Assembly (NCBI GenBank): GCA_031260805.1
Contig: JAISKV010000001.1
Coordinates: forward strand, 20,978-84,977
Length of the DNA: 64,000 bases
Direction: 5' to 3'
Origin: Rickettsiales bacterium
GTDB lineage: Bacteria; Pseudomonadota; Alphaproteobacteria; Rs-D84
The notes beneath the pieces were generated by a model. It made no database searches, had not been told where the DNA came from, and saw only the letters and a list, made by a program, of their open reading frames with translations. Of this stretch, positions 1 through 64,000 are shown one piece after another (within the stretch, counting starts at the first letter, position 1; each line of letters starts with the position of its first letter). The translations under genes and the position numbers were made by a program.

Positions 1-5
1 CCCGC

Positions 6-800
6 CTACGCGGGAATGACGACGGGGGTGCTGGGGCGCTTCTCAAAAATCATTGTGAATCGAGCCAGGAAACTTTTTCCGCACAGATGCGACATGAATG
101 CCTTGGCCCGCCACACGAATTTCATGACCGACATCGCGCGGCCGCGTTCCAGATCGGCCAGGCATTTTGCGGCGACTGCGTCTGGATTCGCGCCGTGCGG
201 AACGCGCGCGCGCGCCCCGCAACTGGCCACCATGGAAAAATTAGTATCAACCGATCCGGGGCACAGCGCGATAGTTTTTATTCCGCGCGATTTTAACTCT
301 GCGCGGATGCCGACTGTGAAATCCAGCATGAATGCCTTGGACGCGGCATACGCCGCAAAGCCGCCCATTGGCGCGAATGCCGCCAGGCTGGCCACATTTA
401 TTATCCGCGACCCGCGGTCCATGTGCGGCAGCGCCGCGCCCAGTATGGCGACCGGCGCGACAACATTTATGTCCAGCATGTCCAGGACCATGCCCGGGTC
501 TTGGTCTGCAAAGTTTCCATAAACGCCAAAACCGGCATTATTGATCAAAGTATCAATGACGATGCGGTGGTTTGTTTTTTGCAATTTTGCGATTATTTCA
601 GAAATGACGCGCGCGCCGCCCCGTCCGCCCAAATCGGCGGAAATATTTGTTATTTTAACGGTCGCGGATTTTATTGATGATTTTGCGCGCGATATCAGAA
701 AGATTTCGTCAATCCCGGGCCGGTTGGCCAATGCGTTGGCAAAAGATTTTCCGATACCGGAACTGGCCCCGGTTATAATAATGATTTTGTAGGGTTTCAT
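6..800 (-). CDS. short-chain dehydrogenase/reductase (SDR) family oxidoreductase
   Basis: N-terminal TGASSGIG Rossmann motif, NNAG motif and YAASK (YxxxK) catalytic motif; 264 aa. Confidence 0.85.
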   Translation of the reverse strand: MKPYKIIIITGASSGIGKSFANALANRPGIDEIFLISRAKSSIKSATVKITNISADLGGRGGARVISEIIAKLQKTNHRIVIDTLINNAGFGVYGNFADQDPGMVLDMLDINVVAPVAILGAALPHMDRGSRIINVASLAAFAPMGGFAAYAASKAFMLDFTVGIRAELKSRGIKTIALCPGSVDTNFSMVASCGARARVPHGANPDAVAAKCLADLERGRAMSVMKFVWRAKAFMSHLCGKSFLARFTMIFEKRPSTPVVIPA

Positions 801-872
801 GATATAAAGATATCAAATTTACTTTATCAGGGCAAGTATGGAATTTTATTGCATGGTCCGCGGGGCGAAGAG

Positions 873-948
873 TGGTGGCCAGGGACGGAATCGAACCGCC
901 GACACAGGGATTTTCAGTCCCTTGCTCTACCAACTGAGCTACCTGGCC
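873..948 (-). tRNA. tRNA-Phe (anticodon GAA)
   Basis: Reverse complement reads GGCCAGGTAGCTCAGTTGGTAGAGCAAGGGACTGAAAATCCCTGTGTCGGCGGTTCGATTCCGTCCCTGGCCACCA. It has a cloverleaf, a CTGAAAA anticodon loop, a GTTCGATTC T-arm and an encoded CCA. Confidence 0.9.
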
Positions 949-1026
949 GAAAGTTTACTTATTATACATATGCCGGACATAAAATCAAGAAAAAACAATT
1001 CTTTTATGTTATAATCAGCAATATAA

Positions 1027-1959
1027 ATGATGAGATGGAATTTTATCACTTTTTCACTATTTGTTTTTTTTGCGATGTCGGCGGTGCCGGCATTTGCCGT
1101 TGATTTTCCGACGGCGGTTTCTTTTCCCGGCGGGGCGGGTACCGCCGCGGATGACAGCAAATTAAGCGCGGCTGAATTCCCCAAGACCGAGATTTCCTTT
1201 GCAGACCGTGTCGCGCTTATGAAATCCGGGTTCGAGCCGTTCGAGACCCAGTATGATGCGGCCGGCCGGTGTATTTCCGGGTGCGCGTACGCTGGCATGA
1301 ATATGGAAGACGAATCGCGATTTTATCAGCGGCGGACCGAAATCGCCGTTGCCCGCGCCAAGATGATGGAGGCGATGAATCCAAGCAAGCCAAAGACTTT
1401 GCCCCTGCTGACCCAGATAGAGCAGGATGAATTAGATGATTCTGACGAATGGGATGATTCTGGATTTGATGACAATTTGACAGATGAAAAATACTCGGCC
1501 GCGGGCGGGCAATGCATGTACGAAACCAAGCCTGGTATAGCAAATTCAGAAATCCCGAACGGCTATCCGATAACTGGCGGCAAGATAACTTCGCACTATG
1601 GCCGGCGGACGCCGCCGGCGACAGGGAATGGCCGCGTGGGCAGCGCGTATCATTACGGGCTGGACATCGGCGTTCCGGTCGGGACTGGCGTGTTTTCAAC
1701 GATAGACGGCCGCGTGGCGGTGGCGGGCCGCAGCGGAGATTGCGGAAATTATGTCAAGATAACCGCTCGCAGCGGATTCTCGGTCGGATATTGTCATCTG
1801 TCTGATATACTGGTGCGCGTCGGGGATACCGTATCCGCCGGATGCATGGTTGCAAAATCCGGCAATACCGGAAATTCCAGCGGGCCGCACCTGCATTATA
1901 TGGTTTTTGATAAAAGCGGTTTCCGCGTCAACCCAATGCCTTTTATGAATAATGGATAA
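1027..1959 (+). CDS. M23 family (LytM-type) metallopeptidase, secreted
   Basis: Signal peptide MMRWNFITFSLFVFFAMSAVPAFA. M23 motifs HYGLDIG...HLH at the C-terminus. Acidic low-complexity linker. Confidence 0.8.
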   Translation: MMRWNFITFSLFVFFAMSAVPAFAVDFPTAVSFPGGAGTAADDSKLSAAEFPKTEISFADRVALMKSGFEPFETQYDAAGRCISGCAYAGMNMEDESRFYQRRTEIAVARAKMMEAMNPSKPKTLPLLTQIEQDELDDSDEWDDSGFDDNLTDEKYSAAGGQCMYETKPGIANSEIPNGYPITGGKITSHYGRRTPPATGNGRVGSAYHYGLDIGVPVGTGVFSTIDGRVAVAGRSGDCGNYVKITARSGFSVGYCHLSDILVRVGDTVSAGCMVAKSGNTGNSSGPHLHYMVFDKSGFRVNPMPFMNNG

Positions 1960-2977
1960 TAAACAAGAAATCTTTGGCAAACTTGTCCTGCTGCGCGCCC
2001 GCGGCATTGGTCCGGTAAAGTACAATAACTTGATTTCGCAATTCGGGTCGGTTGCCGCCGCGGTGGACGCTCTGAATCCTGCGACAGAACATACGGATTC
2101 CGTGCGGCGCGAAATGGACGCTGCGGCGCGGCTGGGCATTGTTTATATTTCGGATTGCGATCCGCGGTATCCGCAAAATCTGCGCGAAATAAAAAATCAT
2201 CCGCCGGTCATGACAGTGCGCGGAAATATCGCGGCGCTGTCGCGGCCGATGATCGCGATGGTTGGAACGCGGCACGCATCCGGCGCCGGGATAAAATTCT
2301 TTGCGAATGTCGCGCATGATTTGGCGGCTGGCGGCGCCGTAATCGTATCCGGGATGGCGATGGGGTCCGATACGGCCGCGCACAATGGCGCGCTGGCATC
2401 AGGATCGGACGCGGCGACGATTGCGGTCTTGGCCGGCGGCGCGGATTATATCTGGCCACTTGAAAACGAGCGGCTGTATCATTATATATGCGAGAGAGGG
2501 GCGATTGTCAGCGAAAGGCCTGTCGGATTTACGCCAACCGCAACAAACTTTATCCAGCGCAATCGCTGGATTGCGGGATTGTCAGACAAATTGATACTTG
2601 GCGAAGCGGATGATGGCAGCGGATCAGCCGCCACTGCCGGGTTTGCGCATGGGTACGGACGACCTGTTTTTGCGGTTCCCGGACATCCGGCGGATGATCG
2701 CGCGGCGGTTCCGAATCGGATGATTGCAAACGGCACGGCGGTTTTATTTTCAGGGGCGGATGATTTGTTGCCGAAACGACAAAAAACTGTCAAGAAAAAT
2801 ATTGACGAAAATAATTCTGGTGGTCCAGTGCTGGATGCGTTGTCGGGCATTCCAATATCTGAATCTGTATTGTCAGAAATGCTGGACCGCAATGTGTCGG
2901 ATATCAAGGCAGACTTGATTTTGATGGAGTTAAGCGGCCATGCGCAAAAATGCGACGGCGGCTGGGTCAGGGCATAA
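1952..2977 (+). CDS. dprA: DNA processing protein DprA (Smf)
   Basis: DprA Rossmann-like core including GMAMGSDTAAHNGAL motif; 341 aa; overlaps upstream gene stop. Confidence 0.8.
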   Translation: MDNKQEIFGKLVLLRARGIGPVKYNNLISQFGSVAAAVDALNPATEHTDSVRREMDAAARLGIVYISDCDPRYPQNLREIKNHPPVMTVRGNIAALSRPMIAMVGTRHASGAGIKFFANVAHDLAAGGAVIVSGMAMGSDTAAHNGALASGSDAATIAVLAGGADYIWPLENERLYHYICERGAIVSERPVGFTPTATNFIQRNRWIAGLSDKLILGEADDGSGSAATAGFAHGYGRPVFAVPGHPADDRAAVPNRMIANGTAVLFSGADDLLPKRQKTVKKNIDENNSGGPVLDALSGIPISESVLSEMLDRNVSDIKADLILMELSGHAQKCDGGWVRA

Positions 2978-3317
2978 AGAACAGAATCGCGATATTTCAT
3001 AATTATATTGCAAAGCGGCGCGCAAGCGCTGTTTTTTTATCGCGCAATACTGTGTGCTGACTGTGTAAATACATGGTATATACAATGTATTTACAAGGTG
3101 TTGGCGTGGTGTTGCAGGACGAATCGGGGTCAAAAAAAATATAAATAAAATGATTGTTAAAAAATTTGGCAAAGACTTTTTTTTATTTAATCTGACCAGC
3201 AGAGAACGGGAAGAAAAATTAAGAAATAAGAATTAAGAATTTGGCTATGGCGGACAAATTATGACCGGGATGAAAAATAATTCTTAATTCTTATTTCTTA
3301 ATTTTTAATTCAGCAAG

Positions 3318-4595
3318 ATGGGGGCGAATATGGCGGGAACAGCAGCGATTGCGCGGGGCACGGATAATATCATACTGGCTTTGCGCGAAAAATTGGGGGA
3401 CGCCACTTTTGATTCATGGCTCCAAACCGCCGCTATTGAAACCGCCGAAGATACGCTTGCCATAAATACCATATCCCGCTTTAACGCTGATTTTATATGC
3501 CGCAATTATTTGACGGCCATTGAATCGGTCGCCGGCGAATTCGGATATGGCGTGAAAATAATATGCGCGCCCACCGCCGCGCCGGTCAATGACAATGTGA
3601 TTCAGTCAAAAATCGCAATGCCGGCCGCGCGGGAAAATACCGGCGTCCGTTTCGGCGATTTCCTGTGCGCGCCGGAAAATCAGTTCGCGCTGTCGGCGGC
3701 GCAAAAGATAGCGTCCGGCGCCGCGTCATTTTCGCCTTTGTTTATCTATGGGCCGGCCGGTTGCGGAAAATCAATGATTGCGGCCGCGATTGAAAACGAA
3801 TTTGACGGCCGCGCGCTGCACATGACCGGCGCCCAGTTTGTTTCTGAATTCGTGCGCAGCATCGCGGCGCGGAATAATTTTGCATTCAAGGACTTTTGCC
3901 GCAATTGCGATTTATTCATTTTAGATGATATTTCCGCGCTGGTCGGCAAAAAGCAAACGATTGATGAATTCACAACTCTGCTGATGGACCTGGTCCGGGC
4001 CGGCAAGAATGTCGTCATAACCGCGGAAAATGCGCCGGGCCAGATCAGCGGATTTGACCGGCGGCTGCAATCATTGCTGGCATCGGGATTGGTTGCGGAC
4101 TTGACCGCGCCAACCGTGGACATCCGCCGCAGAATGCTGGTTGCCGGCAATGTTCCCGGTGAAATCGCGGCGCAAATTGCGGGCCGCATCGCGGCGAACG
4201 GGCATATTGTCGGCGGGATTGTGAAAAAGATAACGACTTGGCGCGATTTAATGGGAACGCCGATTACTGCGGCTGTCGCGGAATCATTAATCAGCGATTG
4301 CGCGCGGAAAAATCGCACGCCGCTGGCGATTGCGCGCGCGATGTCGGAAAAGACGGGAATTTCGTTTGATGACATATGCTCTGGCACGCGCGTGGCGTCG
4401 GTTGTGCGGGCGCGGGCGATGATGATGTTCGCATTAAAACAGACCGGGCGGCAAACGCTGTCTGAAATCGGCCGGATATTTGGGGACCGCACGCACGCGA
4501 CAGTGCTGCATGCGATCGCGATGGTGGAAAAAATGAAATCCGGGGATTTGATAATGTCTGCGGAATTGAACGAAATGTGCGAGATGTGCAGATAA
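3318..4595 (+). CDS. dnaA: chromosomal replication initiator DnaA
   Basis: AAA+ Walker A GPAGCGKS, Walker B LFILDD, and a C-terminal domain IV helix-turn-helix (IGRIFGDRTHATVLHA). Start uncertain: 3318 or the ATG at about 3330. Confidence 0.85.
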   Translation: MGANMAGTAAIARGTDNIILALREKLGDATFDSWLQTAAIETAEDTLAINTISRFNADFICRNYLTAIESVAGEFGYGVKIICAPTAAPVNDNVIQSKIAMPAARENTGVRFGDFLCAPENQFALSAAQKIASGAASFSPLFIYGPAGCGKSMIAAAIENEFDGRALHMTGAQFVSEFVRSIAARNNFAFKDFCRNCDLFILDDISALVGKKQTIDEFTTLLMDLVRAGKNVVITAENAPGQISGFDRRLQSLLASGLVADLTAPTVDIRRRMLVAGNVPGEIAAQIAGRIAANGHIVGGIVKKITTWRDLMGTPITAAVAESLISDCARKNRTPLAIARAMSEKTGISFDDICSGTRVASVVRARAMMMFALKQTGRQTLSEIGRIFGDRTHATVLHAIAMVEKMKSGDLIMSAELNEMCEMCR

Positions 4596-4622
4596 AAAAC
4601 GGCCGGCCGGCCGTTTTTTTTT
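4594..4622 (+). terminator. rho-independent terminator after dnaA
   Basis: A-run, GGCCGGCCGGCC palindromic stem, T-run immediately after stop. Confidence 0.7.
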
Positions 4623-4676
4623 AACGAGAAACGAACAACTAGCAGCGAGCAGCGATTGCCCCCCGTCGTCATTCCG

Positions 4677-4704
4677 AAAAAAAATCGCCCGCGGGCGATT
4701 TTTT
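4677..4704. terminator. bidirectional rho-independent terminator overlapping pgsA stop
   Basis: AAAAAAAATCGCCCGCGGGCGATTTTTT hairpin flanked by A and T runs. Confidence 0.65.
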
Positions 4705-5287
4705 ATTTCAATTTCTTGGTTTTGGCTGTGAATTCGCGGGTGTAATTAAACGCGCTCCACAAACTGGTGATGACCGCCAGCCACAGCACCCCGATTGCCA
4801 GGAACAGCAGCCATTTTGTCATAAAGATATTGTATATCCCCGCATTGATGCACGCGATCCACAGGAACATCAGGCCCAGCGAGAATGTCTGGCAGAACAA
4901 TTTGACCTTGCAGATTGAAAAGTATCCGTGTGATTTGTCATGCAGTTCAATCTTGTTAGCATTTCCGAATTCACGCAGTCCGGAAACATAGAATTCGCGG
5001 CATATCAGCAGCACTGCCGGAACAATGACCAGCCAGATTTGCAGAAACAGCGTCATCAGCAGCAATCCGTTCGCGACCAGCATTTTGTCCGCGATGGAAT
5101 CCATGATTTTGCCGAATTTGGTTTCCAGTTTGTACTTGCGCGACAGCCATCCGTCAACAAAGTCGGATATTCCGCCCAGCGCAAACAGCACCAGCGCGAC
5201 CCAATACCATTGCCACAGCATGGCGGGGACAACCGCAAACGCCGCAAACAAGCGGAAGATTGTCAGTATGTTTGGTAATTTTTTCAT
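4703..5287 (-). CDS. pgsA: CDP-diacylglycerol--glycerol-3-phosphate 3-phosphatidyltransferase
   Basis: CDP-alcohol phosphatidyltransferase motif region DxxDGxxSR...G...D; 194 aa polytopic membrane protein. Confidence 0.8.
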   Translation of the reverse strand: MKKLPNILTIFRLFAAFAVVPAMLWQWYWVALVLFALGGISDFVDGWLSRKYKLETKFGKIMDSIADKMLVANGLLLMTLFLQIWLVIVPAVLLICREFYVSGLREFGNANKIELHDKSHGYFSICKVKLFCQTFSLGLMFLWIACINAGIYNIFMTKWLLFLAIGVLWLAVITSLWSAFNYTREFTAKTKKLK

Positions 5288-5322
5288 AAGTTCTCCTTTT
5301 GCTTATGCCCCGATTATATCAA

Positions 5323-6717
5323 TTAAGGATGAAAATGTCCATATACTTTTTCGGCGATGGTTTTTGATACCCCCGGCACGCGCGCGATTGCCGCCGCGTC
5401 CGCGTTGGCCAGTCCGCGGATGCCGCCAAAATATTGCAATAATTCGCGCTTGCGCGCGGGGCCGATTCCTTCTATTTCCGCCAATGCCCCGCCCAGCATC
5501 TTTTTATCCCTGGTTTTCCGGTGAAATCCGATTGCGAATCTGTGGGCTTCGTCGCGCACGGCCCGCAGCATTAAAAACAGCCGCGAATCCCGTGGCATGG
5601 AATCGTCGGTCTTGCCATTCGGCAGGATAAAGTGTTCGTCGCCGTTTCGCACGACGCCTTTGACCACGCCGATCGCGGTTCCGAATTTTTTTGCGATATT
5701 CCATTGCGCCGGGCCGCCGTCCGCTATCAGCAGGTCCGATTGGCCGACATTAGTGCGGCTGATAAACTCGCCCATCATGCCGATGTCGTTCCCGGCAAGT
5801 TTTTTATCTTTCAGATGAAAATGCCGGTATTCGGACTTTACAAAGCCGGTCCGGTCAAAGCAAACGGCCGCCCCGACCGGGTTTTTCCCGAACAGGTGCG
5901 AATTGTCAAAGACAAACGCGCGGTCAAATTTTCGTCCCAGCCAATTTTCCAGGTCATTCCACGCGCCGTCCCAATCAATATTTTTAACCCTGGGTCTTCG
6001 TTTCCCGGCGACCGCGGTTTCGGTTATCGCGGCGATTTGATCGCGCAGGGCGGCGGCGTTCTCAAAATCATTCCGCTGCGCGGCGTCCGTCATTTTCTGC
6101 TTTAATTCCCGGATGACCAGTTCGGCGTTTCCGGACAAGATTTTCCGCGCCAGTTCAACCCGATTGGCATAGTCCGGATTGGGCACCACGCACGGCCCGC
6201 TGCACCGGCCGATTTGATAGAGCATGCATGGCCGCATCCGATTGCGCATGAATGAATCGGCGCAAGTGCGCAGCCTGCACGATTTCTGCAAATACCGTAT
6301 GGTCGCGTCCAGCGCGCCGACGGACGGAAATGGCCCGAACACATCTTTTTTGGCGGACAGTTTGCCGCGGTATTTTTCCATACGCGGAAATTCATGCCTC
6401 GACAGCACCAGGTAAGGGTACATTTTCCCGTCGGTCAGCATGATGTTGTACCGTGGTTTTTCAGTCTTGATTAATTTTTGTTCCAGGACCAGCGCGTCGC
6501 TCTCGGTCGGGACGGTTTCCCATTGGACCGCCGCGACCAGGGATCGCATTATCTGCTTGTGCGGTTCCAGTTTGGATATATCGGAATACTGTTTCAGCCG
6601 GGCGCGCAGATTCTTGGCCTTGCCCACATACAGAAGGACGCCGTCGGCATCCAGCATTTTGTATATGCCGGGGCCCGTCGGCGCGTTAAGAATCTTTTCC
6701 ATGAATTGATTTTCCAT
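5323..6717 (-). CDS. uvrC: excinuclease ABC subunit C (compact form)
   Basis: N-terminal GIY-YIG (GIYKMLDADGVLLYVGKAKNLRARL), UVR motif, C-terminal helix-hairpin-helix. Start trimmed to the internal ATG (MENQFMEKI). About 465 aa, shorter than typical UvrC. Confidence 0.75.
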   Translation of the reverse strand: MENQFMEKILNAPTGPGIYKMLDADGVLLYVGKAKNLRARLKQYSDISKLEPHKQIMRSLVAAVQWETVPTESDALVLEQKLIKTEKPRYNIMLTDGKMYPYLVLSRHEFPRMEKYRGKLSAKKDVFGPFPSVGALDATIRYLQKSCRLRTCADSFMRNRMRPCMLYQIGRCSGPCVVPNPDYANRVELARKILSGNAELVIRELKQKMTDAAQRNDFENAAALRDQIAAITETAVAGKRRPRVKNIDWDGAWNDLENWLGRKFDRAFVFDNSHLFGKNPVGAAVCFDRTGFVKSEYRHFHLKDKKLAGNDIGMMGEFISRTNVGQSDLLIADGGPAQWNIAKKFGTAIGVVKGVVRNGDEHFILPNGKTDDSMPRDSRLFLMLRAVRDEAHRFAIGFHRKTRDKKMLGGALAEIEGIGPARKRELLQYFGGIRGLANADAAAIARVPGVSKTIAEKVYGHFHP

Positions 6718-6778
6718 ACGGATTATGGTAATATAAAAAAGATAAAAATTAAAAGACAAAAGATAAAAAGGATTAAAA

Positions 6779-7288
6779 ATGAAGAAATCGTATTTCGTAT
6801 CTCGCATCACGGGCGCGACCGCTGAAAGCGGGCGGAGCATGATTGAAATGCTGGGCGTGCTGATGATCATGGGAATCATAACCGTCGGCGCGATAACAAT
6901 GATATCCGCCGCGATGCGCGGGCAAAAGCGATCCGGGGTTCAGGATGAAATCGCGCAGATTACAACCGGCGTGCGCCAATTGCTGGGCGAATACGACGAC
7001 TTTTCGCTGATTGACAACAATACTATATTCGGGGCGATCGGGGTGTCGAACAAGAACCCGTACGGCGGCCTGTACGAAGTATCCGTGGATTACAATAATC
7101 CCCAGCAGTTCATCGTTTCAATCCATGGCCTGAACAAATCGGATTGCGAGTTTTTCAAGACCAAGGCCTGGACGGATTCGGTCGGATATCAGTCGTCCGA
7201 CGGTAAATTCGGCGGAGCCGAGGCGGATCCCAGCGATTGCAACGCGTCAAGCGCGGGGAACACGGTGCACATAACTTTTGGAGAATAA
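6779..7288 (+). CDS. type IV pilin-like protein (prepilin-type N-terminal domain)
   Basis: Possible prepilin cleavage motif G|RSMIEML with Glu at +5. Hydrophobic N-terminal helix. Two C-terminal Cys (D-region-like disulfide). 19-aa leader. Confidence 0.6.
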   Translation: MKKSYFVSRITGATAESGRSMIEMLGVLMIMGIITVGAITMISAAMRGQKRSGVQDEIAQITTGVRQLLGEYDDFSLIDNNTIFGAIGVSNKNPYGGLYEVSVDYNNPQQFIVSIHGLNKSDCEFFKTKAWTDSVGYQSSDGKFGGAEADPSDCNASSAGNTVHITFGE

Positions 7289-8180
7289 TATGCCTGTGGC
7301 CCAGGTGCGAATTCCCCCGACCGAAGACGGTATCAAGATTCAGAAGTGGTTTGCGCGGCATTACGGATTGCCTTTCAGCGCGCTGGCGCGCCTTACGCGC
7401 GGCGGGAACATCCGCGTCAACGGCGCCAAGACAAACGACCGCGCGACGCTGTATGCCGGCGACATTGTGCGGATTCCGCCATTGCAGGATCGCAGCGGCG
7501 CGCCGGCGGAAACAGGCGGCGGGAAATTTTCGCTGGAAGATTTGGAACAATTGCGCCGCTGCATCATTTACAGCGATGAAGACCTGGTCGCGTTTAACAA
7601 GCCGGGCGGCTTGGCGGTGCAGGGCGGCACGGGGATAAAGAAGTCTGTGGACAAGATGGCGGCGGCGATGTTCCCGTATGACACGATGCTGCTGGTTCAT
7701 CGTTTGGATCTGGACACCAGCGGGGTTCTGGTTGTGGCCAAGAATCAAAATGCCGCGCAGAAATTATCCGCCCAGTTCCAGGACAAGACCGCGGTCAAGG
7801 AATACTTGGCAGAATTGAGCGGGGAATTATCCGGGACCGGCGGAACGATAGACAATTACTTGGCCGGCAAGCGGGTCTGCGCGGACAAGGAAGCATGCGA
7901 CGCGGGGGACAAGCCGCTGCGGGCGATTACCAAGTATCGCGTGATATCGGTTGGCGGCGGCGCGACGATGGTAAAGTTTCTGCCGAAAACCGGACGGAAT
8001 CATCAGTTGCGGCTGCACAGCGCGTTTTCGCTGGGCGCGCCGATTGTAGGGGATTCCTTGTATGGCGGCGGGGGCGGGCAATTACATTTGTTTGCGGCGT
8101 CGTTGTCATTCACGCATCCGCGCACGGGCAAGATTATGACGATAACTGCGCCGGCGCCGGAATGGGCGGCAAAAATTTGA
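7278..8180 (+). CDS. RluA-family 23S rRNA pseudouridine synthase (RluC/RluD-like)
   Basis: S4-like N-terminus; catalytic HRLDLDTSGVLVVAKN motif; 300 aa. Confidence 0.8.
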   Translation: MENNMPVAQVRIPPTEDGIKIQKWFARHYGLPFSALARLTRGGNIRVNGAKTNDRATLYAGDIVRIPPLQDRSGAPAETGGGKFSLEDLEQLRRCIIYSDEDLVAFNKPGGLAVQGGTGIKKSVDKMAAAMFPYDTMLLVHRLDLDTSGVLVVAKNQNAAQKLSAQFQDKTAVKEYLAELSGELSGTGGTIDNYLAGKRVCADKEACDAGDKPLRAITKYRVISVGGGATMVKFLPKTGRNHQLRLHSAFSLGAPIVGDSLYGGGGGQLHLFAASLSFTHPRTGKIMTITAPAPEWAAKI

Positions 8181-8201
8181 GTTATGAGTTGGAGTTAATA
8201 G

Positions 8202-10262
8202 TTGGAGTTAAGGACAAAGAAAATTTTAATTTATTCCTTTCGTTTCGCGATGATTTTAGTCGTGGGGCTGGGAATCGCGGCATACACCGCATTATCCAAG
8301 ATTGATTTGGAAAAACTGCGCGGCCAGGTTGTTTCCATGCTGTCCAGCGCGACCGGGCTGCCTGTGGAAATAGATGGCGAAATCAAGTGGCGTTTTTCAT
8401 TAAAGCCGCAGATTGCGTTGGAAAAAGTATCAATCAAAAATGCTGCTTGGGCCAAGCATGCCGATGGCGTCCAGATCGGGCGCATGACGGCGACGCTGAA
8501 CCTGTTGTCTGTCATCCGCGGCGCGCCAGCGATTGACAAGTTGCACATCCAGGATTTGCGCGTTTATTTAGAGCAGAATGGTCAAGGCGAATATTCCTTG
8601 CAGCCGGCGGCTGGTGGCAAGCATGATTCGCAATATCCGTTCAATACTGATTTGGGGTTTTATTCGCTGGAATTGTCAAATCCGAAAGTCGCATTGATAA
8701 CGCCGTCAAAGATGGATATTATTGAACTGTCCGGCGCCAAGTTGAAATATCAACACAGCCGGGACAATGTTTCATATTCCGGGTATGTCGCCCGCAGGGA
8801 TATGGTGGTTCCGTTCGTTGTGTCGCTGATGCCTTATAACAGCGATCGCCGGGTTTATCCGGTCAAGGTCGCGATTGCCACCGGCGGCGATCCGCTGATT
8901 GCAAACATCGCGCTGGAAGGAACCAGCCTTATTCCCATAGACTTTACGGCATCCGGCACTATTTCCGACATGAACGGGATTGCGCGGGTGTTTGATTTTG
9001 AGTTGCCTGACATCCAGGATATCAGGTTGAATGTATCCGGCGGATTTGGAAAAACGAATATAAAATTTCATAAATCAACAATTTCATCCGGCAGGAATGA
9101 TCTGACATTTTCCGGAAATTATGACTGGAAGTCCAATAAGATTTCCGCGAATATAAAGTCTTCGCGGCTCAGTCTGCTGGAACTGGTCCCAGGCCTGTAC
9201 AAGCCAGATCCATGGGTCCGGCCAAAGCGGGAACTGAATGTATTCCACGATACGCCGCTGGGCAAATACTTTCCGCGCAAAATGACCGCCGATATAACCG
9301 CGTCCCTGGGCAATCTGATAGTTTACCGCGATCTGGCGGTGAAAAACGCCAATATTGGGATAAAGTTGCAGGACGACCATCTGGCCGTTGATGCCAGCGC
9401 GGTTTTTGCCGGCGGCACCGTGCGCGCCGCCGCCGAAATTCTGAACAACGACGGCGTCCTGTCGGTTAAGGCCGCGTCCCACGGCGACCGTATTTCTGTC
9501 GGGGACCTGATGGCCGCCGTGCGCGAGCCGCGGACGATCTCCGATCTGCCCATGACTTACGACTTTTATCTGCAAGGATACGGGCGCGACCTGACCGGGC
9601 TGATGTCAACGGTCAGCGGCCCGATTTATATTTACTCGGCGGACAAGGGCTATGCCCACGAAGACATGATAGAATATTTCTATGGCCAGGATCTGATAAC
9701 CAAACTCCGGCAGGGCGTTCAGAATTTGTTCGTGTCAAAAAACAAAAACGATCAGATAAAAATCTCATGCGCGGTGGTTAACCTTAAAATCCGCGACGGC
9801 AAGATAGAGTCCGACAACGGCATCGCGATGGAATCAAACGCGATAAATGTCCTGGCGCGCGGGATGGTTGATTTGGGCCAGGAAAAAATCAATTCATCAA
9901 TCGTTATCACGCCTTCGCGCGGGATAAAATTATCGCTGGAAGGCAATGTTATAAATTTTGTAGAGTTTGCGGACAACTTGGCCGAGCCGACGATTAAAGT
10001 AAATGGCAGCGCGCTGGCATCGCGGGCGATAACCGCGGTGGGACTGGGGATTCTGCTGACGCCCTTCACAGGCGGACTGGGGCTGCTGGCGGGCGCGGGA
10101 CTGGGATATGTTTACAGCGAAATGCTTGACAACTGGCTGGCTGACGAGCATCCTTGCAAGACAGCGACGCGTTCCGGCGCGCCGGCGGCCAAGGGCGATC
10201 CGGACTGGCTGAACATGCCGGTATCCGAATTGGTCGGGACGATGATTAAAAATGATAAGTAA
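8202..10262 (+). CDS. AsmA-family outer-membrane biogenesis protein
   Basis: N-terminal membrane anchor followed by a large beta-rich periplasmic region typical of the AsmA/TamB-like family. Called on size and composition only. Confidence 0.5.
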   Translation: MELRTKKILIYSFRFAMILVVGLGIAAYTALSKIDLEKLRGQVVSMLSSATGLPVEIDGEIKWRFSLKPQIALEKVSIKNAAWAKHADGVQIGRMTATLNLLSVIRGAPAIDKLHIQDLRVYLEQNGQGEYSLQPAAGGKHDSQYPFNTDLGFYSLELSNPKVALITPSKMDIIELSGAKLKYQHSRDNVSYSGYVARRDMVVPFVVSLMPYNSDRRVYPVKVAIATGGDPLIANIALEGTSLIPIDFTASGTISDMNGIARVFDFELPDIQDIRLNVSGGFGKTNIKFHKSTISSGRNDLTFSGNYDWKSNKISANIKSSRLSLLELVPGLYKPDPWVRPKRELNVFHDTPLGKYFPRKMTADITASLGNLIVYRDLAVKNANIGIKLQDDHLAVDASAVFAGGTVRAAAEILNNDGVLSVKAASHGDRISVGDLMAAVREPRTISDLPMTYDFYLQGYGRDLTGLMSTVSGPIYIYSADKGYAHEDMIEYFYGQDLITKLRQGVQNLFVSKNKNDQIKISCAVVNLKIRDGKIESDNGIAMESNAINVLARGMVDLGQEKINSSIVITPSRGIKLSLEGNVINFVEFADNLAEPTIKVNGSALASRAITAVGLGILLTPFTGGLGLLAGAGLGYVYSEMLDNWLADEHPCKTATRSGAPAAKGDPDWLNMPVSELVGTMIKNDK

Positions 10263-10265
10263 AAA

Positions 10266-11087
10266 GTGAAAGGTAATAACATGGAAAAAATTATGAATAT
10301 GGTTTCTCATCCTGGATTTTATGTCGCAGTTGCAGAATTTGCAATTATCGGGATTTGCTTGTGGCTGTTTTACAAGCGCTTTATTCGGCACACCGCTTCG
10401 GAAAAACTGGTGCGGGGATTGCTGGGGCTGGCGGTATTGTGGGTGGCTAGTTTCGCACTCATGTATGTGGGTCTGGGGATATTGGGGGTATTTGCCCAGT
10501 ATGTCGCGATATTCTTGTCGGTCGGACTGGTGGTTATATTCCAGCCTGAATTGCGCAAATTTTTGGGCATGATGGGCCAGGTGAAGTTCTTGGCCGGCTT
10601 GTTTTCCAAAAAAGTGCTGGACAGCGCGGATAAAAAATCAAAACTGGAATCGGCCGCCGCCGAGATAATCAAGGCCGCGGAATACATGTCGGCCAAGCAT
10701 ATTGGCGCGCTGATTGTGTTCCAAGACGGCATGGACGGCGGCGTTAAGAACTATGGCACGATTGTGAACGCGGATATAACCAGCGAATTGCTGCTGACTA
10801 TATTTTTTCCAAAAACATCGTTGCATGACGGTGCGGTCGTTATCAGCAATATGCGGATTTATTCGGCTGGCGCGATATTGCCGCTGACAGAAAACCGGGA
10901 TCTGCACTGGCAATACGGCACGCGGCACCGGGCGGCGATCGGGCTGAGCGAAGTGTCCGACGCGACGGTCCTGGCGGTGAGTGAAGAAACCGGAAATATC
11001 AGCATCTCGCGCGGGGGGAAAATTTCCCATATTGAATCGGCCGCCAAATTAAAATCCAAAATAATCGCGGCCATGTCTAAGGTTTAA
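10266..11087 (+). CDS. cdaA: diadenylate cyclase (c-di-AMP synthase), CdaA/DacA type
   Basis: Three N-terminal TM helices. DAC domain motifs HDGAVVI (DGA) and GTRHRAAIGLSE (RHR). Confidence 0.8.
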   Translation: MKGNNMEKIMNMVSHPGFYVAVAEFAIIGICLWLFYKRFIRHTASEKLVRGLLGLAVLWVASFALMYVGLGILGVFAQYVAIFLSVGLVVIFQPELRKFLGMMGQVKFLAGLFSKKVLDSADKKSKLESAAAEIIKAAEYMSAKHIGALIVFQDGMDGGVKNYGTIVNADITSELLLTIFFPKTSLHDGAVVISNMRIYSAGAILPLTENRDLHWQYGTRHRAAIGLSEVSDATVLAVSEETGNISISRGGKISHIESAAKLKSKIIAAMSKV

Positions 11088-11285
11088 GGTTTGAGGTTTA
11101 AGGTTTAAGGTTTAAGGTTTGAGATTAGATGTTAATGATACCAAATATGATGTTTTGCCCATAGTTCTGCATATTTTAATGTATAGCATACTAGTATGCT
11201 ATACATTAATTTGACAATAAATTACATTAGCCACATAGACCTCAAACCTCAAACCTCAAACCTTAAACCTTAAACCTTAAACCTT
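11088..11285. repeat. long imperfect palindrome built from tandem GGTTTAAGG/GGTTTGAGG words
   Basis: 5' arm (GGTTTAAGG)n and 3' arm (CCTTAAACC/CCTCAAACC)n flank an AT-rich loop of about 110 nt. The first word overlaps the last codons and stop of cdaA. Confidence 0.85.
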
Positions 11286-11312
11286 GGATTGATGGCCCTG
11301 CCCATAAAGCCC

Positions 11313-11341
11313 TTGCACCGAATCGGCGATTTAGATAAAAT
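11313..11341 (+). promoter_or_regulatory. sigma70-like promoter upstream of dnaN
   Basis: TTGCAC -35, 17-nt spacer, TAAAAT -10. Confidence 0.45.
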
Positions 11342-11409
11342 CCAGATGATCAGAGAGAGTGTAGGCACAAACTTAAACACACCTAAAAAACAAGCAAGGG
11401 GTTTTCATT

Positions 11410-12531
11410 ATGGAATTTTCGGTATTTCGTCAGGTATTGATTCGCACATTGTCGCACATGCAGTCTATTGTAGAAAAGCGGGCAACCCTGCCGATTCTCA
11501 GCAATGTAAAGTTAGAGGTCAAGGATGATCTGGTTCTGTCCGCGACAAATGTGGATTTGGAACTGGTTGAGCGGGTCAAGGCCGATATCACGCTGGGCGG
11601 GAAAATCACGGTCCCGGTTCAGAACTTGTTTGACATCGTCCGCAAACTGCCGGATGACGCCGAAATTCGGTTCAAGCAGGTTGACGCCGGCCAGGTGGAA
11701 GTGCGCAGCGGCCGCAGCGTTTTCAAGTTGCCCGCACTGCCGGCGGAAAACTTTCCGATGATGGCGGCGACCAATCTGACGACCAAGTTCAAGATGACGA
11801 CCGACGATCTGGCGCATCTGCTGAATCAAACAAAATTTGCAATCCCCAGCGACGATGTCCGGTACAACCTGGGCGGAATTTACTTTCATCTGACCGAAGA
11901 AGGCAGCAAGAGCATGCTGACCGCGGTCGCCACGGACGGCCAGCGGATGGCGCTGTGCGCGATGCCGAATCCCGATGGCAGCACGGGCATGCCCGCCGTA
12001 ATTCTGCCGCGGCGCGTGATTGGCGAATTGTCAAAGTTGCTAGAAGACGCGACTGTGGACGATGTGCAGCTGGAACTGTCCGATTCCAAGGCGAAATTTA
12101 CGCTGGGCGGCGCGGTCTTGACATCAAAACTGGTTGACGCGCAGTATCCGAACTATCGCATAGTCATCCCGAAATCAAACGAGCGCATCGCCGAAATGGA
12201 TCGCAAATTCTTGTCCGGCGCGGTGGATCTGGTGTCTGTGGTCTGCACGGATAAAACCAAATCGGTAAACCTGCAATTCTCGCTGAACAAACTGGTTATC
12301 AGCGCCAGCAGCACCGAAGGCGGCAGCGCGGTCCAGGAAATGGATATTGAATATAACAGCGATGAAACATTCAATATCATATTCAATGTGAAATATCTGC
12401 TGGATATTGTCGGACAGACCCAAGGCGACAAAATCCGCTTTGCGATGCAGGATCCGTTGAGCCCGGTTTTAATAAAATCCACGGATAAGAAAACGGATAC
12501 AATGTTTATCCTTATCCCGATGCGCGGGTAA
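11410..12531 (+). CDS. dnaN: DNA polymerase III beta sliding clamp
   Basis: 373 aa, three-domain beta-clamp pattern, typical N-terminal region MEFSVFRQVLIRTLSHMQSIVEKRATLPILSNVKLE. Confidence 0.9.
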   Translation: MEFSVFRQVLIRTLSHMQSIVEKRATLPILSNVKLEVKDDLVLSATNVDLELVERVKADITLGGKITVPVQNLFDIVRKLPDDAEIRFKQVDAGQVEVRSGRSVFKLPALPAENFPMMAATNLTTKFKMTTDDLAHLLNQTKFAIPSDDVRYNLGGIYFHLTEEGSKSMLTAVATDGQRMALCAMPNPDGSTGMPAVILPRRVIGELSKLLEDATVDDVQLELSDSKAKFTLGGAVLTSKLVDAQYPNYRIVIPKSNERIAEMDRKFLSGAVDLVSVVCTDKTKSVNLQFSLNKLVISASSTEGGSAVQEMDIEYNSDETFNIIFNVKYLLDIVGQTQGDKIRFAMQDPLSPVLIKSTDKKTDTMFILIPMRG

Positions 12532-12558
12532 AAATCGGGCCCCGCCCGATTTTTTATT
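12531..12558 (+). terminator. rho-independent terminator after dnaN
   Basis: AAAAATCGGGCCCCGCCCGATTTTTTATT. Confidence 0.7.
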
Positions 12559-12606
12559 CCAGCATCTTTGGTATTGTTTCTCCCAAAAATTCGCAGGGCG
12601 TGATAA

Positions 12607-13263
12607 ATGAAAATAATATTTAACTTTATTCTTTTTACTTGGTTTATTTTATGGATGCCGCTGCTGGCGGTCGGGCTGGTCAGCCGCCGCTGGACGCGCG
12701 TTTTTATTATTGCCGATGCGCATGGCGTTCTGGCGATTTGCCGCATTGTTGCGGGCATCAGATATAAAATTCATGGACGCGCCATGGACAAGTGCATCAT
12801 CGCCGCCAAGCACATGAGCATTCTGGAAGTCGCCATGCTGGTCACCAGCGTTCCTGATAATTTCTTTATAATCAAAAGAGAATTGCTGTGGCTGCCGGTT
12901 TACGGCTGGTGCTTTGCGCGAATTGGCTTTGTCGGAATCAACCGCGTGTCCGGCGCGACGAATATGAACAAGTTGGCGGCGGCGGTCGCGTCGCGCATAG
13001 CGTCGGGGCGTCGGCTGGTTATTTTTCCCGAAGGCACGCGCAAGTTGCCCGGGGCAGGGGTTTCGTTAAAGCGCGGCCTGTTGTTCTTGGCGGACAAGTT
13101 GAATCTGCCAATACAAACGGTCGGCACTGACAGCGGCGTGTATTGGCCGCGCCAGGGCAAAATGCGCAGCGGGACTGCGAATTTGTATTATTCTGACAAG
13201 ACTCTGCCTGCTAATTCCGAGTTGTCTGCAATCGCATCTGCGATTGCCGCGCAAAGCGCATGA
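12607..13263 (+). CDS. plsC: 1-acyl-sn-glycerol-3-phosphate acyltransferase
   Basis: FPEGTR motif and upstream HxxxxE/D acyltransferase motif; N-terminal TM. Confidence 0.65.
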   Translation: MKIIFNFILFTWFILWMPLLAVGLVSRRWTRVFIIADAHGVLAICRIVAGIRYKIHGRAMDKCIIAAKHMSILEVAMLVTSVPDNFFIIKRELLWLPVYGWCFARIGFVGINRVSGATNMNKLAAAVASRIASGRRLVIFPEGTRKLPGAGVSLKRGLLFLADKLNLPIQTVGTDSGVYWPRQGKMRSGTANLYYSDKTLPANSELSAIASAIAAQSA

Positions 13264-13366
13264 AAAAGTGAAAAGTGGAAAGTGAAAAGTGGAAATGTGG
13301 CTAGTAGCGCGAAGCGCAACTGCAAAATTAAACTTTTTTCATTTTATTATCCCCCGTACCGAACTG

Positions 13367-13527
13367 CCGTCCATCGTCATCCCGCGCCCGGGCCCCGGAA
13401 AAATCGTAGATTTTTCCGGGTGGATATTGACGCAGGATCCAAGTAAAATAAAGCCCAATTTTGCCGTAGGCAAAATTGACAGCAATTACCTGGATTGCGG
13501 GTCGTAGCCCGCAATGACGATGGGAGG
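13367..13527. repeat. MITE-like element with CATCGTCAT(C/T)CCGCG ... CGCAATGACGATGG inverted-repeat termini
   Basis: Arms CCATCGTCATCCCGCGCCCGGGCCC and GGGTCGTAGCCCGCAATGACGATGGGAGG. Internal hairpins. Flanked by GTGAAAAGTG tandem words. Confidence 0.6.
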
Positions 13528-13592
13528 ATAGTTCGGTTAGAGGATGACGACTGTCAGAAAAGTGAAAAAAATATAACAGAGCGTTTTATTAT

Positions 13593-14015
13593 TTAATTGC
13601 ACCAGCCGGCGCGACGGCCGCCGCTGTATTTCCGGGCCAGTTTTCTATCTATCATCACTTGTCCGACATCGGTGTTGTCCGCGGTTCTGACGCGCGCGTC
13701 GATGCGGCCCAGGTATTTGTCGTCCTTGATTTCGGACAGCATCACGGCGCCGCCCACTGGAATTAATTTTTCCAATTCATATTTTGCTTTCTGCGCCATT
13801 TTTATTTCCGCGTCGCACATTCCGTGAATTTCCGGCGCGTCAATATTTATAATCCGCACTCGCACTGAAATTTCCGCGCCGTTTTCCAATTTCACCCCGG
13901 CCGAGAAAGTATCCCCGTCAATGATATAGCCGACGGTTGCCTGCAATGGCGGCATGGCCGCCATTGCAGGCGCAATGAACAATGAACAGCAAATAATGAA
14001 TAATAATTTCTTCAT
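13593..14015 (-). CDS. thermonuclease (staphylococcal-nuclease-like) family protein, secreted
   Basis: Signal peptide MKKLLFIICCSLFIAPAMA. SNase fold motifs DGDTF and the catalytic region. Start trimmed to the ATG overlapping the tolB stop. Confidence 0.7.
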   Translation of the reverse strand: MKKLLFIICCSLFIAPAMAAMPPLQATVGYIIDGDTFSAGVKLENGAEISVRVRIINIDAPEIHGMCDAEIKMAQKAKYELEKLIPVGGAVMLSEIKDDKYLGRIDARVRTADNTDVGQVMIDRKLARKYSGGRRAGWCN

Positions 14016-15337
14016 GGCAGTCTGGGGGACCAAGTGGGCAGCGTGCCGCTGACCCCGTTCGGCAGTTTGATTTCGTAATCGTTCATGCCGTTGATATCCA
14101 CGCTGCGGATATGACTGGACCAATCTTTGGCCGTATCCTTTTCAGTTTCGTAATAAACGACGCGGCGCGATCCGGGCGCCCAACTGGGATTTTCCATAAA
14201 CCAGCCGGATGCCAATATTTTCTCGTTCTTGCCGCGCGGATTCATGATTCCAATATAAAAGGTATCGCTGCTGATTTTCGTGAACGCGATAAAGTTCCCA
14301 TCGGGCGACCAGGCCGGCGTCGCGTATCTGCCGTTTCCAAAAGACAATCTTTTTATTTCGCCGGTCGCTATGTTCAGGGTATGGATTTGCTGGCTGCCGG
14401 ACCGGTTGGAATTAAACGCTATGGTTTTGCCATCCGGCGAGTACGAAGGGCTGGTGTCAATAACATCGCCGCTGGTCAATTGCGTCAAATTCTTGGTTTC
14501 CGTATTGAATTCGTACAGGTTGGTCGCGCCGTTTTGCGACAAAGACAGCGCGATTTTCACGCCGTCCGGCGAATAAGCCGGCGCAAATGTCATGCCGTTG
14601 AATTTGCCGAGTTTATGCTGGGTCCCGCTGTCCAGATCTAATGCCCACACCATCGGGTCGTCGTCGCGGTAAGACAGGAACACCACCGTCTGCATGTTTG
14701 GCGAGAATTTTGGCGACATGACCATGTCCGCGCCGTTTGATATGTATTTCAGATTGAATCCGTCGCTGTCCATGATGGCCAGTTTTTTTGTGCGGTTCGT
14801 CATCTCGCCCGTTTCGGTTATGAATATTATCTGGGTGTCAAAGTATCCGATTTCCCCGGTCAGCCGCTCGTACACGGCATCCGCCAGAATATGGGCTAAG
14901 CGTCGTGCGGACTTTTTTGATGAAACCAGATTCTGCGCTTCTATCTGTTCTTTGCCCGGAATGTCCCAGACAAAGAATTCCAGTTTGTATTTGCCATCCG
15001 CAACGGCGGTCATCTTGGTCTGGACCAAGACCTGGGCTTTGATTGCCGTCCAATCGGCAAATGACGGCAGTTTGTCCATTTTTACTTTTTCCGGAAACGC
15101 GTCCTTGTTTATCATCCGGAACAATCCTGTTGATTGCAGATCGTTCACGATGACTTCGCGCAGGGCGGTCGCTTCTTTGCGCAGGCTGGACTGGTCCAAC
15201 TCAAATTCCTGGACCGCGACAGGTATCGGTTCGGTGTTTCCGGCGATGATATCCAGTTTCAATTCCGCGGATGCGGGATTGAAAAGCAAGAATTGAAAAG
15301 CGAAAAGCGAAAACAGGGTTAGTAATATTTTTTTCAT
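14012..15337 (-). CDS. tolB: Tol-Pal system periplasmic protein TolB
   Basis: Signal peptide, TolB N-terminal domain and C-terminal beta-propeller repeats. Start trimmed to MKKILLTLF. Confidence 0.85.
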   Translation of the reverse strand: MKKILLTLFSLFAFQFLLFNPASAELKLDIIAGNTEPIPVAVQEFELDQSSLRKEATALREVIVNDLQSTGLFRMINKDAFPEKVKMDKLPSFADWTAIKAQVLVQTKMTAVADGKYKLEFFVWDIPGKEQIEAQNLVSSKKSARRLAHILADAVYERLTGEIGYFDTQIIFITETGEMTNRTKKLAIMDSDGFNLKYISNGADMVMSPKFSPNMQTVVFLSYRDDDPMVWALDLDSGTQHKLGKFNGMTFAPAYSPDGVKIALSLSQNGATNLYEFNTETKNLTQLTSGDVIDTSPSYSPDGKTIAFNSNRSGSQQIHTLNIATGEIKRLSFGNGRYATPAWSPDGNFIAFTKISSDTFYIGIMNPRGKNEKILASGWFMENPSWAPGSRRVVYYETEKDTAKDWSSHIRSVDINGMNDYEIKLPNGVSGTLPTWSPRLP

Positions 15338-15447
15338 AAAAGTTCCTTCCGTTTGTGATTTTATACTCACAAGTTGTATTTTGCAATAAAAAACACTTTT
15401 ATTAAATATGCGATTTTGCTATAATGTGGGAAAGGTAAGGAAATAAT

Positions 15448-16173
15448 ATGAAAAAATACTTGTTTTTCGCTGTCTTGGCGTCTTTTATTGGATTGGAATC
15501 TTCCATGGCGGCAACGCCCGGAATGAATGTGCGGCCCGTGCAGCGGCAAAGCGCGGTCCAGTCAAATCGCCCGATGTATGTCGGCGCGCGCGTGGTTCAG
15601 AATTTTACAAATACGACGAATACTTATGAATTGAACGGAAATTCCAGTTATGATTTTGCGACGGATGAATTGTCGTTCAAGCCTATGACCGGCGGAAACA
15701 TGTTTCTGGGTGGCTGGATTGACGAAGACTGGCGGCTGGAAGGCGAACTGGGATACGCGGGCAAGTTGACGGACAAGGATGATTTTGCCGAATTTTCAGT
15801 ATCTGCGACATATTTGCAGGCGAACATAATTTACGATTTGACAACCGGCCAGTATGATGGATTTTACATCGGCGCGGGCGTGGGCCTGGCCCAGGTCCGG
15901 ACGGAAATGGACAGCGATTATTTTTTCAGCGCGGGCAAGACGAATGACAGATACTCGTTTGCCGGCGGAATTATGCTGGGATATACTCTGCCGTTATCGG
16001 AATTGTTCACATTGGATATCGGGTATAAGTTTCAGACATTTTCAGGCGGCGAAATCAATCGCACATTCAGCCATGCGGTTCCGGGGATGGCGGCGGTGAA
16101 CGACAAATTCACCAGCAAGACTGGATGGATGTTCAATCATGGACTGGGATTGGGGTTGCGGTATAATTTCTAG
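15448..16173 (+). CDS. outer-membrane beta-barrel protein (OmpA-like/opacity-family porin fold)
   Basis: Signal peptide. Alternating amphipathic beta-strands. C-terminal aromatic residue (…GLGLRYNF). Confidence 0.55.
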   Translation: MKKYLFFAVLASFIGLESSMAATPGMNVRPVQRQSAVQSNRPMYVGARVVQNFTNTTNTYELNGNSSYDFATDELSFKPMTGGNMFLGGWIDEDWRLEGELGYAGKLTDKDDFAEFSVSATYLQANIIYDLTTGQYDGFYIGAGVGLAQVRTEMDSDYFFSAGKTNDRYSFAGGIMLGYTLPLSELFTLDIGYKFQTFSGGEINRTFSHAVPGMAAVNDKFTSKTGWMFNHGLGLGLRYNF

Positions 16174-16223
16174 GTAATAATTTGGGGCGGTAAGAATAAA
16201 CTTGCGAGCGGAGAGAGATTGTA

Positions 16224-19200
16224 ATGACAAAATCAAAAGCATTGTTTTCAATAATTGGAATGTTGTTGGCGCTGCCCGCATTCGCGGCCCCGTCGGTGCG
16301 CATGCTGCCGCGGACTGGAACTCCGCTGCCTGACGCGGTCAAAGATTCCGGCGACAGCAGCGATGCAACCGTGCAGATTCAAGACGAAACGGATTCGGCA
16401 TCGCGCCCCAGCGGCGGCTATGTTCTGGGCGGCGGCAGTTCTGTGGCCGCGGGCCGGGCATCTTCAACGCGCGCATCATCGTCGCGTGCCGCAACTTCGG
16501 GCCAGGCGCGTTTGTCCGTGGGCAAGTTCTTGAACAACGCCGTGGCGAAAAAGACGCCTGGCGCGGTTATAACAACACCGGGCGCCAGCACTGAAAATAT
16601 GCGCGATTACGCGACGAATGAAGACTTGGCGGATGTCGGCCAGTTGATCCAGGATGTTGATGATGATCTGCATGACAATTATTATGACAAGTCAAATGTT
16701 GACTCGCAAATGGATGGCAAGGCGGACAAGTTGTTAAGCGGCGCGGCCGGAAACTTGCTGGAACTTTCCGCGGATGGAAATTACCGCGATTCCGGCCAGA
16801 CGATATCCAGCATTGCAGCGAATACGGCGACCAAGGCGAATTTGCTGGTGTCCGGATTTACGGCGGGCAATATCGCGACGATTGCGGCGGATGGAAATTA
16901 TCAGGACAGCGGGATTGATCCGGCGACACTGGCAACCAAGACCTATGTTGATTCTGCAATTGGCGACGCGGGCAGCAATTTGTCAGACGCGGTTTCCAAT
17001 ATTACGACCAGCATCGCGACCAAGGCCGATTTGGTTATTGGCGCGGCCGAAGATAATTTTGCATCATTGACGGCGACCGGGAATTTGGCTGACAGCGGAT
17101 TTTCTGCGGACAGTTTTGCGGGCCGCACTGCGACAATTGACGCGTTGGCAGTCAAGGCCGACAAGGTTGCGGGCGCCACCGGTGGAAATTTTGCCGGTCT
17201 GGATGCAAACGGAAATCTGACTGATTCAGGTAAAAAAGCGGCTGATTTTGTCGCCAAGAACAAAACTGTTACGACTGGTAATTTCGCGGCGGTGAACGCG
17301 GCCAGCGGGGAATTTACAGACAGTGGGTTCAAGGCTGGCGATTTCGCGACAGCGGCGCAAGGGTTGCTGGCGGTCAATGCGATTCCGCGCGTTACAAATC
17401 CGACAGCCGGGCATATTGTGAAATTGGATGCCAGCGGCAATCTGGTTGACGGCGGTACTTTGGGTTCAATGGCCGGCAAGAGCGGTGTTACTTCCGAAGA
17501 CATCAATGACGGCACGATCATGAATGTGGACATTTCGCCGATTGCGCAGATTGCGCGCGAAAAATTGTCCGACGGGGTCCAGGATTCATTGGCTTTGGCG
17601 GATAATTCGGTCCAGAAATCCACAAACGGCGTTGTGCCTGTGGAAAACAATCTGGCAATGTACGATGCCAGCGGCAATTTGACCGATTCCGGTGAAAGCG
17701 TTGCGACGCTGAAAGATTACACGGATGTTGCGGTTTATAACGAAGAACAGGCGCGGATTGCGGATGTTGATGCCGAAGAAGCGGCGCGGATTCTGGCAAT
17801 ATCAAATGAAGCGGCGGCACGGACCGCGGCGGATACGGCGCTATCAAATGCATTGGCCCAGGAAATTTCAGACAGAATCGCGGATGTGAATGCCGAAGAA
17901 GCGGCGCGGATTCTGGCCGTGTCAAATGAAGCGGCAACGCGAAGCGCGGCGGATACGGCCCTATCAAATGCATTGACCCAAGAAATTTCAGACAGAACGG
18001 CGGCGATTGCGGCCGAAGCGGCGGCGCGTACCGCTGCGGACACAACACTGTCAAACGCGCTGGCCCAGGAAATTTCCGACAGAACGCTTGCGATTTCTAA
18101 TGAAGTATCGGCGCGAAGTGCGGCGGATACCGCGCTCTCGAACGCGCTGACCGCGGCGATTGCCCAGGAAGTGGTTGACAGAAACACTGCAATTCTGAAC
18201 GATGCAGTTCAGACGGTGGTGCTGGCATCTGGCACGGCCGAAGGCACATTGAAAATAACAGTTGATGGCGCGACCACGGATAATGTCTCGGTCAAGGATT
18301 GGGCGAAAGTCGCGCATAAAATGGAAACTTATCCGGCCGGCCATGCGGATGCGATCGTTATCCGCGACACAAACGGGGATGTTATTGCATCCGGCACCAA
18401 TCTGGCGGATATCGCGGACGCCATTGCAAATGCTGTCCAGAATGTCGCTTTTGCAACCGGGTCAACCGGCGGTTCGTTGAAAATCACAGTGAACGGCGTT
18501 GACAAGGAAGCGACTGTCAAGGATTGGGATACCAAGGCTGATAAAGTTATTTCGGCGACAAATAATAACTTTGCAGGATTGAATGCGGCCGGAAATCTGA
18601 CAGATTCTGGCAAGAATGCGACCAGTTTTATTGCGAATGCGGCCAGCGCGGTCTTGAACAGCCATATTGCGGACGATGCGGTCCAGACCGGCAAGATAAA
18701 AGACTTGAATATAACAACGAACAAATTGGCCGACAGCGCGGTTACCAGCATAAAAATCGCCGATGGAACAATTGCGACGGTTGATATTTCCGATGGCGCT
18801 ATTACATTACCGAAGATAAACGCGACCGCGTACGATACTGCGGTTACATCCGCGTCTGCAAAACTGATTACCAGTGGCGGCGTGTACACTGCAATTCAGG
18901 ACAGCGCGGTTCAGACGGCGGTTTTGGCATCCGGAACAAATTCCGGCACGATGAAACTAACCGTGGATGGCGTCGCGACGGACAATGTCGCTGTTACCGG
19001 ATGGGGGACCAAGGCGGACAAGGCCGTGCCGACAACCGCGAACAATATCGCGATATTGGATTCAATCGGGAATTACAAGGACAGCGGGACTTCGCTGGCG
19101 GATATCGCTGCGTCTATCGCGACTGCGATTAACAGCACGCTGGACAGCGGAAATGTTTCAATAACAACAGGAACCAGCAACGGATATGTCAAACTGACAG

Positions 19201-20195
19201 TCAACGGAACTCCGCAAGAGGCCGAGGTCAAGGGGATAAACACAGCGGCATACCAGCCGTCCAGCGCGTTTATCGCGAATGCAGCGAATGCGGTCTTGAA
19301 CAGCCATATCAATGCAGCCGCGGTTGATTCTGCCAAGTTGGCGACCGATTCGGTTATAACGGCCAAGATTATGAACGCAGCGGTGACGGTGGATAAAATG
19401 GCGGCCAGTTCCGTCGGATCCGCGCAGATTATTGACGGTTCAATTGCTACTGCGGATCTGGGCGCGGGCGTTGTTACTAATGCGAAACTGGCGGCGAATT
19501 CGGTTGCTTCGTCCAATATCATTGATGGATCGGTTGACGAAGTTGACTTGGCTGCGAACAGCGTGACCAGCGCGAAGATAGCGAACGGCAACATAACATT
19601 TGCAAAAATGGCGACCGGCGCGGTTGATGCGACGCTGACCGCGGCATCTGACAAGTTGCCGACATCAGCGGCGGTTTCCAATGCATTGACTGCGGCGGTT
19701 TCCGCGGCGGTCAGCTCGACGACATACTCTGCCGGAAATGGAATTGACATAACATCCAATGTTATCAAGGCGATTGCGGACGCGACGGGCGGACTGTCTG
19801 TGGCGGCTGCCGGGATGAAAATCGCGGACAGCGGCGTTACGACGGCGCGGATAAATAATGCTGCGGTGACGGCTGACAAACTGGCGGCGGATTCAGTCAT
19901 AACGAACAAATTGGCCGACAGCGCGGTTACCAGCATAAAAATCGCCGATGGAACAATTGCGACGGTTGATATTTCCGATGGCGCTATTACCAGTGCAAAA
20001 ATACTGGATGGAACGATTGCGGCGGCTGATTTGGGTCCGAACAGCGTTATAACCGCAAAAATCGCCGACAGCAATGTTACCAAGGTTAAATTGGAAACTT
20101 CGGTCCAAACGACATTGGATTGGGTTGGAACAATACCTGTGGGCGCGCCGGGCGGAACCCCGTCGGCGGGACGCGCATTCATCTGGATAGAATAA
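16224..20195 (+). CDS. giant secreted fibre/adhesin-like protein with phage-tail-fibre-like repeats
   Basis: 1323 aa with a signal peptide. Ala/Ser-rich region. About 35-aa repeats ending in (D/T)DSG. Four coiled-coil units AAARTAADTALSNALAQEISDR. Many 11-residue xxAVTxxKIADG repeats. Confidence 0.6.
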   Translation: MTKSKALFSIIGMLLALPAFAAPSVRMLPRTGTPLPDAVKDSGDSSDATVQIQDETDSASRPSGGYVLGGGSSVAAGRASSTRASSSRAATSGQARLSVGKFLNNAVAKKTPGAVITTPGASTENMRDYATNEDLADVGQLIQDVDDDLHDNYYDKSNVDSQMDGKADKLLSGAAGNLLELSADGNYRDSGQTISSIAANTATKANLLVSGFTAGNIATIAADGNYQDSGIDPATLATKTYVDSAIGDAGSNLSDAVSNITTSIATKADLVIGAAEDNFASLTATGNLADSGFSADSFAGRTATIDALAVKADKVAGATGGNFAGLDANGNLTDSGKKAADFVAKNKTVTTGNFAAVNAASGEFTDSGFKAGDFATAAQGLLAVNAIPRVTNPTAGHIVKLDASGNLVDGGTLGSMAGKSGVTSEDINDGTIMNVDISPIAQIAREKLSDGVQDSLALADNSVQKSTNGVVPVENNLAMYDASGNLTDSGESVATLKDYTDVAVYNEEQARIADVDAEEAARILAISNEAAARTAADTALSNALAQEISDRIADVNAEEAARILAVSNEAATRSAADTALSNALTQEISDRTAAIAAEAAARTAADTTLSNALAQEISDRTLAISNEVSARSAADTALSNALTAAIAQEVVDRNTAILNDAVQTVVLASGTAEGTLKITVDGATTDNVSVKDWAKVAHKMETYPAGHADAIVIRDTNGDVIASGTNLADIADAIANAVQNVAFATGSTGGSLKITVNGVDKEATVKDWDTKADKVISATNNNFAGLNAAGNLTDSGKNATSFIANAASAVLNSHIADDAVQTGKIKDLNITTNKLADSAVTSIKIADGTIATVDISDGAITLPKINATAYDTAVTSASAKLITSGGVYTAIQDSAVQTAVLASGTNSGTMKLTVDGVATDNVAVTGWGTKADKAVPTTANNIAILDSIGNYKDSGTSLADIAASIATAINSTLDSGNVSITTGTSNGYVKLTVNGTPQEAEVKGINTAAYQPSSAFIANAANAVLNSHINAAAVDSAKLATDSVITAKIMNAAVTVDKMAASSVGSAQIIDGSIATADLGAGVVTNAKLAANSVASSNIIDGSVDEVDLAANSVTSAKIANGNITFAKMATGAVDATLTAASDKLPTSAAVSNALTAAVSAAVSSTTYSAGNGIDITSNVIKAIADATGGLSVAAAGMKIADSGVTTARINNAAVTADKLAADSVITNKLADSAVTSIKIADGTIATVDISDGAITSAKILDGTIAAADLGPNSVITAKIADSNVTKVKLETSVQTTLDWVGTIPVGAPGGTPSAGRAFIWIE

Positions 20196-20220
20196 AAAAT
20201 GCGCCGCAGGCGCATTTTTT
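20196..20220 (+). terminator. rho-independent terminator after giant fibre gene
   Basis: AAAAAATGCGCCGCAGGCGCATTTTTT. Confidence 0.75.
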
Positions 20221-20256
20221 AGTTTTCAGAGTTCAGAGTGCAGAGTTCAGTTTTTG

Positions 20257-20322
20257 CCACTACCCCGTCGCGCTGCGCGCGCCACCCCTTCGCTGGCGAA
20301 TGGGCGGCGGCGGGGTAGTGGT
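20257..20322. repeat. GC-rich palindromic element CCACTACCCCGTCGCGCTGCGCGCGCCACCCCTTCGCTGG ... CGGGGTAGTGG
   Basis: Same motif recurs at 60117-60313; flanked by CAGAGTTCAG and AACTAATAACTAATA tandem words. Confidence 0.75.
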
Positions 20323-20357
20323 ATAACAACTAATAACTAATAACTAATAATTCATAA

Positions 20358-20687
20358 CTATTTCAGCAGTTCTTCAATACGGGCCGCGCGTTCCAGCGTG
20401 TCGTCGTACACAAACCGCAGGTCCGGAGTATACCGCTGATTCATTCGCGCCGCCAATTCATACCGCACTGCGCCTGTGATTCCATCAAGTCTTTTCTGCA
20501 TCGCTTCGCTGTTGCCCGCGGGCGCGTAGTAAAATAGTTTCACGAATTGCAGGCCGCCCGATGATTTCGCGTCCACGATGGTTATCACGATGTCGCCGTA
20601 TAAATCGCGCAGAATTTCCGCAACCAGAGTTCTGATTTTGGATTCTACTTTTTGCGGCCGTGAAGAATTTATATTTGCGTGCTTCAT
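20358..20687 (-). CDS. rbfA: ribosome-binding factor A
   Basis: RbfA KH-like fold; conserved YTPDLRFVYD C-terminal region; start trimmed to MKHANI. Confidence 0.8.
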   Translation of the reverse strand: MKHANINSSRPQKVESKIRTLVAEILRDLYGDIVITIVDAKSSGGLQFVKLFYYAPAGNSEAMQKRLDGITGAVRYELAARMNQRYTPDLRFVYDDTLERAARIEELLK

Positions 20688-20710
20688 GAAATATATTCTA
20701 TACTGCCGCT

Positions 20711-21277
20711 GTGAAATTGCAAGAACGAATTTTAGAGCATGCCGCGCACCCAATGATGTTCTGGGCTGTCATGATTCTGACAATTTGCGAGTCCATATTT
20801 CTATTCATCCCGCCAGAGGTTTTTATGACCCCGCCGATTGTCGCGGACAAAAAGCGCGCGGTTCCGATTGTTGTCGCGGCATCGGTCGGCAGTTTGATTG
20901 GGGGCGCGATTGCTTATGCGGTCGGGCTGTGGCTGTATGACACGATCGGAATCTGGATTATTAATTTCGTATCGTCGCCCGAATCGTTCGAGATGGCAAA
21001 AACGATGTTTGACAAATACGGATTGCTGGTCATATTTATGGCGGCATTTACGCCTGTGCCGTACAAGTTTCTGGCGATTGCAGCCGGATTTCTGGGGTAC
21101 AACCCATGGCTGTTCATCGGCGTGTCGGCGATTTTCCGCACAGGCCGATTTGCGTTGGTCGGATTTTTATTATGGAAGTTTCAGCGCGCGGCGAACGAAA
21201 TTGTGAAAAAATATTTCTGGCCGCTGACGGCTTTGGCGGTAATTGCCGCTGGACTGGGCGTGCTTTTAATTTTATGA
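20711..21277 (+). CDS. DedA/YqaA-family inner membrane protein
   Basis: 188 aa polytopic membrane protein with the glycine-rich DedA-like core (GSLIGGAIAYAVG). Confidence 0.5.
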   Translation: MKLQERILEHAAHPMMFWAVMILTICESIFLFIPPEVFMTPPIVADKKRAVPIVVAASVGSLIGGAIAYAVGLWLYDTIGIWIINFVSSPESFEMAKTMFDKYGLLVIFMAAFTPVPYKFLAIAAGFLGYNPWLFIGVSAIFRTGRFALVGFLLWKFQRAANEIVKKYFWPLTALAVIAAGLGVLLIL

Positions 21278-21284
21278 TGTCGTT

Positions 21285-22100
21285 ATGGAAGAAATGAATG
21301 AAGTTTTTAACGAAATTCAGGTTGAAAAGAAAACGATAATTTCTTTCGCTGATGTCGCCGCGCGATACGACAACGGGCGCGAAGTTTTGGCTGATGTGTC
21401 GTTTAATATTTCCGCGGGGGCTTTCTATTTTCTGTCCGGGGCGTCCGGCGCGGGAAAGACCACGCTGCTGCGCTTGATTTACCAACTGCACCGGCAATCG
21501 CGCGGCCAGATAAAGTTATTCGGGCGCAGCGTTTCGGAATTATCGCGCGATGAAATCATTAAAATGCGCCGCAAGATGGCAATTGTTTTCCAAGAATATT
21601 CCCTGATATCGCATCTGTCCGTGTTTGACAATATCGCGATGCCGCTGCGTGTGCGCGGCGTCGCGGAAAAGATAGTGCGCAAGAAAACGGCCCAGGTCTT
21701 AAAGTGGATCGGGCTGTCCGCGTATGCGAATATTCTGCCGCTGAATTTGTCCGGCGGCCAGCAGCAGCGCGTCAGCGTCGCCCGCGCGATTATAACCAGT
21801 CCTGAAATATTGCTGGCGGACGAACCGACTGGAAACCTGGACGACGATTCGGCGCGAAAACTGATGGAACTGTTTATCCAGATGAATGCAAAGTTCGGCA
21901 CGACGATAATCCTGGCGACGCACAGCACGGGATTGATGAATACTTATAAATTTCCGAAAATACTGGTCGCGGACCATCGCGTGCGTTTCGCAGGCGATGC
22001 CGCGGCATCCGATGACATAAAATTCTCCGGCGGGGGCAAGGTGTTTTTATCCAAACTGGGGCAGCAATTTTCAGCATTGGCGGGCGGCGATGAAAAATAA
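21285..22100 (+). CDS. ftsE: cell division ATP-binding protein FtsE
   Basis: ABC ATPase Walker [10 protein letters not shown], signature LSGGQQQRV, Walker [13 protein letters not shown]; followed by ftsX. Confidence 0.85.
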
Positions 22101-22932
22101 ACGGCCGGTTGTTTTTTCATTTATAAGGGAGCAGTCGTCTTTCATGACGGTTATTGTGTCGCTGCTGACATTTATCGCGATGCTGTGCCTGGGCATTGCA
22201 ATCGCAATAGGATCGGGCGTCGGAAAATGGAACCGGCAGTGGGATTTGTACGCCACGGTCCAGGTTTATCCCGGCGGCGACGCGCCGGCGGTTGAAAAAA
22301 TAATCGCGGACGCCAGGACGGAATCTTTCCGCGCGCTGGACGCGGCGGAAATTTCGCGGCTGATTAAACCTTGGCTGGACAACGCGACTGTGCTGGGCGA
22401 TTATCTGCCGAAAATGTGGGAAGTAAAATTCAAGAATCCGGGCGCGCTGTCGGATGCAAAGAAAGAAATCGCGGCATTGGACAAAGTTCAGTTTATCAGG
22501 CATTCGGACGGCATGAAAAATTCTGTAAATGCGGCAATCAGAATCGCGGCGTTGGCGGGTTTAATCATGGCGCTGATGATTGGCGCGCTGGCGTTGTGCG
22601 TGTCTTTTGTCGTGCGCAACACTACAATGATACATGCGCGCGAATTGGAAATACTTAATCAAATCGGGGCGTCGGACAGATTTGTCGTCCGCCAGCTGCA
22701 ATTGGCGATAATCAAAATTACAGCCCTTGCGACCGCAATCGGACTGGTTGCGGGAATCGCCGGGATGCTGGCGATTTCGGCGATTGCGTCCGGCGCGCGG
22801 TTTGGCGTCATGTCCGGATTCGGATTATCAGCGGCGGGCGTCGCGTCGTTAATCGCGCTGGGGATTTTCATAATTGTGTTCTCGGTCTGGGCGGCGGGGC
22901 GCACGACAAAGAAAATCTTGGTGGGCGCATGA
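22090..22932 (+). CDS. ftsX: cell division permease-like protein FtsX
   Basis: Four TM helices with a large first periplasmic loop; overlaps ftsE stop. Confidence 0.75.
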   Translation: MKNKRPVVFSFIREQSSFMTVIVSLLTFIAMLCLGIAIAIGSGVGKWNRQWDLYATVQVYPGGDAPAVEKIIADARTESFRALDAAEISRLIKPWLDNATVLGDYLPKMWEVKFKNPGALSDAKKEIAALDKVQFIRHSDGMKNSVNAAIRIAALAGLIMALMIGALALCVSFVVRNTTMIHARELEILNQIGASDRFVVRQLQLAIIKITALATAIGLVAGIAGMLAISAIASGARFGVMSGFGLSAAGVASLIALGIFIIVFSVWAAGRTTKKILVGA

Positions 22933-23456
22933 TTTTCCGCATTTTCTCATTGCCGCTGCTGGCGTGCGCCGCGTTCGTCATCGGCGGATTTGTGTTCAAG
23001 TCCACCGCTCCATCGCGCTGCGCGACAATCATGAATAATGATGTGGCGTTTGTCTTGACCGGAGACAGGACGCGCATACCGGCCGCGATAAAAATCATGA
23101 AGCGGCATGCCGACATGCAGTTGTATATCATCGGCGCCGGGACGCCGAATATTTCCGATTTGACGACCGAGGATATGCGCAGGAACATAACGGTTGAATC
23201 CGAATCTAAAACGACCGCGCAGAATGCGGCGGCGATTCGGGATATCGCATTGGGCCAGGGTCTGAACCGCTTGGTATTGATTACATCAGCGGATCATATA
23301 AACCGCGCGGCATTGCTGGTCCGGCGCGAGTTGCCCGGAACGGATGTCGCGCTTTGCCCCGTGCTGCTGCGCGGCGGAACGGAAACGCGGGTCAAGCGCT
23401 GGACTATTGAGTATATGAAGTACATCGGCACCATGCTGGGGCTGGATAAAAGATAG
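22929..23456 (+). CDS. DUF218/YdcF(SanA/ElyC)-like protein
   Basis: N-terminal TM then DUF218-like core (FVLTGDRTRIPAAIKIM...LVLITSADHINRA). Confidence 0.45.
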   Translation: MIFRIFSLPLLACAAFVIGGFVFKSTAPSRCATIMNNDVAFVLTGDRTRIPAAIKIMKRHADMQLYIIGAGTPNISDLTTEDMRRNITVESESKTTAQNAAAIRDIALGQGLNRLVLITSADHINRAALLVRRELPGTDVALCPVLLRGGTETRVKRWTIEYMKYIGTMLGLDKR

Positions 23457-23519
23457 TGTTCAGATTTCGGAAATTGAGTGCTTGATATTTGTGTAATACT
23501 GGTTTATCATTGCCGCATA

Positions 23520-25343
23520 ATGATGGAACGCATAAGAAATTTTTCAATAATCGCGCACATTGACCATGGCAAGTCCACCTTGTCCGACCGCTTGATTGAA
23601 TATTGCGGCGGCCTGGAATCGCGCGAGATGAAGGCCCAAGTCCTGGACAGCATGGATATAGAGCGGGAGCGCGGGATTACTATCAAGGCCCAGACGGTGC
23701 GGCTGACATACAAGGCGCGCGATGGGCAGACTTACCAACTGAATTTAATGGACACGCCGGGACATGTGGACTTTGCATATGAAGTGTCGCGCAGTCTGGC
23801 CGCGTGCGAAGGCGCGGTGCTGCTGGTGGATGCGACCCAGGGGGTCCAGGCCCAGACGCTGGCCAACGCATATTTGGCGATTGACAATGACTTGGAAATT
23901 CTGCCGGTGCTGAACAAGATTGATTTGCCTTCGTCCGATGTTGAAATGACGAAGCGGCAGATTGCGGATGTCGTCGGGCTGCCGGCGGACGATGCGCAAA
24001 GCGTGTCCGGCAAGACCGGGGCGGGCATTCCTGAATTGTTGGAAACAATCGTCGGCCGGCTGCCGTCGCCGAATGGAAATCCGAATGCGGCCGCGCGCGC
24101 ATTGCTGGTGGATTCGTGGTACGATTCGTATTTGGGCGTCGTGTGCCTGGTGCGCGTGGTTGACGGGAAGTTAACGCGCGGGCAAAAGATTAAATTCATT
24201 GCGACCGGCGCGGAATACGAAATTGATAAAATCGGATACTTTACGCCGAAAATGGTGAATACGGAAAGTCTGGAATGCGGCGAAATCGGCTTTGTCATAA
24301 CCGGCATGAAAACGATTCGCGATTGCAAAGTCGGCGACACGATAACCGGCAGCGATCAGCGGGCGGCGGACAGCGAGCCTTTGCCAGGATTCAAGCCGTC
24401 TGTGCCTGTGGTGTTTTCTTCATTCTTTCCGGTGGAAGCGGACGATTACCCGACGCTGCGCGACAGTGCGGAAAAGTTGGCGCTGAACGATTCGTCTTTT
24501 GTGTTCCAGGTGGAAAAGTCGTCCGCATTGGGGTTTGGGCTGCGCTGCGGATTTCTGGGCCTGCTGCATATGGAGATTATAAGCGAGCGATTGAGCCGCG
24601 AATTTAACTTGAATCTGATAAACACGATTCCAAGCGTGCTGTACAAGATTCATCGCAGATCTGGCGGGGGCGCAAAAGCTGCCGACATGGAAGACGGGAT
24701 CATAAATCTTGAAAATCCTGCGGATATGCCGCCGCCTGAACAGATTGATTTTATTGAAGAGCCTTGGGTGCGCGCGACCATCATGCTGCCAGACCAGTAT
24801 CTGGGCGGAATCATGTCGCTGTGCGTGGAACGGCGCGGAATTCAGGAAAACATGTCTTATGTTGGCAATCGGGTGGTTCTGGTTTACCGGCTGCCGCTGG
24901 CCGAGATTGTTTTTGATTTTTACGACCGGGTCAAATCATTGACATCCGGCTATGCCAGTTTCGAGTATCATCTGGACGGATACGAATCGTCCGATCTGGT
25001 CAAGGTATCTGTGCTGGTAAACGAAGAAGTGGTAGAGCCTTTGTCGTTCCTGTGCCATCGGTCGTTCGCGGAAAAGCGCGGCCGCCAGATTGTGGAAAAG
25101 TTGAAAGACCTTATCCCGCGGCATCAGTTCAAGATTCCAATCCAGGCGGCCATCGGCGGCAAAATCATCGCGCGCGAAACAATTGCGGCGTACCGCAAGG
25201 ATGTTACGGCAAAATGCTATGGCGGGGACATTTCTCGCAAGCGGAAATTATTGGAAAAGCAAAAGGAAGGTAAAAAACGGATGCGGTCGTTCGGGAATGT
25301 TGAAATCCCGCAAACGGCATTTATCAACGCATTGAAGGTTTGA
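23520..25343 (+). CDS. lepA: elongation factor 4 (LepA)
   Basis: GTPase G1 [21 protein letters not shown]; LepA-specific C-terminal domain; start trimmed to MMERIRNF. Confidence 0.9.
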
Positions 25344-25414
25344 GGTTTAAGATTTAAGGTTTGAGGTTTCGGCCTAATTACCTTAAACCTTAAATCTCAA
25401 ACCTCAAACCTTAA
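25337..25414. repeat. palindromic hairpin of GGTTTGAGG/GGTTTAAGA words (same word family as 11088-11285)
   Basis: GGTTTGAGGTTTAAGATTTAAGGTTTGAGGTTT-loop-reverse complement; first word provides the final codons KV-stop of lepA. Confidence 0.8.
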
Positions 25415-25417
25415 AAT

Positions 25418-26410
25418 ATGAGTCATCAGTTCTTCTTTTCACCGTACATATTGGATAATCTGGTGGCGCCGGCGGCCGGATTCAGCGTGTTCCAGGATAT
25501 TGCCCAGCCGAAACTGAAAATTTACATAACCGCGCGCGGCGTGCGGACTTTCTTTACGCGCAAGCGCGTGCACGGCCGGGACCAGCGGATAATTCTGGGC
25601 AATTATCCGGAAACAGACATTGAAACGGCGCGGGGAATTCTGGGCGATGCGATTGCGGCGCGGTGCGCGCCGATTCAGAAGAAAAATGCCGCGATTAGTG
25701 TCGGCGCGCTGATTAAAATCTGGATTCGCGATAAAATTAAGTCCAAGTCCAAAACTCTGCGCGCGACAACACGGCACTTTGGCAAAATATGGACCAAGCG
25801 GCTGAGCGCAATAACCGCGGACGAACTGGGCGAGATTATCCGCAGCATCGCTGAATCCGCCGGGCCGGCAATCGCGTGCCGGATGCGCTGCGCCGCGGTC
25901 AGTTTTTTCAAGCATGCGGTGCAACTGGGATACCTGGAAAAAAATCCGGCCGCGGGGATTCCCAGGATTGCGGCCCAGCCGCGGCATAAAAACAGGCTCA
26001 GTTGGACGGCATTGTCAAAACTGGTCCGCGCGATACGGTCTGAACAGGACGAAAATACGCGGCGCGCGTTTTTAATGCTGGTTTACGGATTTGCAAATCG
26101 GTCGCGGATTTTTTCAATGCGTTGGTCGGACATAGATTTTAACCAGTACGCATGGCATGACGGGCTGCTGTCCGATCCGGCCATAGATTTAATCCAGGAA
26201 ATGTCCCAGGATTTCGTATGGCTGTTTCCGGGGCGCGGCCGCCGGCATCTGACGGATCCGCGCGGGGCGTGGCGGCGGATTGTGAAAAATGCGGGCTTGC
26301 GCGAAATCCAAATGAATGATGTTTACAAGTTTCTGAAATCAAAACTTCCGAAAACCGGCGATATTTATGAATTGCGCGCCGCGAAAAACGATATCTTGAC
26401 AAAAATTTGA
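25418..26410 (+). CDS. phage-type tyrosine integrase-like protein, probably truncated/degenerate
   Basis: N-terminal P4-type arm-binding domain (KLKIYITARGVRTFFTRKRV). SAM-like core-binding domain. Only the start of the catalytic domain (FLMLVYGFANRSRIFSMRWSDID). No clear HxxR...Y tail. 330 aa. Confidence 0.5.
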   Translation: MSHQFFFSPYILDNLVAPAAGFSVFQDIAQPKLKIYITARGVRTFFTRKRVHGRDQRIILGNYPETDIETARGILGDAIAARCAPIQKKNAAISVGALIKIWIRDKIKSKSKTLRATTRHFGKIWTKRLSAITADELGEIIRSIAESAGPAIACRMRCAAVSFFKHAVQLGYLEKNPAAGIPRIAAQPRHKNRLSWTALSKLVRAIRSEQDENTRRAFLMLVYGFANRSRIFSMRWSDIDFNQYAWHDGLLSDPAIDLIQEMSQDFVWLFPGRGRRHLTDPRGAWRRIVKNAGLREIQMNDVYKFLKSKLPKTGDIYELRAAKNDILTKI

Positions 26411-26434
26411 TTCGTGTCCGGTTGCGTTATTTAT

Positions 26435-26463
26435 TTGACACTATCTCGCCAAAATGATAAATT
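26435..26463 (+). promoter_or_regulatory. sigma70-like promoter upstream of acpP
   Basis: TTGACA -35, 17-nt spacer, TAAATT -10. Confidence 0.45.
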
Positions 26464-26523
26464 CAGTCTTAGTCGCTTTGGGAAATATCCCCGACACAGA
26501 TTAAATCAAACAAAGGAATAGAA

Positions 26524-26775
26524 ATGTCAAACACTTTTGATAAAGTCAAAGAAGTAGTAAAAGAAAAACTGAATATAACTGACGAGTCCAAGATTGTCCC
26601 GGGCGCGTCTTTTACAAACGATCTGGGCGCGGATTCACTGGATCTGGTGGAATTCATCATGGCTGTTGAAAAGGAATTCGGCATTTCAATTCCGGATGAA
26701 GATGTTCAGCAGTTGTCCACCGTTGGCGCGGCGGTTGAATATATTGACAAGCATTCGGTCAAGAAAGCGGCCTAA
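26524..26775 (+). CDS. acpP: acyl carrier protein
   Basis: DSLD phosphopantetheine attachment motif (LGADSLDLVEF), 83 aa. Confidence 0.95.
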   Translation: MSNTFDKVKEVVKEKLNITDESKIVPGASFTNDLGADSLDLVEFIMAVEKEFGISIPDEDVQQLSTVGAAVEYIDKHSVKKAA

Positions 26776-26888
26776 ACTTCCGGTTTTTTGCTTGATCCGG
26801 CGCAAAATGCTTTGCGCCGGATTTTTGTGGAAATTTTACATCCGATTGATTATAATCGGAACAAGTATTTCTTTAAGGAGATTAAAAA

Positions 26889-28139
26889 ATGAAACGGGTT
26901 GTAATAACCGGGATGGGATTGGTGTCGCCGGTCGGAACCGGGGTTGAATACGCATGGCAGAATATTATTGCCGGGCGGTCCGGAATTCGTCCGATTGACA
27001 AGTTTGACGCGTCAAATCTGCCAAGTCAGATTGCCGGCGTGCCGATTCTGGGCACGGGCGCGGGCGAATGCGATTTGGATGGGGTCGCGGATAAAAAAGA
27101 ACAGGCGCGCAATGACTTGGTTACGCTGTACGCGCTGGCTGCGGCGGACCAGGCGATAAAGGATTCCGGTTTTGCCGGCATTGAAAACAAAGACAGAATC
27201 GGCGTCAGCGTCGGGTCCGGGATTGGCGGAATGCAGACGATTTACGACAACTGCACCGGGTTGGATCACGAAGGGCCGCGCGGGGTGTCGCCTTTCTTTA
27301 TCCCCAAGGGGATTTCCAACATGCCGGCCGGGCAGATTTCAATCAAGCACGGATTGCGCGGCCCGAATATTACGATTGTTACGGCCTGTGCGACAGGTAC
27401 GCATTCAATCGGCGAAGGCGCGCGGCTGATTCAGCACGGCGACGCCGACATCATGGTTTGCGGCGGGTCCGAAGCGGCTGTCTGCGGAATCGGCATGGCC
27501 GGATTCTGTTCAATGAAGGCGCTGTCCAGCCACTTTAATGATAATCCGGCGGCGGCTTCGCGTCCATGGGATCGGGGCAGGGACGGGTTTGTAATCGGCG
27601 AAGGCGCTGCTGTATTGGTCTTGGAAGAGTATGAGCATGCTGTTTCACGCGGCGCGAAAATCTATGCGGAAGTTATCGGATATGGCATGTCGGGCGACGC
27701 GCATCACATAACCGCGCCGGCCCCCGGCGGGGAAGGCGGGCTGCGCGCGATGCAGAATGCGCTGCGCGATGCCGGAATTGAACCGTCCGCGGTTGACTAT
27801 GTCAATGCGCACGGGACATCAACGGGACTGGGGGACGCCGGGGAATACAACGCGGTCAAGACTTTGTTCGGCGGCGCGGGCATTGCGATGTCGTCAACCA
27901 AGTCAATGACCGGGCACATGCTGGGCGCGGCTGGCGCGGCCGAAGCGGTGTTCTGCGTGCTGGCCATGCGCGACGGGATTGTGCCGCCAACGATAAACTT
28001 GGAAAATCCGGACGAGTTTGTTGACGGCAGCATTGAATTGCCAACCGTCGCGACCAAGAAAGAAGTTAATGTTTGCGTCAATAACTCGTTCGGGTTCGGC
28101 GGAACGAATGCTTCGTTGGTGCTGCGGGCGGTGAAGTAA
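26889..28139 (+). CDS. fabF: 3-oxoacyl-ACP synthase II
   Basis: Active-site Cys in ACATGTHSIG; His motifs HGTSTGLGD and GHMLGAAG; 416 aa. Confidence 0.9.
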   Translation: MKRVVITGMGLVSPVGTGVEYAWQNIIAGRSGIRPIDKFDASNLPSQIAGVPILGTGAGECDLDGVADKKEQARNDLVTLYALAAADQAIKDSGFAGIENKDRIGVSVGSGIGGMQTIYDNCTGLDHEGPRGVSPFFIPKGISNMPAGQISIKHGLRGPNITIVTACATGTHSIGEGARLIQHGDADIMVCGGSEAAVCGIGMAGFCSMKALSSHFNDNPAAASRPWDRGRDGFVIGEGAAVLVLEEYEHAVSRGAKIYAEVIGYGMSGDAHHITAPAPGGEGGLRAMQNALRDAGIEPSAVDYVNAHGTSTGLGDAGEYNAVKTLFGGAGIAMSSTKSMTGHMLGAAGAAEAVFCVLAMRDGIVPPTINLENPDEFVDGSIELPTVATKKEVNVCVNNSFGFGGTNASLVLRAVK

Positions 28140-28141
28140 AG

Positions 28142-29170
28142 ATGAAAAAAGTAAAAAAACAACATGGGTCATCCCGGCGAAAGCCGGGATTTAAGTCTAT
28201 TAAGAAAAATAGATTCCGGGTCAAGCCCGGAATGACACTGTTTTTAATTATTTTCACTTTTTTCACTATTTTCACTCTTTTCACTATTTTCATTTCTTCC
28301 CCGATTAAACAAAAGACCGAATTCACGATTTCGCGCGGGGCGGGGGTTGCGTCCGTGGCCGTCGGGTTGCAGGCGAACGATTTGGTTTATTCCAAGACGC
28401 TGTTCCGCGCGTCCGTCGCGCTGTTCGGCGGCCGGGTCCAGGCCGGTGTTTATGATTTGCCGCGCGGGGCGTCTGTCTGGAAACTGGCGCGCAAATTCGC
28501 GCGCGGCGACATCGCGGCCACGACTATAACCGTGCCCGAAGGCCTGACCGTCCGTCAGATTGAAAATCTGCTTAATGTCAGCGGCGCCGCCTGCAAGTTA
28601 AAGTTCGGCGAAGGAGATTTGTTTCCGAACACTTATACGATTGCGCGCGGCGCGTCAAATTGCATGATAATTTCGCTGATGATGGATAAAATGACGGCGG
28701 TCAAGCGCGGCTGGGAAAATTCAGGCCGGCATCTGCCCGCGCCGCTGAAAGACTGGAACGAAATCATAACGCTGGCGTCCATCGTTCAGAAGGAAACGCC
28801 GCGCGTGGCCGAAATGCCGATTGTCGCATCCGTGTACATGAACCGTTTAAGAAAACGAATGCGGTTGCAGGCGGACCCGACAGTTGTTTATGCGATAACC
28901 AACCGGTTGGGCGATATGCAGGGCAAACCGTTGTTAAGATCTGATTTGATAGAAAAAAGCCCGTATAATACTTATATGAATTACGGGCTGCCGGTCGGCC
29001 CTATTGCGAATGTCGGCGCGGATGCGATTGCGGCGGTGCTGAATCCGGCGGATACGAATTATTTGTACTTTGTCGCGGACGGCACCGGCGGGCATAAGTT
29101 TTCAGATACTTATCAGCAGCATCAGGCGAATCATCAGGCTTGGCGGGAGATAAAGAAAGGTAAAAGGTGA
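28142..29170 (+). CDS. mltG: endolytic murein transglycosylase MltG (YceG family)
   Basis: YceG-like domain. The N-terminal hydrophobic segment IIFTFFTIFTLFTIFISS is encoded by TTTTCACT-type tandem words. Confidence 0.7.
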   Translation: MKKVKKQHGSSRRKPGFKSIKKNRFRVKPGMTLFLIIFTFFTIFTLFTIFISSPIKQKTEFTISRGAGVASVAVGLQANDLVYSKTLFRASVALFGGRVQAGVYDLPRGASVWKLARKFARGDIAATTITVPEGLTVRQIENLLNVSGAACKLKFGEGDLFPNTYTIARGASNCMIISLMMDKMTAVKRGWENSGRHLPAPLKDWNEIITLASIVQKETPRVAEMPIVASVYMNRLRKRMRLQADPTVVYAITNRLGDMQGKPLLRSDLIEKSPYNTYMNYGLPVGPIANVGADAIAAVLNPADTNYLYFVADGTGGHKFSDTYQQHQANHQAWREIKKGKR

Positions 29171-29262
29171 AGGTGCAGGCATTTTGATTTAGATTGACAA
29201 GGCTTTTTTCATGGAGTAAAATCATCTCACCATGAATTACATGGAACCCAAGGAGAAATCTT

Positions 29263-30108
29263 ATGAAGAAAATAATCTTAACATCATTGTTCGCGGCCGT
29301 TGCTGTTTCCGCAGCAAATGCAGGCGTTATTGACAACAACCCGTTGTATCGTCCGAATGGCGGACACTTTTACAGCGTGACCGACCTGGCGACCGACACG
29401 GCGTGGGAAGGCTGGGGTCTGGGCGAAGAATTCGGATACGGCATCAATGACAAATTGTCTGTCATTGCGACAACAAAACTGTCCGCGTATTTTCCGGAAT
29501 CCGATCTGTATGGCAACAACAATTATGCGTGGGATAATTTCGGTCTGAAATTAAACTATCGTGTGCTGGATGACAAAAACATCAAGGCCGATGTTTACGG
29601 CGGCGTTGCGCAGAACTATGCGACAACCGGCGGTGAAACCAAAAACGGCAAATTCCACTATAAAAACTTTGACGATCTGGAAACGACTTCTTATGATTGG
29701 ACGGTCGGCGCGCGCGCTGGTTATACAACCAAAGAATTCACGATCGCGGGCTTGGTTGAGTACACATACAGCAAAGACGATATTGGCACGGATGTTGACA
29801 GCGGCAAATGGACATTTGGCTTGAACGGCCAGTATGTCATTGACACCAACTGGAACATCACTGGCGGCGCGTCATATGCGCTGACGATGCTGGGTGATGA
29901 CAATCCGGCGAAGATCTGGGCGAACGCTCATGTAGTGAATGCGTATGTCGGCGCGAACTATAACATTGACGATTACAAATTCGTCGGCGTTTATGTTGCG
30001 CAGAATTGGGGCAAGGCATCAACGGGCAACAGTTCCACGACAATCAGCAGTGATTGGGAAATTGCTGATGAAACGATCATCGGTGCGAAGTTCGGAATTG
30101 ACTTCTAA
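29263..30108 (+). CDS. outer-membrane beta-barrel protein (porin-like)
   Basis: Signal peptide MKKIILTSLFAAVAVSAANA; alternating beta strands; C-terminal GAKFGIDF. Confidence 0.5.
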   Translation: MKKIILTSLFAAVAVSAANAGVIDNNPLYRPNGGHFYSVTDLATDTAWEGWGLGEEFGYGINDKLSVIATTKLSAYFPESDLYGNNNYAWDNFGLKLNYRVLDDKNIKADVYGGVAQNYATTGGETKNGKFHYKNFDDLETTSYDWTVGARAGYTTKEFTIAGLVEYTYSKDDIGTDVDSGKWTFGLNGQYVIDTNWNITGGASYALTMLGDDNPAKIWANAHVVNAYVGANYNIDDYKFVGVYVAQNWGKASTGNSSTTISSDWEIADETIIGAKFGIDF

Positions 30109-30138
30109 AAAAAAAACGGGCCCCGGCCCGTTTTTTTT
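30107..30138 (+). terminator. rho-independent terminator
   Basis: AAAAAAAAACGGGCCCCGGCCCGTTTTTTTT. Confidence 0.75.
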
Positions 30139-30216
30139 GTGAAGGTGTAGGTGGAGGTGAAGGTGAATGTGCGGGAATGACGATATCTCAACCTACACCT
30201 ACACTTTCACATACAC
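30139..30216. repeat. palindromic hairpin of GGTGAAGGTGTAGGTGGAGGTG words
   Basis: Arms GTGAAGGTGTAGGTGGAGGTGAAGGTGAATGTG and CAACCTACACCTACACTTTCACATACACC. Loop contains GCGGGAATGACGA (dRS3-like word). Confidence 0.8.
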
Positions 30217-30246
30217 CAAAAAAATGCGGCTTTGCCGCATTTTTTC

Positions 30247-30275
30247 TTGACAGTTGCGCGCTGGACGGTTATACT
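30247..30275 (+). promoter_or_regulatory. near-consensus sigma70 promoter of the str (rpsL) operon
   Basis: TTGACA -35, 17-nt spacer, TATACT -10. About 150 nt upstream of rpsL. Follows two terminators. Confidence 0.6.
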
Positions 30276-30424
30276 ATGTCCGCTTGTCAGATTGCATGAC
30301 AAGGACAAATTTTTAAGATTTCCGCAGAAATTCACGGATTTATAATCATCGGGGCGACCGATTGAAATAAGTCTGATGGGGAATTCTTACGCAAAAAAAG
30401 AACAGAGAAACAAAGGGTTATTTA

Positions 30425-30799
30425 ATGCCAACAGTAAATCAACTGATTCGGAAACCGCGCAAGAAGATTGCGAATCGGTCCAAGGCGCCCGACATGAAGA
30501 TGAACCCGCAGAAACGCGGTGTTTGTACCCGTGTTTATACAACCACTCCGAAAAAGCCAAACTCGGCTCAGCGCAAGGTTGCGCGCGTGAAATTGGCGAA
30601 CGGGAACGAAGTTACCGCATACATTCCGGGCGAAGGCCACAATCTGCAAGAACACAGTGTTGTCATGATTCGCGGCGGCAGGGTCAAGGATTTGCCTGGC
30701 GTAAAATATCACATCATCCGCGGCGTTCTGGATACCCAGGGGGTCAAGGATAGAAAGCAATCCCGGTCTCTGTACGGCGCAAAAGCGAAAAAGGCGTAA
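30425..30799 (+). CDS. rpsL: 30S ribosomal protein S12
   Basis: [21 protein letters not shown] and [17 protein letters not shown] conserved blocks. Confidence 0.97.
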
Positions 30800-30802
30800 G
30801 TT

Positions 30803-30979
30803 ATGGCGTTTGATGTAGAAGCGGTATACAAGGAATATCAGGCGGCAGTTCGTTCAGGTAATGTTAACAAAATGAATGAAGTGCTGGAAAGTTTGAGCGA
30901 GGCTAAGTTCGGATTGTTAAGAAACTATATCAAGACAGTGAACGCAAAAGCCGCTATTGAGAATATTAAAAATAAATAA
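30803..30979 (+). CDS. small hypothetical protein (58 aa) inserted between rpsL and rpsG
   Basis: Begins 4 nt after rpsL stop. [61 protein letters not shown]. Not in ORF track (<60 aa). Confidence 0.4.
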
Positions 30980-31035
30980 ATCAGTGCGGAAACGCATTGA
31001 GTAATCGGGAAGCCGGTGAAGCAAAGGAAAAAACA

Positions 31036-31509
31036 ATGTCAAGACGAAACAGGGCAGTTAAACGGGAAATACTCAACGATTCCAAATACAACAATGCGGT
31101 TGTCGCGAAATGCATTAATATTATTATGCAGGATGGAAAAAAGGAAGTTGCGGAATCCATTGTTTACGGCGCGATGGAGAAATTGAAAAAAATCGCCAAG
31201 GATAACAATGAGCTGGCAATGTTCCTGACTGCGATTGACAATCTGAAACCAAGCGTGGAAGTAAAATCGCGGCGCGTTGGCGGAGCGACATACCAGGTCC
31301 CGGTGGAAGTTCGCCGTGATCGCCAGCAAACGCTGGCATTGCGCTGGCTGGTGGGCTTTGCCCGCAAGCGCAGCGAACGCAGCATGGAAGACCGTTTGTT
31401 TACGGAATTGCGCGATGCATTCGGCGGAACAGGCAGCGCGTTCAAGAAAAAGATTGACACACACAAAATGGCGGACGCGAACAAGGCGTTTGCGCATTTC
31501 CGCTGGTAA
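31036..31509 (+). CDS. rpsG: 30S ribosomal protein S7
   Basis: S7 conserved blocks ([33 protein letters not shown]); start trimmed to MSRRN. Confidence 0.95.
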
Positions 31510-31685
31510 TTTCCGCGCTGCGCGCGAAAATTAATGAATAATGAACAATGAATAGTTGTTCAGCAAGCAAAAGGTGAAGAAAGAATAAAAAATAATAAAT
31601 AATATTGCTGCGAGCAAAGCGAGCACAAACATTATTCATTATTCACTATTCATTATTCACTATTTGCGAACAAAGAGAGCAAATT
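31510..31685. repeat. ~175-nt intergenic repeat family B, copy 1 (rpsG-fusA spacer)
   Basis: Terminator-like GC hairpin, then arm AATGAATAATGAACAATGAATA. Then a core of about 75 nt, followed by arm CATTATTCATTATTCACTATTCATTATTCACTATTT. Near-identical copy at 42994-43177. Confidence 0.85.
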
Positions 31686-33767
31686 ATGTCTGTTGGAAAA
31701 ACCGCACCTTTGCATATGTATAGAAATATCGGCATTATGGCCCATATTGATGCTGGCAAGACGACGACCAGCGAACGCATTTTGTATTACACAGGCGTGA
31801 ATTACAAAATCGGCGAAGTGCATGACGGCGCGGCGACAATGGACTGGATGGTTCAGGAACAGGAGCGCGGGATCACGATTACATCTGCGGCGACGACTTG
31901 TTTTTGGCGCGATCATCGCATCAACTTGATTGATACGCCGGGCCATGTGGACTTTACTATGGAAGTGGAACGCTCCCTGCGCGTTCTGGACGGCGCGGTT
32001 GCGGTGTTCGAGTCTGTTTCCGGCGTGCAGCCGCAGTCTGAGACCGTTTGGCGTCAAGCGGATCGTTATAATGTTCCGCGCATCTGCTTTATTAACAAAA
32101 TGGACCGCACCGGCGCGAACTTCTTCCGCTGCGTGGACATGATACGCGAAAGACTGGGCGCGAATCCGCTGGTCTTGAATTTCCCGATTGGCGAAGAAGA
32201 AGCGTTCCGCGGCGTGGTTGATGTTGTGGAAATGAAGGGGATTGTTTGGGAAGACGAAACCGGATCCACCCCGATTGAAATTGATATTCCGGCGGAACTG
32301 CGGGCCAAGGCCGACGAATTGCACGATCGCTTGATTGAAGAAGCAGTAACCCAGGACGAAGCGGTTATGGAATCTTATATGGACGGATGCGTTCCGGACA
32401 TCGACACGATTAAAAAATTATTGCGCAAGGGAACGATTTCCCAGGCGTTCACGCCGATTGTATGCGGCACGGCGTTCAAGAACAAGGGCGTCCAGGCATT
32501 ATTGGATGCGGTTGTTGATTACTTGCCGTCGCCATTGGATATCGCGGCGATCAAGGGAACAAAGAAAGACGGCGAAACCGAAGAATTCCGCAAACCGTCA
32601 GCGGAAGAGCCTTTTGCGGCCCTGGCGTTCAAGGTTGCGAATGACCCGTTTGTCGGAAACTTGATGTTTATCCGCATTTATTCCGGGAAATTGTCCAGCG
32701 GCTCTTACATTTACAATTCAACGCGCGACAAGCGCGAGCGCGTCGGCCGCATGCTGCTGATGCATGCTAACAACCGCGAAGAAATCAAGGAAGCGTCCGC
32801 CGGCGATATCATAACGCTGGTCGGGATGAAGGAAACGATTACTGGCGACACGCTGTGCGACGAGTCCAAGCCGATCATCCTGGAATCAATCCATGTTCCG
32901 GATCCGGTTATGTCAATTTCCGTTGAACCGAAAACCAAAAACGATATTGAAAAACTGTCATTGGGATTGCAGGCGCTGGCCCGCGAAGATCCTTCGTTCC
33001 GCGTGTCGGTTGACCAGGAAAGCGGCCAGACGATTTTGTCCGGCGTCGGCGAATTGCACTTGGAAATTCTGGTGGACAGATTGCTGCGCGAGTTCAAGGT
33101 TGATGTTAATGTCGGCGAACCGCTGATTGCATACCGCGAATCATTCCGCAAAGCAATAGAAGAAGAGTACACGCATAAAAAGCAGTCCGGCGGTTCCGGC
33201 CAGTACGCCCAGGTGAAAATTAAATTTGAGCCGTTGGAACCGGGCAGCGGATATGAATTTGACAATCAGATTGTCGGCGGCGCGATACCGCGCGAATACA
33301 TCCCCGGTGTTGAAAAGGGATTGAAAATCGCCCAGCAAACCGGCGTTCTGATTGGATACCCGACCGTGGATTTCAAGGCGACTCTGATTGATGGAAAGTA
33401 CCATGAAGTTGACTCTAATGTGTTATGCTTTGAAATTGCGGCGCGCTCTTGCTTTCGCGAAGCGATAAAAAAGGCGCAGCCGAAACTGATGGAACCGATC
33501 ATGAAGGTGAGTGTTACTACGCCCGAAGAATATGTCGGCGACATCATTGGGGATCTGAACAGCCGTCGCGGTCAGATTAACGGGATTGAAACGCAGTTTG
33601 GAAACCAGGTGGTTTCAGCGTTCGTTCCGCTGGCGCAACTGTTCGGGTATATCAAGACCTTGCGCTCGCTGTCGCAGGGGCGCGCGAACCCGTACATGGA
33701 ATTGTCGCACTATGCGGATGTTCCACAGGGCGTGGCGGATGAAGTTATTAAAAAGATGATGAAGTAA
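31686..33767 (+). CDS. fusA: elongation factor G
   Basis: [23 protein letters not shown] GTPase motifs; full five-domain length; start trimmed to MSVGKTAP. Confidence 0.95.
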
Positions 33768-33852
33768 AACAATTAAAAATTAATAATTAAGAATTATAAA
33801 TTGGAACACAGTTATTAATTCTTAATTCATTTACTACGAAGGAGTAAATAAA

Positions 33853-35040
33853 ATGGCAAAAGAAAAATATGTACGCAGCAAACCGCATGTCAATATTGGT
33901 ACAATCGGCCATGTTGACCATGGAAAAACAACACTGACCGCCGCCATTGTGCATTACTATGGCATTGGCGCTGATGCCAAGAAAGGCGTCAATGACATTG
34001 ACAATGCGCCGGAAGAAAAAGCGCGCGGCATTACAATCAACACAGCGCATGTGGAATATGAAACAGAAAACCGCCACTACGCGCATGTAGACTGCCCGGG
34101 ACACGCGGACTATGTCAAGAATATGATTACCGGTGCGGCCCAGATGGACGGCGCGATCATCGTGGTTGCGGCGACAGACGGCCCGATGCCGCAGACGCGC
34201 GAACACATATTGCTGGCACGCCAGGTCGGTATTCCGAAAATCGTTGTTTACCTGAACAAGTGCGACTTGCTGAATGATCCGGAACTGTTGGAATTGGTTG
34301 AAATGGAAGTTCGCGAATTGCTGTCCGCCAATAACTTTGACGGCGAAAACACCCCGATTATCCGCGGTTCAGCCGTTTCAGCGCTGGAAGGCAAAGCAGA
34401 TGGTTTGGGCAAGGAATCAATTGACAACCTGCTGGCCGCGTGCGATTCGTTTATCCCGCTGCCGGAACGCCCGACGGACAAGTCTTTCCTGATGCCGATT
34501 GAAGATGTGTTTTCAATAACCGGCCGCGGAACCGTTTGTACCGGCCGTATTGAACAGGGTATCATCAAAGTTGGTGATGAAGCGGAAATCGTTGGTCTGC
34601 GCCCGACACAGAAAACGACAATAACCGGCGTTGAAATGTTCCGCAAATTGCTGGACGAAGGCCAGGCCGGGGACAATGTCGGACTGCTGCTGCGCGGAAC
34701 CAAGAAAGAAGATGTGGAGCGCGGACAAATCGTGTGCAAGCCGGGATCAATCACCCCGCACACCGAGTTCGAGGCGGAAATCTATGTCTTGAACAAAGAA
34801 GAAGGCGGCCGCCACACTGCATTTTTCAGCAACTATCGTCCGCAGTTCTATTTCAGCACGACAGATGTTACGGGAACAGTGGTTCTGCCGGCTGACAAAG
34901 AAATGGTTCTGCCGGGGGACAATGTCCGCATCACTGTCAACTTGATCGCGCCGATCGCGATGAGCGAAGGCCGCCGGTTTGCTATCCGCGAAGGCGGACG
35001 CACAGTTGGCGCGGGCGTCGTGTCAAAAATTATCAAATAA
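33853..35040 (+). CDS. tuf: elongation factor Tu
   Basis: [22 protein letters not shown] motifs; 395 aa. Confidence 0.97.
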
Positions 35041-35068
35041 TTTGGCGCAGCCAAATTATTTGATAGAT

Positions 35069-35130
35069 ATGAAACATGAGACACGAGACATGAATAATCA
35101 TGTTTCATATCTCATGTCTCGTATCTCAAA
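35069..35130. repeat. palindromic hairpin of ATGAAACATGAGACACGAGACATGA words
   Basis: Arm ATGAAACATGAGACACGAGACATGA / loop / TCATGTTTCATATCTCATGTCTCGTATCTCA. Preceded by a small terminator-like hairpin TTTGGCGCAGCCAAATT after tuf. Confidence 0.8.
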
Positions 35131-35160
35131 GAATTGAAAACTGGTCAAGGGAATTAAAAA

Positions 35161-35469
35161 ATGGAATCTAATAAAATTCGTATTAAATTGACAGCATTTG
35201 ATCATCGCGTTCTGGTTGACGCCGTGAACGAGATTGTCAAAGCGGCCAAGCGCACTGGGGCGGATGTCGCCGGGCCGATTCCTTTGCCGACATATATAAA
35301 CAAGTTTACAGTCAACCGTTCGCCTCATGTGAACAAAAAATCGCGTGAGCAGTTCGAGATTCGCAACCACAAGCGGATTATTGATATTGTTAACCCAACC
35401 CCTCAGACAGTTGATGCCTTGATGAAGTTGGATTTGGCGTCTGGCGTTGATGTGAAGATTAAATTATAA
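35161..35469 (+). CDS. rpsJ: 30S ribosomal protein S10
   Basis: [14 protein letters not shown]... conserved S10 sequence, 102 aa. Confidence 0.95.
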
Positions 35470-35470
35470 A

Positions 35471-35551
35471 GGTGTAAGTGTATGTGCGGGTGTAAGTTGA
35501 TTTTGCTTACAATTTCACCTGCACATACACCTGCACCTGCACAAAAAGGTA
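35471..35551. repeat. palindromic hairpin of GGTGTAAGTGTATGTGCGGGTGTAAG words
   Basis: Arms GGTGTAAGTGTATGTGCGGGTGTAAGTTG and CAATTTCACCTGCACATACACCTGCACCTGCAC between rpsJ and rplC. Confidence 0.8.
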
Positions 35552-35558
35552 TCAGAAA

Positions 35559-36314
35559 ATGAAACGAAGCGGTTTGATTACAAAAAAAGTCGGCATGACA
35601 CGAATGTACGACGAAGCGGGACGGGCTCATTCCATCACGGTTTTGTCCGTTGGCGACTGTACGGTTGTCGGCAATCGCACCATGGATAAAAACGGCTATG
35701 TCGCCGTGGTTCTGGGCTATATGGGCGCAAAAGAAAAGCATGTCGCGAAACCGCAACTGGTCGCAGCGCAGAAAGCGGGCGTTCGCGCATACCGCAAATT
35801 GTCTGAATTCCGCGTTTCCGAAGATTGTTTAATCCCTGTCGGCACCGAACTGTCGGCGGGGCATTTTGTTGCCGGTCAATTCCTGGATGTCCAGGCGACC
35901 AGCAAGGGCAAAGGATTCGCCGGCGGCATGAAACGCTGGAACAACAGCGGATTGGAAGCATCCCATGGCGTTCTGAAAGCGCATCGCTCGCTGGGGTCAA
36001 CCGGAAACCGCGAATGGCCCGCGCGCGTGTTCAAGGGTCATCACATGGCGGGACAGATGGGAAATGAAACCGTATCCGTGCAAAATCTGAAACTGTTCGG
36101 CATTGACGAAAACGATAATTTGTTGTTTGTGGAAGGGGCTGTGCCCGGCGCGAACGGCAGTTTTGTCATGGTGTCCGACGCGGTGAAAAAAATTCCGTCA
36201 GTTGAACTGCCGGTGCCGACCCGTTTGGCATCCGCGCCAGTTGCGGTAGAAACGGTTGTGGAACCAGCAGAAGAAGTCAAAGAAGAAGTCGCCAGCGAAG
36301 GTCAGGGTGAATAA
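35559..36314 (+). CDS. rplC: 50S ribosomal protein L3
   Basis: KKVGMTRM N-terminus, L3 core; acidic C-terminal extension. Confidence 0.9.
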   Translation: MKRSGLITKKVGMTRMYDEAGRAHSITVLSVGDCTVVGNRTMDKNGYVAVVLGYMGAKEKHVAKPQLVAAQKAGVRAYRKLSEFRVSEDCLIPVGTELSAGHFVAGQFLDVQATSKGKGFAGGMKRWNNSGLEASHGVLKAHRSLGSTGNREWPARVFKGHHMAGQMGNETVSVQNLKLFGIDENDNLLFVEGAVPGANGSFVMVSDAVKKIPSVELPVPTRLASAPVAVETVVEPAEEVKEEVASEGQGE

Positions 36315-36316
36315 TT

Positions 36317-36937
36317 ATGAAAGCGAATATTATAAATTTTGATGGCAAAAATACCGGTTCTGTTGAACTGGATGACGCGATTTTCGGCATAACGCCGCGC
36401 AGCGACATTCTGCACCGCGTGGTCGTTTGGCAGCAGGCGGCAATGCGCAGCGGAAATCACAAGGTCAAGACTGTTTCCGATATAACAGGTTCTTCGCGCA
36501 AATTGTTCAAGCAGAAAAAGACCGGAAATGCGCGCCAAGGCGAACGGTTCAATGTTCACATGCGCGGCGGCGCGGTCGTTCACGGACCGGTTGTGCGCGA
36601 TCATTCGTTTGATCTGCCGAAAAAAATCCGCGCGCTGGGATTAAAAATGGCTTTATCTGCCAAGTTGGCTGGCGGGGAACTGGTAATTTTGGATTCTGAA
36701 AAAATGTCTGCGGCGAAAACCGGCGACATGGCAAAGAAATTGAAAAAACTGTCATTGGCTTCGGCGTTGTTTGTCGGCGCGGATGCGATTGATGCGAATT
36801 TTCAGAAATCAATTGCGAATATCGCAAATATTGACGCGCTGCCGGCAATCGGGTTGAATGTGCGCGATATTCTGCGTCATAAAAAATTGGTCCTGACGGC
36901 GGATGCGGTTGCGGCGGTGGAAAAAAGGTTGGCGTAA
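36317..36937 (+). CDS. rplD: 50S ribosomal protein L4
   Basis: L4 family conserved blocks (KQKKTGNARQG, GGAVVHGP). Confidence 0.9.
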   Translation: MKANIINFDGKNTGSVELDDAIFGITPRSDILHRVVVWQQAAMRSGNHKVKTVSDITGSSRKLFKQKKTGNARQGERFNVHMRGGAVVHGPVVRDHSFDLPKKIRALGLKMALSAKLAGGELVILDSEKMSAAKTGDMAKKLKKLSLASALFVGADAIDANFQKSIANIANIDALPAIGLNVRDILRHKKLVLTADAVAAVEKRLA

Positions 36938-36938
36938 A

Positions 36939-37274
36939 ATGGCTGAAAATAAAGAAAAAATTGTAAAAACGGAAAAGAAAGTGGTTGCGACCGCCGGGAC
37001 TTATGATGTTCTGCGCCGCCCGATTATTTCGGAAAAGTCTGCGAGACTAGCCGAGGCGAACGGCCTGGCGTTCGAGGTTGCAATGAAATCTACCAAGAAA
37101 GATGTTGCAAAAGCGGTCCAGGCAATATATAATATCACGCCCGCCAAGGTTAATATTATCGTGGCCAAGGGCAAGGCGAACAAAGGCGCGCGGTTCAAGG
37201 GCGTCAATGGCGTTCAGAAAGATGTCAAGAAAGCATACATCACTCTGAAACCAGGGGACAAGATTGAAGCGTAA
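36939..37274 (+). CDS. rplW: 50S ribosomal protein L23
   Basis: L23 fold sequence (YDVLRRPIISEKS...KAYITL); start trimmed to MAENKE. Confidence 0.9.
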   Translation: MAENKEKIVKTEKKVVATAGTYDVLRRPIISEKSARLAEANGLAFEVAMKSTKKDVAKAVQAIYNITPAKVNIIVAKGKANKGARFKGVNGVQKDVKKAYITLKPGDKIEA

Positions 37275-37279
37275 TATAG

Positions 37280-37368
37280 ATAAAAGATAAAAATGAAAAG
37301 ATAAAAATTATTGCAGAAATTATTATCTTTTATCTTTTAATTTTTATCTTAAACGAACGAAGTGAGTT
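37280..37368. repeat. ~88-nt intergenic repeat family A, copy 1 (rplW-rplB spacer)
   Basis: GATAAAAGATAAAAATGAAAAGATAAAAATTATTGCAGAAATTATTATCTTTTATCTTTTAATTTTTATCTTAAACGAACGAAGTGAGTT. Palindromic AT-rich arms plus an AAACGAACGAAGTGAGT module ending 5-8 nt before the start codon. Confidence 0.9.
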
Positions 37369-37373
37369 AAATT

Positions 37374-38207
37374 ATGGCATTGAAACAGTACAAACCAAAT
37401 ACACCTGGAACGCGCGGATTAATCCTGGTTGATCACAGCGAACTGCATCGCGGCGCGCCTGAAAAATCTTTGACGCGCGGATTGAAATCCAACGGCGGCC
37501 GCAACAATTTCGGCCATATGGTTGTCCCGCATCAGGGCGGCGGCCACAAGCGGTCTTATCGTCTGATTGACTTCAAGCGGAAATTGCGCGATGTTGCAGG
37601 CACAGTGGTTCGTTTGGAATACGATCCGAACCGCACCGCGTTTATCGCGCTGATTGAATACGCCGGCGGCGCGAAGTCCTATATCATCGCGCCGAAAAAT
37701 CTGGCTGTTGGCGATTCAGTTATTGCGGCGGACCGCGCGGATATCAAGCCGGGCAACGCGATGCCGTTGAAAAACATGCCGATCGGAACAATCATTCACA
37801 ATGTTGAGATGAAGCCGGGGGCGGGCGGACAACTGGCGCGCAGCGCTGGCTGCTATGCCCAATTGATGGGCAAGGACGGCGTTTACGCGCAGATTAAAAT
37901 GAACAGCGGCGAACTGCGCAAGATTCATTCCGAATGCATGGCCACGGTCGGCAGCGTTTCCAATCCTGACCAGCGCAATGTGAATCTGGGCAAGGCAGGG
38001 CGCGCGCGCTGGCTGGGTATCCGCCCGTCAACACGCGGTATGGCGATGAATCCGGTTGATCACCCGAACGGCGGCGGAAACGGCCGGTCCAAGGGACATT
38101 CGCCTGTGTCGCGCACCGGCATCCCGGCCAAGGGATTCCGCACGCGGAAAAATAAACAGACTGCGAAAATGATAATTCGTTCGCGTCATTTGAACAAGAA
38201 GAAATAA
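37374..38207 (+). CDS. rplB: 50S ribosomal protein L2
   Basis: L2 conserved blocks ([21 protein letters not shown]). Confidence 0.97.
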
Positions 38208-38217
38208 AGGTAAAAAT

Positions 38218-38511
38218 ATGTCTCGCAGTGTTTGGAAAGGACCATTCGTTCATCCTTCGGTGTTAAAAAAGACCGCCAAGGCGAACGAAATCAACGATCG
38301 CAAGCCGATCAAGACTTGGGCGCGCGGTTCAACAATTGTTCCGCCGATGGTCGGATTGACTTTTGATGTCCACAACGGGCACAAATTTATCCCTGTCCTG
38401 GTTTCCGAAGATATGATCGGACACAAGTTGGGCGAATTCTCGCCGACGCGGACCTTTAAGGGCCATGCTGCGAACAAGAAAGCGGCGGCCGCGACCAAGG
38501 GAAAGAAATAA
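38218..38511 (+). CDS. rpsS: 30S ribosomal protein S19
   Basis: [12 protein letters not shown]-terminus, S19 core. Confidence 0.97.
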
Positions 38512-38535
38512 AATTTGCGCCGCAAATTTTATCAA

Positions 38536-38624
38536 GATAAAAGATAAAAATGAAAAGATAAAAATTATTGCAGAAATTATTATCTTTTATCTTTTAATTT
38601 TTATATTAAACGAACGAAGTGAGT
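38536..38624. repeat. intergenic repeat family A, copy 2 (rpsS-rplV spacer)
   Basis: Near-identical to copy 1; preceded by terminator-like hairpin AAATTTGCGCCGCAAATTTT (38511-38530). Confidence 0.9.
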
Positions 38625-38630
38625 TTAGTT

Positions 38631-39068
38631 ATGGCAGAAAAATATAATATTAAAGAAAATCAGGCGCGCGCATTTGACAAAATGATTCGTGTTTCGCACC
38701 AGAAATTGGGCCTGGTCATTGACACAATCCGCGGATTGCCGGTGGCCAAGGCGGTTGATGTGCTGAAATTTTCCAAAAAGCGCGTTGCCGGTCATGTTCT
38801 GAAAGTTCTGATGTCGGCGATCGCCAATGCGGAACACAATAAAAAACTGCCAGCGGATTCTTTGTTCGTGCGCGAAATCTGGTGCGGCAAGTCAATAACG
38901 ATGAAACGAGTGTATTTTGGCGGAATGACCCAGAACGGGGCGGGCGGCGTTCGTCATATCTTGAAGCCTTTTTCCAATCTGACGATTATCGTGGAAAGCG
39001 GCGCGGCACCGGAAAAAAAGAAAGAAGTTAAAAAAACGGAAGTTAAAAAAGAGACAAAGAAAAAATAA
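38631..39068 (+). CDS. rplV: 50S ribosomal protein L22
   Basis: L22 core (ARAFDKMIRVSHQKL...) plus Lys-rich C-terminal tail; start trimmed to MAEKYN. Confidence 0.9.
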   Translation: MAEKYNIKENQARAFDKMIRVSHQKLGLVIDTIRGLPVAKAVDVLKFSKKRVAGHVLKVLMSAIANAEHNKKLPADSLFVREIWCGKSITMKRVYFGGMTQNGAGGVRHILKPFSNLTIIVESGAAPEKKKEVKKTEVKKETKKK

Positions 39069-39069
39069 T

Positions 39070-39120
39070 TTTCAGAGTTCAGAATTCAGTATTTTGACTG
39101 AACTCTGAAAACTGAAAACT
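39070..39120. repeat. palindromic hairpin of CAGAGTTCAGAATTCAG words
   Basis: TTTTCAGAGTTCAGAATTCAGTATTTTGACTGAACTCTGAAAACTGAAAAC. Same word family at about 20228-20252, 52795-52820 and 60482-60522. Confidence 0.8.
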
Positions 39121-39146
39121 ATTTGCGACGATAGGAGCAAACAAGT

Positions 39147-39848
39147 ATGGGACAGAAAGTATCACCAATATCGCTGCGGGTTGGAATCAATAAAACACCT
39201 GATTCCCGCTGGATTGCGACCAAGCGCGATTATGCGGCAAACTTGGCCGAAGATGTCAAGATTCGCAATTTCATTGAAAAGAAATTGGAAAAAGCGGGCT
39301 TGGCCAAAGTTGTTATTGAACGGTTCGGCAAGAAAGTCGTCGTGACAGTCCATACTTCGCGCCCCGGTATGATTATCGGCAAAAACGGCGGAGATATAGA
39401 GGCTTTGCGCGCAGCGATTAAAAAGTTGAGCAAGAATGACCAGGTTGTCGTGAATATTTTCGAGGTTCGCCGTCCTGATCTGAACGCCAAACTGGTTGCG
39501 AAAAATATCGCAACGCAGATAGAAGGCCGCATTGCGTTCAAGCGCGCGATGAAGAAGGCAATCCAAGGCTCGGTCAAGGCGGGCGCGCAGGGAATCAAGG
39601 TCATGTGCGCGGGCCGTCTGAACGGCGCGGAAATCGCCCGTACCGAACACATGCGCGAAGGTCAGATTCCATTGCACACATTGCGCGCGGATATTGATTA
39701 TGCTTCGTTGCAGGCAAAAACGACCTATGGGGTTATCGGGGTCAAGGTCTGGATTTACAACGGCGATGTCGTAAATCGTGAAAAATTGGCCGCTGAAATG
39801 GCGCGCCCGACGGAATACGCCGCATCAAGCGAAAAAGATAAAAGATAA
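39147..39848 (+). CDS. rpsC: 30S ribosomal protein S3
   Basis: KH domain and S3 C-terminal domain; last codons (EKDKR-stop) fall inside repeat A copy 3. Confidence 0.95.
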
Positions 39849-39935
39849 AAATGAAAAGATAAAAATTTCTGCTGGTAAAGGAAAATAATTATTATCTTTT
39901 ATCTTTTAATTTTTATCTGAAATTAGCGAAGAGAG
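39833..39935. repeat. intergenic repeat family A, copy 3 (variant; rpsC-rplP spacer)
   Basis: GATAAAAGATAAAAATGAAAAGATAAAAAT...ATTATTATCTTTTATCTTTTAATTTTTATCT. Diverged centre and 3' module. The 5' arm overlaps the rpsC stop. Confidence 0.85.
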
Positions 39936-39943
39936 CAAATATT

Positions 39944-40357
39944 ATGTTAATGCCGACGAAAACAAAGTTTAAGAAACAGCACAAAGGCCGCATTCATGGC
40001 GATGCCAAGGGCGGATTTGAATTGGCGTTCGGATCTTTTGGGCTGAAAGCGATGTCTCCGGAACGGGTTACGGCGCGTCAGATTGAATCCGCGCGCCGCG
40101 CAATAACCCGCCACATGAAGCGGTTGGGCAAATTGTGGATACGCGTGTTCCCGGATGTGCCCGTCACGAAAAAGCCTGAACAGGTCCGCATGGGCAAGGG
40201 CAAGGGTGCGGTTGAATACTGGGTATGCCGTGTGAAACCGGGCCGCATTATGTTCGAGTTGGATGGCGTGAAACCGGAAATCGCGACCGAGGCATTGACG
40301 CTGGCCGCGGCGAAATTGCCGCTGCGCACAAAGATTGTTGAAAGAAAGGCGAATTAA
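39944..40357 (+). CDS. rplP: 50S ribosomal protein L16
   Basis: [17 protein letters not shown]-terminus; L16 core. Confidence 0.97.
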
Positions 40358-40358
40358 A

Positions 40359-40577
40359 ATGGCAGCGAAAAAAGAAATAAAAAAAGCGGTGAAAGCCGAT
40401 AAAGAAGTTTTAAGCAGCGAAGCGTTGAAAAGCCGCTTGGTGGACTTGAAAAAAGAAGCGATGGAAAATCGGTTCAAGTTGGCGGCCGGACAATTGCCGA
40501 AAACTCATGTGGTGCGCAAAAATCGCCGTGAGATTGCCAGGGTTCTGACCGCATTGAATAATAAAAAGGACGCATAA
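40359..40577 (+). CDS. rpmC: 50S ribosomal protein L29
   Basis: Small helical protein after rplP, 72 aa; start trimmed to MAAKKEIKK. Confidence 0.85.
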
Positions 40578-40578
40578 C

Positions 40579-40845
40579 ATGCCAAGACGAGTATTACAAG
40601 GAACAGTGGTCAGCGATGCCAACGACAAAACAGTTGTCGTCAATGTTGAACGCCGGTTCCGTCATCCCTTGTACGGGAAATTTGTAAAACAGAACAAAAA
40701 GTACAAGGTGCACGACGAAAACAACGAATATAAAAAAGGCCAGGTGGTTGCCATTGAAGAGCACCGTCCGATTTCCAAAACGAAAAAGTGGATGGTTCGC
40801 GGACTGGTCGGCGTCGCCAAAGACGCAAGCGTGGATGTGGAATAA
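40579..40845 (+). CDS. rpsQ: 30S ribosomal protein S17
   Basis: [29 protein letters not shown]-fold S17 sequence. Confidence 0.95.
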
Positions 40846-40975
40846 AAATTAAGAATTAATAATCAAGAATTAAGAATTCTTGAAGATTGATTCTGATTAT
40901 ATAGATAAACGGGGAAAGAGTTCAGGTTTTGATAGAGAATATAATTCTTGATTCTTAATTCTTAATTCTTAATTA
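40846..40975. repeat. long palindrome of AATTAAGAATTAATAATCAAGAATTAAGAATT words
   Basis: Arms AAATTAAGAATTAATAATCAAGAATTAAGAATTCTTG and AATTCTTGATTCTTAATTCTTAATTCTTAATT with about 60-nt loop. Same word family at 3217-3311, 33790-33835, 43580-43615 and 60310-60420. Confidence 0.8.
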
Positions 40976-40979
40976 TGAA

Positions 40980-41354
40980 ATGATACAGAATGAAACAATT
41001 ATGAAAGTGGCGGACAACAGCGGGGCCAAGCGCGCGCAGTGCATCAAGGTGCTGGGCGGGTCTCATCGCCGCTATGCTACGCTGGGCGACAAGATTGTCG
41101 TCGCGATAAAAGACGCTATTCCCAATGGCAAGGTTCAGAAGGGAACCGTTCAGCGCGCGATTATCGTTCGCACAAAGTTCGCGACGAAACGCAGCGACGG
41201 CAGCGTGATCCGCTTTGACGACAACGCGGTCGTGCTGATTAACAAGAATAATTTTGAACCGATCGGGACCCGCATTTTCGGACCTGTCGCGCGCGAAGTT
41301 CGCCGCAAGTACGATGTTCAGAAAATTGTGTCCCTGGCACCGGAAGTTATATAA
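40980..41354 (+). CDS. rplN: 50S ribosomal protein L14
   Basis: [17 protein letters not shown]...[11 protein letters not shown] conserved L14. Confidence 0.97.
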
Positions 41355-41391
41355 AAGTGAAAAGTAAAAAGTGAAATTAAGGCGGGTTGAT

Positions 41392-41697
41392 ATGAAGATA
41401 AAGAAAAATGATGAAGTCGTTGTGATTTCGGGAAAATACAAAGGGGCCAAGGGCAAAGTTCTGGAAGCGCGCCCGACGGAATCCCGCGTGGTTGTCGCCG
41501 GCGTGAATCCGCGCAAGTTTCATATCAAGCCGACCCAGGACAAGCCGGGCAGCATTGAAACGCGCGAAACGCCGATACATGTGTCAAATGTCGCGCTGAT
41601 TGATCCAAAGTCAAAAAAAGCGACCAAGGTCGGATATAAAATTGCAGACGGAAAGAAAGTCCGCGTCGCAAAGAAATCCGGCACGGAAATGAATTAA
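41392..41697 (+). CDS. rplX: 50S ribosomal protein L24
   Basis: KOW motif [22 protein letters not shown]; start trimmed. Confidence 0.95.
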
Positions 41698-41711
41698 TAA
41701 AAGCAAGAGGC

Positions 41712-41987
41712 GTGGCGTCTGATTTTTCGGCGGGCAACGCCGGGGGTCAGAAAGTGGTTAAGAAAATTACAGTTCCTGCGATGATATATTATCTGGTTGT
41801 GCAGGGCGAATATATTGTCGGTCAAGAAGATTCGTATCAGATATCTGGACATGACATAGTGGCGAACGGAAAATATGTTATATACAATTCCGAAACAAGG
41901 AAAGTCAGGGTCAGGGCGGTAAAAGAAAAAGATTTATTGCAGAAAACGGTTTTAAGACTGGTTTTGGAAAACGAAAAGAAAAAATAA
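41712..41987 (+). CDS. hypothetical protein (91 aa) inserted between rplX and rplE
   Basis: GTG start 15 nt after rplX stop with AGCAAGAGG upstream. Beta-rich sequence VPAMIYYLVVQGEYIVGQ...GKYVIYNSETRKVRVRAV with Lys-rich tail. Not a known ribosomal protein. Confidence 0.4.
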   Translation: MASDFSAGNAGGQKVVKKITVPAMIYYLVVQGEYIVGQEDSYQISGHDIVANGKYVIYNSETRKVRVRAVKEKDLLQKTVLRLVLENEKKK

Positions 41988-42026
41988 ACCTTGCCTGCTG
42001 ATACAGGCGAAATAAAGGAAAACAAA

Positions 42027-42572
42027 ATGCAGAGCAGATTGCGAGATTTTTACGAAAAGACCATAGTTCCCGAATTAAAAAAGGAATTCAGTCTGACAAA
42101 CAGCCTGGCGGTTCCGCGCATTACGAAAATCGTGCTGAACATGGGCGTGGGTGAAGCGGCGGCGGACAAAAAGAAACTGGACAACGCGGCGGCGGATCTG
42201 ACACTGATTGCGGCGCAGAAGCCTGTTATCACCAAGGCGAAAAAGTCAATCGCGACATACCGCCTGCGCGAAGGCCAGGCCATCGGGACCAAGGTCACCC
42301 TGCGCGGAAAGCGCATGTATGATTTCTTGGACAAACTGATTACAATCGCATTGCCGCGGATAAAAGACTTTCAGGGATTGTCCAAGTCCAAATTTGACGG
42401 GCGCGGAAACTATGCCTTTGGAATCAAGGAACATTTGATATTCCCGGAAATTTCCGTTGAAAAAATAGAATCTATCCGCGGAATGGATATCGTTATCGCG
42501 ACCACCGCCGAAACAGATGACCAAGGGCGCGCATTGCTGACCAGAATCGGCCTGCCGCTGGTGTTGAAATAA
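42027..42572 (+). CDS. rplE: 50S ribosomal protein L5
   Basis: L5 conserved core ([13 protein letters not shown]...); start trimmed to [10 protein letters not shown]. Confidence 0.95.
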
Positions 42573-42596
42573 AATTTGCGGCGCAAATTTTATCAA

Positions 42597-42686
42597 GATA
42601 AAAGATAAAAATGAAAAGATAAAAATTATTGCAGAAATTATTATCTTTTATCTCTTAATTTTTATCTTAAACGAACGAAGTGAGTG
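42597..42686. repeat. intergenic repeat family A, copy 4 (rplE-rpsN spacer)
   Basis: Near-identical to copies 1-2; preceded by terminator-like AAAATTTGCGGCGCAAATTTT; 3' module ends 4 nt before rpsN ATG. Confidence 0.9.
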
Positions 42687-42690
42687 AAAA

Positions 42691-42993
42691 ATGGCAAAGA
42701 AAGCATTAAGATTAAAACAGGACAAGCGGATCAAGATGGTTGCGCGCTTTACTAAAAAGCACGACGCTATCAAAGATAAAATGTCCATAACCGCGACGCC
42801 CGAAGAACGGATGGACGCAATGAAAAAATTGGCGAAACTGCCGCGCAACGCGAACAAGACGCGCCTGCACAACCGCTGCGCCATCACTGGCCGGTCGCGC
42901 GGATTCTTCCGCCTGTTCGGACTGTGCCGCCAACAGGTTCGCACGCTGGCGTCCGAAGGAAAACTGCCGGGCGTCCGCAAATCGTCATGGTAA
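42691..42993 (+). CDS. rpsN: 30S ribosomal protein S14 (long, non-zinc type)
   Basis: 101 aa, RCAITGRSRGFFRLFGLCRQ C-terminal S14 block, no CxxC pair. Confidence 0.95.
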   Translation: MAKKALRLKQDKRIKMVARFTKKHDAIKDKMSITATPEERMDAMKKLAKLPRNANKTRLHNRCAITGRSRGFFRLFGLCRQQVRTLASEGKLPGVRKSSW

Positions 42994-43177
42994 TTTTTGC
43001 GCCGCGCGCAAAAATTAATGAATAATTAAAAATGAACAATGAATAATTGTTCAGCAAGCAAAAGGTGAAGAAAGAATAAAAAATAATAAATAATATTGCT
43101 GCGAGCAAAGCGAGCCAAACATTATTCATTATTCACTATTCATTATTCACTATTTGCGACTGCAAGGAGCAAATGAA
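42994..43177. repeat. intergenic repeat family B, copy 2 (rpsN-rpsH spacer)
   Basis: Near-identical to 31510-31685, including internal GTTCAGCAAGCAAAAGGTGAAGAAAGAATAAAAAATAATAAATAATATTGCTGCGAGCAAAGCGAGC core. Confidence 0.85.
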
Positions 43178-43579
43178 ATGAGTTTATCATATCCGATCGG
43201 GGACTTGTTGGCAAGAATTCGCAACGGGCAGCGCGCGTATAAGCCTTCTGTCCGCGCGCCGTACAGCAAACTGGCTGCCAATGTGCTGGATGTCATGAAG
43301 GCCGAAGGCTTTATCACGGACTTTCGCAAAGAAGATCTGGGCGACAACAAGTTTGATGTCATCGTTGACTTGAAATATGTCGCGGGCGGCGAAGGCGCGA
43401 TTCAGGAATTGTCGCTGGTATCCAAACCGGGCCGCCGCGTTTATTCCAATGTCGCCAAGATGCCGCGCGTCATGAACGGGCTGGGCGTGCTGATTGTTTC
43501 AACGCCGGGCGGAATTATGACTGATCACCAGGCGCGCATGCAGAACATCGGCGGCGAAGTGATTTGCAAAATAGTTTGA
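43178..43579 (+). CDS. rpsH: 30S ribosomal protein S8
   Basis: DLLARIRNGQRA N-terminal block, S8 core; start trimmed to MSLSYP. Confidence 0.95.
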   Translation: MSLSYPIGDLLARIRNGQRAYKPSVRAPYSKLAANVLDVMKAEGFITDFRKEDLGDNKFDVIVDLKYVAGGEGAIQELSLVSKPGRRVYSNVAKMPRVMNGLGVLIVSTPGGIMTDHQARMQNIGGEVICKIV

Positions 43580-43640
43580 TAAAATTAAGAATTAAGAAAT
43601 AAGAATTAATAATTCTTTTACGAACGAAGTGAGTGAAATT

Positions 43641-44201
43641 ATGAGCAGAGCGGGAAAATATCCAGTAGAAATCAAAAACGGCGTCAATGTCGCCATTGTC
43701 GGGTCCGACATTGTTGTCCGGGGGCCGCGCGGCGAATTGAAACTGCGCAATGACACGAAAAATGCCGGCTTGGTTGATGTCAAGATTGAAGGCGCGGCGG
43801 TTGTCGTCATTCCGAAAGACGCGGAAGACAAAGCATCGCGCGCGATGTGGGGAACAATGGCTCGCAACATCAAACAGATGGTTGTCGGCGTCACAGACGG
43901 CTGGTCCAAAGATATTTGCATGAAGGGCGTCGGGTACAAGGCGAATGTGCGCGGTTCCGACCTGGTGCTGACAGCAGGATACTCGCATGATGTCGTCATG
44001 CCGATTCCGGCCGGATTGTCTGTTGAAATCGGCGCGACTGAAAACGGCATTGTGAACTTTGCAGTTCGTGGGACTGACAAAAACGCGGTCGGACAGTTCA
44101 GCGACAAAATCTGCAAGGTGCGTCCGGTTGAACCTTACAAGGCCAAGGGCATTTATTACAAGGGTCAAAAGATTATCCGCAAAGAAGGAAAAAAGAAATA
44201 A
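43641..44201 (+). CDS. rplF: 50S ribosomal protein L6
   Basis: MSRAGKYPVEI...two-domain L6; start trimmed. Confidence 0.95.
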   Translation: MSRAGKYPVEIKNGVNVAIVGSDIVVRGPRGELKLRNDTKNAGLVDVKIEGAAVVVIPKDAEDKASRAMWGTMARNIKQMVVGVTDGWSKDICMKGVGYKANVRGSDLVLTAGYSHDVVMPIPAGLSVEIGATENGIVNFAVRGTDKNAVGQFSDKICKVRPVEPYKAKGIYYKGQKIIRKEGKKK

Positions 44202-44398
44202 TGTTTGATGTTCGGACTTTATGCATGGCATTGGGTTATGGAACCGGTATTGCGGGCGCGGCTGTCATATTTGTGTCGGCTTTTGCATCCAAGGCAAAAA
44301 GCGATGCCATGAACGCGGAACAGTTTAACGAATTGATGGAAATAAACAAGCGGGCGTTGGAATGTTTTGACAATGCCAAGAGAATAGAAGTAAAATAA
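44201..44398 (+). CDS. small hypothetical membrane-associated protein (65 aa) inserted between rplF and rplR
   Basis: ATG overlaps rplF stop (TAATG coupling arrangement); one hydrophobic helix then charged helical tail. Confidence 0.4.
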   Translation: MFDVRTLCMALGYGTGIAGAAVIFVSAFASKAKSDAMNAEQFNELMEINKRALECFDNAKRIEVK

Positions 44399-44458
44399 AC
44401 GGCGAAATTAAATAAAAAACCTGCCGTCCGCTGATACGGACAAACAAAGGATTGAAAA

Positions 44459-44812
44459 ATGTTGAAAAAGTTAGATACAAACGAACGCCGCGTGATGTCT
44501 GTCCGCAGCGCGCTGAAAAAGAAAAATCCCGGAAAAATCCGCCTTTCGGTTTTCCGCAGCGTCCGCCATATTGAAATCCAGGCGATTGATGATGTCAACG
44601 GCCGCACGCTGGCCTTTGCATCCAGCAAGGAAAAAGATTTCAAGGGCAACGGCTGGAATGTCGCCGGGGCGACCGCGGTTGGCAAAATATTTGCCGAACG
44701 CGCCAAGCAGGCAAAACTGGACGCGGTTTATTTTGACCGCGGCGGATACCGCTATCACGGCCGGGTCCGGGCGTTGGCGGACGCGATGCGCGCCGGTGGG
44801 GTCAAGATTTAA
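44459..44812 (+). CDS. rplR: 50S ribosomal protein L18
   Basis: RLSVFRS...HIEIQAIDD...YFDRGGYRYHGRV conserved L18. Confidence 0.95.
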   Translation: MLKKLDTNERRVMSVRSALKKKNPGKIRLSVFRSVRHIEIQAIDDVNGRTLAFASSKEKDFKGNGWNVAGATAVGKIFAERAKQAKLDAVYFDRGGYRYHGRVRALADAMRAGGVKI

Positions 44813-44835
44813 TTTCCGCGCCGCGGAAATTAAAT

Positions 44836-44908
44836 CAGTTATTAGTTATTAATTATTATACTTTTGCGCGCAATGATGTAATAATTAATAACTGATAATT
44901 TATAACTA
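44836..44908. repeat. palindromic hairpin of CAGTTATTAGTTATTAATTATTA words
   Basis: Arms CAGTTATTAGTTATTAATTATTATAC and GTAATAATTAATAACTGATAATTTATAACTA. Preceded by small hairpin AATTTCCGCGCCGCGGAAATT after rplR. Confidence 0.8.
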
Positions 44909-44930
44909 AAAAATACGGAGTATTTTTATA

Positions 44931-45488
44931 ATGGCAAGATATGAAGATAAAAAAAACCAGCAGCCGATTGACAACTTGACGGACAAGTTGGTGTCAATCA
45001 ACCGCGTGTCCAAGGCGGTCAAGGGCGGGGACAGCATGTCGTTTTCCGCGCTGGTTGTCGTCGGGGACAAGGCTGGAAAAATCGGATTCGGCAAGGGCAA
45101 GGCGCGCGAAGTGCAAAGCGCGGTGCAAAAGGCGACCAAGGCGGCCAAGGCAAAAATGATCCGCGTTCCGCTGAAAGAAGGCCGCACGCTGCATCATGAC
45201 ATTGAATCCAAGTACGGCGCGGGCAAACTGGTGATTCGCAGCGCGGCTCCGGGTACCGGCGTTATCGCGGGCGGCGCGCTGCGCGCGGTCTTTGAGTGCC
45301 TGGGCATCCAGGATGTCGTCGCAAAATCCCAGGGCAGCAACAATCCTAATAACATGGTTCGCGCGGCATTTACGGCTTTTGCAAAAATCAATTCGCCAAA
45401 GAGCGTCGCGGCGCGCCGCGGCAAGCAGGTTGCTGAAATCATCGCGGCCCGCGATGGCAAAAAAGTAGCAGAGAGCGAGGCTGAATAA
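44931..45488 (+). CDS. rpsE: 30S ribosomal protein S5
   Basis: S5 dsRBD and C-terminal domain blocks ([20 protein letters not shown]). Confidence 0.95.
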
Positions 45489-45490
45489 AA

Positions 45491-45664
45491 ATGGCAAAAA
45501 TAACAGTAAAACAAATTAAAAGTTCAATCGGTCGTCCGGAAACTCAGCGTAAGACGCTGATATCCCTGGGGTTGGGCCGTATTGGCAAAACCAAAGAACT
45601 GGAAGACAGCCCGATTATTCACGGGCAGATCGCCAAGGTTGCGCATTTGATAGAAGTAAAGTAA
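45491..45664 (+). CDS. rpmD: 50S ribosomal protein L30
   Basis: 57-aa [60 protein letters not shown] between rpsE and rplO. Not in ORF track (<60 aa). Confidence 0.85.
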
Positions 45665-45675
45665 ATTTAAGGAAC

Positions 45676-46140
45676 TTGACAATGAAACTGAATGAAATAA
45701 AAGATAATTTGGGCGCGACGCACAGCATCAAGCGCGTTGGACGCGGATTGGGCAGCGGAACCGGAAAAACGGCCGGCCGCGGAAACAAGGGGCAAAAGGC
45801 GCGCGCCGGGTCGCGCAAGCAGGCGACTTTCCAAGGTGGCCAGATGCCGATTTTGCGTCGTTTTCCAAAGTTCGGATTCAACAATCCTTTTGCGAAAAAT
45901 TACGCGACGATAAATCTGGGTGATATTCAGAAATTTATTGAATCCGGGAAAATTGACGCAAAACAGGAAATTTCACTGGAATCGCTGATGGCTGCGAAAA
46001 TTCTGAACCGCGCGCAGTCGGGCTTGAAAATTCTGGCCAAGGGCGAATTGAAGTCCGCGGTGCAGATTGTCGCTGCAAAATGGTCTGCGGCGGCCCAGGC
46101 GGCGGTTGAAAAATCAAATGGAAAAATCACAAAAGCATAA
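45676..46140 (+). CDS. rplO: 50S ribosomal protein L15
   Basis: Gly/Arg-rich N-terminus [23 protein letters not shown]15 core. Confidence 0.95.
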
Positions 46141-46161
46141 ACGAAAAAAAAGGAGAGTGGG

Positions 46162-46380
46162 ATGACAAAGCAACAAAACAACTTGTTGATAAAAATTCTG
46201 GTGTCGCTGGCGATATTTCTGATTTGCTTTTTCAGCATTGATGTTATCGTTCGTCTGTTCAGTTATTTCTTGGTCAAGGTATTGTTTGCCGCATTGATAA
46301 CTTACGCGATTGTGCAGATTGCGGACAAATTGGGACTGCCGGGATTTGCCGCGGCGCCGAAAACAGGAAAAAAGAAGTGA
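46162..46380 (+). CDS. small hypothetical membrane protein (72 aa) inserted between rplO and secY
   Basis: Two predicted TM helices, Lys-rich C-terminus; occupies a position that is normally empty. Confidence 0.4.
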   Translation: MTKQQNNLLIKILVSLAIFLICFFSIDVIVRLFSYFLVKVLFAALITYAIVQIADKLGLPGFAAAPKTGKKK

Positions 46381-46444
46381 TAGAATGAATGTAAGACTTT
46401 ATGGTGTTTGCATGCAAACACCATAAAGTCTTGCATTTCATATT

Positions 46445-47773
46445 TTGCAAAAAATGAAACGAATAACTGCATTTTTCACGCATTTAACCGATTTGCAAAA
46501 GCGGATTTTGTTCACGCTGGGCGCGCTGATTATTTATCGCATCGGATCGTTTATTCCATTGCCGGGCGTCAATGCATCGGCTGTTCTGCACTTGTTCCAA
46601 GGGGAAGGCAGCGGAATGATGGGAATGTTTGACATGTTCAGCGGCGGATCATTGTCGCGCATGTCCGTTCTGGCGCTGAATATTTTCCCGTATATTTCGG
46701 CATCAATCGTGATTCAGTTGTTGTCCGCGACATCCAAGCAATTGGGCGAACTGCGCAAAGAAGGCGAATCAGGCCGCATTAAAATCAACCAGTACACGCG
46801 GTATCTGGCGGTGCTGCTGGCGGTTATCCAGGGCTGGGCGATTGCGCGCGGATTGGAAGCGATGGCGCCTGTGAATGGCGTGCCGGCTGTAATGAATCCG
46901 GGCCTGATGTTCGAGTTGTCTTCGGTGGTGGCATTGGTCGGCGGCACTGTTTTTGTCATGTGGCTGGCGGAACAGATAACCGCGCGCGGCATAGGCCAGG
47001 GCGCGTCGCTGTTAATTTTCGCCGGAATTGTTGCCGATATTCCGTCAGGGATTGGAAAATTGTTAAGTTTGGGCGGCGTCGGTCAAATCAGTCCTGCAAT
47101 GATCGCATTGGTCGTTGCGTTTGTCGCCGGGATAATCGCGCTGATTGCTTTTATGGAGCAGGCGCAGCGCAGAATTCAGATTTTGTATCCGCGTCAGGTT
47201 ATGGCGAACGGGGTTCAGAACAATCAGTCTTCATATCTGCCGATCAAGGTTAACATGTCCGGGGTTATGGGGCCTGTGTTCGCTTCCAGCATCATGATGC
47301 TGCCGGCGTTCATAGGGCGCTTTGCGCAGAGCGACGCGATGTGGTTCCAGCAGGTTATGGGATTTTTCACATACGGCACTTGGACATACATGGCGCTGTA
47401 CGCGCTGCTGATCGCGTTCTTTGCATACTTTCAGACGGCGATAGTGTTCAATTCCGAAGACACTTCGACCAACTTGAAAAACATGGGCGGGTATGTGCCT
47501 GGGGTTCGTCCAGGGGAACAGACGATGAAGTTCCTGGACGACATTGTTTCGCGCACAACGGCGATCGGGGTTTTGTATCTGATTGCGGTATGCGTGATAC
47601 CGATTATACTGAATACTCATCTGGGTATGCCGGTGGTTATCGGCGGCACCAGCGTGCTGATCGTTGCCGGGGTCGCGCTGGATACTTACAACCAAGTGCA
47701 GAGTTATTTGGTGGCGAACAAATACAATGCTGTGACCGGCGGCGGCAAGAAATCAACGGGCCGGTTCAGATAG
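46445..47773 (+). CDS. secY: preprotein translocase subunit SecY
   Basis: Ten-TM SecY pattern with conserved GIRPGEQT-like and C-terminal blocks; 442 aa. Confidence 0.95.
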
Positions 47774-47775
47774 AA

Positions 47776-47803
47776 TTGACTTTGTTGAAAAATTAGATAA
47801 AAT
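47776..47803 (+). promoter_or_regulatory. sigma70-like promoter upstream of rpsM (alpha operon)
   Basis: TTGACT -35, 16-nt spacer, TAAAAT -10 in the secY-rpsM spacer. Confidence 0.45.
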
Positions 47804-47831
47804 AGAAAAACAAAAATTAAGGAAAACAGAT

Positions 47832-48209
47832 ATGGCACGAATTGCAGGTGTGAATATTCCATCGGAAAAACGCGTTGAAATAGGACTGCGTTATATATAC
47901 GGCATTGGGCCGGCGCATTCCAAACAGATTGTCAGCGCGCTGAAAATCAAAGACGAAATGCGGGTCAAGGATTTGTCCGATGACGATATCGTCAAGATTT
48001 CCAATTATATAGAGGCGAACTTTCAGGTTGAAGGCGATGTCCGCCGCGATGTTCAGATGAACATCAAGCGGTTGCAGGATCTGAAAGCGTACCGCGGCAT
48101 TCGTCATCGCAACCGGCTGCCGGTGCGCGGCCAGCGGACCAAGACCAACGCGCGCACGCGCAAGGGCAAGCGCGTGGCGGTGGCCGGATCGGCGACCAAG
48201 GGAAAGTAA
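47832..48209 (+). CDS. rpsM: 30S ribosomal protein S13
   Basis: [11 protein letters not shown]-terminus; S13 core. Confidence 0.97.
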
Positions 48210-48257
48210 TTTTGGATTCACAAATCATGAATCGCAAATCATAAATAGGAAAAATAA

Positions 48258-48644
48258 ATGGCTATTGCAAAAAATACAAAAAAGAAAGTTGTTAAAAAAG
48301 TATCTCATGGGATTGCGCACATTCTGGCGACGATGAACAATACCAGAATCACGATAACCGATCAAAGTGGCGCGGTCCTGGCATGGGCCACATCCGGCGC
48401 GAACAACTTCAAGGGCGCGAAAAAATCAACGCCGTACGCCGCGACGATCGTCGCGGAGAGCGTTGCGAAAAAAGTCGCGGAAATGGGTATGAAGACAATT
48501 GATGTCCTGATGCGCGGAATCGGCGGCGGACGCGAATCCGCTGTCCGGGGCCTGGGCAATGCGGGGCTGATTGTTCAGTCAATAACGGACACGACGCGCG
48601 TTCCGCACAACGGATGCCGCCCAAAGAAAGTGCGCCGCGTATAA
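48258..48644 (+). CDS. rpsK: 30S ribosomal protein S11
   Basis: S11 conserved blocks (HILATMNNTRITITD, PHNGCRP). Confidence 0.95.
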   Translation: MAIAKNTKKKVVKKVSHGIAHILATMNNTRITITDQSGAVLAWATSGANNFKGAKKSTPYAATIVAESVAKKVAEMGMKTIDVLMRGIGGGRESAVRGLGNAGLIVQSITDTTRVPHNGCRPKKVRRV

Positions 48645-48754
48645 ATTCCCCTTCGCCGGGACCCACCCGCGAAAGGGGTGGCAGCGGCGTAGCCGCTGAC
48701 AGGGTGGTGGTTAATTTTGATGAAAATAATAAACTAAATCAAAAGGTTAAGCGA

Positions 48755-49786
48755 ATGATAGAAAAAAATTGGATGACATTGATCAAACCGAAAAAACTGA
48801 CTGTCAGGGCGGACGACGGCAATCCTAATATCGCGGTTTTGACGGCCGAGCCGCTGGAACGCGGATTCGGCATCACGCTTGGCACTGCATTGCGCCGCAT
48901 TCTGCTGTCTTCATTGCAGGGCTGCGCGCCGACGCATATCAAGATAGACGGCGTCCAGCATGAGTTTCAATCAGCGCCCGGAATCCGCGAAGATATTGTT
49001 GATATTATTCTGAATCTGAAAGGCGTGTACTTTCGCGCAAATACCGAAGGCACGCACAAGGCGCATCTGAAAGTCAAAGGCCCGGCGGTTGTCACATCCG
49101 GCATGATTGAAACCAGTTCGGCCGTTGATGTGTTGAACAAGGATGTTGAAATCTGTAATCTGGGGGACGGGGCGTCATTGGATATGGAAATCACGCTGGG
49201 AACAGGCCGCGGATATGTATCCGCTGATATTAATCGCGGTGAAAATACTCCATTGGGCACAATTCCGGTTGACTCAATTTATTCGCCGATATTGAATGCC
49301 GCATCTGTTGTAACGCCGGCGCGCGTCGGCCAGTCAACAGACTATGACAAACTGGAATTGACCGTTAAAACAAACGGCGCAATTTCACCAGAAGACGCGA
49401 TTGCGCTGGCCGCCAGAATTCTGACGGATCAATTGAATCTGTTTATTAATTTCGAGGATCCGACGCTCTCGGTGCTGCCGGAAGATGAAGAAAAAGAAAA
49501 AGAAGTCTTGCCGTTTGATCCGAAATTGTTAAAGCATGTTGATGAATTGGAATTGTCGGTCCGCGCGAATAATTGCTTGAAGAATGACCATATTAACTGG
49601 CTGGGCGAATTGGTCCAGAAAACGGAATCCGATATGCTGAAAACGCCTAACTTTGGACGGAAATCTCTAAACGAGATAAAGGCGCAGCTGGAAGCGATGG
49701 GATTCGGGCTGGGGATGGAAGTTCCAGGCTGGCCGCCAGAAAACATCTCGCAATTGGCAAAAAAGTACGAAAATCCGTATAAATAA
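48755..49786 (+). CDS. rpoA: DNA-directed RNA polymerase alpha subunit
   Basis: N-terminal dimerisation domain and C-terminal domain (ELSVRANNCLKN); start trimmed to MIEKNW. Confidence 0.95.
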   Translation: MIEKNWMTLIKPKKLTVRADDGNPNIAVLTAEPLERGFGITLGTALRRILLSSLQGCAPTHIKIDGVQHEFQSAPGIREDIVDIILNLKGVYFRANTEGTHKAHLKVKGPAVVTSGMIETSSAVDVLNKDVEICNLGDGASLDMEITLGTGRGYVSADINRGENTPLGTIPVDSIYSPILNAASVVTPARVGQSTDYDKLELTVKTNGAISPEDAIALAARILTDQLNLFINFEDPTLSVLPEDEEKEKEVLPFDPKLLKHVDELELSVRANNCLKNDHINWLGELVQKTESDMLKTPNFGRKSLNEIKAQLEAMGFGLGMEVPGWPPENISQLAKKYENPYK

Positions 49787-49877
49787 TTTATGATTAATAA
49801 TTTATGATTTCTGATTTAATTCAGGTCGTAAATAATGTTTAATCCCCGCGGGGGCTGAAACCAAAAAGGAAAATGCA

Positions 49878-50447
49878 ATGAGACATATGAAAGCAGGAAG
49901 AACGCTGAATCGTGATACGAACGCGCGCAAGGCGCTGTTTCGCGGGCTCTGCGTCAGTCTGATAGAGCACGAGCAGATAAAAACCACTCTGCCCAAGGCC
50001 AAGGATTTGCGCGGCATCGTTGAAAAATTAATCACGCGCGCAAAAGTTGACAATGTCGCGAACCGCCGTCTGGTTGCGTCCGAATTGGGCGATGCGCGCG
50101 AAGCGGTCAAGAAACTGTTTACTGTCTTGGGACCGCGGTATCTGGAACGCAAGGGCGGATACACCCGCGTGTTAAAGGCTGGTTTTCGCTATGGCGATGC
50201 CGCGCCGATGGCAATAATTGAATTGGTTGATCGCGACGAAGCCGCCAAGGGCAAAAAGCAGAAAGAGCAGGTTGCGGCCGTCAAGGGCCCGGCTGACGCC
50301 CCGGTTGCGGTCGCTGACAAGAAAGTTGTAAAGAAAGCGCCTGTGGTCAAAGCAGAAAAATTGGAAAAAGAAACAAAAGTCGCAACGCCGCGTGTAAAGT
50401 CAGAGAAATCCGCTCCGGCTGTCCGCCGCCGCGCCACCGGCAAGTAA
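49878..50447 (+). CDS. rplQ: 50S ribosomal protein L17 with Lys/Ala-rich C-terminal extension
   Basis: [13 protein letters not shown]...L17 core (~120 aa) followed by ~70-aa KAPV-rich tail. Confidence 0.9.
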
Positions 50448-50471
50448 AAATCCAAAAGGAAGGAAAATAAA

Positions 50472-51113
50472 ATGAAGCAAACACCAGCAAACTATAAAAA
50501 AATTGGAATCATCGCGGCGGCCGTCGTCGTCGTGGCGGGATTGGGTGCATGGGGCATTTCCGCGCTGCGCGGACCCGCGTCAGTGGATCGCGCGATTTCG
50601 GATGTGTCTTCCGACGCTGTTACCGGCGCGGATCTGCGCATCGCGGTTGTCCGCATGGATATGATTCAGACAGATGCCAAGGTTCTGAAATCGCTGGCCG
50701 CGCAGAAAGAATCCATGGAAAAGAAATTGAAATCCGAATTGGAAGCCGAACAGAAAGCACTGGAAAAAGAAAAGAAAGAAATTGAAAAATCCCAAGATGT
50801 GTTGAGCCAGGAAGCCCTGCAACGGCGCGTGGTTGATTTCCAAAACCGTGTTGCGAAATTGCAGCGTGATGTGACGACCAAGGCCCAGGCCGCGGATGCC
50901 GCGTACCAGGCTGCTTTGGCGAAAATCCAAAAAGATGATCTGGATCCTATTATCGCGGGCATCATCGCGAAAAAGAATTTGTCAGTGGTCTTGGACGGCC
51001 GCATGGCGCGCGTGAATGAAAATATCGCGAACTTTGACATTACCAAGGATGTTATTCGCGCACTGGATATCCGGCGCAGCGATGCAAAGTTGGAAAAACC
51101 CAAAGGGTTCTAA
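50472..51113 (+). CDS. skp: periplasmic chaperone Skp (OmpH family)
   Basis: Signal anchor then long coiled-coil OmpH-like region (KEKKEIEKSQDVLSQEALQRR...). Confidence 0.7.
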   Translation: MKQTPANYKKIGIIAAAVVVVAGLGAWGISALRGPASVDRAISDVSSDAVTGADLRIAVVRMDMIQTDAKVLKSLAAQKESMEKKLKSELEAEQKALEKEKKEIEKSQDVLSQEALQRRVVDFQNRVAKLQRDVTTKAQAADAAYQAALAKIQKDDLDPIIAGIIAKKNLSVVLDGRMARVNENIANFDITKDVIRALDIRRSDAKLEKPKGF

Positions 51114-51143
51114 AAAAAATGCGCCGTAGGCGCATTTTTTTTA
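51113..51143 (+). terminator. rho-independent terminator after skp
   Basis: AAAAAAAATGCGCCGTAGGCGCATTTTTTTT. Confidence 0.75.
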
Positions 51144-51171
51144 GGTTTTAGGTTTAAGGTGAGAAGTATAA

Positions 51172-59181: not shown

Positions 59182-60081
59182 TTAAACCTCGTCAACATGA
59201 AACACCACCCGGATTCCGGATTTTTCCCATTCGGCGATTTTCGCGTCCAGGTCCATGATATTTTTTTCTTTCAGATACAAGACCGGATTGGCCAGGCCGC
59301 TTAATTTTTTTATCGGCGATTCAATCTGCTTGCCGGTCGCAAACCAAAATTCCGGATCCGCAATAAAGAAGTCAGGATCGTCGTGGGTGTATACATTGGA
59401 ATCTCCAATCTTTGACAGACCGGCCGGCGCAGGGGCGGGGGCGGTCGTAGTAAAGTTCAGGTCCCGGAACACTGGCGCTGCGGCCGTTGCCGCGACATCA
59501 AAACTGTCCGGCAATGGCAGCGGACATGTGTTTTCATCGGCCGCCACATTTGGCGCATCGGCCGGCGCGGCGACATGCGCGATCACATCGCATCCGCCGG
59601 TTGGCGTGCAGACGACCCGCTGCGCAATCGGCAGTTCGGTGAAAGTCTTTTTGATATTTGCGAATGCGCCGCTCAATTCTGCGGGAATTTCTTCGGGAAC
59701 TATGATTTTGGGTTCTTCTTTTTTTTCAACGGACTCTGTCTGCTTCTCTGCGTCTGGCTCTTTCTTTTTGGGCAATTTGCATGAAATAGGAATAATCGGC
59801 TTGGCAGTTTTGTAGATTATGACGCATGCCGCCAGATAAATTGGTATGACCGCCGCCATGGTTATGACCAGAATAAACCCGGAATATCCATGCAGGCGGG
59901 TGTGCGAAAAAGTATTCCATGCAACGGCTTGCAATATGTCAAAGTCAAACAAGAACCGGAAAACCAAGTAAACGGCAATAAAATACCATGCAGTCCACAG
60001 GGCTATGTTTTTGAGTTTTATAAAAAAATCCTTGACCTTTGCCATTTGCGTCATTCTGACACAAATTATTGTTTTTGTCAA
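59182..60081 (-). CDS. hypothetical membrane protein with Pro/Ala-rich linker
   Basis: Two N-terminal TM helices, charged linker, PAPAPA low complexity, conserved-looking C-terminal domain (DPDFFIADPEFWFATG); no known motifs. Confidence 0.45.
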   Translation of the reverse strand: MTKTIICVRMTQMAKVKDFFIKLKNIALWTAWYFIAVYLVFRFLFDFDILQAVAWNTFSHTRLHGYSGFILVITMAAVIPIYLAACVIIYKTAKPIIPISCKLPKKKEPDAEKQTESVEKKEEPKIIVPEEIPAELSGAFANIKKTFTELPIAQRVVCTPTGGCDVIAHVAAPADAPNVAADENTCPLPLPDSFDVAATAAAPVFRDLNFTTTAPAPAPAGLSKIGDSNVYTHDDPDFFIADPEFWFATGKQIESPIKKLSGLANPVLYLKEKNIMDLDAKIAEWEKSGIRVVFHVDEV

Positions 60082-60116
60082 ATAGTAGTTAGTTGGAATT
60101 CAGGGTGCAGTTTATT

Positions 60117-60313
60117 ACCACTACCCCGTCGCGCTGCGCGCGCCACCCCTTCCCGGGCCCCGCGAAAAACAAAGTTTTTCGTGGGTGGATCCCAGCGAAG
60201 GGGATTTTGATGGCCTGCATCACATAATAAAATGATATTTATTGAAACGAAGTCGGGATAATCCCCTTCGCTGGCGAAGGGGTGGCGCGCGCAGCGCGAC
60301 GGGGTAGTGGTAG
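60117..60313. repeat. long palindromic element with CCACTACCCCGTCGCGCTGCGCGCGCCACCCCTTC arms (same family as 20257-20322)
   Basis: Left arm 60117-60165, right arm about 60262-60313, about 100-nt loop. Followed by an AATTAAGAA-word palindrome (about 60310-60420). Confidence 0.75.
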
Positions 60314-60425
60314 AATTATGAATTAAGAAAGAAGAATTAAGAATTATAAAATTATGTCTGACACTCTGTTTATTATAGCAGACAACGATAATTCTTATTT
60401 CTTAATTGTTAATTCTTAATTAAAT

Positions 60426-60487
60426 CCTGTAAACCACCCCGGCCTGCGGCCACCCCTCCAAAGGAGGGGAACTGGCCCCGCAACTAA
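60426..60487. repeat. copy of CCTGTAAACCACCCC...GGGGAACTGGCC arm (family of 51172-51497)
   Basis: CCTGTAAACCACCCCGGCCTGCGGCCACCCCTCCAAAGGAGGGGAACTGGCC, followed by CAGAGTTCAG-type words. Confidence 0.7.
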
Positions 60488-60590
60488 ACTCTGAACTCTG
60501 AACCCCGAACTCTGAAAACTAGTAATTTTTCCCTTTTATTAAATTGCCAAAGTATGTTAAAATGCAAGAGATTAATTCAAGAGAGAATCT

Positions 60591-63299
60591 TTGAGAAAAA
60601 TGCGCATTTTTTGTATGGCTGCGCTGGCCGCATGTTTTGCGTTGCCCGCAGTTTCCGCATCGCGGCCGGGCGTTGCGCCTGATGCTGCGGCCCAGGGGTC
60701 GGCGGCAGTGGCGCGTCGCGGCGGCACAATGCCTATGGCGGTTTCCGATGGCGGCGCGAATGCCGCGCGGGCAGGGGCATTGCGCGCGACGCCGAATGCG
60801 CCTGCCGCGCCGACTGTCGTGGCGCGCGCCGGGGCGACACAAAAGGTTGTCGGCACCGGCGTCAAGGTTAATGCCGCGGTTCAGAACAGTGTTGTCGGTG
60901 GCGAATGCCGAGAAAAATATTTCGGCTGCATGGACAGTTTCTGCATGATTGAAAACGACAACGGCGGCCGGTGCATTTGTTCTTCACGCAAGTCTGAATT
61001 GGACAAGGTTCTGGCTGAAATTGAAAAACTGGACGACCAGACTTTCAAGCTGGCGACCAAGGGCGTTGAAAAGATTGAAATGGGCGCGAATGCCGACTAT
61101 ATCTTCAAGACGGCCGAGGCGGCCGAAAAGGACGCGCTGGGCGAATCCGAACTGGAAAAAAACAAGAACAAAATTCGTCCGACTAAAAAGTTGGACATGA
61201 GCATGTGGACCGCTTACGAGGTGGAAGAACTTGAAATCCCGTCTGATGGAATTTCAGACAAATCCGGAAACGCGCGCTTGGTCGCGGCGCATGATTTATG
61301 CCAGCGATCCATCGGCAACGACTGCTCGGTCCAGGATTTCAACATGGTTCAGACGATGTATCAGACGAATGTGCAATCCGACTGCCGCGCGTATGAAAAT
61401 TATCTGAAACAAAAGAAAAACGAATCGTCGCAAAAACTGTCAACGGCGCAGAGCGCGGTGCGCGAGGCTGCACTGGCATCTTTTGAGAATGCGAACAAGT
61501 ACAATTTGGGCGAATGCAGCATTGAAATGAAAAAGTGCATGGCGAAAACCGCCGGGTGCAAGGATGACTTTACCGGGTGCGTGGGGCTGGCCGCGGCGGA
61601 AAACATCAAGCGCGGCAAGGCCAAGACTTATGACATCAAGGGCACAACGACCAAGGTTACGATAAACGCCAGCACTTACGACACCATGCTGGCGAAAAAG
61701 CCGCTGTGCTTTGACACCGTGGTATCGCAGTGCATCGCGGTGCGCGATCAGGTGTGGGATGTGTTTTTGCGCGACATCGCGCCGACATTGAAAAGCGCGG
61801 AATTGGTGGCGGAATCAGACTTGCGCATGAACTGCATCAGCAATATTTCCAACTGTTTCCAAAAGGCGTGCAAAGACAACATGGATCCTGCGAATCCCGA
61901 AGGATCGTACGACATGTGCCTTTCGCGGCCGCAGACATTGGAAAGCGTCTGCAAAATCCAGATTGATCCGTGCAAACAGGCCGAGCCGCAGATTCTGAAC
62001 TTTGTCAAGGCGCGCGTCGCGGCGATGCGCGTGGACGCCTGCACGACCCAGGTTAAAAACTGCTATACCGCAGATACCGTTTGCGGCAAGAATTTCGAGA
62101 ACTGCATCGGGCTGGATCGCGATGCGATAATTGACATGTGCCCGGCGGAAAAACTGACCGCGTGCGTGCATACCAACGGCAATCCGGTGAAAGCGGGGGA
62201 TAAGATTTCCACTATCACGGGCCTGACTGATATGATTCAGGGGATCTACTTGTCAATTGACAATGCCGCGCTGGCGCAGTGCCAAAAAATCGCCAATGAC
62301 AAAATGATTGAGATTTGCGGCGACACCGCGTCGTGCGGGGCGTTCTCGGATGATTCAACGATGGGTACGGATTCGCTGTACGCCGCAAAGAACAGTTCCG
62401 GAAACTATGTAATCAGCGGGCTGATGAATTTCGGCAGCATCACGACTGCTAAGGACAATCAGACGAATGATGACGGACGCGTCCAGTTCGCGTCGGAAAA
62501 ATTAAGTTATACAACTTGCGCGACCGATACGGCGGCCAAGAATCGCATAGAGGCATCGTTTAATACAATCAAGAATAAAACAGACAATCTGATTTCAATG
62601 CTGTCGTCGGATACCCAGCTGGGATACTGCTTGAACGGACGCAGCATGCGGCAGATTTCCGGCGCGGATTCAATGACGGCGACCGCGCGGTTCCCGAACC
62701 TGATTGATACCTATATGAAGGTTATTTTGGATGCCGGATTGACCAAGGCATCTGAAAATTATGATAAAAAGTTGAAAGAATTGGCGACCAAGGCGACGGA
62801 AAATCAAAGCGACGACATGAACGCGGCGATGTGCGCGGCGATGGCCAGCGATCGCGACAACTTGATTAATGTGTTTTCCGGAACCGGTGGAAATGACAAA
62901 TCAGATTCCAATTCCGGATTTTGCGGCACGGCGTCAATAACAATCAGCGGCGCTAGATTGACAGATTTGGCCAAGGCGGTATCCGGGGCGGACAAGGAAA
63001 TCTTGTTGCTGGGCACAAAAGGCGAGATGATCGCCAAGCAGCAGTACACCAGCATTTATTCGCGCGAATCAAACACATGCAAAATCAAAACTACGACCAT
63101 AGCGTGCAAAAGCACCGAAGCGCAGTATGATACCAGCAGCAGTTGCGGCAGCGGCGGAATAACGCTTATTGGCAGCGCATGCGGCGGCGGCCTGTTGAAA
63201 ATCGGGGGCAGCAAGAAAACGAGCACGCGGACATTCGCCGGCGTGATCTGCAAAGAGTTTGAGGCGCCGATAGAATCAGAGCAGACAATAGCGATGTGA
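60591..63299 (+). CDS. large secreted cysteine-rich protein (902 aa), unknown function
   Basis: Signal peptide. Ala-rich low-complexity segment. Then about 60 Cys in recurring CxnC spacings (e.g. CREKYFGCMDSFCMIENDNGGRCIC). No catalytic motifs recognised. Confidence 0.6.
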   Translation: MRKMRIFCMAALAACFALPAVSASRPGVAPDAAAQGSAAVARRGGTMPMAVSDGGANAARAGALRATPNAPAAPTVVARAGATQKVVGTGVKVNAAVQNSVVGGECREKYFGCMDSFCMIENDNGGRCICSSRKSELDKVLAEIEKLDDQTFKLATKGVEKIEMGANADYIFKTAEAAEKDALGESELEKNKNKIRPTKKLDMSMWTAYEVEELEIPSDGISDKSGNARLVAAHDLCQRSIGNDCSVQDFNMVQTMYQTNVQSDCRAYENYLKQKKNESSQKLSTAQSAVREAALASFENANKYNLGECSIEMKKCMAKTAGCKDDFTGCVGLAAAENIKRGKAKTYDIKGTTTKVTINASTYDTMLAKKPLCFDTVVSQCIAVRDQVWDVFLRDIAPTLKSAELVAESDLRMNCISNISNCFQKACKDNMDPANPEGSYDMCLSRPQTLESVCKIQIDPCKQAEPQILNFVKARVAAMRVDACTTQVKNCYTADTVCGKNFENCIGLDRDAIIDMCPAEKLTACVHTNGNPVKAGDKISTITGLTDMIQGIYLSIDNAALAQCQKIANDKMIEICGDTASCGAFSDDSTMGTDSLYAAKNSSGNYVISGLMNFGSITTAKDNQTNDDGRVQFASEKLSYTTCATDTAAKNRIEASFNTIKNKTDNLISMLSSDTQLGYCLNGRSMRQISGADSMTATARFPNLIDTYMKVILDAGLTKASENYDKKLKELATKATENQSDDMNAAMCAAMASDRDNLINVFSGTGGNDKSDSNSGFCGTASITISGARLTDLAKAVSGADKEILLLGTKGEMIAKQQYTSIYSRESNTCKIKTTTIACKSTEAQYDTSSSCGSGGITLIGSACGGGLLKIGGSKKTSTRTFAGVICKEFEAPIESEQTIAM

Positions 63300-63341
63300 T
63301 GAATAGCGAGCAGAGAAAGACAAATAGAGAATGATATTTTT

Positions 63342-63665
63342 ATGAAAAAATATATAGAAAATATTACGATAGGCGAGTTTTTGATAACAGAGTTTTTAGA
63401 ACCGCTGGGACTTTCGCAGAATGCCCTGGCCAGGGCTATTAATGTTCCGCAAAACCGCATAAACGAGATTGCGAATGGCAAGCGCGGTATTACGGCTGAT
63501 ACAGATTTGCGTTTGTGCAGATATTTTAATATGAGCGATGGATTCTTTTTAAGGGTTCAGACAAAAATAGATCAAGATATCGCAAGGCAAAAACTGGAAA
63601 ACGAGTTGAATCAAATAATTCCGTATGCAAATGACAATGGGCATCGGGATTTGATAGCGATGTAG
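63342..63665 (+). CDS. higA: HigA-family antitoxin-like XRE helix-turn-helix protein
   Basis: EFLEPLGLSQNALARAINVPQNRINEIANGKRGITADTDLRLCRYF matches the HigA/VapI HTH core. Confidence 0.75.
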   Translation: MKKYIENITIGEFLITEFLEPLGLSQNALARAINVPQNRINEIANGKRGITADTDLRLCRYFNMSDGFFLRVQTKIDQDIARQKLENELNQIIPYANDNGHRDLIAM

Positions 63666-63681
63666 AATAACTGAAAATATA

Positions 63682-64000
63682 AATGAAAAAATTTTATTAT
63701 TTATTCTTTATTCTTTTTTCTTTCGCGATGCCGGCGGCGTTGCATGCCGCATGCTCGTCCCTGAATCTGCAAACCTGCCTGGACAGCGCGTGCAACCTGA
63801 ACAGCATGGATCATGGCGAGCGGTGCAATCTGTGCGGCGGCGGATCGGGAAATTCTTCGCGCGAATCAACCGGATTGCAATCGCTGTCGCTGGGCGCGTC
63901 AAAATACGCGCTGACCGACAAAGAATTGAAAAATGCGCCGACCGGCAACGCGGGCCAGCGGTACATCTGGGCGACGGATCAATGCTTGAAAAAAGTTGTA
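63682..64000 (+). CDS. secreted cysteine-rich protein, paralog of 60591-63299 (5' part; runs off window)
   Basis: Signal peptide MKKFYYLFFILFSFAMPAALHA. CSSLNLQTCLDSACNLNSMDHGERCNLC shares the C-x7-C-xDS-xC-x9-RC-xC pattern with the upstream paralog. Confidence 0.5.

Follow-up and report, generated by a model that had tools for sequence, protein, structure and literature searches.

Tandem heptamer repeats were first described around 1990 in cyanobacteria, whose genomes contain several word families each and in which the classic STRR units are G/C-rich (e.g., CCCCAGT); work by Vioque in 1997 reportedly had STRR units extending a helix of RNase P RNA. In filamentous cyanobacteria, tandem 7-bp STRR hairpins lie between cistrons, for example between hupS and hupL, and such hairpins have been suggested to stabilize transcripts or to couple translation (PMC2670836). 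Xanthomonas genomes each carry 70-75 convergent inverted pairs of GGGAATC arrays; array length varies among related species, whereas the arrangement as a single array or as an inverted pair is retained (Rehm et al., 2015, PMC4692102). Mixed heptamer arrays, with several heptamers per spacer, have been reported from intergenic DNA of Beggiatoaceae, Cyanobacteria and Bacteroidetes, including their ribosomal-protein operons, with indels in 7-nt steps and with shorter, repeat-free spacers in close relatives; the TAACTGA-type repeats among them are direct (one indirect among 170 sets), lie mostly just upstream of starts and have one dominant word (MacGregor, 2015, PMC4679880). In many genomes heptamers outnumber all other long simple-sequence repeats, and heptameric long simple-sequence repeats have been treated as a general class (Mrazek et al., 2007, as cited in PMC4679880).

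The arrays analyzed here are a further case of this known class, with many AT-rich words and in an alphaproteobacterial host. A preliminary description of this DNA knew of no class with a tandem-word architecture, but the STRR, the Xanthomonas pairs and the mixed heptamer arrays had already been described. Throughout the window, by which we mean the whole 64-kb stretch of DNA analyzed, 38 arrays of period 7 were detected against 0-4 for every other period from 4 to 12, giving a density of 5.9 per 10 kb. Intergenic DNA makes up 12% of the window and holds 34 of the 38, and in 200 shuffles that preserved dinucleotides the intergenic segments gave 0.065 arrays on average and never more than 2, against the 33 observed, a very large enrichment. 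The arrays consist of head-to-tail 7-nt copies beyond chance length (AAGGTTT, AATTAAG, AAAAGTG, TTCAGAG, AGATAAA, AGTTATT, TAATGAA, CATGAGA and ATTTATG) and are dispersed over many, mainly intergenic, loci. Only two hairpins are built from hexamers (30138-30218 and 35470-35542), and the single 9-nt array in the window is intragenic. The words of 6-9 nt first described are accordingly units of 7 nt in nearly all cases, and the hairpins said to occupy nearly every gap are found in about 60% of gaps of at least 40 nt (~27 of ~45). The same description fared better on the structures themselves, as all six of its example loci fold as described and every word that it named recurs at separate loci. 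The host is an uncultured gut-type alphaproteobacterium.

Similarly to STRR, these arrays are made of tandem 7-bp units at intergenic and intercistronic sites, and hairpins of the hupS-hupL type, with 7-bp repeats in both arms, separate genes of the fusA-tuf-S10-spc-alpha cluster at 13 or more junctions. They differ from STRR in the phylum of their host, in their AT-rich words, in pairing that is the rule here and occasional in STRR, and in being tied to stop codons and terminators. They do not belong to STRR in the strict sense of STRR1-3 units in a cyanobacterium, since the host is an alphaproteobacterium and the AT-rich words differ from the STRR1-3 units. With the Xanthomonas arrays they share intergenic heptamers arranged as convergent same-word pairs, the G-rich strand first; however, Xanthomonas has one quadruplex-capable, G-rich word in a genome of 65% G+C, whereas many AT-rich, non-quadruplex words are used here. 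The TAACTGA-type repeats also match in their heptamers at internal ribosomal-protein operon junctions, their 7-nt indels and the shorter, repeat-free spacers of relatives, but they lack systematic hairpins, in contrast to the inverted pairs of this window. The individual elements are listed in Table 1.

Table 1. Heptamer arrays and word hairpins of the window (dG in kcal/mol; coordinates are those of the window)
Position	Strand	Element	Description
3214..3306		AATTAAG-family hairpin	28-bp perfect stem, 37-nt loop; 11 nt before dnaA start; dG -34.8, z -7.2
11076..11288		AAGGTTT-family hairpin	48-nt arms; DAC-domain gene stop inside arm 1; second palindrome (15 bp) in loop; dG -92.5
13264..13345	+	AAAAGTG array	From stop codon; perfect 14-nt double unit, weak partner arm
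20225..20350		TTCAGAG array (20225-20250) and AGTTATT array (20324-20350)	Terminator before the first; the second in minus-strand sense after rbfA stop; arrays non-complementary, GC-rich palindrome between
25332..25415		AAGGTTT-family hairpin	36-nt arms, 12-nt loop; lepA stop inside arm 1, next start 2 nt past arm 2; dG -46, z -10.2
30138..30218		Hexamer GTGAAG/CCTACA hairpin	Flanked by two canonical terminators; z -6.2
31510..31670	+	Cassette h1, S7-fusA	Mini GC hairpin, TAATGAA arm, loop, CATTATT arm
33771..33827		AATTAAA/AATTAAG hairpin, fusA-tuf	z -5.8
35066..35127		CATGAGA-family hairpin, tuf-S10	Mini GC hairpin before; z -6.4
35470..35542		Hexamer GTGTAA/CACCTG hairpin, S10-L3	Begins at stop codon; z -7.7
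37278..37350		Cassette g1, L23-L2	AGATAAA family
38512..38607	+	Cassette g2, S19-L22	With mini GC hairpin
39069..39121		TTCAGAG-family hairpin, L22-S3	z -5.5
39833..39918		Cassette g3, S3-L16	S3 stop codon inside arm 1
40843..40974		AATTAAG-family hairpin, S17-L14	First unit in phase with stop codon; z -4.2
41353..41376	+	Single AAAAGTG array	Fills L14-L24 spacer
42573..42668	+	Cassette g4, L5-S14	98-100% identity to g2
42994..43160	+	Cassette h2, S14-S8	Near-identical to h1 across the element; one inserted 7-nt unit differs
43583..43614	+	Single AATTAAG array, S8-L6	
44837..44909		AGTTATT-family hairpin, L18-S5	Mini GC hairpin before; z -6.2
48218..48246	+	Weak TCACAAA/TCATAAA array, S13-S11	
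49782..49818	+	ATTTATG array	Overlaps rpoA stop codon; perfect 14-nt double unit
51135..51520		Outer TTTTAGG/CAAACCT arms	Past terminator; enclose GC-rich palindromic repeats with 74-nt arms, 82% complementary
52449..52985		GAGGTTTAAGG array (52449-52480); TTCAGAG-type inverted pair (52795-52822 and 52948-52975)	Array past terminator; each arm of the pair adjoins its own-strand terminator
54738..54769	+	AGTTATT/AATTGTT array	Immediately past pyruvate kinase terminator
59142..59181		Short degenerate AGGTGTG/CACACCT hairpin	Between convergent genes
60092..60516		Nested element	Outer degenerate TTCAGGG/CTCTGAA arms, GC-rich palindromic repeats, inner AATTAAG hairpin at 60314-60421; z -4.7
63667..63723	+	ATAAATGAAAAT units, then TTTATTC array	Past last gene

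The stems measure 12-48 bp, their folding energies (dG) lie between -13 and -92 kcal/mol, and 11 of 12 folded elements were unmatched by any of 200 dinucleotide-preserving shuffles (z -2.6 to -10.2). Stem A+T ranges from 53 to 92%, except in the short hairpin at 59142-59181 (36%). These hairpins follow stop codons as Rho-independent terminators do, but instead of a short GC-rich stem and a U-tract they have AT-rich stems of 25-48 bp with no consistent U-tract, stand inside an essential operon and often lie beside a true GC-stem/T-run terminator; both the view that they are not ordinary Rho-independent terminators and the report of separate canonical terminators next to some of them were borne out. 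Neither promoters nor terminators are enriched in the ribosomal-protein operon, and terminator-like sites between 33 and 52.5 kb number 36 against 31.2 expected. A search of the 64 kb against Rfam at gathering score returned one tRNA and no match for the hairpins, and no cluster of DnaA boxes was found near dnaA or the arrays.

The placement of the elements is regular. In the elongation-factor/ribosomal-protein cluster, for which we infer co-transcription from the conserved operon order, 16 of the 21 junctions are occupied by arrays. At 17 co-directional junctions, arm 1 includes the stop codon, begins 0-3 nt past it or follows a short GC hairpin or terminator that abuts it, in agreement with the early observation of hairpins directly after stop codons; stop codons fall inside arms at 11085, 25341 and 39846. 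From the end of arm 2 to the next start the distance is 2-33 nt, typically 15-30 nt. In addition to intergenic sites, arrays occur within coding sequence, and they behave like a mutational process: they invade C-termini and are also present in one signal peptide, one transmembrane helix and one linker.

The two arms also have a fixed handedness. In all of 21 hairpins, arm 1 has more G than C and arm 2 more C than G, with 128 G and 16 C summed over the 5' arms, 136 C and 25 G over the 3' arms, and 34 start triplets in the 5' arms against five in the 3' arms. Of 36 unrelated contigs from metagenomes and viruses, 33 showed the same G-first handedness. In the scan of metagenomes for AAGGTTT, the densest contigs were often degenerate TTTAGGG-type eukaryotic telomere arrays, which were excluded. 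We also considered a vocabulary common to different phyla, and one Bacteroidales contig does contain both AATTAAG and AAGGTTT arrays, but such co-occurrence is rare: of the 116 contigs chosen for AAGGTTT only two contained AAGAATT, and of the 62 chosen for AATTAAG none contained AAACCTT.

Comparison with other Alphaproteobacteria indicates that the arrays are recent. The closest relatives, at about 80% protein identity, had no arrays in 18 loci (274.5 kb), and 66 other alphaproteobacterial loci had 0.076 arrays per 10 kb compared with 5.9 here. At the expanded junctions the spacers measure 1-21 nt in the nearest relative and mostly 78-184 nt in this genome. Because the closest relatives lack arrays and have such short spacers at the same junctions, the arrays are lineage-specific gains, and the empty sites that the preliminary description proposed to look for do exist. 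This dense recent gain in one lineage, with array-free relatives and in the best-understood bacterial operon, provides an unusually clean case.

Several features point to how the arrays grow and spread. One cassette is present in four copies (g) and another in two (h), and the identity includes the adjoining mini hairpin and ribosome-binding module. Whole-unit changes in length, as expected of slippage, are seen in the 7-nt indel, equal to one unit, between the two h copies, in perfect 14-nt double units at four positions (13265, 31633, 37282 and 49782), and in a Bacteroidales array of the same kind that differs among three near-identical strains by exactly 21 nt, or three units. An origin by recombination, raised when the arrays were first noted, is thereby shown in part by the g and h copies, and growth by slippage by the 7-nt indel and the double units. 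Slippage by itself gives no reason for a unit of 7 nt.

Taken together, we consider the arrays to be heptanucleotide repeats of the STRR type that have turned palindromic, have spread by slippage and recombination and are mostly tolerated by-products, a reading to which we assign a probability of roughly 0.55. In this origin, which is shown in part, replication slippage gains and loses whole 7-nt units and 14-nt double units, and recombination or gene conversion copies entire cassettes, each with its mini GC hairpin, both arms and the ribosome-binding module, from one intercistronic spacer to another; the complementary arm would arise by inverted duplication or fold-back copying. A filter may then have left a single surviving handedness, with a G-containing, C-poor arm on the 5' side and a G-poor arm on the 3' side: arm 1 would supply stop codons to the gene end that it abuts or invades, arm 2 would bring almost no ATG, GTG, TTG or SD-like G-runs before the next gene, and no C-rich, G-poor RNA would remain unpaired for Rho loading. 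In the polycistronic mRNA, pairing of the arms would loop out an insertion of 60-210 nt, and the stop codon would therefore stay within 15-30 nt of the next ribosome-binding site and the operon would still work. The stem-loop is probably also a barrier to 3'-exonucleases or a target of RNase III. The arrangement shows how insertions of 60-210 nt can sit between translationally coupled ribosomal-protein genes and, if the elements are neutral, is a tidy example of palindromy rendering junk harmless.

Alternatively, the hairpins may be selected RNA elements, kept because they determine what becomes of each cistron within the operon mRNA, possibly as RNase III sites, as REP-like stabilizers of 3' ends or as switches that couple downstream translation to upstream termination; we regard this as unlikely. 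The long stable stems, the very regular placement, in which the stop lies where the stem begins and the ribosome-binding site follows closely after it, and the presence of elements at 16 of the 21 junctions of the gene cluster with the highest expression are what such elements would show, and the same functions have been suggested for the cyanobacterial 7-bp repeat hairpins. However, the closest relatives cope with spacers of 1-21 nt and no elements, many elements lie behind strong terminators, so that little RNA would include them, and arrays spill into coding sequence. Mismatches in the arms, read on the sense strand, comprise 30 G.U and 37 A.C, and hence show no wobble bias of the kind that selection on RNA pairing would leave. 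The groES-groEL spacer of Bacteroidales bears on both sides of the question: in five lineages it always holds heptamer arrays with different words, and their persistence through total word turnover suggests that the arrays themselves could be under maintaining selection, but in three of the five the arrays are unable to pair.

A bolder reading, which we hold only tentatively and consider doubtful, takes the 7-nt period and the handedness as the mark of one specific process that writes and maintains the arrays, rather than of generic slippage, and has hairpin-bridged junctions replacing tight coupling in the ribosomal-protein operon. The candidate process would be a protein whose footprint is 7 nt, or else a polymerase or fold-back copying mechanism that proceeds in 7-nt quanta. 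Period and handedness together are common to this alphaproteobacterium, gut Bacteroidales and many viral contigs, as well as, from the literature, Xanthomonas. Against the filter of our preferred reading, the handedness persists behind canonical terminators (30138, 51135 and 52795), where arguments from translation or Rho are weak, and it may therefore stem from the generating mechanism and not from a filter. As a simple rule across unrelated hosts and viruses, it is open to experiment.

Mobile elements offer another comparison. REP/BIME, Correia, ERIC and Rickettsia palindromic elements are multi-copy intergenic palindromes, co-transcribed with flanking genes, situated near gene ends and sometimes in coding sequence, and missing at orthologous sites of relatives. 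Each family has a consensus without internal tandem heptamers, and REPs are tied to RAYT transposases, whereas here every locus has a private loop and the words differ between families. Near-identical copies at separate sites (four of g, two of h), empty sites in relatives, nesting at 51135-51520 and 60092-60516, and two other palindromic repeat families in the same gaps would fit MITE-, REP- or BIME-like elements mobilized in trans by a transposase encoded elsewhere, with the words as terminal repeats. We judge this improbable, as no conserved 20-40-nt palindrome unites the families, which also lack a common terminal sequence, loops are wholly different between loci with the same word, and both a period-7 interior and unit-sized indels are foreign to known MITEs. 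No target-site duplication flanks the four g copies, and the 64-kb window encodes no RAYT or other transposase and contains no insertion sequence. Since the identity between copies reaches the gene-proximal ribosome-binding module, recombination fits better than transposition.

The preliminary description also raised a protein-binding array, and a protein with a 7-nt footprint might bind the arrays, for example a cold-shock-domain protein on each heptamer of the pyrimidine-rich arm, melting or locking the hairpin. According to the review of the subject within PMC4679880, one cold-shock protein is bound per heptamer and T-rich strands are preferred; the 3' arms are T/C-rich and G-poor, and binding would account for a strict 7-nt period that is otherwise without explanation. 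We nevertheless think this rather remote. At least ten unrelated words are used in this one genome and different words at orthologous Bacteroidales spacers, which speaks against a binder of one particular sequence; the single strand would be concealed once the arms pair, and the window encodes no obvious partner. An assembly, adaptor or chimera artefact is very improbable: the metagenome-assembled genome is known from a single contig record and such arrays sometimes lie at contig ends in other assemblies, but the arms are shorter than a sequencing read, the flanks are unique and the syntenic genes intact, stop codons and ribosome-binding sites are integrated with the arrays, and the same kind of array recurs in many independent assemblies, among them spacers that match exactly between two samples and depart by a clean 21 nt in a third.

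The repeat unit is 7 nt long. Tandem Repeats Finder returned about 60 rows with a period of 7 or 14 in the window, and a custom detector found 38 period-7 arrays there against 0-4 for each other period from 4 to 12. Non-coding DNA makes up 12% of the window, yet it holds 34 of the 38 arrays, and 33 intergenic arrays were observed where dinucleotide-preserving shuffles of the intergenic segments gave a mean of 0.065, so that the tandem words seen in the preliminary description are real. All of the words named there are found in the window, and all six of its example loci are borne out. The arrays occur as inverted pairs with predicted stems of 12-48 bp (dG -13 to -92 kcal/mol) and hairpin z-scores of -2.6 to -10.2, and 11 of 12 elements were unmatched by any of 200 shuffles. 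The words had been read as 6-9 nt long, a range that contracts to 7 nt, with hexamers in two hairpins and the sole 9-nt array within a gene. Similarly, arrays lie in the majority of gaps but not in nearly every one as first described: of the roughly 45 gaps measuring at least 40 nt, about 27 contain them, and within the elongation-factor and ribosomal-protein cluster 16 of the 21 junctions do.

These 64 kb carry housekeeping genes, nearly all on the plus strand, including dprA, dnaA, uvrC, dnaN, tolB, lepA, fabF, mltG, the fusA-tuf-S10-spc-alpha ribosomal-protein cluster, pyruvate kinase and a D-Ala-D-Ala carboxypeptidase. The closest other SecY proteins (79-83% identity) come from uncultured Alphaproteobacteria of gut and rumen, among them several Candidatus Enterousia; G+C is 50.6% in the window and 36-48% in relatives of this type. 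Array density is 5.9 per 10 kb in the window and 9.5 in its ribosomal region, compared with 0.076 in 66 loci of other Alphaproteobacteria (1.19 Mb) and no period-7 array in 18 loci of the closest relatives (274.5 kb, mainly ribosomal-protein operon). Operon spacers in the nearest relative (L081) are mostly <25 nt. At the junctions that are expanded in the window they measure 1-21 nt, against mostly 78-184 nt in the window (S8-L6 61 nt, L14-L24 37 nt). The elements are therefore gains in the window's lineage for which empty sites exist, a possibility that the preliminary description had raised. Two additional small ORFs (91 and 65 aa) also lie within the spc operon, at L24-L5 and L6-L18, positions at which the spacers of the nearest relative measure just 47 and 138 nt.

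Junctions of co-directional genes follow an almost invariant order: stop codon, arm 1, loop, arm 2, ribosome-binding stretch and start codon, the two arms being the complementary arrays that pair into one stem. Arm 1 follows the stop codon by 0-3 nt or after a short GC hairpin or terminator bordered by A and T runs, the loop (4-120 nt) is private to each locus, and arm 2 ends 2-33 nt (typically 15-30 nt) before the start codon, this last stretch containing the ribosome-binding site. Where a unit-phased stop codon falls inside arm 1, the array consequently encodes the protein's last residues. Larger gaps are nested, and at six sites an array starts immediately 3' of a terminator T-run. Four ribosomal-protein genes share one ribosome-binding module, ACGAACGAAGTGAGT, which ends 5-6 nt before the ATG, and the copy at L6 comes after an array of another word; the intercistronic regions seem to be built from interchangeable modules.

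Coordinates of repeat elements and associated features in the window
Feature	Position	Context
Unit-phased stop codon in arm 1	11085, 25341, 39846, 40843	
Array 3' of T-run	20225, 30138, 51139, 52449, 52795, 54738	strong terminators
Nested gaps	51135-51520, 60092-60516	outer heptamer arms around GC-rich palindromic repeats and inner heptamer hairpins
AGATAAA-family cassette	37278-37350, 38512-38607, 39833-39918, 42573-42668	L23-L2, S19-L22, S3-L16, L5-S14
Second cassette	31510-31670, 42994-43160	S7-fusA, S14-S8
ACGAACGAAGTGAGT module	37347-37376, 38604-38633, 42665-42694, 43614-43643	before L2, L22, S14, L6
TTTTCAC x4.4	54934-54964	hydrophobic core of Peptidase_S11 protein signal peptide
AGTGAAA x4 + ATCACGA x4	55726-55798	in frame, linker of Peptidase_S11 protein
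9-nt TATTTTCAC units	28236-28292	N-terminal membrane helix of YceG/MltG
GAAAAGC units	15295-15313	TolB N-terminus
CCACCCCT(T/C)C family	20252-20322, 48645-48700, 51166-51230, 51439-51512, 60116-60152, 60276-60312, 60421-60480	
CGTCATTCC...GGAATGACG family	4667, 13375-13519, 28165-28237, 30174, 51362, 52552-52698, 52864-52893	
CGTCATTCC...GGAATGACG arm pair	52576-52614 / 52666-52704	
Hexamer hairpin	30138-30218	
Palindrome	46385-46440	immediately upstream of secY
14-C run	~51596-51609	long gap upstream of ORF at 51646
Additional small ORFs	41712-41987, 44201-44398	spc operon
1323-aa ORF	16224-20195	
120-nt and 87-nt tandem repeats	17760-18152	within 1323-aa ORF
Exact 90-nt duplicate	18716-18805, 19901-19990	within 1323-aa ORF

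Arm 1 has G but is nearly devoid of C in every one of the 21 hairpins (128 G and 16 C in 623 nt), and arm 2 has the reverse composition (136 C and 25 G in 638 nt). The first arms contain 34 start-codon triplets and the second arms 5, and stop codons occupy two or more frames in 17 of the 21 first arms. Because a hairpin reads alike on both strands, the rule describes a handedness of the element itself, not how it is oriented to the genes. A metagenome scan for three AAGGTTT-type units matched at least 120 contigs, and among the matches listed the G-containing array came first in 12 of 13 contigs with complementary arrays no more than 400 nt apart; five viral-contig scans with words from the window matched 4-71 contigs each, with G first in 8 of 9 and a further 13 of 14 contigs with complementary arrays within 400 nt. 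Counting the metagenome part among the matches listed, this makes 33 of 36 contigs (one-sided binomial probability about 1e-7). Across co-directional gaps of all loci, where gene calls are crude, G-type arrays lie closer to the stop codon in 52 cases vs 24 and C-type arrays closer to the start in 40 vs 29.

The AGATAAA-family cassette occurs four times with a core 95-100% identical, the identity reaching into the flanking mini hairpin and ribosome-binding module. The second cassette (about 165 nt) has two copies, nearly identical over the element apart from a single 7-nt unit inserted in one of them. Perfect 14-nt double units are present in several arrays. We consider the most likely mechanism, at a probability of about 0.55, to be palindromic heptamer repeats that grow by slippage, are filtered by handedness and are tolerated through pairing. 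It draws on the observed 7-nt periodicity, whole-unit changes and duplication of cassettes between spacers, together with the recent lineage-specific gain, strong predicted pairing, handedness and stop/start geometry. Slippage would lengthen the arrays, inverted duplication or fold-back copying would make them palindromic, and only G-first handedness would be tolerated: a G-first arm 1 would provide the end of the adjoining gene with stop codons, a G-poor arm 2 would keep start codons and SD-like runs off the next gene, and free C-rich, G-poor RNA would never be exposed to Rho. Arm pairing would loop the insertion out of the mRNA, keeping the following ribosome-binding site near the stop codon, which would account for the tolerance of palindromic insertions at junctions of coupled cistrons. 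From the general properties of these enzymes, stems of 25-48 bp would likely act as an exonuclease barrier or an RNase III site. The main weakness of this reading is that the handedness is also present behind terminators, where the proposed filters should be weak, and it may therefore mark the generating process instead.

The strong predicted folds could alternatively be selected RNA elements, which we think improbable; mismatches between arms are mainly transitions, and on the sense strand G.U (30) is not favoured over A.C (37), giving no sign of selection preserving RNA pairing. MITE-like transposition, to which the cassettes repeated between spacers might be attributed, appears unlikely; loci that share words have otherwise unrelated loops. 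Slightly less probable still is that the recurring 7-nt words form arrays of binding sites for some protein, a cold-shock-domain protein for instance, whose footprint spans 7 nt; heptamer arrays fill the groES-groEL spacer in all five Bacteroidales lineages with GroEL 95-97% identical, and their words are entirely different. An artefact is very improbable: in a sixth Bacteroidales lineage (GroEL 89% identity), which has a plain 52-nt groES-groEL spacer, a TGTTAAT array upstream of groES has seven units in one sample and four in two others (L209-L211:992-1041), a clean 21-nt, three-unit difference between otherwise nearly identical flanks.

The hosts of the groES-groEL arrays are termite-gut and other Bacteroidales (L097, L205-L208, L212). 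All five spacers place a G-type array first and G-free arrays up to the start codon, and only two have arrays able to pair (L097, GTTTAAA / CCTTAAA; L212, AGAAGTT / AACTTGT), the words of the others being AATTAAG, TAATCAC and TTAAATT (L205), AATTACG (L207), and AGTGACA and CATTAAA (L208). Among the matches listed from the AAGGTTT-type scan (L085-L204), many of the contigs densest in arrays carry degenerate TTTAGGG-type arrays (e.g., L086, L093, L104, L142, L189), presumably eukaryotic telomeres, and any metagenome census of heptamer repeats must exclude such arrays. The remaining listed contigs include bacterial ones with several heptamer words apiece (L097 is Bacteroidales by its GroEL, and L152 encodes a T9SS sorting domain), none of them akin to the window's lineage.

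The tandem-heptamer architecture, for which the preliminary description knew of no described class, is already on record in cyanobacteria, Xanthomonas, Beggiatoaceae and Bacteroidetes. Among long simple-sequence repeats, heptanucleotide ones are cited as the most numerous in the majority of prokaryotic genomes, with polymerase slippage over a 7-nt contact as the suggested origin (Mrazek et al. 2007, as cited in PMC4679880). The STRR sequences of filamentous cyanobacteria usually consist of 7 bp repeats and fold into hairpin loops, as in the hupS-hupL spacer, and are proposed to increase transcript stability or couple translation (PMC2670836), and Xanthomonas genomes each hold 70-75 convergent inverted pairs of GGGAATC arrays of species-variable length (PMC4692102). 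Similarly, TAACTGA and mixed heptamers are intergenic in Beggiatoaceae, Cyanobacteria and Bacteroidetes, also within ribosomal-protein operons, with shorter spacers in relatives and indels in 7-nt steps (PMC4679880). The feature is real, striking and lineage specific, and belongs to a described, unexplained class of heptameric STRR-like repeat hairpins, not to a new kind of element. The window adds the host class, an AT-rich vocabulary, the density in a ribosomal-protein operon and an explicit handedness rule; such a clean case with so simple a rule makes the origin and constraint of heptamer repeats experimentally approachable.

Arrays within genes lie in the carboxypeptidase signal peptide and linker, the MltG membrane helix and the TolB N-terminus. 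Read in the sense direction, T-rich, G-poor arrays give Phe/Leu/Ser-rich peptides, and such arrays may therefore have been co-opted as signal or membrane segments. The window also holds other repeats. A GC-rich palindromic family with the core CCACCCCT(T/C)C looks REP-like (nine matches vs 4.3 expected, a number reached in 0 of 100 shuffles), is often nested between heptamer arms and has one copy between S11 and rpoA. Copies of a third palindromic family, based on CGTCATTCC...GGAATGACG, cluster between genes, with one arm pair 95% complementary over 39 nt and a fragment within the loop of the hexamer hairpin at 30138-30218. Upstream of secY lies a near-perfect 26-bp palindrome devoid of heptamer structure (dG -35, z about -11.6), and the 14-C run could be a phase-variable homopolymer. 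The 1323-aa ORF, which has no Pfam match and carries internal tandem repeats and an exact duplicate, probably encodes a repetitive surface protein.

What the first reader, a model, noticed from the sequence alone, without database searches (positions are those of the whole stretch)
16224..20195. Chromosomal 1323-aa secreted fibre protein with phage-tail-fibre-like 11-residue repeats, next to tolB and an outer-membrane beta-barrel gene
Behind a signal peptide and a Ser/Ala-rich stretch, the protein has three repeat systems. First, about ten units ending in the (D/T)DSG motif. Second, four near-identical 22-aa coiled-coil units. Third, long runs of xxAVTxxKIADG-type 11-mers (SAVTSIKIADGTIATVDISDGAIT...). 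The 11-mers are repeated almost verbatim at 18721-18800 and 19900-19980 as internal DNA duplications. This architecture resembles phage tail-fibre or host-recognition proteins and trimeric fibrous adhesins. The gene is preceded by an outer-membrane beta-barrel gene (15448-16173) and has its own terminator. Internal near-identical DNA repeats make it a candidate for recombinational length variation.
Basis: partly seen in the sequence, partly recalled or inferred. Interest (0 to 1): 0.55.

Follow-up and report, generated by a model that had tools for sequence, protein, structure and literature searches.

The report
Secreted fibre built from phage parts
A gut alphaproteobacterium with a probably reduced genome keeps a 4-kb gene for an exported fibre protein whose long shaft is built from phage tail-fibre modules; its two ends mark it as a very long member of an undescribed fibre family that is almost always encoded right after a small outer-membrane barrel gene, so it is a candidate tool for attaching to a partner cell or host.

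Summary
The ORF is real: 16224-20195, 1323 aa, with an RBS, a Sec signal peptide and its own terminator. The repeats exist, but two periods were misread. The "11-mers" are decapeptides (24 units). The coiled-coil units are 40 and 29 aa, not 22. There are nine DSG units. The 90-nt duplication is exact, and the copies lie 1185 nt (395 codons) apart, in frame.

The shaft modules match phage tail-fibre families (PHROG E~1e-21; cyanophage and actinophage tail proteins). The gene is not phage-borne: its neighbours are housekeeping genes.

Both termini belong to an unannotated cellular family:
- The family has 423 clusters at 50% identity, 119-1095 aa long.
- After the signal peptide comes a roughly 100-aa tether, predicted disordered, with A-x-S-V-R and R-L-S-x-G-K-Y/F-L motifs. 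Then come a variable shaft and a short C-terminal cap.
- In 32 of 34 informative loci the family gene follows a ~240-aa PF13505 outer-membrane barrel gene.
- The tether motif pattern found nothing in 2.9 million viral contigs.

The closest labelled relatives are Candidatus Enterousia MAGs (order Rs-D84 according to the literature). These have reduced genomes and a suspected partner-dependent lifestyle.

Best reading: a surface fibre or adhesin tethered by its N-terminus, functionally analogous to Bdellovibrio MAT fibres. Trimer state, surface exposure and the barrel's role are inferred, not shown.

The parts
15448..16173 (+). Gene for a 241-aa outer-membrane beta-barrel (signal peptide, C-terminal ...GLRYNF). 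It is the first gene of the cassette and ends 50 nt before the fibre gene.
   Evidence: PF13505 OMP_b-brl at E 7e-8. Orthologues at 29-35% identity lie immediately upstream of the fibre-family gene in 32 of 34 informative loci.
16140..16167 (+). Promoter-like site (TGGACT-16-TATAAT) inside the 3' end of the OMP gene. It may be an internal promoter for the fibre gene.
   Evidence: Consensus scan, 10 of 12 positions. This is a pattern match only.
16210..16217 (+). Shine-Dalgarno sequence GGAGAGAG, 6 nt before the ATG.
   Evidence: Read directly from the sequence.
16224..20195 (+). Fibre gene, 1323 codons plus stop.
   Evidence: ORF list. Identical to the NCBI MAG protein LBO08_00220, annotated as hypothetical.
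16224..16286 (+). Sec-type signal peptide, aa 1-21; predicted cleavage AFA|APSVR.
   Evidence: Hydrophobicity of 2.61 against at most 1.9 for nearly all phage-like relatives. The cleavage position is conserved in family alignments A1 and A3.
16287..16598 (+). N-terminal tether module, aa 22-125. It is S/A/G/T-rich, with the motif A-P-S-V-R-M-L at the mature N-terminus.
   Evidence: Alignments A1, A3 and A4 have invariant V25, R26, R96, S98 and G100. A profile built without this sequence scores aa 1-135 at 36 bits. AlphaFold2 with a 51-sequence alignment gives pLDDT 41-57 and no secondary structure.
16506..16532 (+). Family signature motif A-R-L-S-V-G-K-F-L, aa 95-103.
   Evidence: R(L/M)S(I/L/V)G is present in 148 of 150 family representatives. 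BLASTP against P0151 gives E 2e-7.
16617..16682 (+). First confidently predicted helix, aa 132-153; start of the shaft.
   Evidence: AlphaFold2 pLDDT 78-91.
16719..17723 (+). Array of seven 'KADK..GN(L/F)......GNLxDSG' units, aa 166-500.
   Evidence: Motif listing. phrog_31688 matches seven stretches at E 1e-20. Up to 94 of 119 relatives match here. One unit is 82% identical to a segment of a Faecalibacterium phage protein.
17736..18188 (+). Ala-rich segment free of Pro and Gly, aa 505-655. Two 40-aa and two 29-aa repeats; presumed coiled coil.
   Evidence: TRF periods of 120 and 87 nt. Autocorrelation peaks at 40 and 29. No P or G in 151 aa.
18189..19283 (+). Mixed region, aa 656-1020. It holds four ~32-aa 'AVQTVVLASGT..LKITVDG' modules, two further DSG units (cores at aa 790 and 949) and the first decapeptide run.
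18672..18821 (+). Decapeptide repeat run 1, aa 817-866, 5 units.
   Evidence: Period 10.
18716..18805 (+). Exact 90-nt direct repeat, copy 1 (aa 831-861).
   Evidence: 100% identity with flanks at ~30%.
19314..19631 (+). Decapeptide repeat run 2, aa 1031-1136, about 10.5 units.
   Evidence: phrog_892 tail fibre best stretch at aa 1070-1137.
19818..20099 (+). Decapeptide repeat run 3, aa 1199-1292, about 9 units.
   Evidence: phrog_28766 tail fibre best stretch at aa 1183-1299. tblastn hits to cyanophage tail fibres.
19901..19990 (+). Exact 90-nt direct repeat, copy 2 (aa 1226-1256); 1185 nt from copy 1.
20127..20192 (+). C-terminal cap G-T-I-P-V-G-A-P-G-G-T-P-S-A-G-R-A-F-I-W-I-E, aa 1302-1323.
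   Evidence: The same I-P-x-G...A-x-I-W-(I/V)-(E/Q) ending occurs in P0151 and P0155, which also carry the N-module. It also ends the last gene of the fibre clusters in L083, L084 and L085.
20194..20221 (+). Intrinsic terminator hairpin with A-run and T-run. It could act in both directions between the convergent fibre and rbfA genes.
   Evidence: Fold -16.9 kcal/mol, z -4.4; none of 200 shuffles folded as well.

Best explanation
The gene encodes a Sec-exported fibrous protein of a gut alphaproteobacterium. NCBI labels the MAG Rickettsiales, but its nearest labelled relatives are Candidatus Enterousia MAGs (order Rs-D84 according to the literature).

It is a divergent and exceptionally long member of an undescribed cellular protein family. 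The family layout is: signal peptide; a ~100-aa low-complexity tether, predicted disordered, carrying short conserved motifs (A-x-S-V-R at the mature N-terminus, R-L-S-x-G-K-Y/F-L about 70 residues later); a shaft of free length and composition; and a short C-terminal cap.

In this member the ~1150-aa shaft is assembled from module types otherwise found in phage tail fibres: nine DSG units, a coiled coil of 40- and 29-aa repeats, four small beta-type modules and 24 decapeptide units.

Proposed mechanism:
1. The protein crosses the inner membrane through Sec. This is inferred from the sequence.
2. The N-terminal tether fixes it to the envelope, most likely through the ~240-aa beta-barrel encoded just upstream. 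This is inferred from gene linkage.
3. The shaft oligomerises, probably as a trimer as phage fibres do, and projects from the cell. This is inferred.
4. The fibre serves attachment to a partner cell, host surface or particle. This would suit the partner-dependent lifestyle proposed for the reduced-genome Rs-D84 lineage.

Module exchange with phage fibres and recombination between internal repeats would diversify the shaft. The exact 90-nt copies sit 395 codons apart, in frame.
For: Gene and export signals:
- ORF, RBS, signal peptide and terminator are all present.

Shaft modules are of phage tail-fibre type:
- PHROG tail-fibre hits at E ~1e-21.
- 74 phage records match the C-terminal 304 aa, including annotated tail fibres and minor tail proteins.
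- The best 119 database relatives match only the DSG units and the decapeptide runs.

The gene is cellular, not phage-borne:
- Neighbours are dnaN, tolB, rbfA, ftsEX and lepA.
- GC3 of 0.58 lies within the host range of 0.54-0.69.
- 118 of 119 phage-like relatives lack a signal peptide.
- The tether motif pattern found 0 of 2.9 M viral contigs, against 23 true members in metagenome contigs.

Family membership:
- The profile search finds 423 clusters at E<=1e-3. The match is always at the N-terminus, and lengths run from 119 to 1095 aa.
- A profile built without this sequence scores aa 1-135 at 36 bits.
- P0151 (201 aa) matches both ends of the protein: N-terminus E 2e-7, C-terminus E 0.003.

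OMP linkage:
- The OMP gene lies directly upstream in the window and in L001, L004, L006, L010, L012, L083, L085, L086, L088 and L089.
- It also lies upstream in 21 of 21 metagenome loci that have enough upstream DNA.
- The linkage holds although the flanking genes are rearranged: tolB here, ftsE-pal elsewhere.

Tether:
- It is predicted disordered.

Lifestyle context:
- Rs-D84/Enterousia genomes are under 1 Mb, lack many biosynthetic pathways and flagella, and a partner-dependent life has been proposed (PMC12306168).

Precedent:
- Bdellovibrio MAT fibres have a signal peptide, a conserved N-terminal domain and chimeric phage-like trimeric fibres on the cell surface (PMC10769870).
Against: - No route across the outer membrane is identified. 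There is no autotransporter, TPS or usher signature, and the barrel is of a small type that is unlikely to be a channel.
- Two more distant loci (L081, L084) carry N-module genes without an OMP gene upstream, so the barrel may not be obligatory.
- Membership through the N-module is weak for this particular protein. The 36 bits correspond to roughly E 6e-4 if scaled to the whole library. The full-length protein is not detected by the independent profile because of composition correction, and the family's second motif is missing.
- Trimerisation is untested. The monomer AlphaFold2 model of aa 655-1323 had pLDDT 36.
- The C-terminal cap is too small to be a receptor-binding domain, so the binding site, if there is one, is unknown.
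- No expression, localisation or polymorphism data exist.
Confidence: 0.6

Rival explanations
1. A split or inverse type-V-like display system. The co-encoded barrel is assembled around, or together with, the disordered N-terminal tether. The tether ends up spanning the outer membrane and the fibre is displayed outside. This would be a new fibre secretion and anchoring route, not mere docking to a pre-existing OMP.
For: - The barrel-to-fibre gene order is strictly conserved, with 50-80-nt spacing, in 32 of 34 loci.
- The tether is ~100 aa, predicted disordered, and carries short conserved Arg-containing motifs.
- No other secretion signature is found in the protein.
- From general knowledge: type Ve inverse autotransporters have an N-terminal barrel with a C-terminal passenger, and the RcsF linker has been reported threaded through OMP barrels.
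Against: - The barrel (219 mature residues, PF13505) belongs to a family of small, probably 8-stranded, barrels without a usable lumen.
- L081 and L084 have the tether gene without the barrel gene.
- Paralogous fibres in the same clusters lack the tether altogether.
- Nothing here tests a physical interaction.
Confidence: 0.15
2. A periplasmic or envelope-spanning structural tether, in the manner of an Lpp-like spacer, linked to the Tol-Pal/division neighbourhood. It would not be an external fibre.
For: - Only a Sec signal is present, and no OM translocation signature.
- Neighbours are tolB here, and pal (OmpA-domain) and ftsEX in relatives.
- Minimal family members are ~200 aa: tether, short coiled coil and cap.
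Against: - Shaft length ranges from about 50 to 1150 aa. Content is hypervariable and includes collagen-like and phage receptor-fibre modules.
- Several paralogues occur per cluster.
- A 1323-aa fibre would not fit a periplasm.
- This degree of diversification is typical of exposed surfaces.
Confidence: 0.1
3. A leftover or domesticated structural tail-fibre gene of a prophage, tailocin or gene-transfer agent. It would act on particles rather than on the cell.
For: - PHROG tail-fibre matches and phage tblastn hits.
- A weak match of the decapeptide region to PDB 9eg4 'orf16' (E 0.034).
- A degenerate integrase-like ORF lies 5 kb away at 25418-26410.
Against: - The protein has a signal peptide and a cellular N-module that found no match in viral contigs.
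- There are no capsid, tail, baseplate or lysis genes nearby, only conserved housekeeping genes on both sides.
- The cassette sits at the same chromosomal neighbourhood in related genomes.
- Base composition is host-like.
Confidence: 0.05
4. Assembly artefact: the ORF is a mis-joined collapse or expansion of repeats from one or more genes in the metagenome.
For: - The sequence comes from a MAG, and only one contig carries this protein.
- The gene contains exact 90-nt and near-identical 120-nt repeats.
Against: - The reading frame is uninterrupted over 3972 nt, with a matching RBS and terminator.
- Both termini are the two ends of one known architecture, as in P0151 and P0155.
- GC3 is uniform along the gene.
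- The exact repeat is 90 nt. I assume this is shorter than typical short reads and therefore resolvable; I did not check the read length.
Confidence: 0.05

Closest known systems
Bdellovibrio bacteriovorus MAT (mosaic adhesive trimer) fibres (PMC10769870)
   Same: - Chromosomal and not part of a prophage.
- A signal peptide is followed directly by a family-conserved N-terminal region.
- The shaft is long and chimeric, with phage tail-fibre ancestry, and the content is variable.
- Several paralogues occur per genome, at least in relatives of this organism.
- The proposed role is recognition of other cells.
- The envelope anchor is unknown in both cases.
   Different: - The MAT N-terminal part is described as a ~130-aa beta-rich folded domain. 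Here it is a ~100-aa low-complexity tether, predicted disordered, with short motifs.
- No sequence match to any solved MAT fragment in the PDB.
- No S74 chaperone-protease domain and no elaborate tip domain; only a 22-aa cap.
- A conserved partner barrel gene lies upstream.
- The organism belongs to a different phylum-level lineage and habitat.
Phage tail fibres and minor tail proteins (PHROG 892, 28766, 2012; T7-like cyanophage tail fibres; Gordonia/Rhodococcus phage minor tail proteins)
   Same: - Shared DSG units, decapeptide 'AVTxxKIAD' runs and ExxARxxAD-type coiled-coil repeats.
- Mosaic modular build.
   Different: - It has a Sec signal peptide and a cellular N-terminal module in place of a virion-attachment domain.
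- It is encoded between housekeeping genes.
- The N-module pattern found nothing in 2.9 M viral contigs.
Trimeric autotransporter adhesins (type Vc; YadA, BadA, etc.)
   Same: - Sec-dependent, repetitive fibrous surface protein with a coiled-coil stalk.
- Associated with an outer-membrane beta-barrel.
   Different: - No C-terminal YadA-type anchor and no head or neck motifs.
- The barrel is a separate gene upstream.
- The conserved anchor-like end is N-terminal.
Omp25/Omp31/Adr/Opa-type small OM beta-barrels (PF13505), for the neighbouring gene
   Same: - PF13505 match at E 7e-8, a weak Rickettsia Adr subfamily hit, and a terminal aromatic residue.
   Different: - The match to the Adr model is far below its cut-off (25 against 210 bits).
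- The conserved pairing with a fibre gene is, to my knowledge, not a described property of that family.
T4 fibritin foldon, as an analogue of the family's commoner C-terminal cap
   Same: - Many family members end in a pattern resembling the foldon sequence as I recall it: '..P....G.Y(V/I)L.....G...W..(V/I)..'.
   Different: - A profile of these caps finds no fibritin or foldon chain in the PDB.
- The window protein has the other cap type (IPVG...IWIE).

Membership tests
Trimeric autotransporter adhesin (type Vc secretion) | C-terminal YadA-type membrane anchor (four-strand beta segment, PF03895) | tested here: not met
   The Pfam scan of the whole protein at E<=1 returns only a spurious HA2_N match. 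The C-terminus is a 22-aa IPVG...IWIE cap.
Trimeric autotransporter adhesin (type Vc secretion) | YadA-like head, neck or stalk repeats (PF05658, PF05662) | tested here: not met
   No Pfam or NCBIfam hit.
Trimeric autotransporter adhesin (type Vc secretion) | N-terminal Sec signal peptide | tested here: met
   Typical n-, h- and c-regions with AFA|AP. There was no dedicated predictor, so this rests on a heuristic plus conservation in alignments A1 and A3.
Phage tail fibre (virion structural protein) | Sequence similarity to tail-fibre families | tested here: met
   phrog_892 at 4.6e-21 and phrog_28766 at 8.1e-21. tblastn hits to annotated tail fibres.
Phage tail fibre (virion structural protein) | Encoded within a phage, prophage or tailocin morphogenesis module | tested here: not met
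   Neighbours are tolB, an OMP gene, rbfA, a dedA-like gene, ftsEX and lepA. No structural phage genes were seen among the ORFs examined in the window.
Phage tail fibre (virion structural protein) | Cytoplasmic assembly (no export signal) and an N-terminal virion-attachment domain | tested here: not met
   A signal peptide is present, whereas 118 of 119 phage-like relatives lack one. The N-terminal module found no match in viral contigs.
Bdellovibrio MAT superfamily | Signal peptide followed by a family-conserved N-terminal region, then a chimeric fibre | tested here: met
   The architecture is shown. This is a match at the level of layout only.
Bdellovibrio MAT superfamily | Homology of the ~130-aa beta-rich N-terminal domain | not testable with these tools
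   No MAT N-domain sequence or model was available. The N-module here is predicted disordered, which argues against identity.
Bdellovibrio MAT superfamily | Similarity to solved MAT shaft or tip fragments, or an S74 chaperone-protease domain | tested here: not met
   No PDB sequence match at E<=1. No Peptidase_S74 hit in Pfam.
N-module ('SVR / RLSxGKY') fibre family of Enterousia-like Alphaproteobacteria (defined here) | Signal peptide with A-x-S-V-(R/K) at the mature N-terminus | tested here: met
   The protein has AFA|APSVRML. V25 and R26 are invariant in A1, A3 and A4. 128 of 150 representatives have the motif.
N-module ('SVR / RLSxGKY') fibre family of Enterousia-like Alphaproteobacteria (defined here) | R-(L/M)-S-(I/L/V)-G-K/H-Y/F-L motif ~70 residues after the cleavage site | tested here: met
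   ARLSVGKFL at aa 95-103. 148 of 150 representatives have the motif.
N-module ('SVR / RLSxGKY') fibre family of Enterousia-like Alphaproteobacteria (defined here) | Significant match to a family profile built without the query | tested here: inconclusive
   aa 1-135 score 36.1 bits (E 3e-13 for one target, about 6e-4 if scaled to the library size). The full-length protein is not reported because of composition correction. The middle motif (A-R-A-G-S-x-R-V) is absent.
N-module ('SVR / RLSxGKY') fibre family of Enterousia-like Alphaproteobacteria (defined here) | Gene immediately downstream of a ~240-aa PF13505-type barrel gene | tested here: met
   The window OMP gene ends 50 nt upstream. The same arrangement holds in 32 of 34 informative loci.
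N-module ('SVR / RLSxGKY') fibre family of Enterousia-like Alphaproteobacteria (defined here) | Short conserved C-terminal cap | tested here: met
   The IPVG...IWIE ending is shared with P0151 and P0155, which have the same N-module, and with the last genes of the clusters in L083, L084 and L085. This is the rarer of two cap types: 0 of the 150 top representatives have it.
PF13505 small OM beta-barrel (neighbouring gene 15448-16173) | Pfam match above the gathering score, a signal peptide and a terminal aromatic residue | tested here: met
   33.3 bits against a cut-off of 28.7. The protein ends ...RYNF.

The most novel reading that the evidence does not exclude
The barrel-plus-fibre cassette is a previously unrecognised fibre display system of the reduced-genome gut Alphaproteobacteria around Candidatus Enterousia (order Rs-D84). 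A dedicated small outer-membrane barrel captures or co-assembles with a disordered N-terminal tether. This exposes fibres of freely exchangeable, phage-derived content, which the cells use to recognise and hold the partner organisms they depend on. It would be a cellular counterpart of phage host recognition with its own anchoring mechanism.
Probability: 0.2. Interest if true: 0.75.

Novelty: new variant of a known kind. Interest (0 to 1): 0.52.

Why it matters
Candidatus Enterousia and the wider order Rs-D84 are reported to have genomes under about 1 Mb. They are reported to lack most biosynthetic pathways and flagella, and to depend possibly on partner organisms (PMC12306168). How they would contact a partner is unknown.

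It encodes exported fibres, and their shafts swap modules with phage receptor-binding fibres. That makes it a concrete, testable candidate for the attachment apparatus.

The window's gene is the longest version seen here. It takes 4 kb in what may be a reduced genome, like those of its closest relatives.

The finding also:
- adds a second, independent case, after Bdellovibrio MAT fibres, of bacteria using phage-fibre architecture for their own cell-cell recognition;
- defines an unannotated family of 423 clusters with a distinctive N-terminal tether and a partner barrel;
- raises an open question about how such fibres are anchored or cross the outer membrane.

If the fibre turns out to be an ordinary adhesin docked to an OMP, the interest is moderate and mainly a matter of annotation.

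Tried and rejected
1. Pfam and NCBIfam on the full protein gave nothing. The only hit, HA2_N (E 0.15, aa 326-342), is a chance match of a 29-position model to a DSG unit. The same accession is precomputed on many phage relatives.
2. PDB sequence searches of the whole protein and three segments gave only 9eg4_H 'orf16' (E 0.034, decapeptide region) and an irrelevant PTS protein.
3. AlphaFold2 on aa 655-1323 without an alignment gave mean pLDDT 36, which is unusable. I therefore ran no fold search.
4. AlphaFold2 on aa 1-160 with 51 family sequences showed the tether unstructured and only helix 132-153 confident.
5. I first thought the gene was a fusion of the first cluster gene (N-module) with the last cluster gene (IWVE end). 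I dropped this after finding short single proteins, P0151 and P0155, with both ends.
6. The foldon homology of the commoner family cap is not supported by a profile search of the PDB.
7. An exact-sequence look-up of the protein's contig found nothing on record.
8. A large MAFFT job of 73 long hits failed.
9. Alignment A5 was too variable for a metagenome locus scan. I replaced it with a degenerate DNA pattern for P-R-L-S-I-G-K-Y-L-x-G.
10. The PADLOC hit PD-Lambda-5_A (E 5e-5) covers only decapeptide repeats, so I treated it as repeat similarity.
11. No paralogue of the fibre or the barrel occurs elsewhere in the window.
12. A first BLAST without composition correction gave meaningless full-length coverage and was discarded.

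Full report
**1. The observation**

The window holds one uninterrupted ORF at 16224..20195 (+), 1323 aa. A GGAGAGAG box lies 6 nt before the ATG. Right after the stop codon there is a hairpin flanked by A- and T-runs, with -16.9 kcal/mol, z -4.4, and none of 200 shuffles folding as well. The first 21 residues look like a Sec signal peptide (MTKSK-ALFSIIGMLLALPAFA|APS). Among the 119 best database relatives only one has a comparable N-terminus.

The gene upstream (15448-16173) is a PF13505 outer-membrane beta-barrel. tolB (14012-15370, minus strand) diverges from it.

The repeat systems are real, but two periods were misread.

- The "11-mers" are decapeptides. Autocorrelation peaks fall at 10/20/30/40, and 24 units align in a 10-residue register with consensus D-G-A-V-T-T-A-K-I-A. 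They form three runs: aa 817-866, 1031-1136 and 1199-1292.
- The coiled-coil segment (aa 505-655) has no Pro or Gly and is 30% Ala. It consists of two 40-aa units (120 nt, 88% identical) and two 29-aa units.
- There are nine "KADK..GN(L/F)......GNLxDSG" units.
- There are four ~32-aa "AVQTVVLASGT..LKITVDG....V..W" modules.
- The internal duplication is an exact 90-nt copy, 18716-18805 = 19901-19990. The flanks are at the random identity level. The spacing is 1185 nt = 395 codons, so recombination between the copies would stay in frame.

**2. What the shaft is**

Pfam and NCBIfam are silent. PHROGs give tail-fibre families:

- phrog_892, E 4.6e-21
- phrog_28766, E 8.1e-21
- a minor-tail family
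- an unnamed family that matches seven DSG units

The only full-length database match is the identical NCBI entry [quoted passage not shown]. All other hits cover at most 39% of the query. They match only the DSG units and the decapeptide runs. They look like phage fibres: no signal peptide, collagen repeats, and Phage_fiber_2, Phage-tail_3 and CBM_5_12 domains.

tblastn against deposited phages finds 74 records for the C-terminal 304 aa. They include T7-like cyanophage tail fibres, Gordonia and Rhodococcus phage minor tail proteins, and a host-specificity protein J. One DSG unit is 82% identical to a segment of Faecalibacterium phage FP_Toutatis.

No solved structure matches, apart from a weak hit of the decapeptides to 9eg4 "orf16". 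A monomer AlphaFold2 model of aa 655-1323 was unusable (pLDDT 36).

**3. The gene is cellular**

The neighbours are housekeeping genes: uvrC, an asmA-like gene, dnaN, a plsC-like gene, tolB, rbfA, a dedA-like gene, ftsEX, lepA, fabF, a YceG-family (mltG-like) gene, secY and rpoA. GC3 of the fibre gene (0.58) and of each of its parts lies within the range of these genes (0.54-0.69).

A TolB-based scan of one genome per species finds the closest labelled relatives at 61-65% identity. They are Candidatus Enterousia and unnamed gut and termite Alphaproteobacteria MAGs.

**4. The termini identify a family**

In those relatives an orthologue of the barrel (29-34% identity, alignment A2) is followed by one to four genes for signal-peptide fibre proteins. 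The first of these shares an N-terminal module with the window protein (A1):

- a conserved signal-peptide cleavage region;
- A-(A/S/P)-S-V-R at the mature N-terminus;
- about 70 S/T/A/G-rich residues;
- (P/A)-R-L-S-(I/L/V)-G-(K/H)-(Y/F)-L.

A profile of 16 such N-termini was searched against 1.84 billion representative proteins. It finds 423 clusters at E<=1e-3 and 358 at E<=1e-10. The match is always at residues 1 to ~200, and lengths run from 119 to 1095 aa with a median of 496. Of the top 150:

- 148 have the RLSxG motif;
- 128 have the SVR motif;
- 109 end in a "..VLGTD..G..VWYEI"-type cap;
- 28 contain collagen-like runs;
- only 3 contain DSG units.

None of the 35 hits from the word-indexed search carries a Pfam domain.

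The window protein is a divergent member.

- A profile built without it scores aa 1-135 at 36 bits. That is E 3e-13 for a single target, about 6e-4 if scaled to the library size. The full-length protein escapes detection because of composition correction.
- Its closest N-terminal relatives form a subgroup (AAPSV(R/K)MLG ... ARLS(V/L)GKY(I/L)H). Two of these, P0151 (201 aa) and P0155 (211 aa), also end in the window protein's own cap, I-P-V-G-...-W-(I/V)-(E/Q).
- BLASTP of P0151 against the two ends gives E 2e-7 and E 0.003.
- The same cap ends the last gene of the fibre clusters in L083, L084 and L085.

So the 1323-aa protein has the architecture of a 200-aa family member, with about 1150 aa of phage-type shaft between the tether and the cap. 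It is longer than any of the 150 best representatives.

**5. Linkage to the barrel**

The barrel gene lies directly upstream (50-80 nt) of the N-module gene in the window and in L001, L004, L006, L010, L012, L083, L085, L086, L088 and L089. Two more distant loci, L081 and L084, lack it.

A degenerate DNA pattern for P-R-L-S-I-G-K-Y-L-x-G found 25 metagenome contigs. Of these, 23 are true members. In all 21 that have at least 500 nt of upstream DNA, the upstream 1.5 kb encodes a homologue of the window's barrel at 25-35% identity. The same pattern found nothing in 2.9 million viral contigs.

The pair stays together although its surroundings differ. In the relatives it is flanked by ftsX-ftsE-pal on one side and by dedA-rbfA-lepA on the other. 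In the window it is flanked by tolB and by rbfA.

AlphaFold2 on aa 1-160 with a 51-sequence alignment predicts no structure for the tether (pLDDT 41-57). It predicts a confident helix only from aa 132, where the shaft starts.

**6. Most likely mechanism**

Shown by sequence and comparison:

- the export signal;
- a family-conserved tether, predicted disordered, with short linear motifs;
- a shaft of phage-type modules;
- a short cap;
- a conserved operon-like pairing with a small OM barrel;
- a cellular rather than viral distribution.

Inferred:

- The tether fixes the fibre to the envelope through the barrel.
- The shaft oligomerises, probably as a trimer, by analogy with the phage proteins that share its modules.
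- The fibre is exposed and mediates attachment.

The literature describes Enterousia and the order Rs-D84 as bacteria with genomes under about 1 Mb. They lack amino-acid, nucleotide and lipid biosynthesis and flagella, and are possibly partner-dependent (PMC12306168). In such an organism a conserved, diversifying fibre cassette is a plausible attachment device.

The closest functional precedent is the Bdellovibrio MAT superfamily. Its members have a signal peptide, a conserved N-terminal domain and chimeric phage-like trimeric fibres on the predator surface. Their anchor is still unknown (PMC10769870).

What remains unexplained is how a Sec substrate without an autotransporter, TPS or usher signature reaches the surface. 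A small PF13505-type barrel is unlikely to be a channel.

**7. Rivals**

- A split or inverse type-V-like co-assembly of barrel and tether. This is attractive but untested.
- A periplasmic spacer linked to Tol-Pal. The neighbourhood and the minimal members fit. The hypervariable shafts of up to 1150 aa do not.
- A prophage, tailocin or GTA remnant. The signal peptide, the synteny and the absence of phage genes argue against it.
- Mis-assembly. This is unlikely for the gene as a whole, because both ends belong to one architecture and the frame, RBS and terminator are intact. Repeat copy numbers still need read-level confirmation.

**8. Novelty and score**

Bacterial chromosomal fibres built on phage-fibre architecture are known (MAT), and fibrous adhesins are common. 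The window protein is annotated only as hypothetical, and none of the family members checked carries a Pfam domain.

To my knowledge three features are undescribed:

- the N-terminal tether family;
- its near-obligate pairing with a dedicated small barrel;
- this extreme member, loaded with gut-phage-type modules.

I rate it a new variant of a known kind, of moderate interest (0.52). It is not a categorically new system on present evidence. It does give a concrete handle on partner attachment in a poorly understood reduced-genome gut lineage, and it poses an open anchoring problem.

Noticed in passing
window 20257-20321 and 60118-60310: A GC-rich palindromic element with 15-nt arms CCACTACCCCGNCGC. 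There are 4 arm matches against 0.36 expected. The copy after the fibre gene folds at -50 kcal/mol (z -5.3). The second copy has ~38-nt terminal inverted repeats around ~115 nt and lies upstream of ORF 60591-63299. It looks like a REP- or MITE-like repeat.
   Followed up: partly
window 20225-20250 and 20324-20360: Two heptanucleotide tandem arrays, TTCAGAG x3.7 and TAATAAC x5.3, lie in the intergenic region between the convergent fibre and rbfA genes.
   Followed up: no
window 60591-63299: A 902-aa ORF without any Pfam match. It has a signal peptide and an A/G/R-rich N-terminal ~90 aa with 'ARAGALR' and 'VARAGAT' motifs, which recall the middle motif of the fibre-family tether. A large Cys-rich domain follows. 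In L081 a Cys-rich 495-aa secreted protein lies two genes after the N-module gene.
   Followed up: partly
window 29263-30108: A 281-aa ORF with a signal peptide and a terminal ...KFGIDF, probably another outer-membrane beta-barrel. Only sub-threshold Pfam hits were found: Autotransporter beta-domain at E 0.006 and DUF6588.
   Followed up: partly
window 25418-26410: A 330-aa ORF directly after lepA with three sub-threshold integrase domains (Arm-DNA-bind_3, Phage_int_M, and a partial Phage_integrase). It is probably a decayed tyrosine integrase. No tRNA gene lies nearby; the only tRNA in the window is tRNA-Phe at 873-948.
   Followed up: partly
L006 18836-20674; L010 17223-20219; L012 13943-14998; L085 6647-9747; L084 6785-11264: In relatives the cassette holds up to seven tandem fibre genes. 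The later ones lack the tether and start, right after the signal peptide, with an 'IASKGYVD' or 'ATAGYVKGAYN' motif. Many end in a Cys-x(4-12)-Cys-V-L...W cap, and the last ends in IPVGS...IW(V/I)(E/Q). It is open whether these assemble with the tethered first protein or stand alone.
   Followed up: partly
window 17154-17252 (aa 311-343): One DSG unit (KADKVAGATGGNFAGLDANGNLTDSGKKAADFV) is 82% identical to segments of Faecalibacterium phage FP_Toutatis and a human-faecal phage contig. This suggests a gut-phage pool for these modules.
   Followed up: no
window 19629-19973 (aa 1136-1250): A weak match (E 0.034) of the decapeptide region to PDB chain 9eg4_H, 'orf16', 269 aa, which carries the same AVTxxKLAxD repeats. 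The entry was not identified further. It may offer the first structural template for this repeat.
   Followed up: no

What the first reader, a model, noticed from the sequence alone, without database searches (positions are those of the whole stretch)
30803..46380. Four small ORFs inserted into the normally compact str/S10/spc ribosomal-protein operons
The four ORFs are: 30803-30979, a 58-aa helical protein between rpsL and rpsG; 41712-41987, 91 aa with a GTG start and ribosome-binding site, between rplX and rplE; 44201-44398, 65 aa with its ATG overlapping the rplF stop in a TAATG coupling arrangement, between rplF and rplR; and 46162-46380, 72 aa with two TM helices, between rplO and secY. 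None resembles a ribosomal protein. Gene order in these operons is among the most conserved in bacteria, so four insertions in one lineage is unusual. Their tight spacing or overlap with neighbours suggests they are co-translated with ribosomal proteins. They might be lineage-specific ribosome-associated factors, or selfish cargo such as small toxins or membrane peptides delivered with the repeat elements.
Basis: seen in the sequence. Interest (0 to 1): 0.6.

Follow-up and report, generated by a model that had tools for sequence, protein, structure and literature searches.

The report
Small orphan genes in ribosomal operons
Four small extra genes really do sit between ribosomal-protein genes in this gut bacterium. 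One is a conserved small membrane protein always encoded just before the secretion-channel gene secY; the other three have no detectable relatives and no known role.

Summary
All four ORFs exist at the stated coordinates. GenBank annotates them as hypothetical proteins of a 'Rickettsiales bacterium' MAG, whose nearest relatives are reduced-genome gut Alphaproteobacteria (Ca. Enterousia / Rs-D84-like). They are not one kind of thing.

- **ORF4 (46162-46380)** is a real conserved gene. It belongs to a family of 15 cluster representatives (67-75 aa, two hydrophobic segments, invariant K-x-G-L-P-G motif, Lys-rich tail). Every copy with context lies between rplO and secY. It has a conserved strong Shine-Dalgarno site and is under purifying selection.
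- **ORF3** has no sequence homologue. Several relatives carry a small ORF with an N-terminal hydrophobic segment and a basic tail at the same rplF-rplR junction.
- **ORF1 and ORF2** are orphans. ORF1 found only itself and repeat proteins in 1.84 billion cluster representatives. ORF2 found only itself in a word-indexed search of 5.8 billion. Both have frame-specific, gene-like codon usage.

None matches phage, plasmid, defence or repeat sequences, so the 'selfish cargo' reading is unsupported. Ribosome association is untested.

Relatives carry other ORFs at other junctions, so this clade's operons are unusually permissive to insertion.

Side finding: a covarying hairpin precedes both rplE and rplR across the clade. 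ORF2 and ORF3 sit just upstream of it.

The parts
30803..30979 (+). ORF1: 58-aa orphan ORF between rpsL (30425-30799) and rpsG (31036-31509). Residues 6-44 resemble one helix-turn-helix unit of ankyrin/Sel1-type repeats.
   Evidence: The exact sequence is annotated hypothetical. A full HMMER search of 1.84e9 representatives found only self plus two large repeat proteins. Frame-specific codon signal, z 3.2. Weak SD (-3.7) but only 3 nt after the rpsL stop. Absent from the 9+ relatives that cover this junction.
41712..41987 (+). ORF2: 91-aa orphan ORF between rplX and rplE. It is 77 aa if it starts at GTG 41754, which has the better Shine-Dalgarno site.
   Evidence: Only self in the 5.8e9-protein search. 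No Pfam, NCBIfam, PHROG, PADLOC, phage or plasmid hit. Codon z 4.5. SD analysis. AF2 pLDDT 41, uninformative. Absent from about 30 relatives; L010 has an unrelated 109-aa ORF at the same junction.
41987..42014 (+). Conserved operator-like hairpin (stem GCCUG/CAGGC, loop CUGAUA) upstream of rplE. It begins 5 nt after the ORF2 stop.
44201..44398 (+). ORF3: 65-aa ORF between rplF and rplR. It has an N-terminal hydrophobic segment (about residues 7-28) followed by a charged helical tail. Its ATG overlaps the rplF stop.
   Evidence: KD19 1.88. Codon z 3.5. SD -5.7. No sequence homologue in 110 loci. Small TM-plus-basic-tail ORFs lie at the same junction in L001, L082/L109, L083 and L084.
44420..44447 (+). 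Second copy of the conserved hairpin (stem GUCCG/CGGAC, loop CUGAUA), upstream of rplR.
46150..46157 (+). Shine-Dalgarno AAGGAGAG of ORF4. It is the strongest in the cluster and is conserved in all five lineages examined.
46162..46380 (+). ORF4: 72-aa member of a conserved family of small membrane proteins with two hydrophobic segments. All copies with known context lie between rplO and secY.
   Evidence: alignment A3; synteny; dN/dS 0.06-0.34 where estimable; hydropathy; AF2: helix 3-57, pLDDT 75.
46387..46436 (+). Near-perfect palindrome forming a 20+-bp hairpin (-36 kcal/mol) between ORF4 and secY. Non-homologous hairpins occupy the same spacer in 3 of 4 other lineages.
46454..47773 (+). 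secY, the gene that ORF4 always precedes. It has no Shine-Dalgarno site here (dG +2.2).

Best explanation
The four ORFs are genuine but unrelated lineage-specific small genes. They have settled in the abnormally long spacers of the str/S10/spc cluster of a reduced-genome, gut-associated alphaproteobacterial lineage.

Shown:
- ORF4 encodes a conserved small protein of about 71 aa with two hydrophobic segments, a short polar turn (G-E-F-L-S in the family), an invariant K-x-G-L-P-G motif and a Lys-rich tail.
- It has been kept immediately upstream of secY, with its own strong ribosome-binding site, across lineages whose synonymous sites are saturated.

Inferred:
- ORF4 is an N-in/C-in inner-membrane hairpin made in step with SecY. 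It most likely acts at or with the Sec translocon, as an accessory or assembly partner.
- ORF3 is a small N-terminally anchored membrane protein. Several relatives have an equivalent at the same rplF-rplR junction. It either evolves too fast for sequence homology to survive or has been replaced repeatedly.
- ORF1 (helical hairpin) and ORF2 are species-level orphans, probably young genes. They are translated because they sit directly after an r-protein stop codon in a very highly expressed transcript.
- The inserted ORFs at the rplX-rplE and rplF-rplR junctions all lie between the upstream stop codon and the downstream gene's conserved hairpin plus SD. A plausible selected effect is therefore that their translation keeps ribosomes moving across the inserted DNA up to the next gene's initiation region. 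This would preserve translational coupling and protect the mRNA, whatever the peptides themselves do.
For: The ORFs are real and carry coding-like signal.

ORF4 family:
- tblastn E 2e-15 and 9e-10 at the same position in L082 and L081.
- 15 cluster representatives at 31-54% identity to the window copy, none with a Pfam domain.
- Every one of the 10 loci with context shows L15-X-SecY.
- pN 0.12-0.42 against pS 0.57-0.77.
- Conserved AAGGAGAG SD.
- Hydropathy 2.85.
- The ORF4-bearing relatives form one clade in a 4-protein NJ tree, and the window copy is the most divergent on the longest branch. This fits old vertical descent with losses.

ORF3: TM-type ORFs at the same junction in L001, L082/L109, L083 and L084.

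The clade is permissive to insertion:
- 115 aa at rplD>rplW, and 108+86+71 aa at rplO>secY, in L109.
- 109 aa at rplX>rplE in L010.
- 111-152 aa at rplN>rplX or rpmD>rplO in L011-L016.
- A second ORF type (GDYLSGQK motif) at rplF>rplR in L085, L095 and L100, decayed in L011.
- Spacer medians 98 / 41 / 16 nt.

Placement upstream of a covarying hairpin. Many relatives' ORFs stop 0-5 nt before it.

Lineage context: Rs-D84 / Ca. Enterousia genomes are reduced and rich in hypothetical membrane proteins (PMC12306168).
Against: - No expression, proteomic or interaction data exist. The link between ORF4 and SecY rests on synteny alone.
- The AF2 model is a single 55-residue helix rather than a hairpin, and only of moderate confidence.
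- Most relatives in the clade lack ORF4, so it is dispensable.
- For ORF1 and ORF2 the nearest available genomes are only 73-78% identical in core r-proteins. Conservation could therefore not be tested. Their codon scores are at the low end of real genes.
- ORF2's annotated start has a badly spaced SD.
- ORF3's similarity to its positional analogues is no better than shared hydrophobicity (best z 2.5, other pairs about 0; no blastp link).
- Thirteen other spacers of 49-181 nt in the same operon contain no ORF, only hairpin repeats. Continuous translation is therefore clearly not obligatory.
Confidence: 0.55

Rival explanations
1. ORF4 is not a structural membrane protein but a regulatory upstream ORF of secY. 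It would be a 'monitoring substrate' of the SecM/MifM/VemP/ApdP type. Its nascent chain would stall the ribosome near the conserved K-x-G-L-P-G motif unless its first hydrophobic segment is engaged by the Sec/YidC machinery, and this would tune SecY synthesis.
For: It meets all four in-silico criteria used to nominate monitoring substrates (PMC10987492):
- It is a small uORF of unknown function directly upstream of a sec gene.
- It has an N-terminal TM segment.
- It has a conserved C-terminal motif.
- There are 33 residues between the end of TM1 and the end of the motif.

A stable hairpin lies between the uORF and secY in 4 of 5 lineages. The published domain-wide screen looked only upstream of secA, secDF and yidC, so a secY-linked case would have been missed.
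Against: - Conservation is spread over the whole protein, including both hydrophobic segments. It is not confined to the C-terminus.
- The motif is not RAPP-like.
- The 'spacer' is itself a hydrophobic segment.
- The hairpins do not sequester the secY start region. They end 10-20 nt before the ATG, and secY has no SD to sequester.
- In L082/L109 the gap is 3 nt with no hairpin.
- secY lacks a strong SD across the clade whether or not ORF4 is present (p = 0.09).
Confidence: 0.12
2. ORF1, ORF2 and perhaps ORF3 are not functional genes. They would be open frames that happen to persist in recently expanded, A-rich sense-strand spacer DNA, called as genes by automatic annotation.
For: - No homologue anywhere.
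- Absent from every relative at the same junction.
- Lower GC (37-43%) than flanking genes.
- Codon scores at the bottom of the real-gene range.
- AF2 cannot fold ORF2.
- ORF2's start is ambiguous and ORF1's SD is weak.
- Relatives show ORFs appearing and decaying at these junctions, for example the in-frame stop in L011.
Against: - Stop-free runs of 58-91 codons are improbable at this composition: by my own rough estimate, about 0.3% per frame for 91 codons at 40% GC.
- All of them lie on the sense strand, start 0-14 nt after the upstream stop and fill most of the spacer.
- The annotated frame is clearly the best of six. It beats all 500 shuffles for each ORF and all, or all but 2, of 171 out-of-frame control ORFs.
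Confidence: 0.22
3. The ORFs are selfish or mobile cargo (small toxins, holin-like or type-I-toxin-like membrane peptides) brought in with the repeat elements that fill the neighbouring spacers.
For: - ORF4 has the size and layout of a class II holin: about 71 aa, two hydrophobic segments, basic C-terminus. A few family members give weak holin or small-TM-protein Pfam and PHROG hits (E at least 0.014).
- ORF3 is a short hydrophobic peptide.
- Hairpin repeat elements are abundant in the same operon.
Against: - The ORF regions are single-copy in the window and overlap no repeat family.
- No significant PHROG or PADLOC hit for any of the four.
- No relative of any of the four in IMG/VR viral contigs.
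- No tblastn match in the phage collection for ORF2 and ORF4, nor in the plasmid collection for ORF2 and ORF4.
- ORF4 is vertically conserved at one chromosomal position under purifying selection.
- A lethal peptide could not be tolerated behind the strongest SD of an essential, constitutive operon.
Confidence: 0.04
4. The ORFs encode lineage-specific ribosome-associated proteins, either extra r-proteins or assembly factors. This would explain their location.
For: - Location and likely co-translation with r-proteins.
- ORF1 and ORF2 are basic overall (net charge +2 and +5).
- Reduced genomes sometimes acquire lineage-specific ribosome components (general knowledge).
Against: - No similarity to any r-protein or ribosome-factor family.
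- ORF3 and ORF4 are predicted membrane proteins.
- ORF1 and ORF2 are not conserved even in the closest available relatives, whereas true ribosome components would be.
Confidence: 0.07

Closest known systems
Monitoring substrates / regulatory arrest peptides encoded upstream of Sec and YidC genes (SecM-secA, MifM-yidC2, VemP-secDF2, ApdA/ApdP-secDF, ApcA-yidC2)
   Same: ORF4 is a small ORF of unknown function directly upstream of a protein-export gene. It has an N-terminal hydrophobic segment, a conserved C-proximal motif and more than 30 residues between them. These are the published screening criteria (PMC10987492).
   Different: The downstream gene is secY, for which no such regulator is described. 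The motif (K-x-G-L-P-G) is not RAPP, RAGP or any other known arrest motif. The whole protein, including a second hydrophobic segment, is conserved. No SD-sequestering stem is present. Arrest was not tested.
Small accessory subunits and partners of the SecYEG translocon (SecG, SecE, YajC), and bacterial small inner-membrane proteins in general
   Same: Small size, one or two membrane segments, positive-inside termini, and genetic linkage to a core export gene.
   Different: No sequence similarity to SecG, SecE or YajC families (no Pfam hit at E up to 10). No match in the PDB. Found only in one alphaproteobacterial clade and lost in many of its members. Physical association is untested.
Orphan (taxonomically restricted) and de novo genes arising in intergenic DNA
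   Same: ORF1 and ORF2 (and possibly ORF3) are short, have no homologues, are AT-richer than their neighbours, have weak-to-moderate codon adaptation, and sit in expanded spacers where relatives show gain and decay of other ORFs.
   Different: They lie inside one of the most conserved and most highly expressed operon arrays of bacteria, not in ordinary intergenic regions. Their origin (de novo or transferred) could not be determined.
Autogenous r-protein operators, e.g. the E. coli S8 operator overlapping the rplE start and the S7 site in the rpsL-rpsG spacer
   Same: ORF2 and ORF1 occupy exactly the two spacers that carry these operators in E. coli (PMC3616713). A conserved, covarying hairpin precedes rplE in this clade.
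   Different: The hairpin is a simple 7-bp stem with a hexaloop, not the internal-loop mimic of 16S helix 21. It also precedes rplR. It is absent from other Alphaproteobacteria sampled and matches no Rfam family. Its binding protein is unknown.
Class II (two-TM) phage holins
   Same: ORF4 has the same length and layout: about 71 aa, two hydrophobic segments and a highly basic C-terminus.
   Different: There is no phage context, no endolysin neighbour, and no phage or viral homologue. It holds a conserved chromosomal position in an essential operon.

Membership tests
Monitoring substrate / Sec-linked arrest peptide (criteria of Fujiwara et al. 2024, PMC10987492) | Small ORF of unknown function immediately upstream of a sec or yidC gene | tested here: met
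   ORF4 and all homologues with context lie directly upstream of secY. No precedent exists for secY itself; the published screens covered secA, secDF and yidC.
Monitoring substrate / Sec-linked arrest peptide | N-terminal signal or transmembrane segment | tested here: met
   Hydropathy maximum 2.85 starting at residues 8 and 12 of ORF4. No dedicated TM predictor was available.
Monitoring substrate / Sec-linked arrest peptide | C-terminal sequence conserved among homologues, more than 30 residues after the localisation signal | tested here: met
   K56-x-G58-L59-P60-G61 is invariant or nearly so in 15 sequences. It lies about 33 residues after the end of the first hydrophobic segment. However, the intervening residues form a second conserved hydrophobic segment, unlike known members.
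Monitoring substrate / Sec-linked arrest peptide | Downstream gene's initiation region held in a stem-loop that a stalled ribosome opens | tested here: not met
   Hairpins occur in 4 of 5 lineages but end 10-20 nt before the secY ATG. secY has no SD. L082/L109 have a 3-nt gap and no hairpin.
Monitoring substrate / Sec-linked arrest peptide | Force-sensitive translation arrest of the nascent chain | not testable with these tools
   Needs in-vitro translation or toeprinting, or in-vivo reporter assays.
SecG / SecE / YajC translocon subunits | Sequence membership of the respective families | tested here: not met
   No Pfam or NCBIfam hit to these families for ORF4 or any of 15 family members at E up to 10. 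No PDB sequence match.
SecYEG-associated small membrane protein (functional class) | Physical association with SecY | not testable with these tools
   Only conserved synteny with secY is shown.
Ribosomal proteins / ribosome-associated factors | Similarity to a ribosomal protein or factor family, and conservation with the ribosome | tested here: not met
   No family hit. ORF1 and ORF2 are absent from all relatives. ORF3 and ORF4 are hydrophobic.
Mobile or selfish cargo (phage, plasmid, defence, repeat-borne) | Copies on mobile elements or association with the local repeat families | tested here: not met
   Single-copy in the window, with no overlap with repeats. No significant PHROG or PADLOC hit for any of the four. 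No relative of any of the four in viral contigs. No tblastn match in phages (ORF2, ORF4) or plasmids (ORF2, ORF4). ORF1 and ORF3 were not run against the phage and plasmid collections.
Class II holin | Two TM segments with a basic C-terminus, AND location in a lysis cassette | tested here: not met
   The architecture fits. The context is L15-X-SecY in every case. Holin HMM hits are only at chance level.
Orphan / taxonomically restricted gene | No detectable homologue outside a narrow lineage, despite a coding-like signal | tested here: met
   ORF1: only self plus repeat-motif matches among 1.84e9 representatives. ORF2: only self among 5.8e9 proteins (word-indexed search). ORF3 was checked only against 110 related loci and viral contigs. 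Coding signal.

The most novel reading that the evidence does not exclude
The ORF4 family would be the first SecY-dedicated small partner. One version is a new accessory subunit of the translocon in a reduced-genome alphaproteobacterial lineage. The other, more striking, is a monitoring uORF whose membrane insertion reports translocon capacity and tunes SecY synthesis. That would extend the SecM/MifM/VemP principle to the channel gene itself, which published screens did not examine.
Probability: 0.15. Interest if true: 0.8.

Novelty: new member of a known kind. Interest (0 to 1): 0.45.

Why it matters
The str/S10/spc array is usually treated as frozen. Here a whole clade of reduced-genome gut Alphaproteobacteria tolerates, gains and loses small ORFs inside it, which makes it a natural system for studying how new small genes arise in extremely highly expressed, translationally coupled operons.

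One of these ORFs has become a stable, selected small membrane protein locked to secY. That is a concrete, testable candidate for a new translocon partner or regulator.

The work also exposed a covarying hairpin specific to the L5 and L18 genes. It is a candidate new autoregulatory operator for the two 5S-rRNA-binding proteins.

If ORF1-ORF3 turn out to be untranslated, the lesson is the more modest one that annotation pipelines call orphan ORFs in expanded spacers.

Tried and rejected
1. **Concatenated query.** One homologous-protein search used all four ORFs joined. It returned nothing, not even the self sequences, so it was uninformative and cost one of three searches.
2. **Paralogy between the ORFs or with neighbours.** ORF1 vs ORF3 (shared M-(A)-F-D-V start) and ORF2 vs the L010 ORF at the same junction gave no alignment. 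There are no paralogues in the window, including L24.
3. **Homology of the ORF3 positional analogues.** No blastp links. Smith-Waterman z-scores against shuffles reach at most 2.5 for the window copy, and hydrophobic clustering inflates them. Homology remains unproven.
4. **Structure.** ORF2 as a single sequence gave pLDDT 41. ORF4 gave one long helix. Fold searches would have been meaningless and were not run.
5. **'ORF4 replaces the secY Shine-Dalgarno'.** secY lacks a strong SD across the clade whether or not ORF4 is present (p = 0.09). Rejected.
6. **Hairpin after ORF4 as a conserved regulatory element.** Its presence is recurrent, but the sequences are unrelated, there is no U-tract, and hairpins fill most spacers of these genomes. 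Not specific.
7. **Rfam on 30000-48500.** Only chance-level matches of long hairpins to miRNA precursor families.
8. **Weak Pfam hits of the ORF4 family** (DUF1656, DUF2839, holins). Best E is 1e-4 for single members, all are small-TM families, and compositional similarity is likely.
9. **Closer relatives.** None found. Best r-protein identity is 73-78% in both GTDB species genomes and JGI metagenomes, so dN/dS for ORF1-ORF3 could not be computed.

Full report
**Where the window comes from**

The four exact protein sequences are in public collections as hypothetical proteins of a 186.6-kb contig of a MAG labelled 'Rickettsiales bacterium' (locus tags LBO08_00285, _00370, _00395, _00420). They also occur in an independent Logan assembly.

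A scan of GTDB species genomes with L22, and of JGI metagenomes with L6, found no close relative. The best loci are 73-78% identical over six core r-proteins. They are termite-gut and animal-gut Alphaproteobacteria, including Candidatus Enterousia. Enterousia belongs to GTDB order Rs-D84, whose members have reduced genomes (about 0.7-1.6 Mb) and probably depend on a partner organism (PMC12306168). Placing the window's organism in or near that order is an inference from r-protein similarity.

**Checking the observation**

- ORF1 starts 3 nt after the rpsL stop.
- ORF3's ATG shares a base with the rplF stop (TAATG).
- ORF4 follows AAGGAGAG.

None hits Pfam or NCBIfam.

Two codon-usage tests were run.
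- A log-likelihood against out-of-frame control ORFs gave 0.38, 0.35, 0.21 and 0.37. That is the range of real genes in the window. None of 171 controls reached ORF1, ORF2 or ORF4, and 1.2% reached ORF3.
- Because the sense strand is A-rich, base composition was then corrected for. The annotated frame is still the best of six for all four. Z-scores against shuffles are 3.2, 4.5, 3.5 and 5.0, compared with 3.6-6.6 for six true small r-protein genes.

ORF4 therefore looks like an ordinary gene. ORF1-ORF3 look like weakly adapted ones.

One correction concerns ORF2. The SD of its GTG is only 0-1 nt from the start codon. An in-frame GTG at 41754 has dG -9.3 and spacing 5.

**ORF4 is a conserved gene tied to secY**

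- tblastn of the four ORFs against 103 related loci gave hits only for ORF4. The hits were at the same rplO-secY position in L082 (52% identity, E 2e-15) and L081 (31%, E 9e-10).
- A profile of the three sequences recovered 15 cluster representatives of 67-75 aa among 5.8 billion proteins. All are unnamed and none has a Pfam domain.
- The alignment is conserved along its whole length. Invariant positions are M1, V14, S34, T47, G58, L59 and G61. Nearly invariant positions include F32, L33, L42, A43, A44, W48, K56 and P60.
- Every copy whose surroundings could be read lies between L15 and SecY: L081, L082, L104-L110.
- Synonymous sites are saturated (pS 0.57-0.77) while pN is 0.12-0.42. dN/dS is 0.06-0.34 where it can be estimated.
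- All five lineages examined keep AAGGAGAG 4-6 nt before the ATG. In the window this is the strongest SD of the whole cluster.
- Hydropathy predicts two adjacent membrane segments with a very short polar turn. Both termini are positively charged, which suggests an N-in/C-in hairpin. AF2 drew a single helix over residues 3-57 at pLDDT 75, which neither confirms nor excludes the hairpin.
- No PDB sequence, phage, plasmid or viral-contig relative exists.
- In a 4-protein NJ tree the ORF4-bearing relatives form one clade, and the window branches deeper on a long branch. The window copy is also the most divergent member. This fits an old gene lost in Enterousia-like lineages, but the tree is crude.

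**What ORF4 might do**

Conserved synteny with secY and co-expression suggest a translocon-linked membrane protein. That is my preferred reading, but it is inference.

A more exciting alternative is a monitoring uORF. ORF4 satisfies the four in-silico criteria used to nominate such peptides, and the published domain-wide screen examined only secA, secDF and yidC (PMC10987492).

Several points weigh against that alternative:
- Conservation is not restricted to the C-terminus.
- The motif is unlike RAPP or RAGP.
- The hairpins between ORF4 and secY (4 of 5 lineages, unrelated sequences) do not cover the secY start.
- L082/L109 have a 3-nt gap.
- secY lacks a strong SD across the clade whether or not ORF4 is present.

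**ORF3**

No sequence homologue was found. However, the rplF-rplR junction carries a small ORF with an N-terminal hydrophobic segment and a basic tail in L001 (42 aa), L082/L109 (57 aa), L083 (52 aa) and L084 (55 aa). All have KD19 maxima of 2.07-2.43, against 1.88 for ORF3 itself.

Pairwise scores between some of these relatives exceed shuffles (z up to 4.9). The window copy reaches only z 2.5 with one of them, and shuffling destroys hydrophobic clustering, so homology is unproven.

Other relatives carry a different, soluble ORF type at the same junction (motif GDYLSGQK; L085, L095, L100). It has an in-frame stop in L011. This junction is therefore a hotspot where small ORFs turn over.

**ORF1 and ORF2**

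- ORF1 was searched with full HMMER against 1.84 billion cluster representatives. Apart from itself, only two proteins of over 1000 aa matched, through many repeats. One is an ankyrin-repeat protein and one a Sel1-repeat protein.
- ORF1 residues 6-44 (Y[20 protein letters not shown]) therefore resemble a single helix-turn-helix repeat unit. That is a structural motif, not a family assignment.
- ORF2 found only itself. It has no hit in PHROGs, PADLOC, phages or plasmids and folds poorly as a single sequence.
- Neither has a counterpart at its junction in any relative. The one exception is an unrelated 109-aa ORF between rplX and rplE in L010.
- With no genome closer than about 78% r-protein identity, conservation cannot be judged. 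They are best described as orphan ORFs with a real but modest coding signal.

**Is this cluster unusual?**

Yes, and so is the clade. Across 25 junctions from rpsL to secY, the median spacer is 98 nt in the window, 41 nt in 42 clade loci and 16 nt in 68 other loci, mostly other Alphaproteobacteria (a few short clade contigs were misassigned to this group). Spacers of 140 nt or more make up 24%, 6% and 2.8% respectively.

The ORF-free spacers of the window are filled with hairpin-forming repeat elements. The four ORF regions are single-copy in the window and overlap none of those repeats. This argues against delivery with the repeats.

Relatives hold further inserted ORFs:
- 115 aa at rplD>rplW, and 108+86+71 aa at rplO>secY, in L109.
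- 83-94 aa at rplD>rplW in L084 and L010.
- 111 aa, lipoprotein-like, at rplN>rplX in L013 and L014.
- 113-152 aa at rplO's upstream junction (rpmD>rplO) in L011, L012, L015 and L016.

**A conserved hairpin frames two of the insertions**

The same short hairpin follows both ORF2 and ORF3, so I examined the relatives.
- A 7-bp stem with invariant CCG/CGG at its top and the loop CUGUUA (CUGAUA in the window, L081 and L107) lies 18-26 nt before the start codon of rplR in 37 of 38 clade loci and of rplE in 27 of 31. It precedes none of six other genes.
- On 52 distinct sequences, 95.9% of cells pair. Five of seven pairs show double (compensatory) changes, in 56 cells. No shuffle reaches these values, and slid controls pair only 22-55%.
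- A covariance model finds these two sites as its strong hits in most clade loci searched (one in L109, none in L010). It finds nothing in five outgroup Alphaproteobacteria.
- Rfam has no match.

L5 and L18 are the two 5S-rRNA-binding proteins of the operon. In E. coli, S8 represses the operon at the rplE start (PMC3616713). The hairpin is thus a candidate clade-specific operator, with an unknown binding protein.

From memory, the loop resembles the conserved CUGAUAC stretch of 16S helix 21, which forms part of the S8 site. I could not check this.

For the present finding, the hairpin shows that ORF2, ORF3 and the relatives' ORFs at these junctions were all accommodated in one permissive slot. 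That slot lies after the upstream stop codon and before the downstream gene's hairpin and SD. Many ORFs end 0-5 nt from the stem. This suggests, but does not show, that translating through the insert up to the next initiation region is itself useful.

**Verdict**

The ORFs are lineage-specific and probably co-translated. There is no evidence for ribosome association, and there is evidence against selfish cargo.

The set is heterogeneous: one conserved secY-linked small membrane protein family (uncharacterised), one small membrane ORF with positional analogues only, and two orphans.

Noticed in passing
window 41987-42014 and 44420-44447; same positions in L001-L016, L081-L109: A conserved, covarying 7-bp hairpin with hexaloop CUGUUA/CUGAUA lies 18-26 nt upstream of the start codons of rplE (L5) and rplR (L18) only. 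It is found across the clade (37/38 and 27/31 loci), is absent from outgroup Alphaproteobacteria and has no Rfam match. It is a candidate new autoregulatory operator for the two 5S-rRNA-binding proteins, or an S8 site.
   Followed up: yes
window 31532-31624, 37248-37367, 38505-38624, 39826-39935, 40845-40975, 42566-42685, 43015-43152, 43577-43619 and elsewhere (e.g. 11069-11288, 25332-25415): Most other spacers of the r-protein cluster, and many spacers elsewhere in the window, are filled by hairpin-forming elements built from tandem 7-nt units (AAGATAA.../...TTATCTT, AAGGTTT/AAACCTT, AAGAATT/AATTCTT). Some are repeated at 82-100% identity between spacers. No ORFs lie inside them.
   Followed up: partly
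window 44367-44396: A near-consensus sigma-70-like promoter (TTGACA, 18 nt, TAAAAT; 11 of 12) lies inside the 3' end of ORF3, about 60 nt before rplR. It could be an internal promoter or chance; the count of such sites in the region is not above shuffles.
   Followed up: no
window 46454 (secY start) and 40980 (rplN start): secY and rplN have no Shine-Dalgarno complementarity at all (dG +2.2 and +0.4), while the other genes of the cluster have -4 to -9 kcal/mol. secY lacks a strong SD across the whole clade.
   Followed up: partly
L109 314-661, 7561-7734, 9399-10216, 12537-14914; L107 8520-9137, 10391-10648: A relative (contig ERZ27257320 k141_4664224) has five extra ORFs inside the S10/spc array. 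It also has four reverse-strand genes, two of them OMP beta-barrels, inserted between rpsK and rpoA. L107 has extra ORFs between rpsK/rpoA and rpoA/rplQ. The whole S10-spc-alpha array is permissive to insertion in this clade.
   Followed up: partly
L085, L095, L100 (intact) and L011 (in-frame stop), rplF>rplR spacer: A second, soluble ORF type of 49-81 aa with motif G-D-Y-L-S-G-Q-K occupies the same junction as ORF3 in Enterousia-like lineages. It has decayed in one of them, which gives direct evidence of turnover of spacer ORFs.
   Followed up: partly
L006, L085, L088, L090, L093, L094, L099, secY>rpsM spacer (150-215 nt): This spacer is conserved at the sequence level across Enterousia-like loci and is read in several frames by short ORFs (…CKNQKHSKNVWILNV…, …KKENKRWHV). 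It could be a conserved RNA element or the remnant of rpmJ (L36). The window has no rpmJ or adk after secY.
   Followed up: no
window 30803-30979 (ORF1) vs P0021, P0022: ORF1 aligns to the repeat units of an ankyrin-repeat protein (8 stretches, E 4e-11) and a Sel1-repeat protein. It looks like a free-standing single helix-turn-helix repeat. One IMG annotation calls it 'cytochrome c553', which nothing supports.
   Followed up: partly
window 63342-63665: A 107-aa ORF looks, by eye from its sequence, like a HigA/XRE-type helix-turn-helix antitoxin (…LGLSQNALARAINVPQNRINEIANGKRGIT…). No family search was run. It contains the only other near-match to the CUGAUAC hairpin core, presumably by chance.
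   Followed up: no

Follow-up and report, generated by a model that had tools for sequence, protein, structure and literature searches.

The region under study lies in a window of 64,000 nt, the whole stretch of DNA that was analysed, from a metagenome-assembled genome of a Rickettsiales bacterium (GCA_031260805.1, JAISKV010000001.1:20978-84977), and comprises two spacers, rpsG-fusA in the str operon and rpsN-rpsH in the spc operon, whose flanking genes were assigned to S7, EF-G, S14 and S8 (NCBIfam). The rpsG-fusA spacer holds copy A (31510-31685) and the rpsN-rpsH spacer copy B (42994-43177) of one element. Their alignment has 183 columns, 163 of them identical, in agreement with the initial annotation, which had reported a match in about 160 of 175 positions. 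Copy A, which like copy B is described here on the + strand, begins with a palindrome of which the rpsG stop codon is part (module 1, 31507-31533; UAAUUUC-CGCGC-UGC-GCGCG-AAAAUUA), which folds as a hairpin and was not flagged as a terminator. This is followed by arm L1, (TAATGAA)x3.3 with a period of 7 according to TRF, and a small predicted hairpin, UGAACAAU-GAAUA-GUUGUUCA (31534-31562), and then by the main interrupted hairpin (31566-31669), in which arm L2 is paired with the 3' arm around the apex TTGCTGCGAGCAAAGCGAGC (36 predicted pairs in the MFE and centroid folds). The last part (31670-31685), just 5' of the fusA ATG at 31686, is a remnant of the ancestral spacer with the SD ACAAAGAGAGCAAATT, recognised from the empty-site alignment of seven relatives by its ACAAAG...ATG motif, which has been kept. 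Copy B has the same layout: a stop-codon hairpin including the rpsN TAA (42991-43017), which is perfect (stem of 12 bp, loop of 3 nt; fold and perfect-hairpin census); a body (43018-43159), recognised by identity to copy A and by its fold, made up of an L1 with one heptamer more, then the small hairpin and the main L2:R hairpin; and an SD region, CTGCAAGGAGCAAATGAA (43160-43177), before the rpsH ATG at 43178. The relative L095 has AAGGAGCAAATTATG at the site matching the copy B SD region. The initial annotation had placed the GC hairpin right after the upstream stop codon; the stop codon is in fact part of the palindrome (UAAUUU...AAAUUA).

The bodies of the two copies (31534-31669 and 43018-43159; 136-142 nt) are identical at 134 of 135 aligned positions and are further distinguished by one 7-nt and one 1-nt indel; identity is 23 of 27 positions in the stop-codon hairpin and 9 of 13 in the RBS/SD part. 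Within the body, a 67-nt 'core' is the same in both copies, with no third occurrence in the 64-kb window (0 expected from shuffles). The unit of the repeat is (GAATAAT)n on the 5' arms and (ATTATTC)n on the 3' arms, and TRF reported period 7 at 31532-31554, 31584-31604 and 31630-31664 and at the equivalent positions in copy B. Arm L1 of copy B equals that of copy A plus exactly one 7-nt unit, a single event, and such a shift of arm length in whole 7-nt steps fits slippage. It is shown by the alignment that copying of the ~140-nt body between these spacers is very recent, whether it took the form of a transposition-like insertion or of recombination/gene conversion. The true start of fusA is the ATG at 31686, the EF-G of all relatives aligning from residue 1 (MSVGK), and the N-terminal extension of fusA is, as the initial annotation had it, a read-through of the repeat. 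False N-terminal extensions in the ORF calls arise from repeats, the 27 codons of fusA being one example.

Folding of the element gave MFE values of -45.3 (copy A) and -48.3 kcal/mol (copy B), with z = -3.9 and -5.4 against shuffles, and the rpsG-fusA spacer of ten relatives measures only 27-87 nt and lacks the element, so that the description of a large structured element, unusual inside the str and spc operons, is upheld. The predicted fold consists of three stem-loops, namely the stop-codon palindrome, the small hairpin and the long interrupted hairpin, in which a pyrimidine-rich 3' arm (CATTATT/CACTATT x5) pairs with the purine-rich L2 'core' (degenerate GAAKAAW x5) below the GC-rich apex. 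It had been proposed that the AATGAAT arm (L1) and a complementary arm close the element around a conserved, unpaired core. About 20 of 24 Watson-Crick pairs between L1 and the 3' arm do exist, but pairing of the 3' arm with L1 yields -37 kcal/mol, 8 worse than its pairing with the core (-45); in the folds of both copies the 3' arm pairs by preference with the core, and there is therefore no conserved unpaired core. The alternative pairings are explained by the common heptamer of which each of the three arms is a version (TRF). L1 and the distal part of the 3' arm are complementary and might be compared with the terminal inverted repeats (TIRs) of a MITE, but each consists of a heptamer array and it is L2 that pairs in the favoured fold. 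From the upstream stop codon to the downstream start codon the MFE fold leaves about 30-35 nt unpaired, the ancestral spacer being ~27 nt.

None of the 36 main-stem pairs differs between copies A and B, and covariation is therefore uninformative for this stem. The same applies to a sister family of four copies, the AAGATAA/TTATCTT heptamer hairpin (+ strand, 37275-37373, with further copies at 38533-38618, 39833-39943 and 42594-42690), the arms of which are invariant. The stop-codon hairpin does differ between the copies, at four positions that comprise a single compensatory change of pair, C-G to U-A, and two single changes that leave pairing intact. The antisense fold of the element is better than the sense fold by ~10 kcal/mol, since the mismatches of the element are A.C on the sense and G.U on the antisense strand. 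Across 26 hairpin regions folded on both strands, 44 G.U pairs were counted in the sense and 45 in the antisense orientation. The lack of a G.U bias, together with the better antisense fold, argues against selection on the fold of the sense RNA.

Stop-codon hairpins of this type are not confined to the two copies. GC hairpins of inverse polarity (TAA-TTT/stem/AAA-TTA) begin six spacers, lie over stop codons and are all found within ribosomal-protein operons (perfect-hairpin census; starting at 31507, 35031, 38508, 42569, 42991 and 44806). One of them includes the tuf TAA (35031-35065, + strand), and others span 38508-38532, 42569-42593 and 44806-44836. The T-tract lies 5' and the A-tract 3' of the stem (UAAUUU-stem-AAAUUA) on both strands, and the hairpin is thus not terminator-like on either; an intrinsic terminator was rejected on this ground. 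Canonical bidirectional terminators (A-tract/stem/T-tract) are located at operon ends, and ten were recorded (4594, 4679, 12530, 20193, 30109, 30219, 51110, 52764, 52981 and 54706). A hairpin of the inverse type also follows tuf in the relative L092.

At the other end of the spacers, small hairpins with the SD in the loop recur 5' of fusA, rpsH, rpsC, tuf and rpsE. Two SD segments were found repeatedly: ACGAACGAAGTGAG 5' of rplB, rplV, rpsN and rplF (37347-37376, 38604-38633, 42665-42694 and 43614-43643), and TTTGCGA...GAGCAAA 5' of fusA, rpsC and rpsH (31664-31688, 39117-39149 and 43154-43180). The hairpin families are combined with these two recurrent segments, and the spacers look modular. 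Since repetition extends to the segments that separate hairpin from start codon, the repeat units seem either to bring the ribosome-binding region with them or to have it in common, and the shared SD segments suggest that whole spacers have been replaced.

The element is one of many of its kind in the window. TRF detected 52 tandem arrays of period 7 in the 64 kb, compared with 0-4 in 20 block shuffles that kept the local composition. In the str/S10/spc cluster (30.1-46.4 kb) nearly every spacer is 80-190 nt long, has a GC content of 17-33% (genes, ~55%) and contains a long hairpin whose arms repeat every 7 nt or, in some cases, every 6 nt. At least 8 families of heptamer units occur in these spacers and in other intergenic DNA, with units such as AAGATAA (4 loci), AAGAATT (5 loci), AAGGTTT, TTCAGAG, AAAAGTG, AGTTATT, GGTGTAA, GAGACAT and GAATAAT, and the arrays are mostly arranged as inverted repeats. 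The largest hairpins stand directly upstream of dnaA and dnaN. Of 19 periodic hairpins, 18 (about 8 of 9 families) carry their G on the 5' arm, which is almost without C, and their C on the 3' arm, which is almost without G, as read on the + strand; the hairpins listed for this comparison include those at 3214-3306, 11081-11290, 25331-25430, 30138-30211, 33771-33835, 35065-35126, 35470-35538, 37284-37350, 40843-40977, 44837-44900 and 60314-60421. Such polarity would not be expected of randomly oriented palindromes. In the window the polarity coincides with both transcription and replication, because almost all genes are on the leading strand, near dnaA and dnaN.

The AAGATAA array at the 3' end of rpsC starts within the last codons of the gene (39833-39848), and S19, L22 and L3 have C-terminal tails that fail to align with those of relatives; the repeats may have rewritten the 3' ends and stop codons of some genes, including rpsC and, at their C-termini, rpsS and rplV. 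A perfect 40-nt palindrome (46393-46432) is found directly 5' of secY, and the short-read unitig L091 ends inside it.

The nearest relatives by EF-G are Candidatus Enterousia and allied uncultured gut Alphaproteobacteria of the order Rs-D84, with 86-88% identity. The gut alphaproteobacteria of this order have reduced genomes of under ~1 Mb (PMC12306168). Among 5.8 billion proteins no EF-G was found between 89% and 100% identity, a gap which means that there are no intermediate relatives for covariation analysis, and apart from one NCBI MAG (Rickettsiales bacterium) and a single sequencing run no record has the exact EF-G. DNA of the organism is present in run SRR14710919. A search of the window and of relatives for further copies, as advised in the initial annotation, recovered the two copies in the window and none in the orthologous spacers of ten relatives (L002-L008, L092, L093 and L095). 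At rpsG-fusA, seven GTDB representatives have TAAT..ACAAAGG..ATG, which aligns to both flanks of the insert, and the empty site is clean in 7 of 7 aligned relatives (TGGTAAT/...ACAAAG...ATG). The rpsN-rpsH site is not a clean insertion, for there the element replaces ~60 nt that include a hairpin conserved in relatives. The hairpin in question, a small one 5' of rpsH in which the loop, GTGGACAATGC, is invariant and the stem covaries, was present in three of five relatives examined (L003:20690-20715, L005:20826-20850 and L008:20798-20822), all three of the Enterousia group, and may be an S8/spc regulatory structure; it has been lost from the window, where the repeat stands in its place.

The abundance of heptamer arrays is also peculiar to the window, with 8.1 arrays of period 7 per 10 kb compared with 2.2 in L003 and ~0-1.6 in the other relatives. 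In L003 the arrays belong to one heptamer family, TTAGTGG/CCACTAA, and partly form inverted repeats, which lie around terminators (L003:4513-4659 and 8731-8852). Absence of the element from the orthologous spacers of relatives identifies it as a lineage-specific gain, and at the level of sequence comparison this gain is established as lying inside a lineage-specific expansion of heptamer repeats. The L003 family is also seen just 5' of the rpsL promoter, where the window has a hexamer-periodic hairpin (30138-30211).

Searches for known families and signals did not favour the proposal that the core is a small RNA. At gathering thresholds and at E values up to 1, Rfam returned no family for the element and only tRNA-Phe in the window, and sub-threshold hits were generic 'miRNA precursor' matches on other perfect hairpins. 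On the sense strand, neither copy contains a promoter-like or terminator-like site, and regional counts of such sites were not above those in shuffles; in the region a strong promoter was seen solely 5' of rpsL (30247), where it is conserved. A metagenome scan with a non-repetitive 20-mer of the apex gave nine matches, all unrelated and without AT-rich heptamer flanks. A 31-nt pattern from the 3' arm had no match in viral contigs, plasmids yielded no homologue, and phages yielded one match of 36 nt that lies inside the heptamer arm only. The exact S7, S14 and S8 and the proteins at the window ends were found only on short Logan unitigs of one run, 100% identical and broken at repeats.

With regard to mobility, no target-site duplication was seen at the boundaries of either copy or in comparison with the empty sites, a comparison of two copies with AT-rich flanks in which a 2-nt TA duplication would be possible, and no transposase, RAYT or Y1-transposase domain was found among the ORFs scanned in the 64-kb window. 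Assignment to REPIN/REP was rejected, the arms being AT-rich and heptamer-periodic and the window containing no Y1-transposase domain. A weak P4-type integrase-like ORF (25418-26410) immediately follows a heptamer hairpin; its synteny with a relative (L095:1685-2683), in the order lepA, integrase-like, acpP, fabF, marks it as a conserved gene, not a recent mobile element.

Taken as a whole, these results indicate that the element is probably a recently copied, co-transcribed passenger, a heptamer-hairpin repeat belonging to one family among many, and neither an sRNA gene nor a ribosomal-protein leader. Such an element would be transcribed together with the str and spc operons, and its transcript would fold, as predicted, into three stem-loops and so be held out of the way. 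The ~30-35 nt left unpaired, close to the length of the ancestral spacer, would explain how the insert is tolerated in essential operons. Its effect would then be passive, or at most modest, on mRNA stability or processing, as for STRR, REP, ERIC and Correia-type repeats. As to the mode of spread, recombination or gene conversion between spacers fits at least as well as transposition, because the ancestral spacer is replaced at one site and the SD segments are common to several spacers. In its context the single element is ordinary; the genome-wide pattern is striking.

A different reading is that the element is a selected intercistronic RNA module for mRNA processing, stability or coupling, in which the stop hairpin would protect the upstream 3' end, the A-U-rich hairpin would serve as an RNase III-type site or exonuclease barrier, and the SD would stay accessible, whereby the polycistronic ribosomal-protein mRNA would be divided, by cutting or insulation, into units whose stability and translation are set separately. 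We hold this to be possible and unlikely. It is favoured by the recurrence of the three-part layout in many spacers with different sequences, by the restriction of the six inverse-polarity GC hairpins to intra-operon stop codons and of the ten canonical terminators to operon ends, by the polarity of 18 of 19 hairpins, by the recurrent small hairpins with SD in the loop, and by the compensatory pair and two pair-preserving changes in the stop hairpin. There is also precedent, higher transcript stability or coupled translation having been suggested as the effect of STRR hairpins (PMC2670836), and ERIC and Correia-type repeats being known to affect mRNA stability (PMC3184786). Set against this are the absence of the element from both sites in all ten relatives, the A.C mismatches of the main stem with a sense RNA ~10 kcal/mol worse than the antisense, the even count of G.U pairs on the two strands (44 and 45), and the invariance of the 36 main-stem pairs, which lends no covariation support. 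Bolder still, and in our estimate decidedly improbable, is a programmed intercistronic system in which a symbiont with a reduced genome would have exchanged the native spacers throughout its ribosomal-protein operons for modular cassettes, to be read by a factor that measures 7-nt repeats or by a double-strand RNase. The cassette as proposed would consist of a non-terminating stop-codon hairpin, a long strand-polar heptamer duplex and an SD in a small loop. If it were true, polycistronic mRNA would be cut or insulated in a programmed manner into separately controlled units, loosely like intercistronic processing in organelles. A role of the DNA itself, as a cruciform, as a binding site of nucleoid or replication proteins on the arrays, or as a strand-specific ssDNA transposition substrate, the RNA fold being incidental, could be argued from the symmetry of sense and antisense folding, from an arm polarity that tracks the leading strand as much as transcription, and from the position of the largest hairpins directly 5' of dnaA and dnaN. 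It is very unlikely, however, given that the imperfect L2:R stem and the distance of 74-80 nt between L1 and R make a poor cruciform, and that two features are related to transcripts, the GC hairpins placed exactly at stop codons and the difference in their polarity between operon interiors and operon ends.

The remaining readings carry still less weight. That the flanking arms display, in the conserved core, a small RNA or a specific protein-binding site accords with the identity of the 67-nt core in both copies and with the apex GCGAGCAAAGCGAGC, a short direct repeat that could conceivably bind something. We nevertheless regard it as highly improbable, the core being the favoured partner of the 3' arm and hence paired, and its identity being owed to recent copying of the whole 140-nt body (134 of 135 positions) and not to selective conservation. 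Moreover, a sense promoter or terminator, an Rfam match and a homologue in relatives, metagenomes, plasmids and viral contigs were all sought and not found. A ribosomal-protein autoregulatory leader, in which a mimic of the S7 or S8 binding site would control translation of fusA or rpsH, would be in the right position for such regulation. The str and spc operons of E. coli are under such control, S7 and S8 acting at intercistronic mRNA sites. Here one and the same element occurs in two operons under different regulator proteins, is absent from all relatives and matches no ribosomal-protein leader in Rfam, and a different small hairpin, conserved and covarying in relatives 5' of rpsH, has been lost in the window; the chance that the element is such a leader is accordingly slight in the extreme. 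An equally negligible probability is given to an artefact of assembly or duplication in the metagenome-assembled genome, a concern which had been raised as a local duplication and which draws on the breaking of short-read unitigs of the same sample in the repeat arms (L001 starts at window position 31640 and L091 at 43145) and on the record of the genome from one MAG and one sequencing run. The copies have different flanks in canonical gene order, carry copy-specific differences (four substitutions in the stop hairpin, the 7-nt indel and the 1-nt indel), and the fusA and rpsH junctions are reproduced in Logan contigs at 100% identity.

Among the known systems closest to the element described here are the STRR, 7-bp repeats that form intercistronic hairpins in cyanobacteria, for example between hupS and hupL of heterocystous species (PMC2670836). 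The STRR are also tandem 7-bp units in intergenic or intercistronic positions, often inverted so as to give a transcript hairpin, with several unit families per genome, and likewise have no established function, transcript stability or translational coupling having been proposed (PMC2670836). Unlike them, the repeats of the window belong to a gut alphaproteobacterium of reduced genome, have AT-rich units (GAATAAT, AAGATAA, AAGAATT and others), fill the str/S10/spc operons and are accompanied by a stop-codon hairpin and a shared RBS segment, and a composite of 140 nt with a non-repetitive apex has been copied as a unit. Named STRR units of cyanobacteria are CCCCAGT and others. The units found here match neither these nor the TAACTGA heptamer, the nearest in the window being TAACTAA at 20324 and 44837; the STRR class being descriptive, such a mismatch does not bar membership of the kind. 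By analogy, the element would be of the same descriptive kind as STRR, and its dispersal would be MITE-like.

The TAACTGA heptamers occur in marine Beggiatoaceae, some Cyanobacteria and Bacteroidetes, 5' of fusA and other ribosomal-protein genes (MacGregor 2015, PMC4679880). They resemble the present arrays in lying inside ribosomal-protein operons, including the spacer upstream of fusA, and in their sporadic distribution, and a role in translation has been suggested and is unproven (PMC4679880). They differ in being of one unit, almost always direct (169 direct sets and 1 indirect), and a few nt from the start codon (PMC4679880), whereas the window has many unit families, mostly inverted, that form long hairpins with the canonical SD kept. 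The MITE-like Correia/NEMIS, ERIC and RUP repeats are similar in being non-coding, 100-200 bp long and present in multiple near-identical copies, in forming a long RNA stem-loop, in occurring at gene 3' ends and between cistrons, and in their variable presence among related genomes (PMC3184786). In contrast to these, the element shows no target-site duplication and no partner transposase (found neither at the copies nor in the 64-kb window), its 'TIRs' are heptamer arrays, and it replaces the ancestral spacer at one site (rpsN-rpsH). In P. fluorescens, regions of essential genes tend to be repeat deserts (PMC3184786), and here the ribosomal-protein operons are the densest. REP/BIME and REPIN sequences are, like the element, dispersed multi-copy extragenic palindromes, sometimes intercistronic, and can stabilise the upstream mRNA, but REPs are ~20-40 nt, GC-rich and not heptamer-periodic, and REPINs are tied to a RAYT gene. 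Rickettsia palindromic elements (RPE) are, as is the element, dispersed palindromic repeats of 100-150 bp in reduced alphaproteobacterial genomes. Compared by description, they are often in frame in coding genes and, to our knowledge, have not been described as heptamer-periodic.

Heptanucleotide repeats are the most abundant long simple repeats in most bacterial genomes of the survey by Mrazek et al. 2007, as reported in PMC4679880, and their function is not established (PMC2670836). The window represents an extreme and compact case, with at least 8 hairpin-forming unit families in the most highly expressed and tightly coupled operons and sister genomes without them. The contrast with relatives is a natural experiment on structured inserts set against translational coupling and autoregulation in ribosomal-protein operons, and poses the question whether heptamer hairpins are selfish, neutral or useful. 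From a practical point of view, the repeats break short-read assemblies.

Some further features of the window were recorded. Four small ORFs lie between ribosomal-protein genes (30803-30979, 41712-41987, 44201-44398 and 46162-46380, encoding 58, 91, 65 and 72 aa); none had a match in Pfam or, by tblastn, in the fetched loci of relatives, and the 72-aa ORF looks like a small membrane protein. A 1323-aa ORF (16224-20195) with tandem repeats of 120 nt and 87 nt, a 90-nt exact internal repeat and no Pfam match probably encodes a repetitive surface protein. The GC content of the window is 50.6%, compared with 36-45% in the loci of relatives (L002-L008 and L092-L096), and the GC3 of fusA is 0.62 in the window, 0.45 in L003 and 0.23 in L095; the genes of the lineage have moved to higher GC, and its spacers are still at 17-33%.
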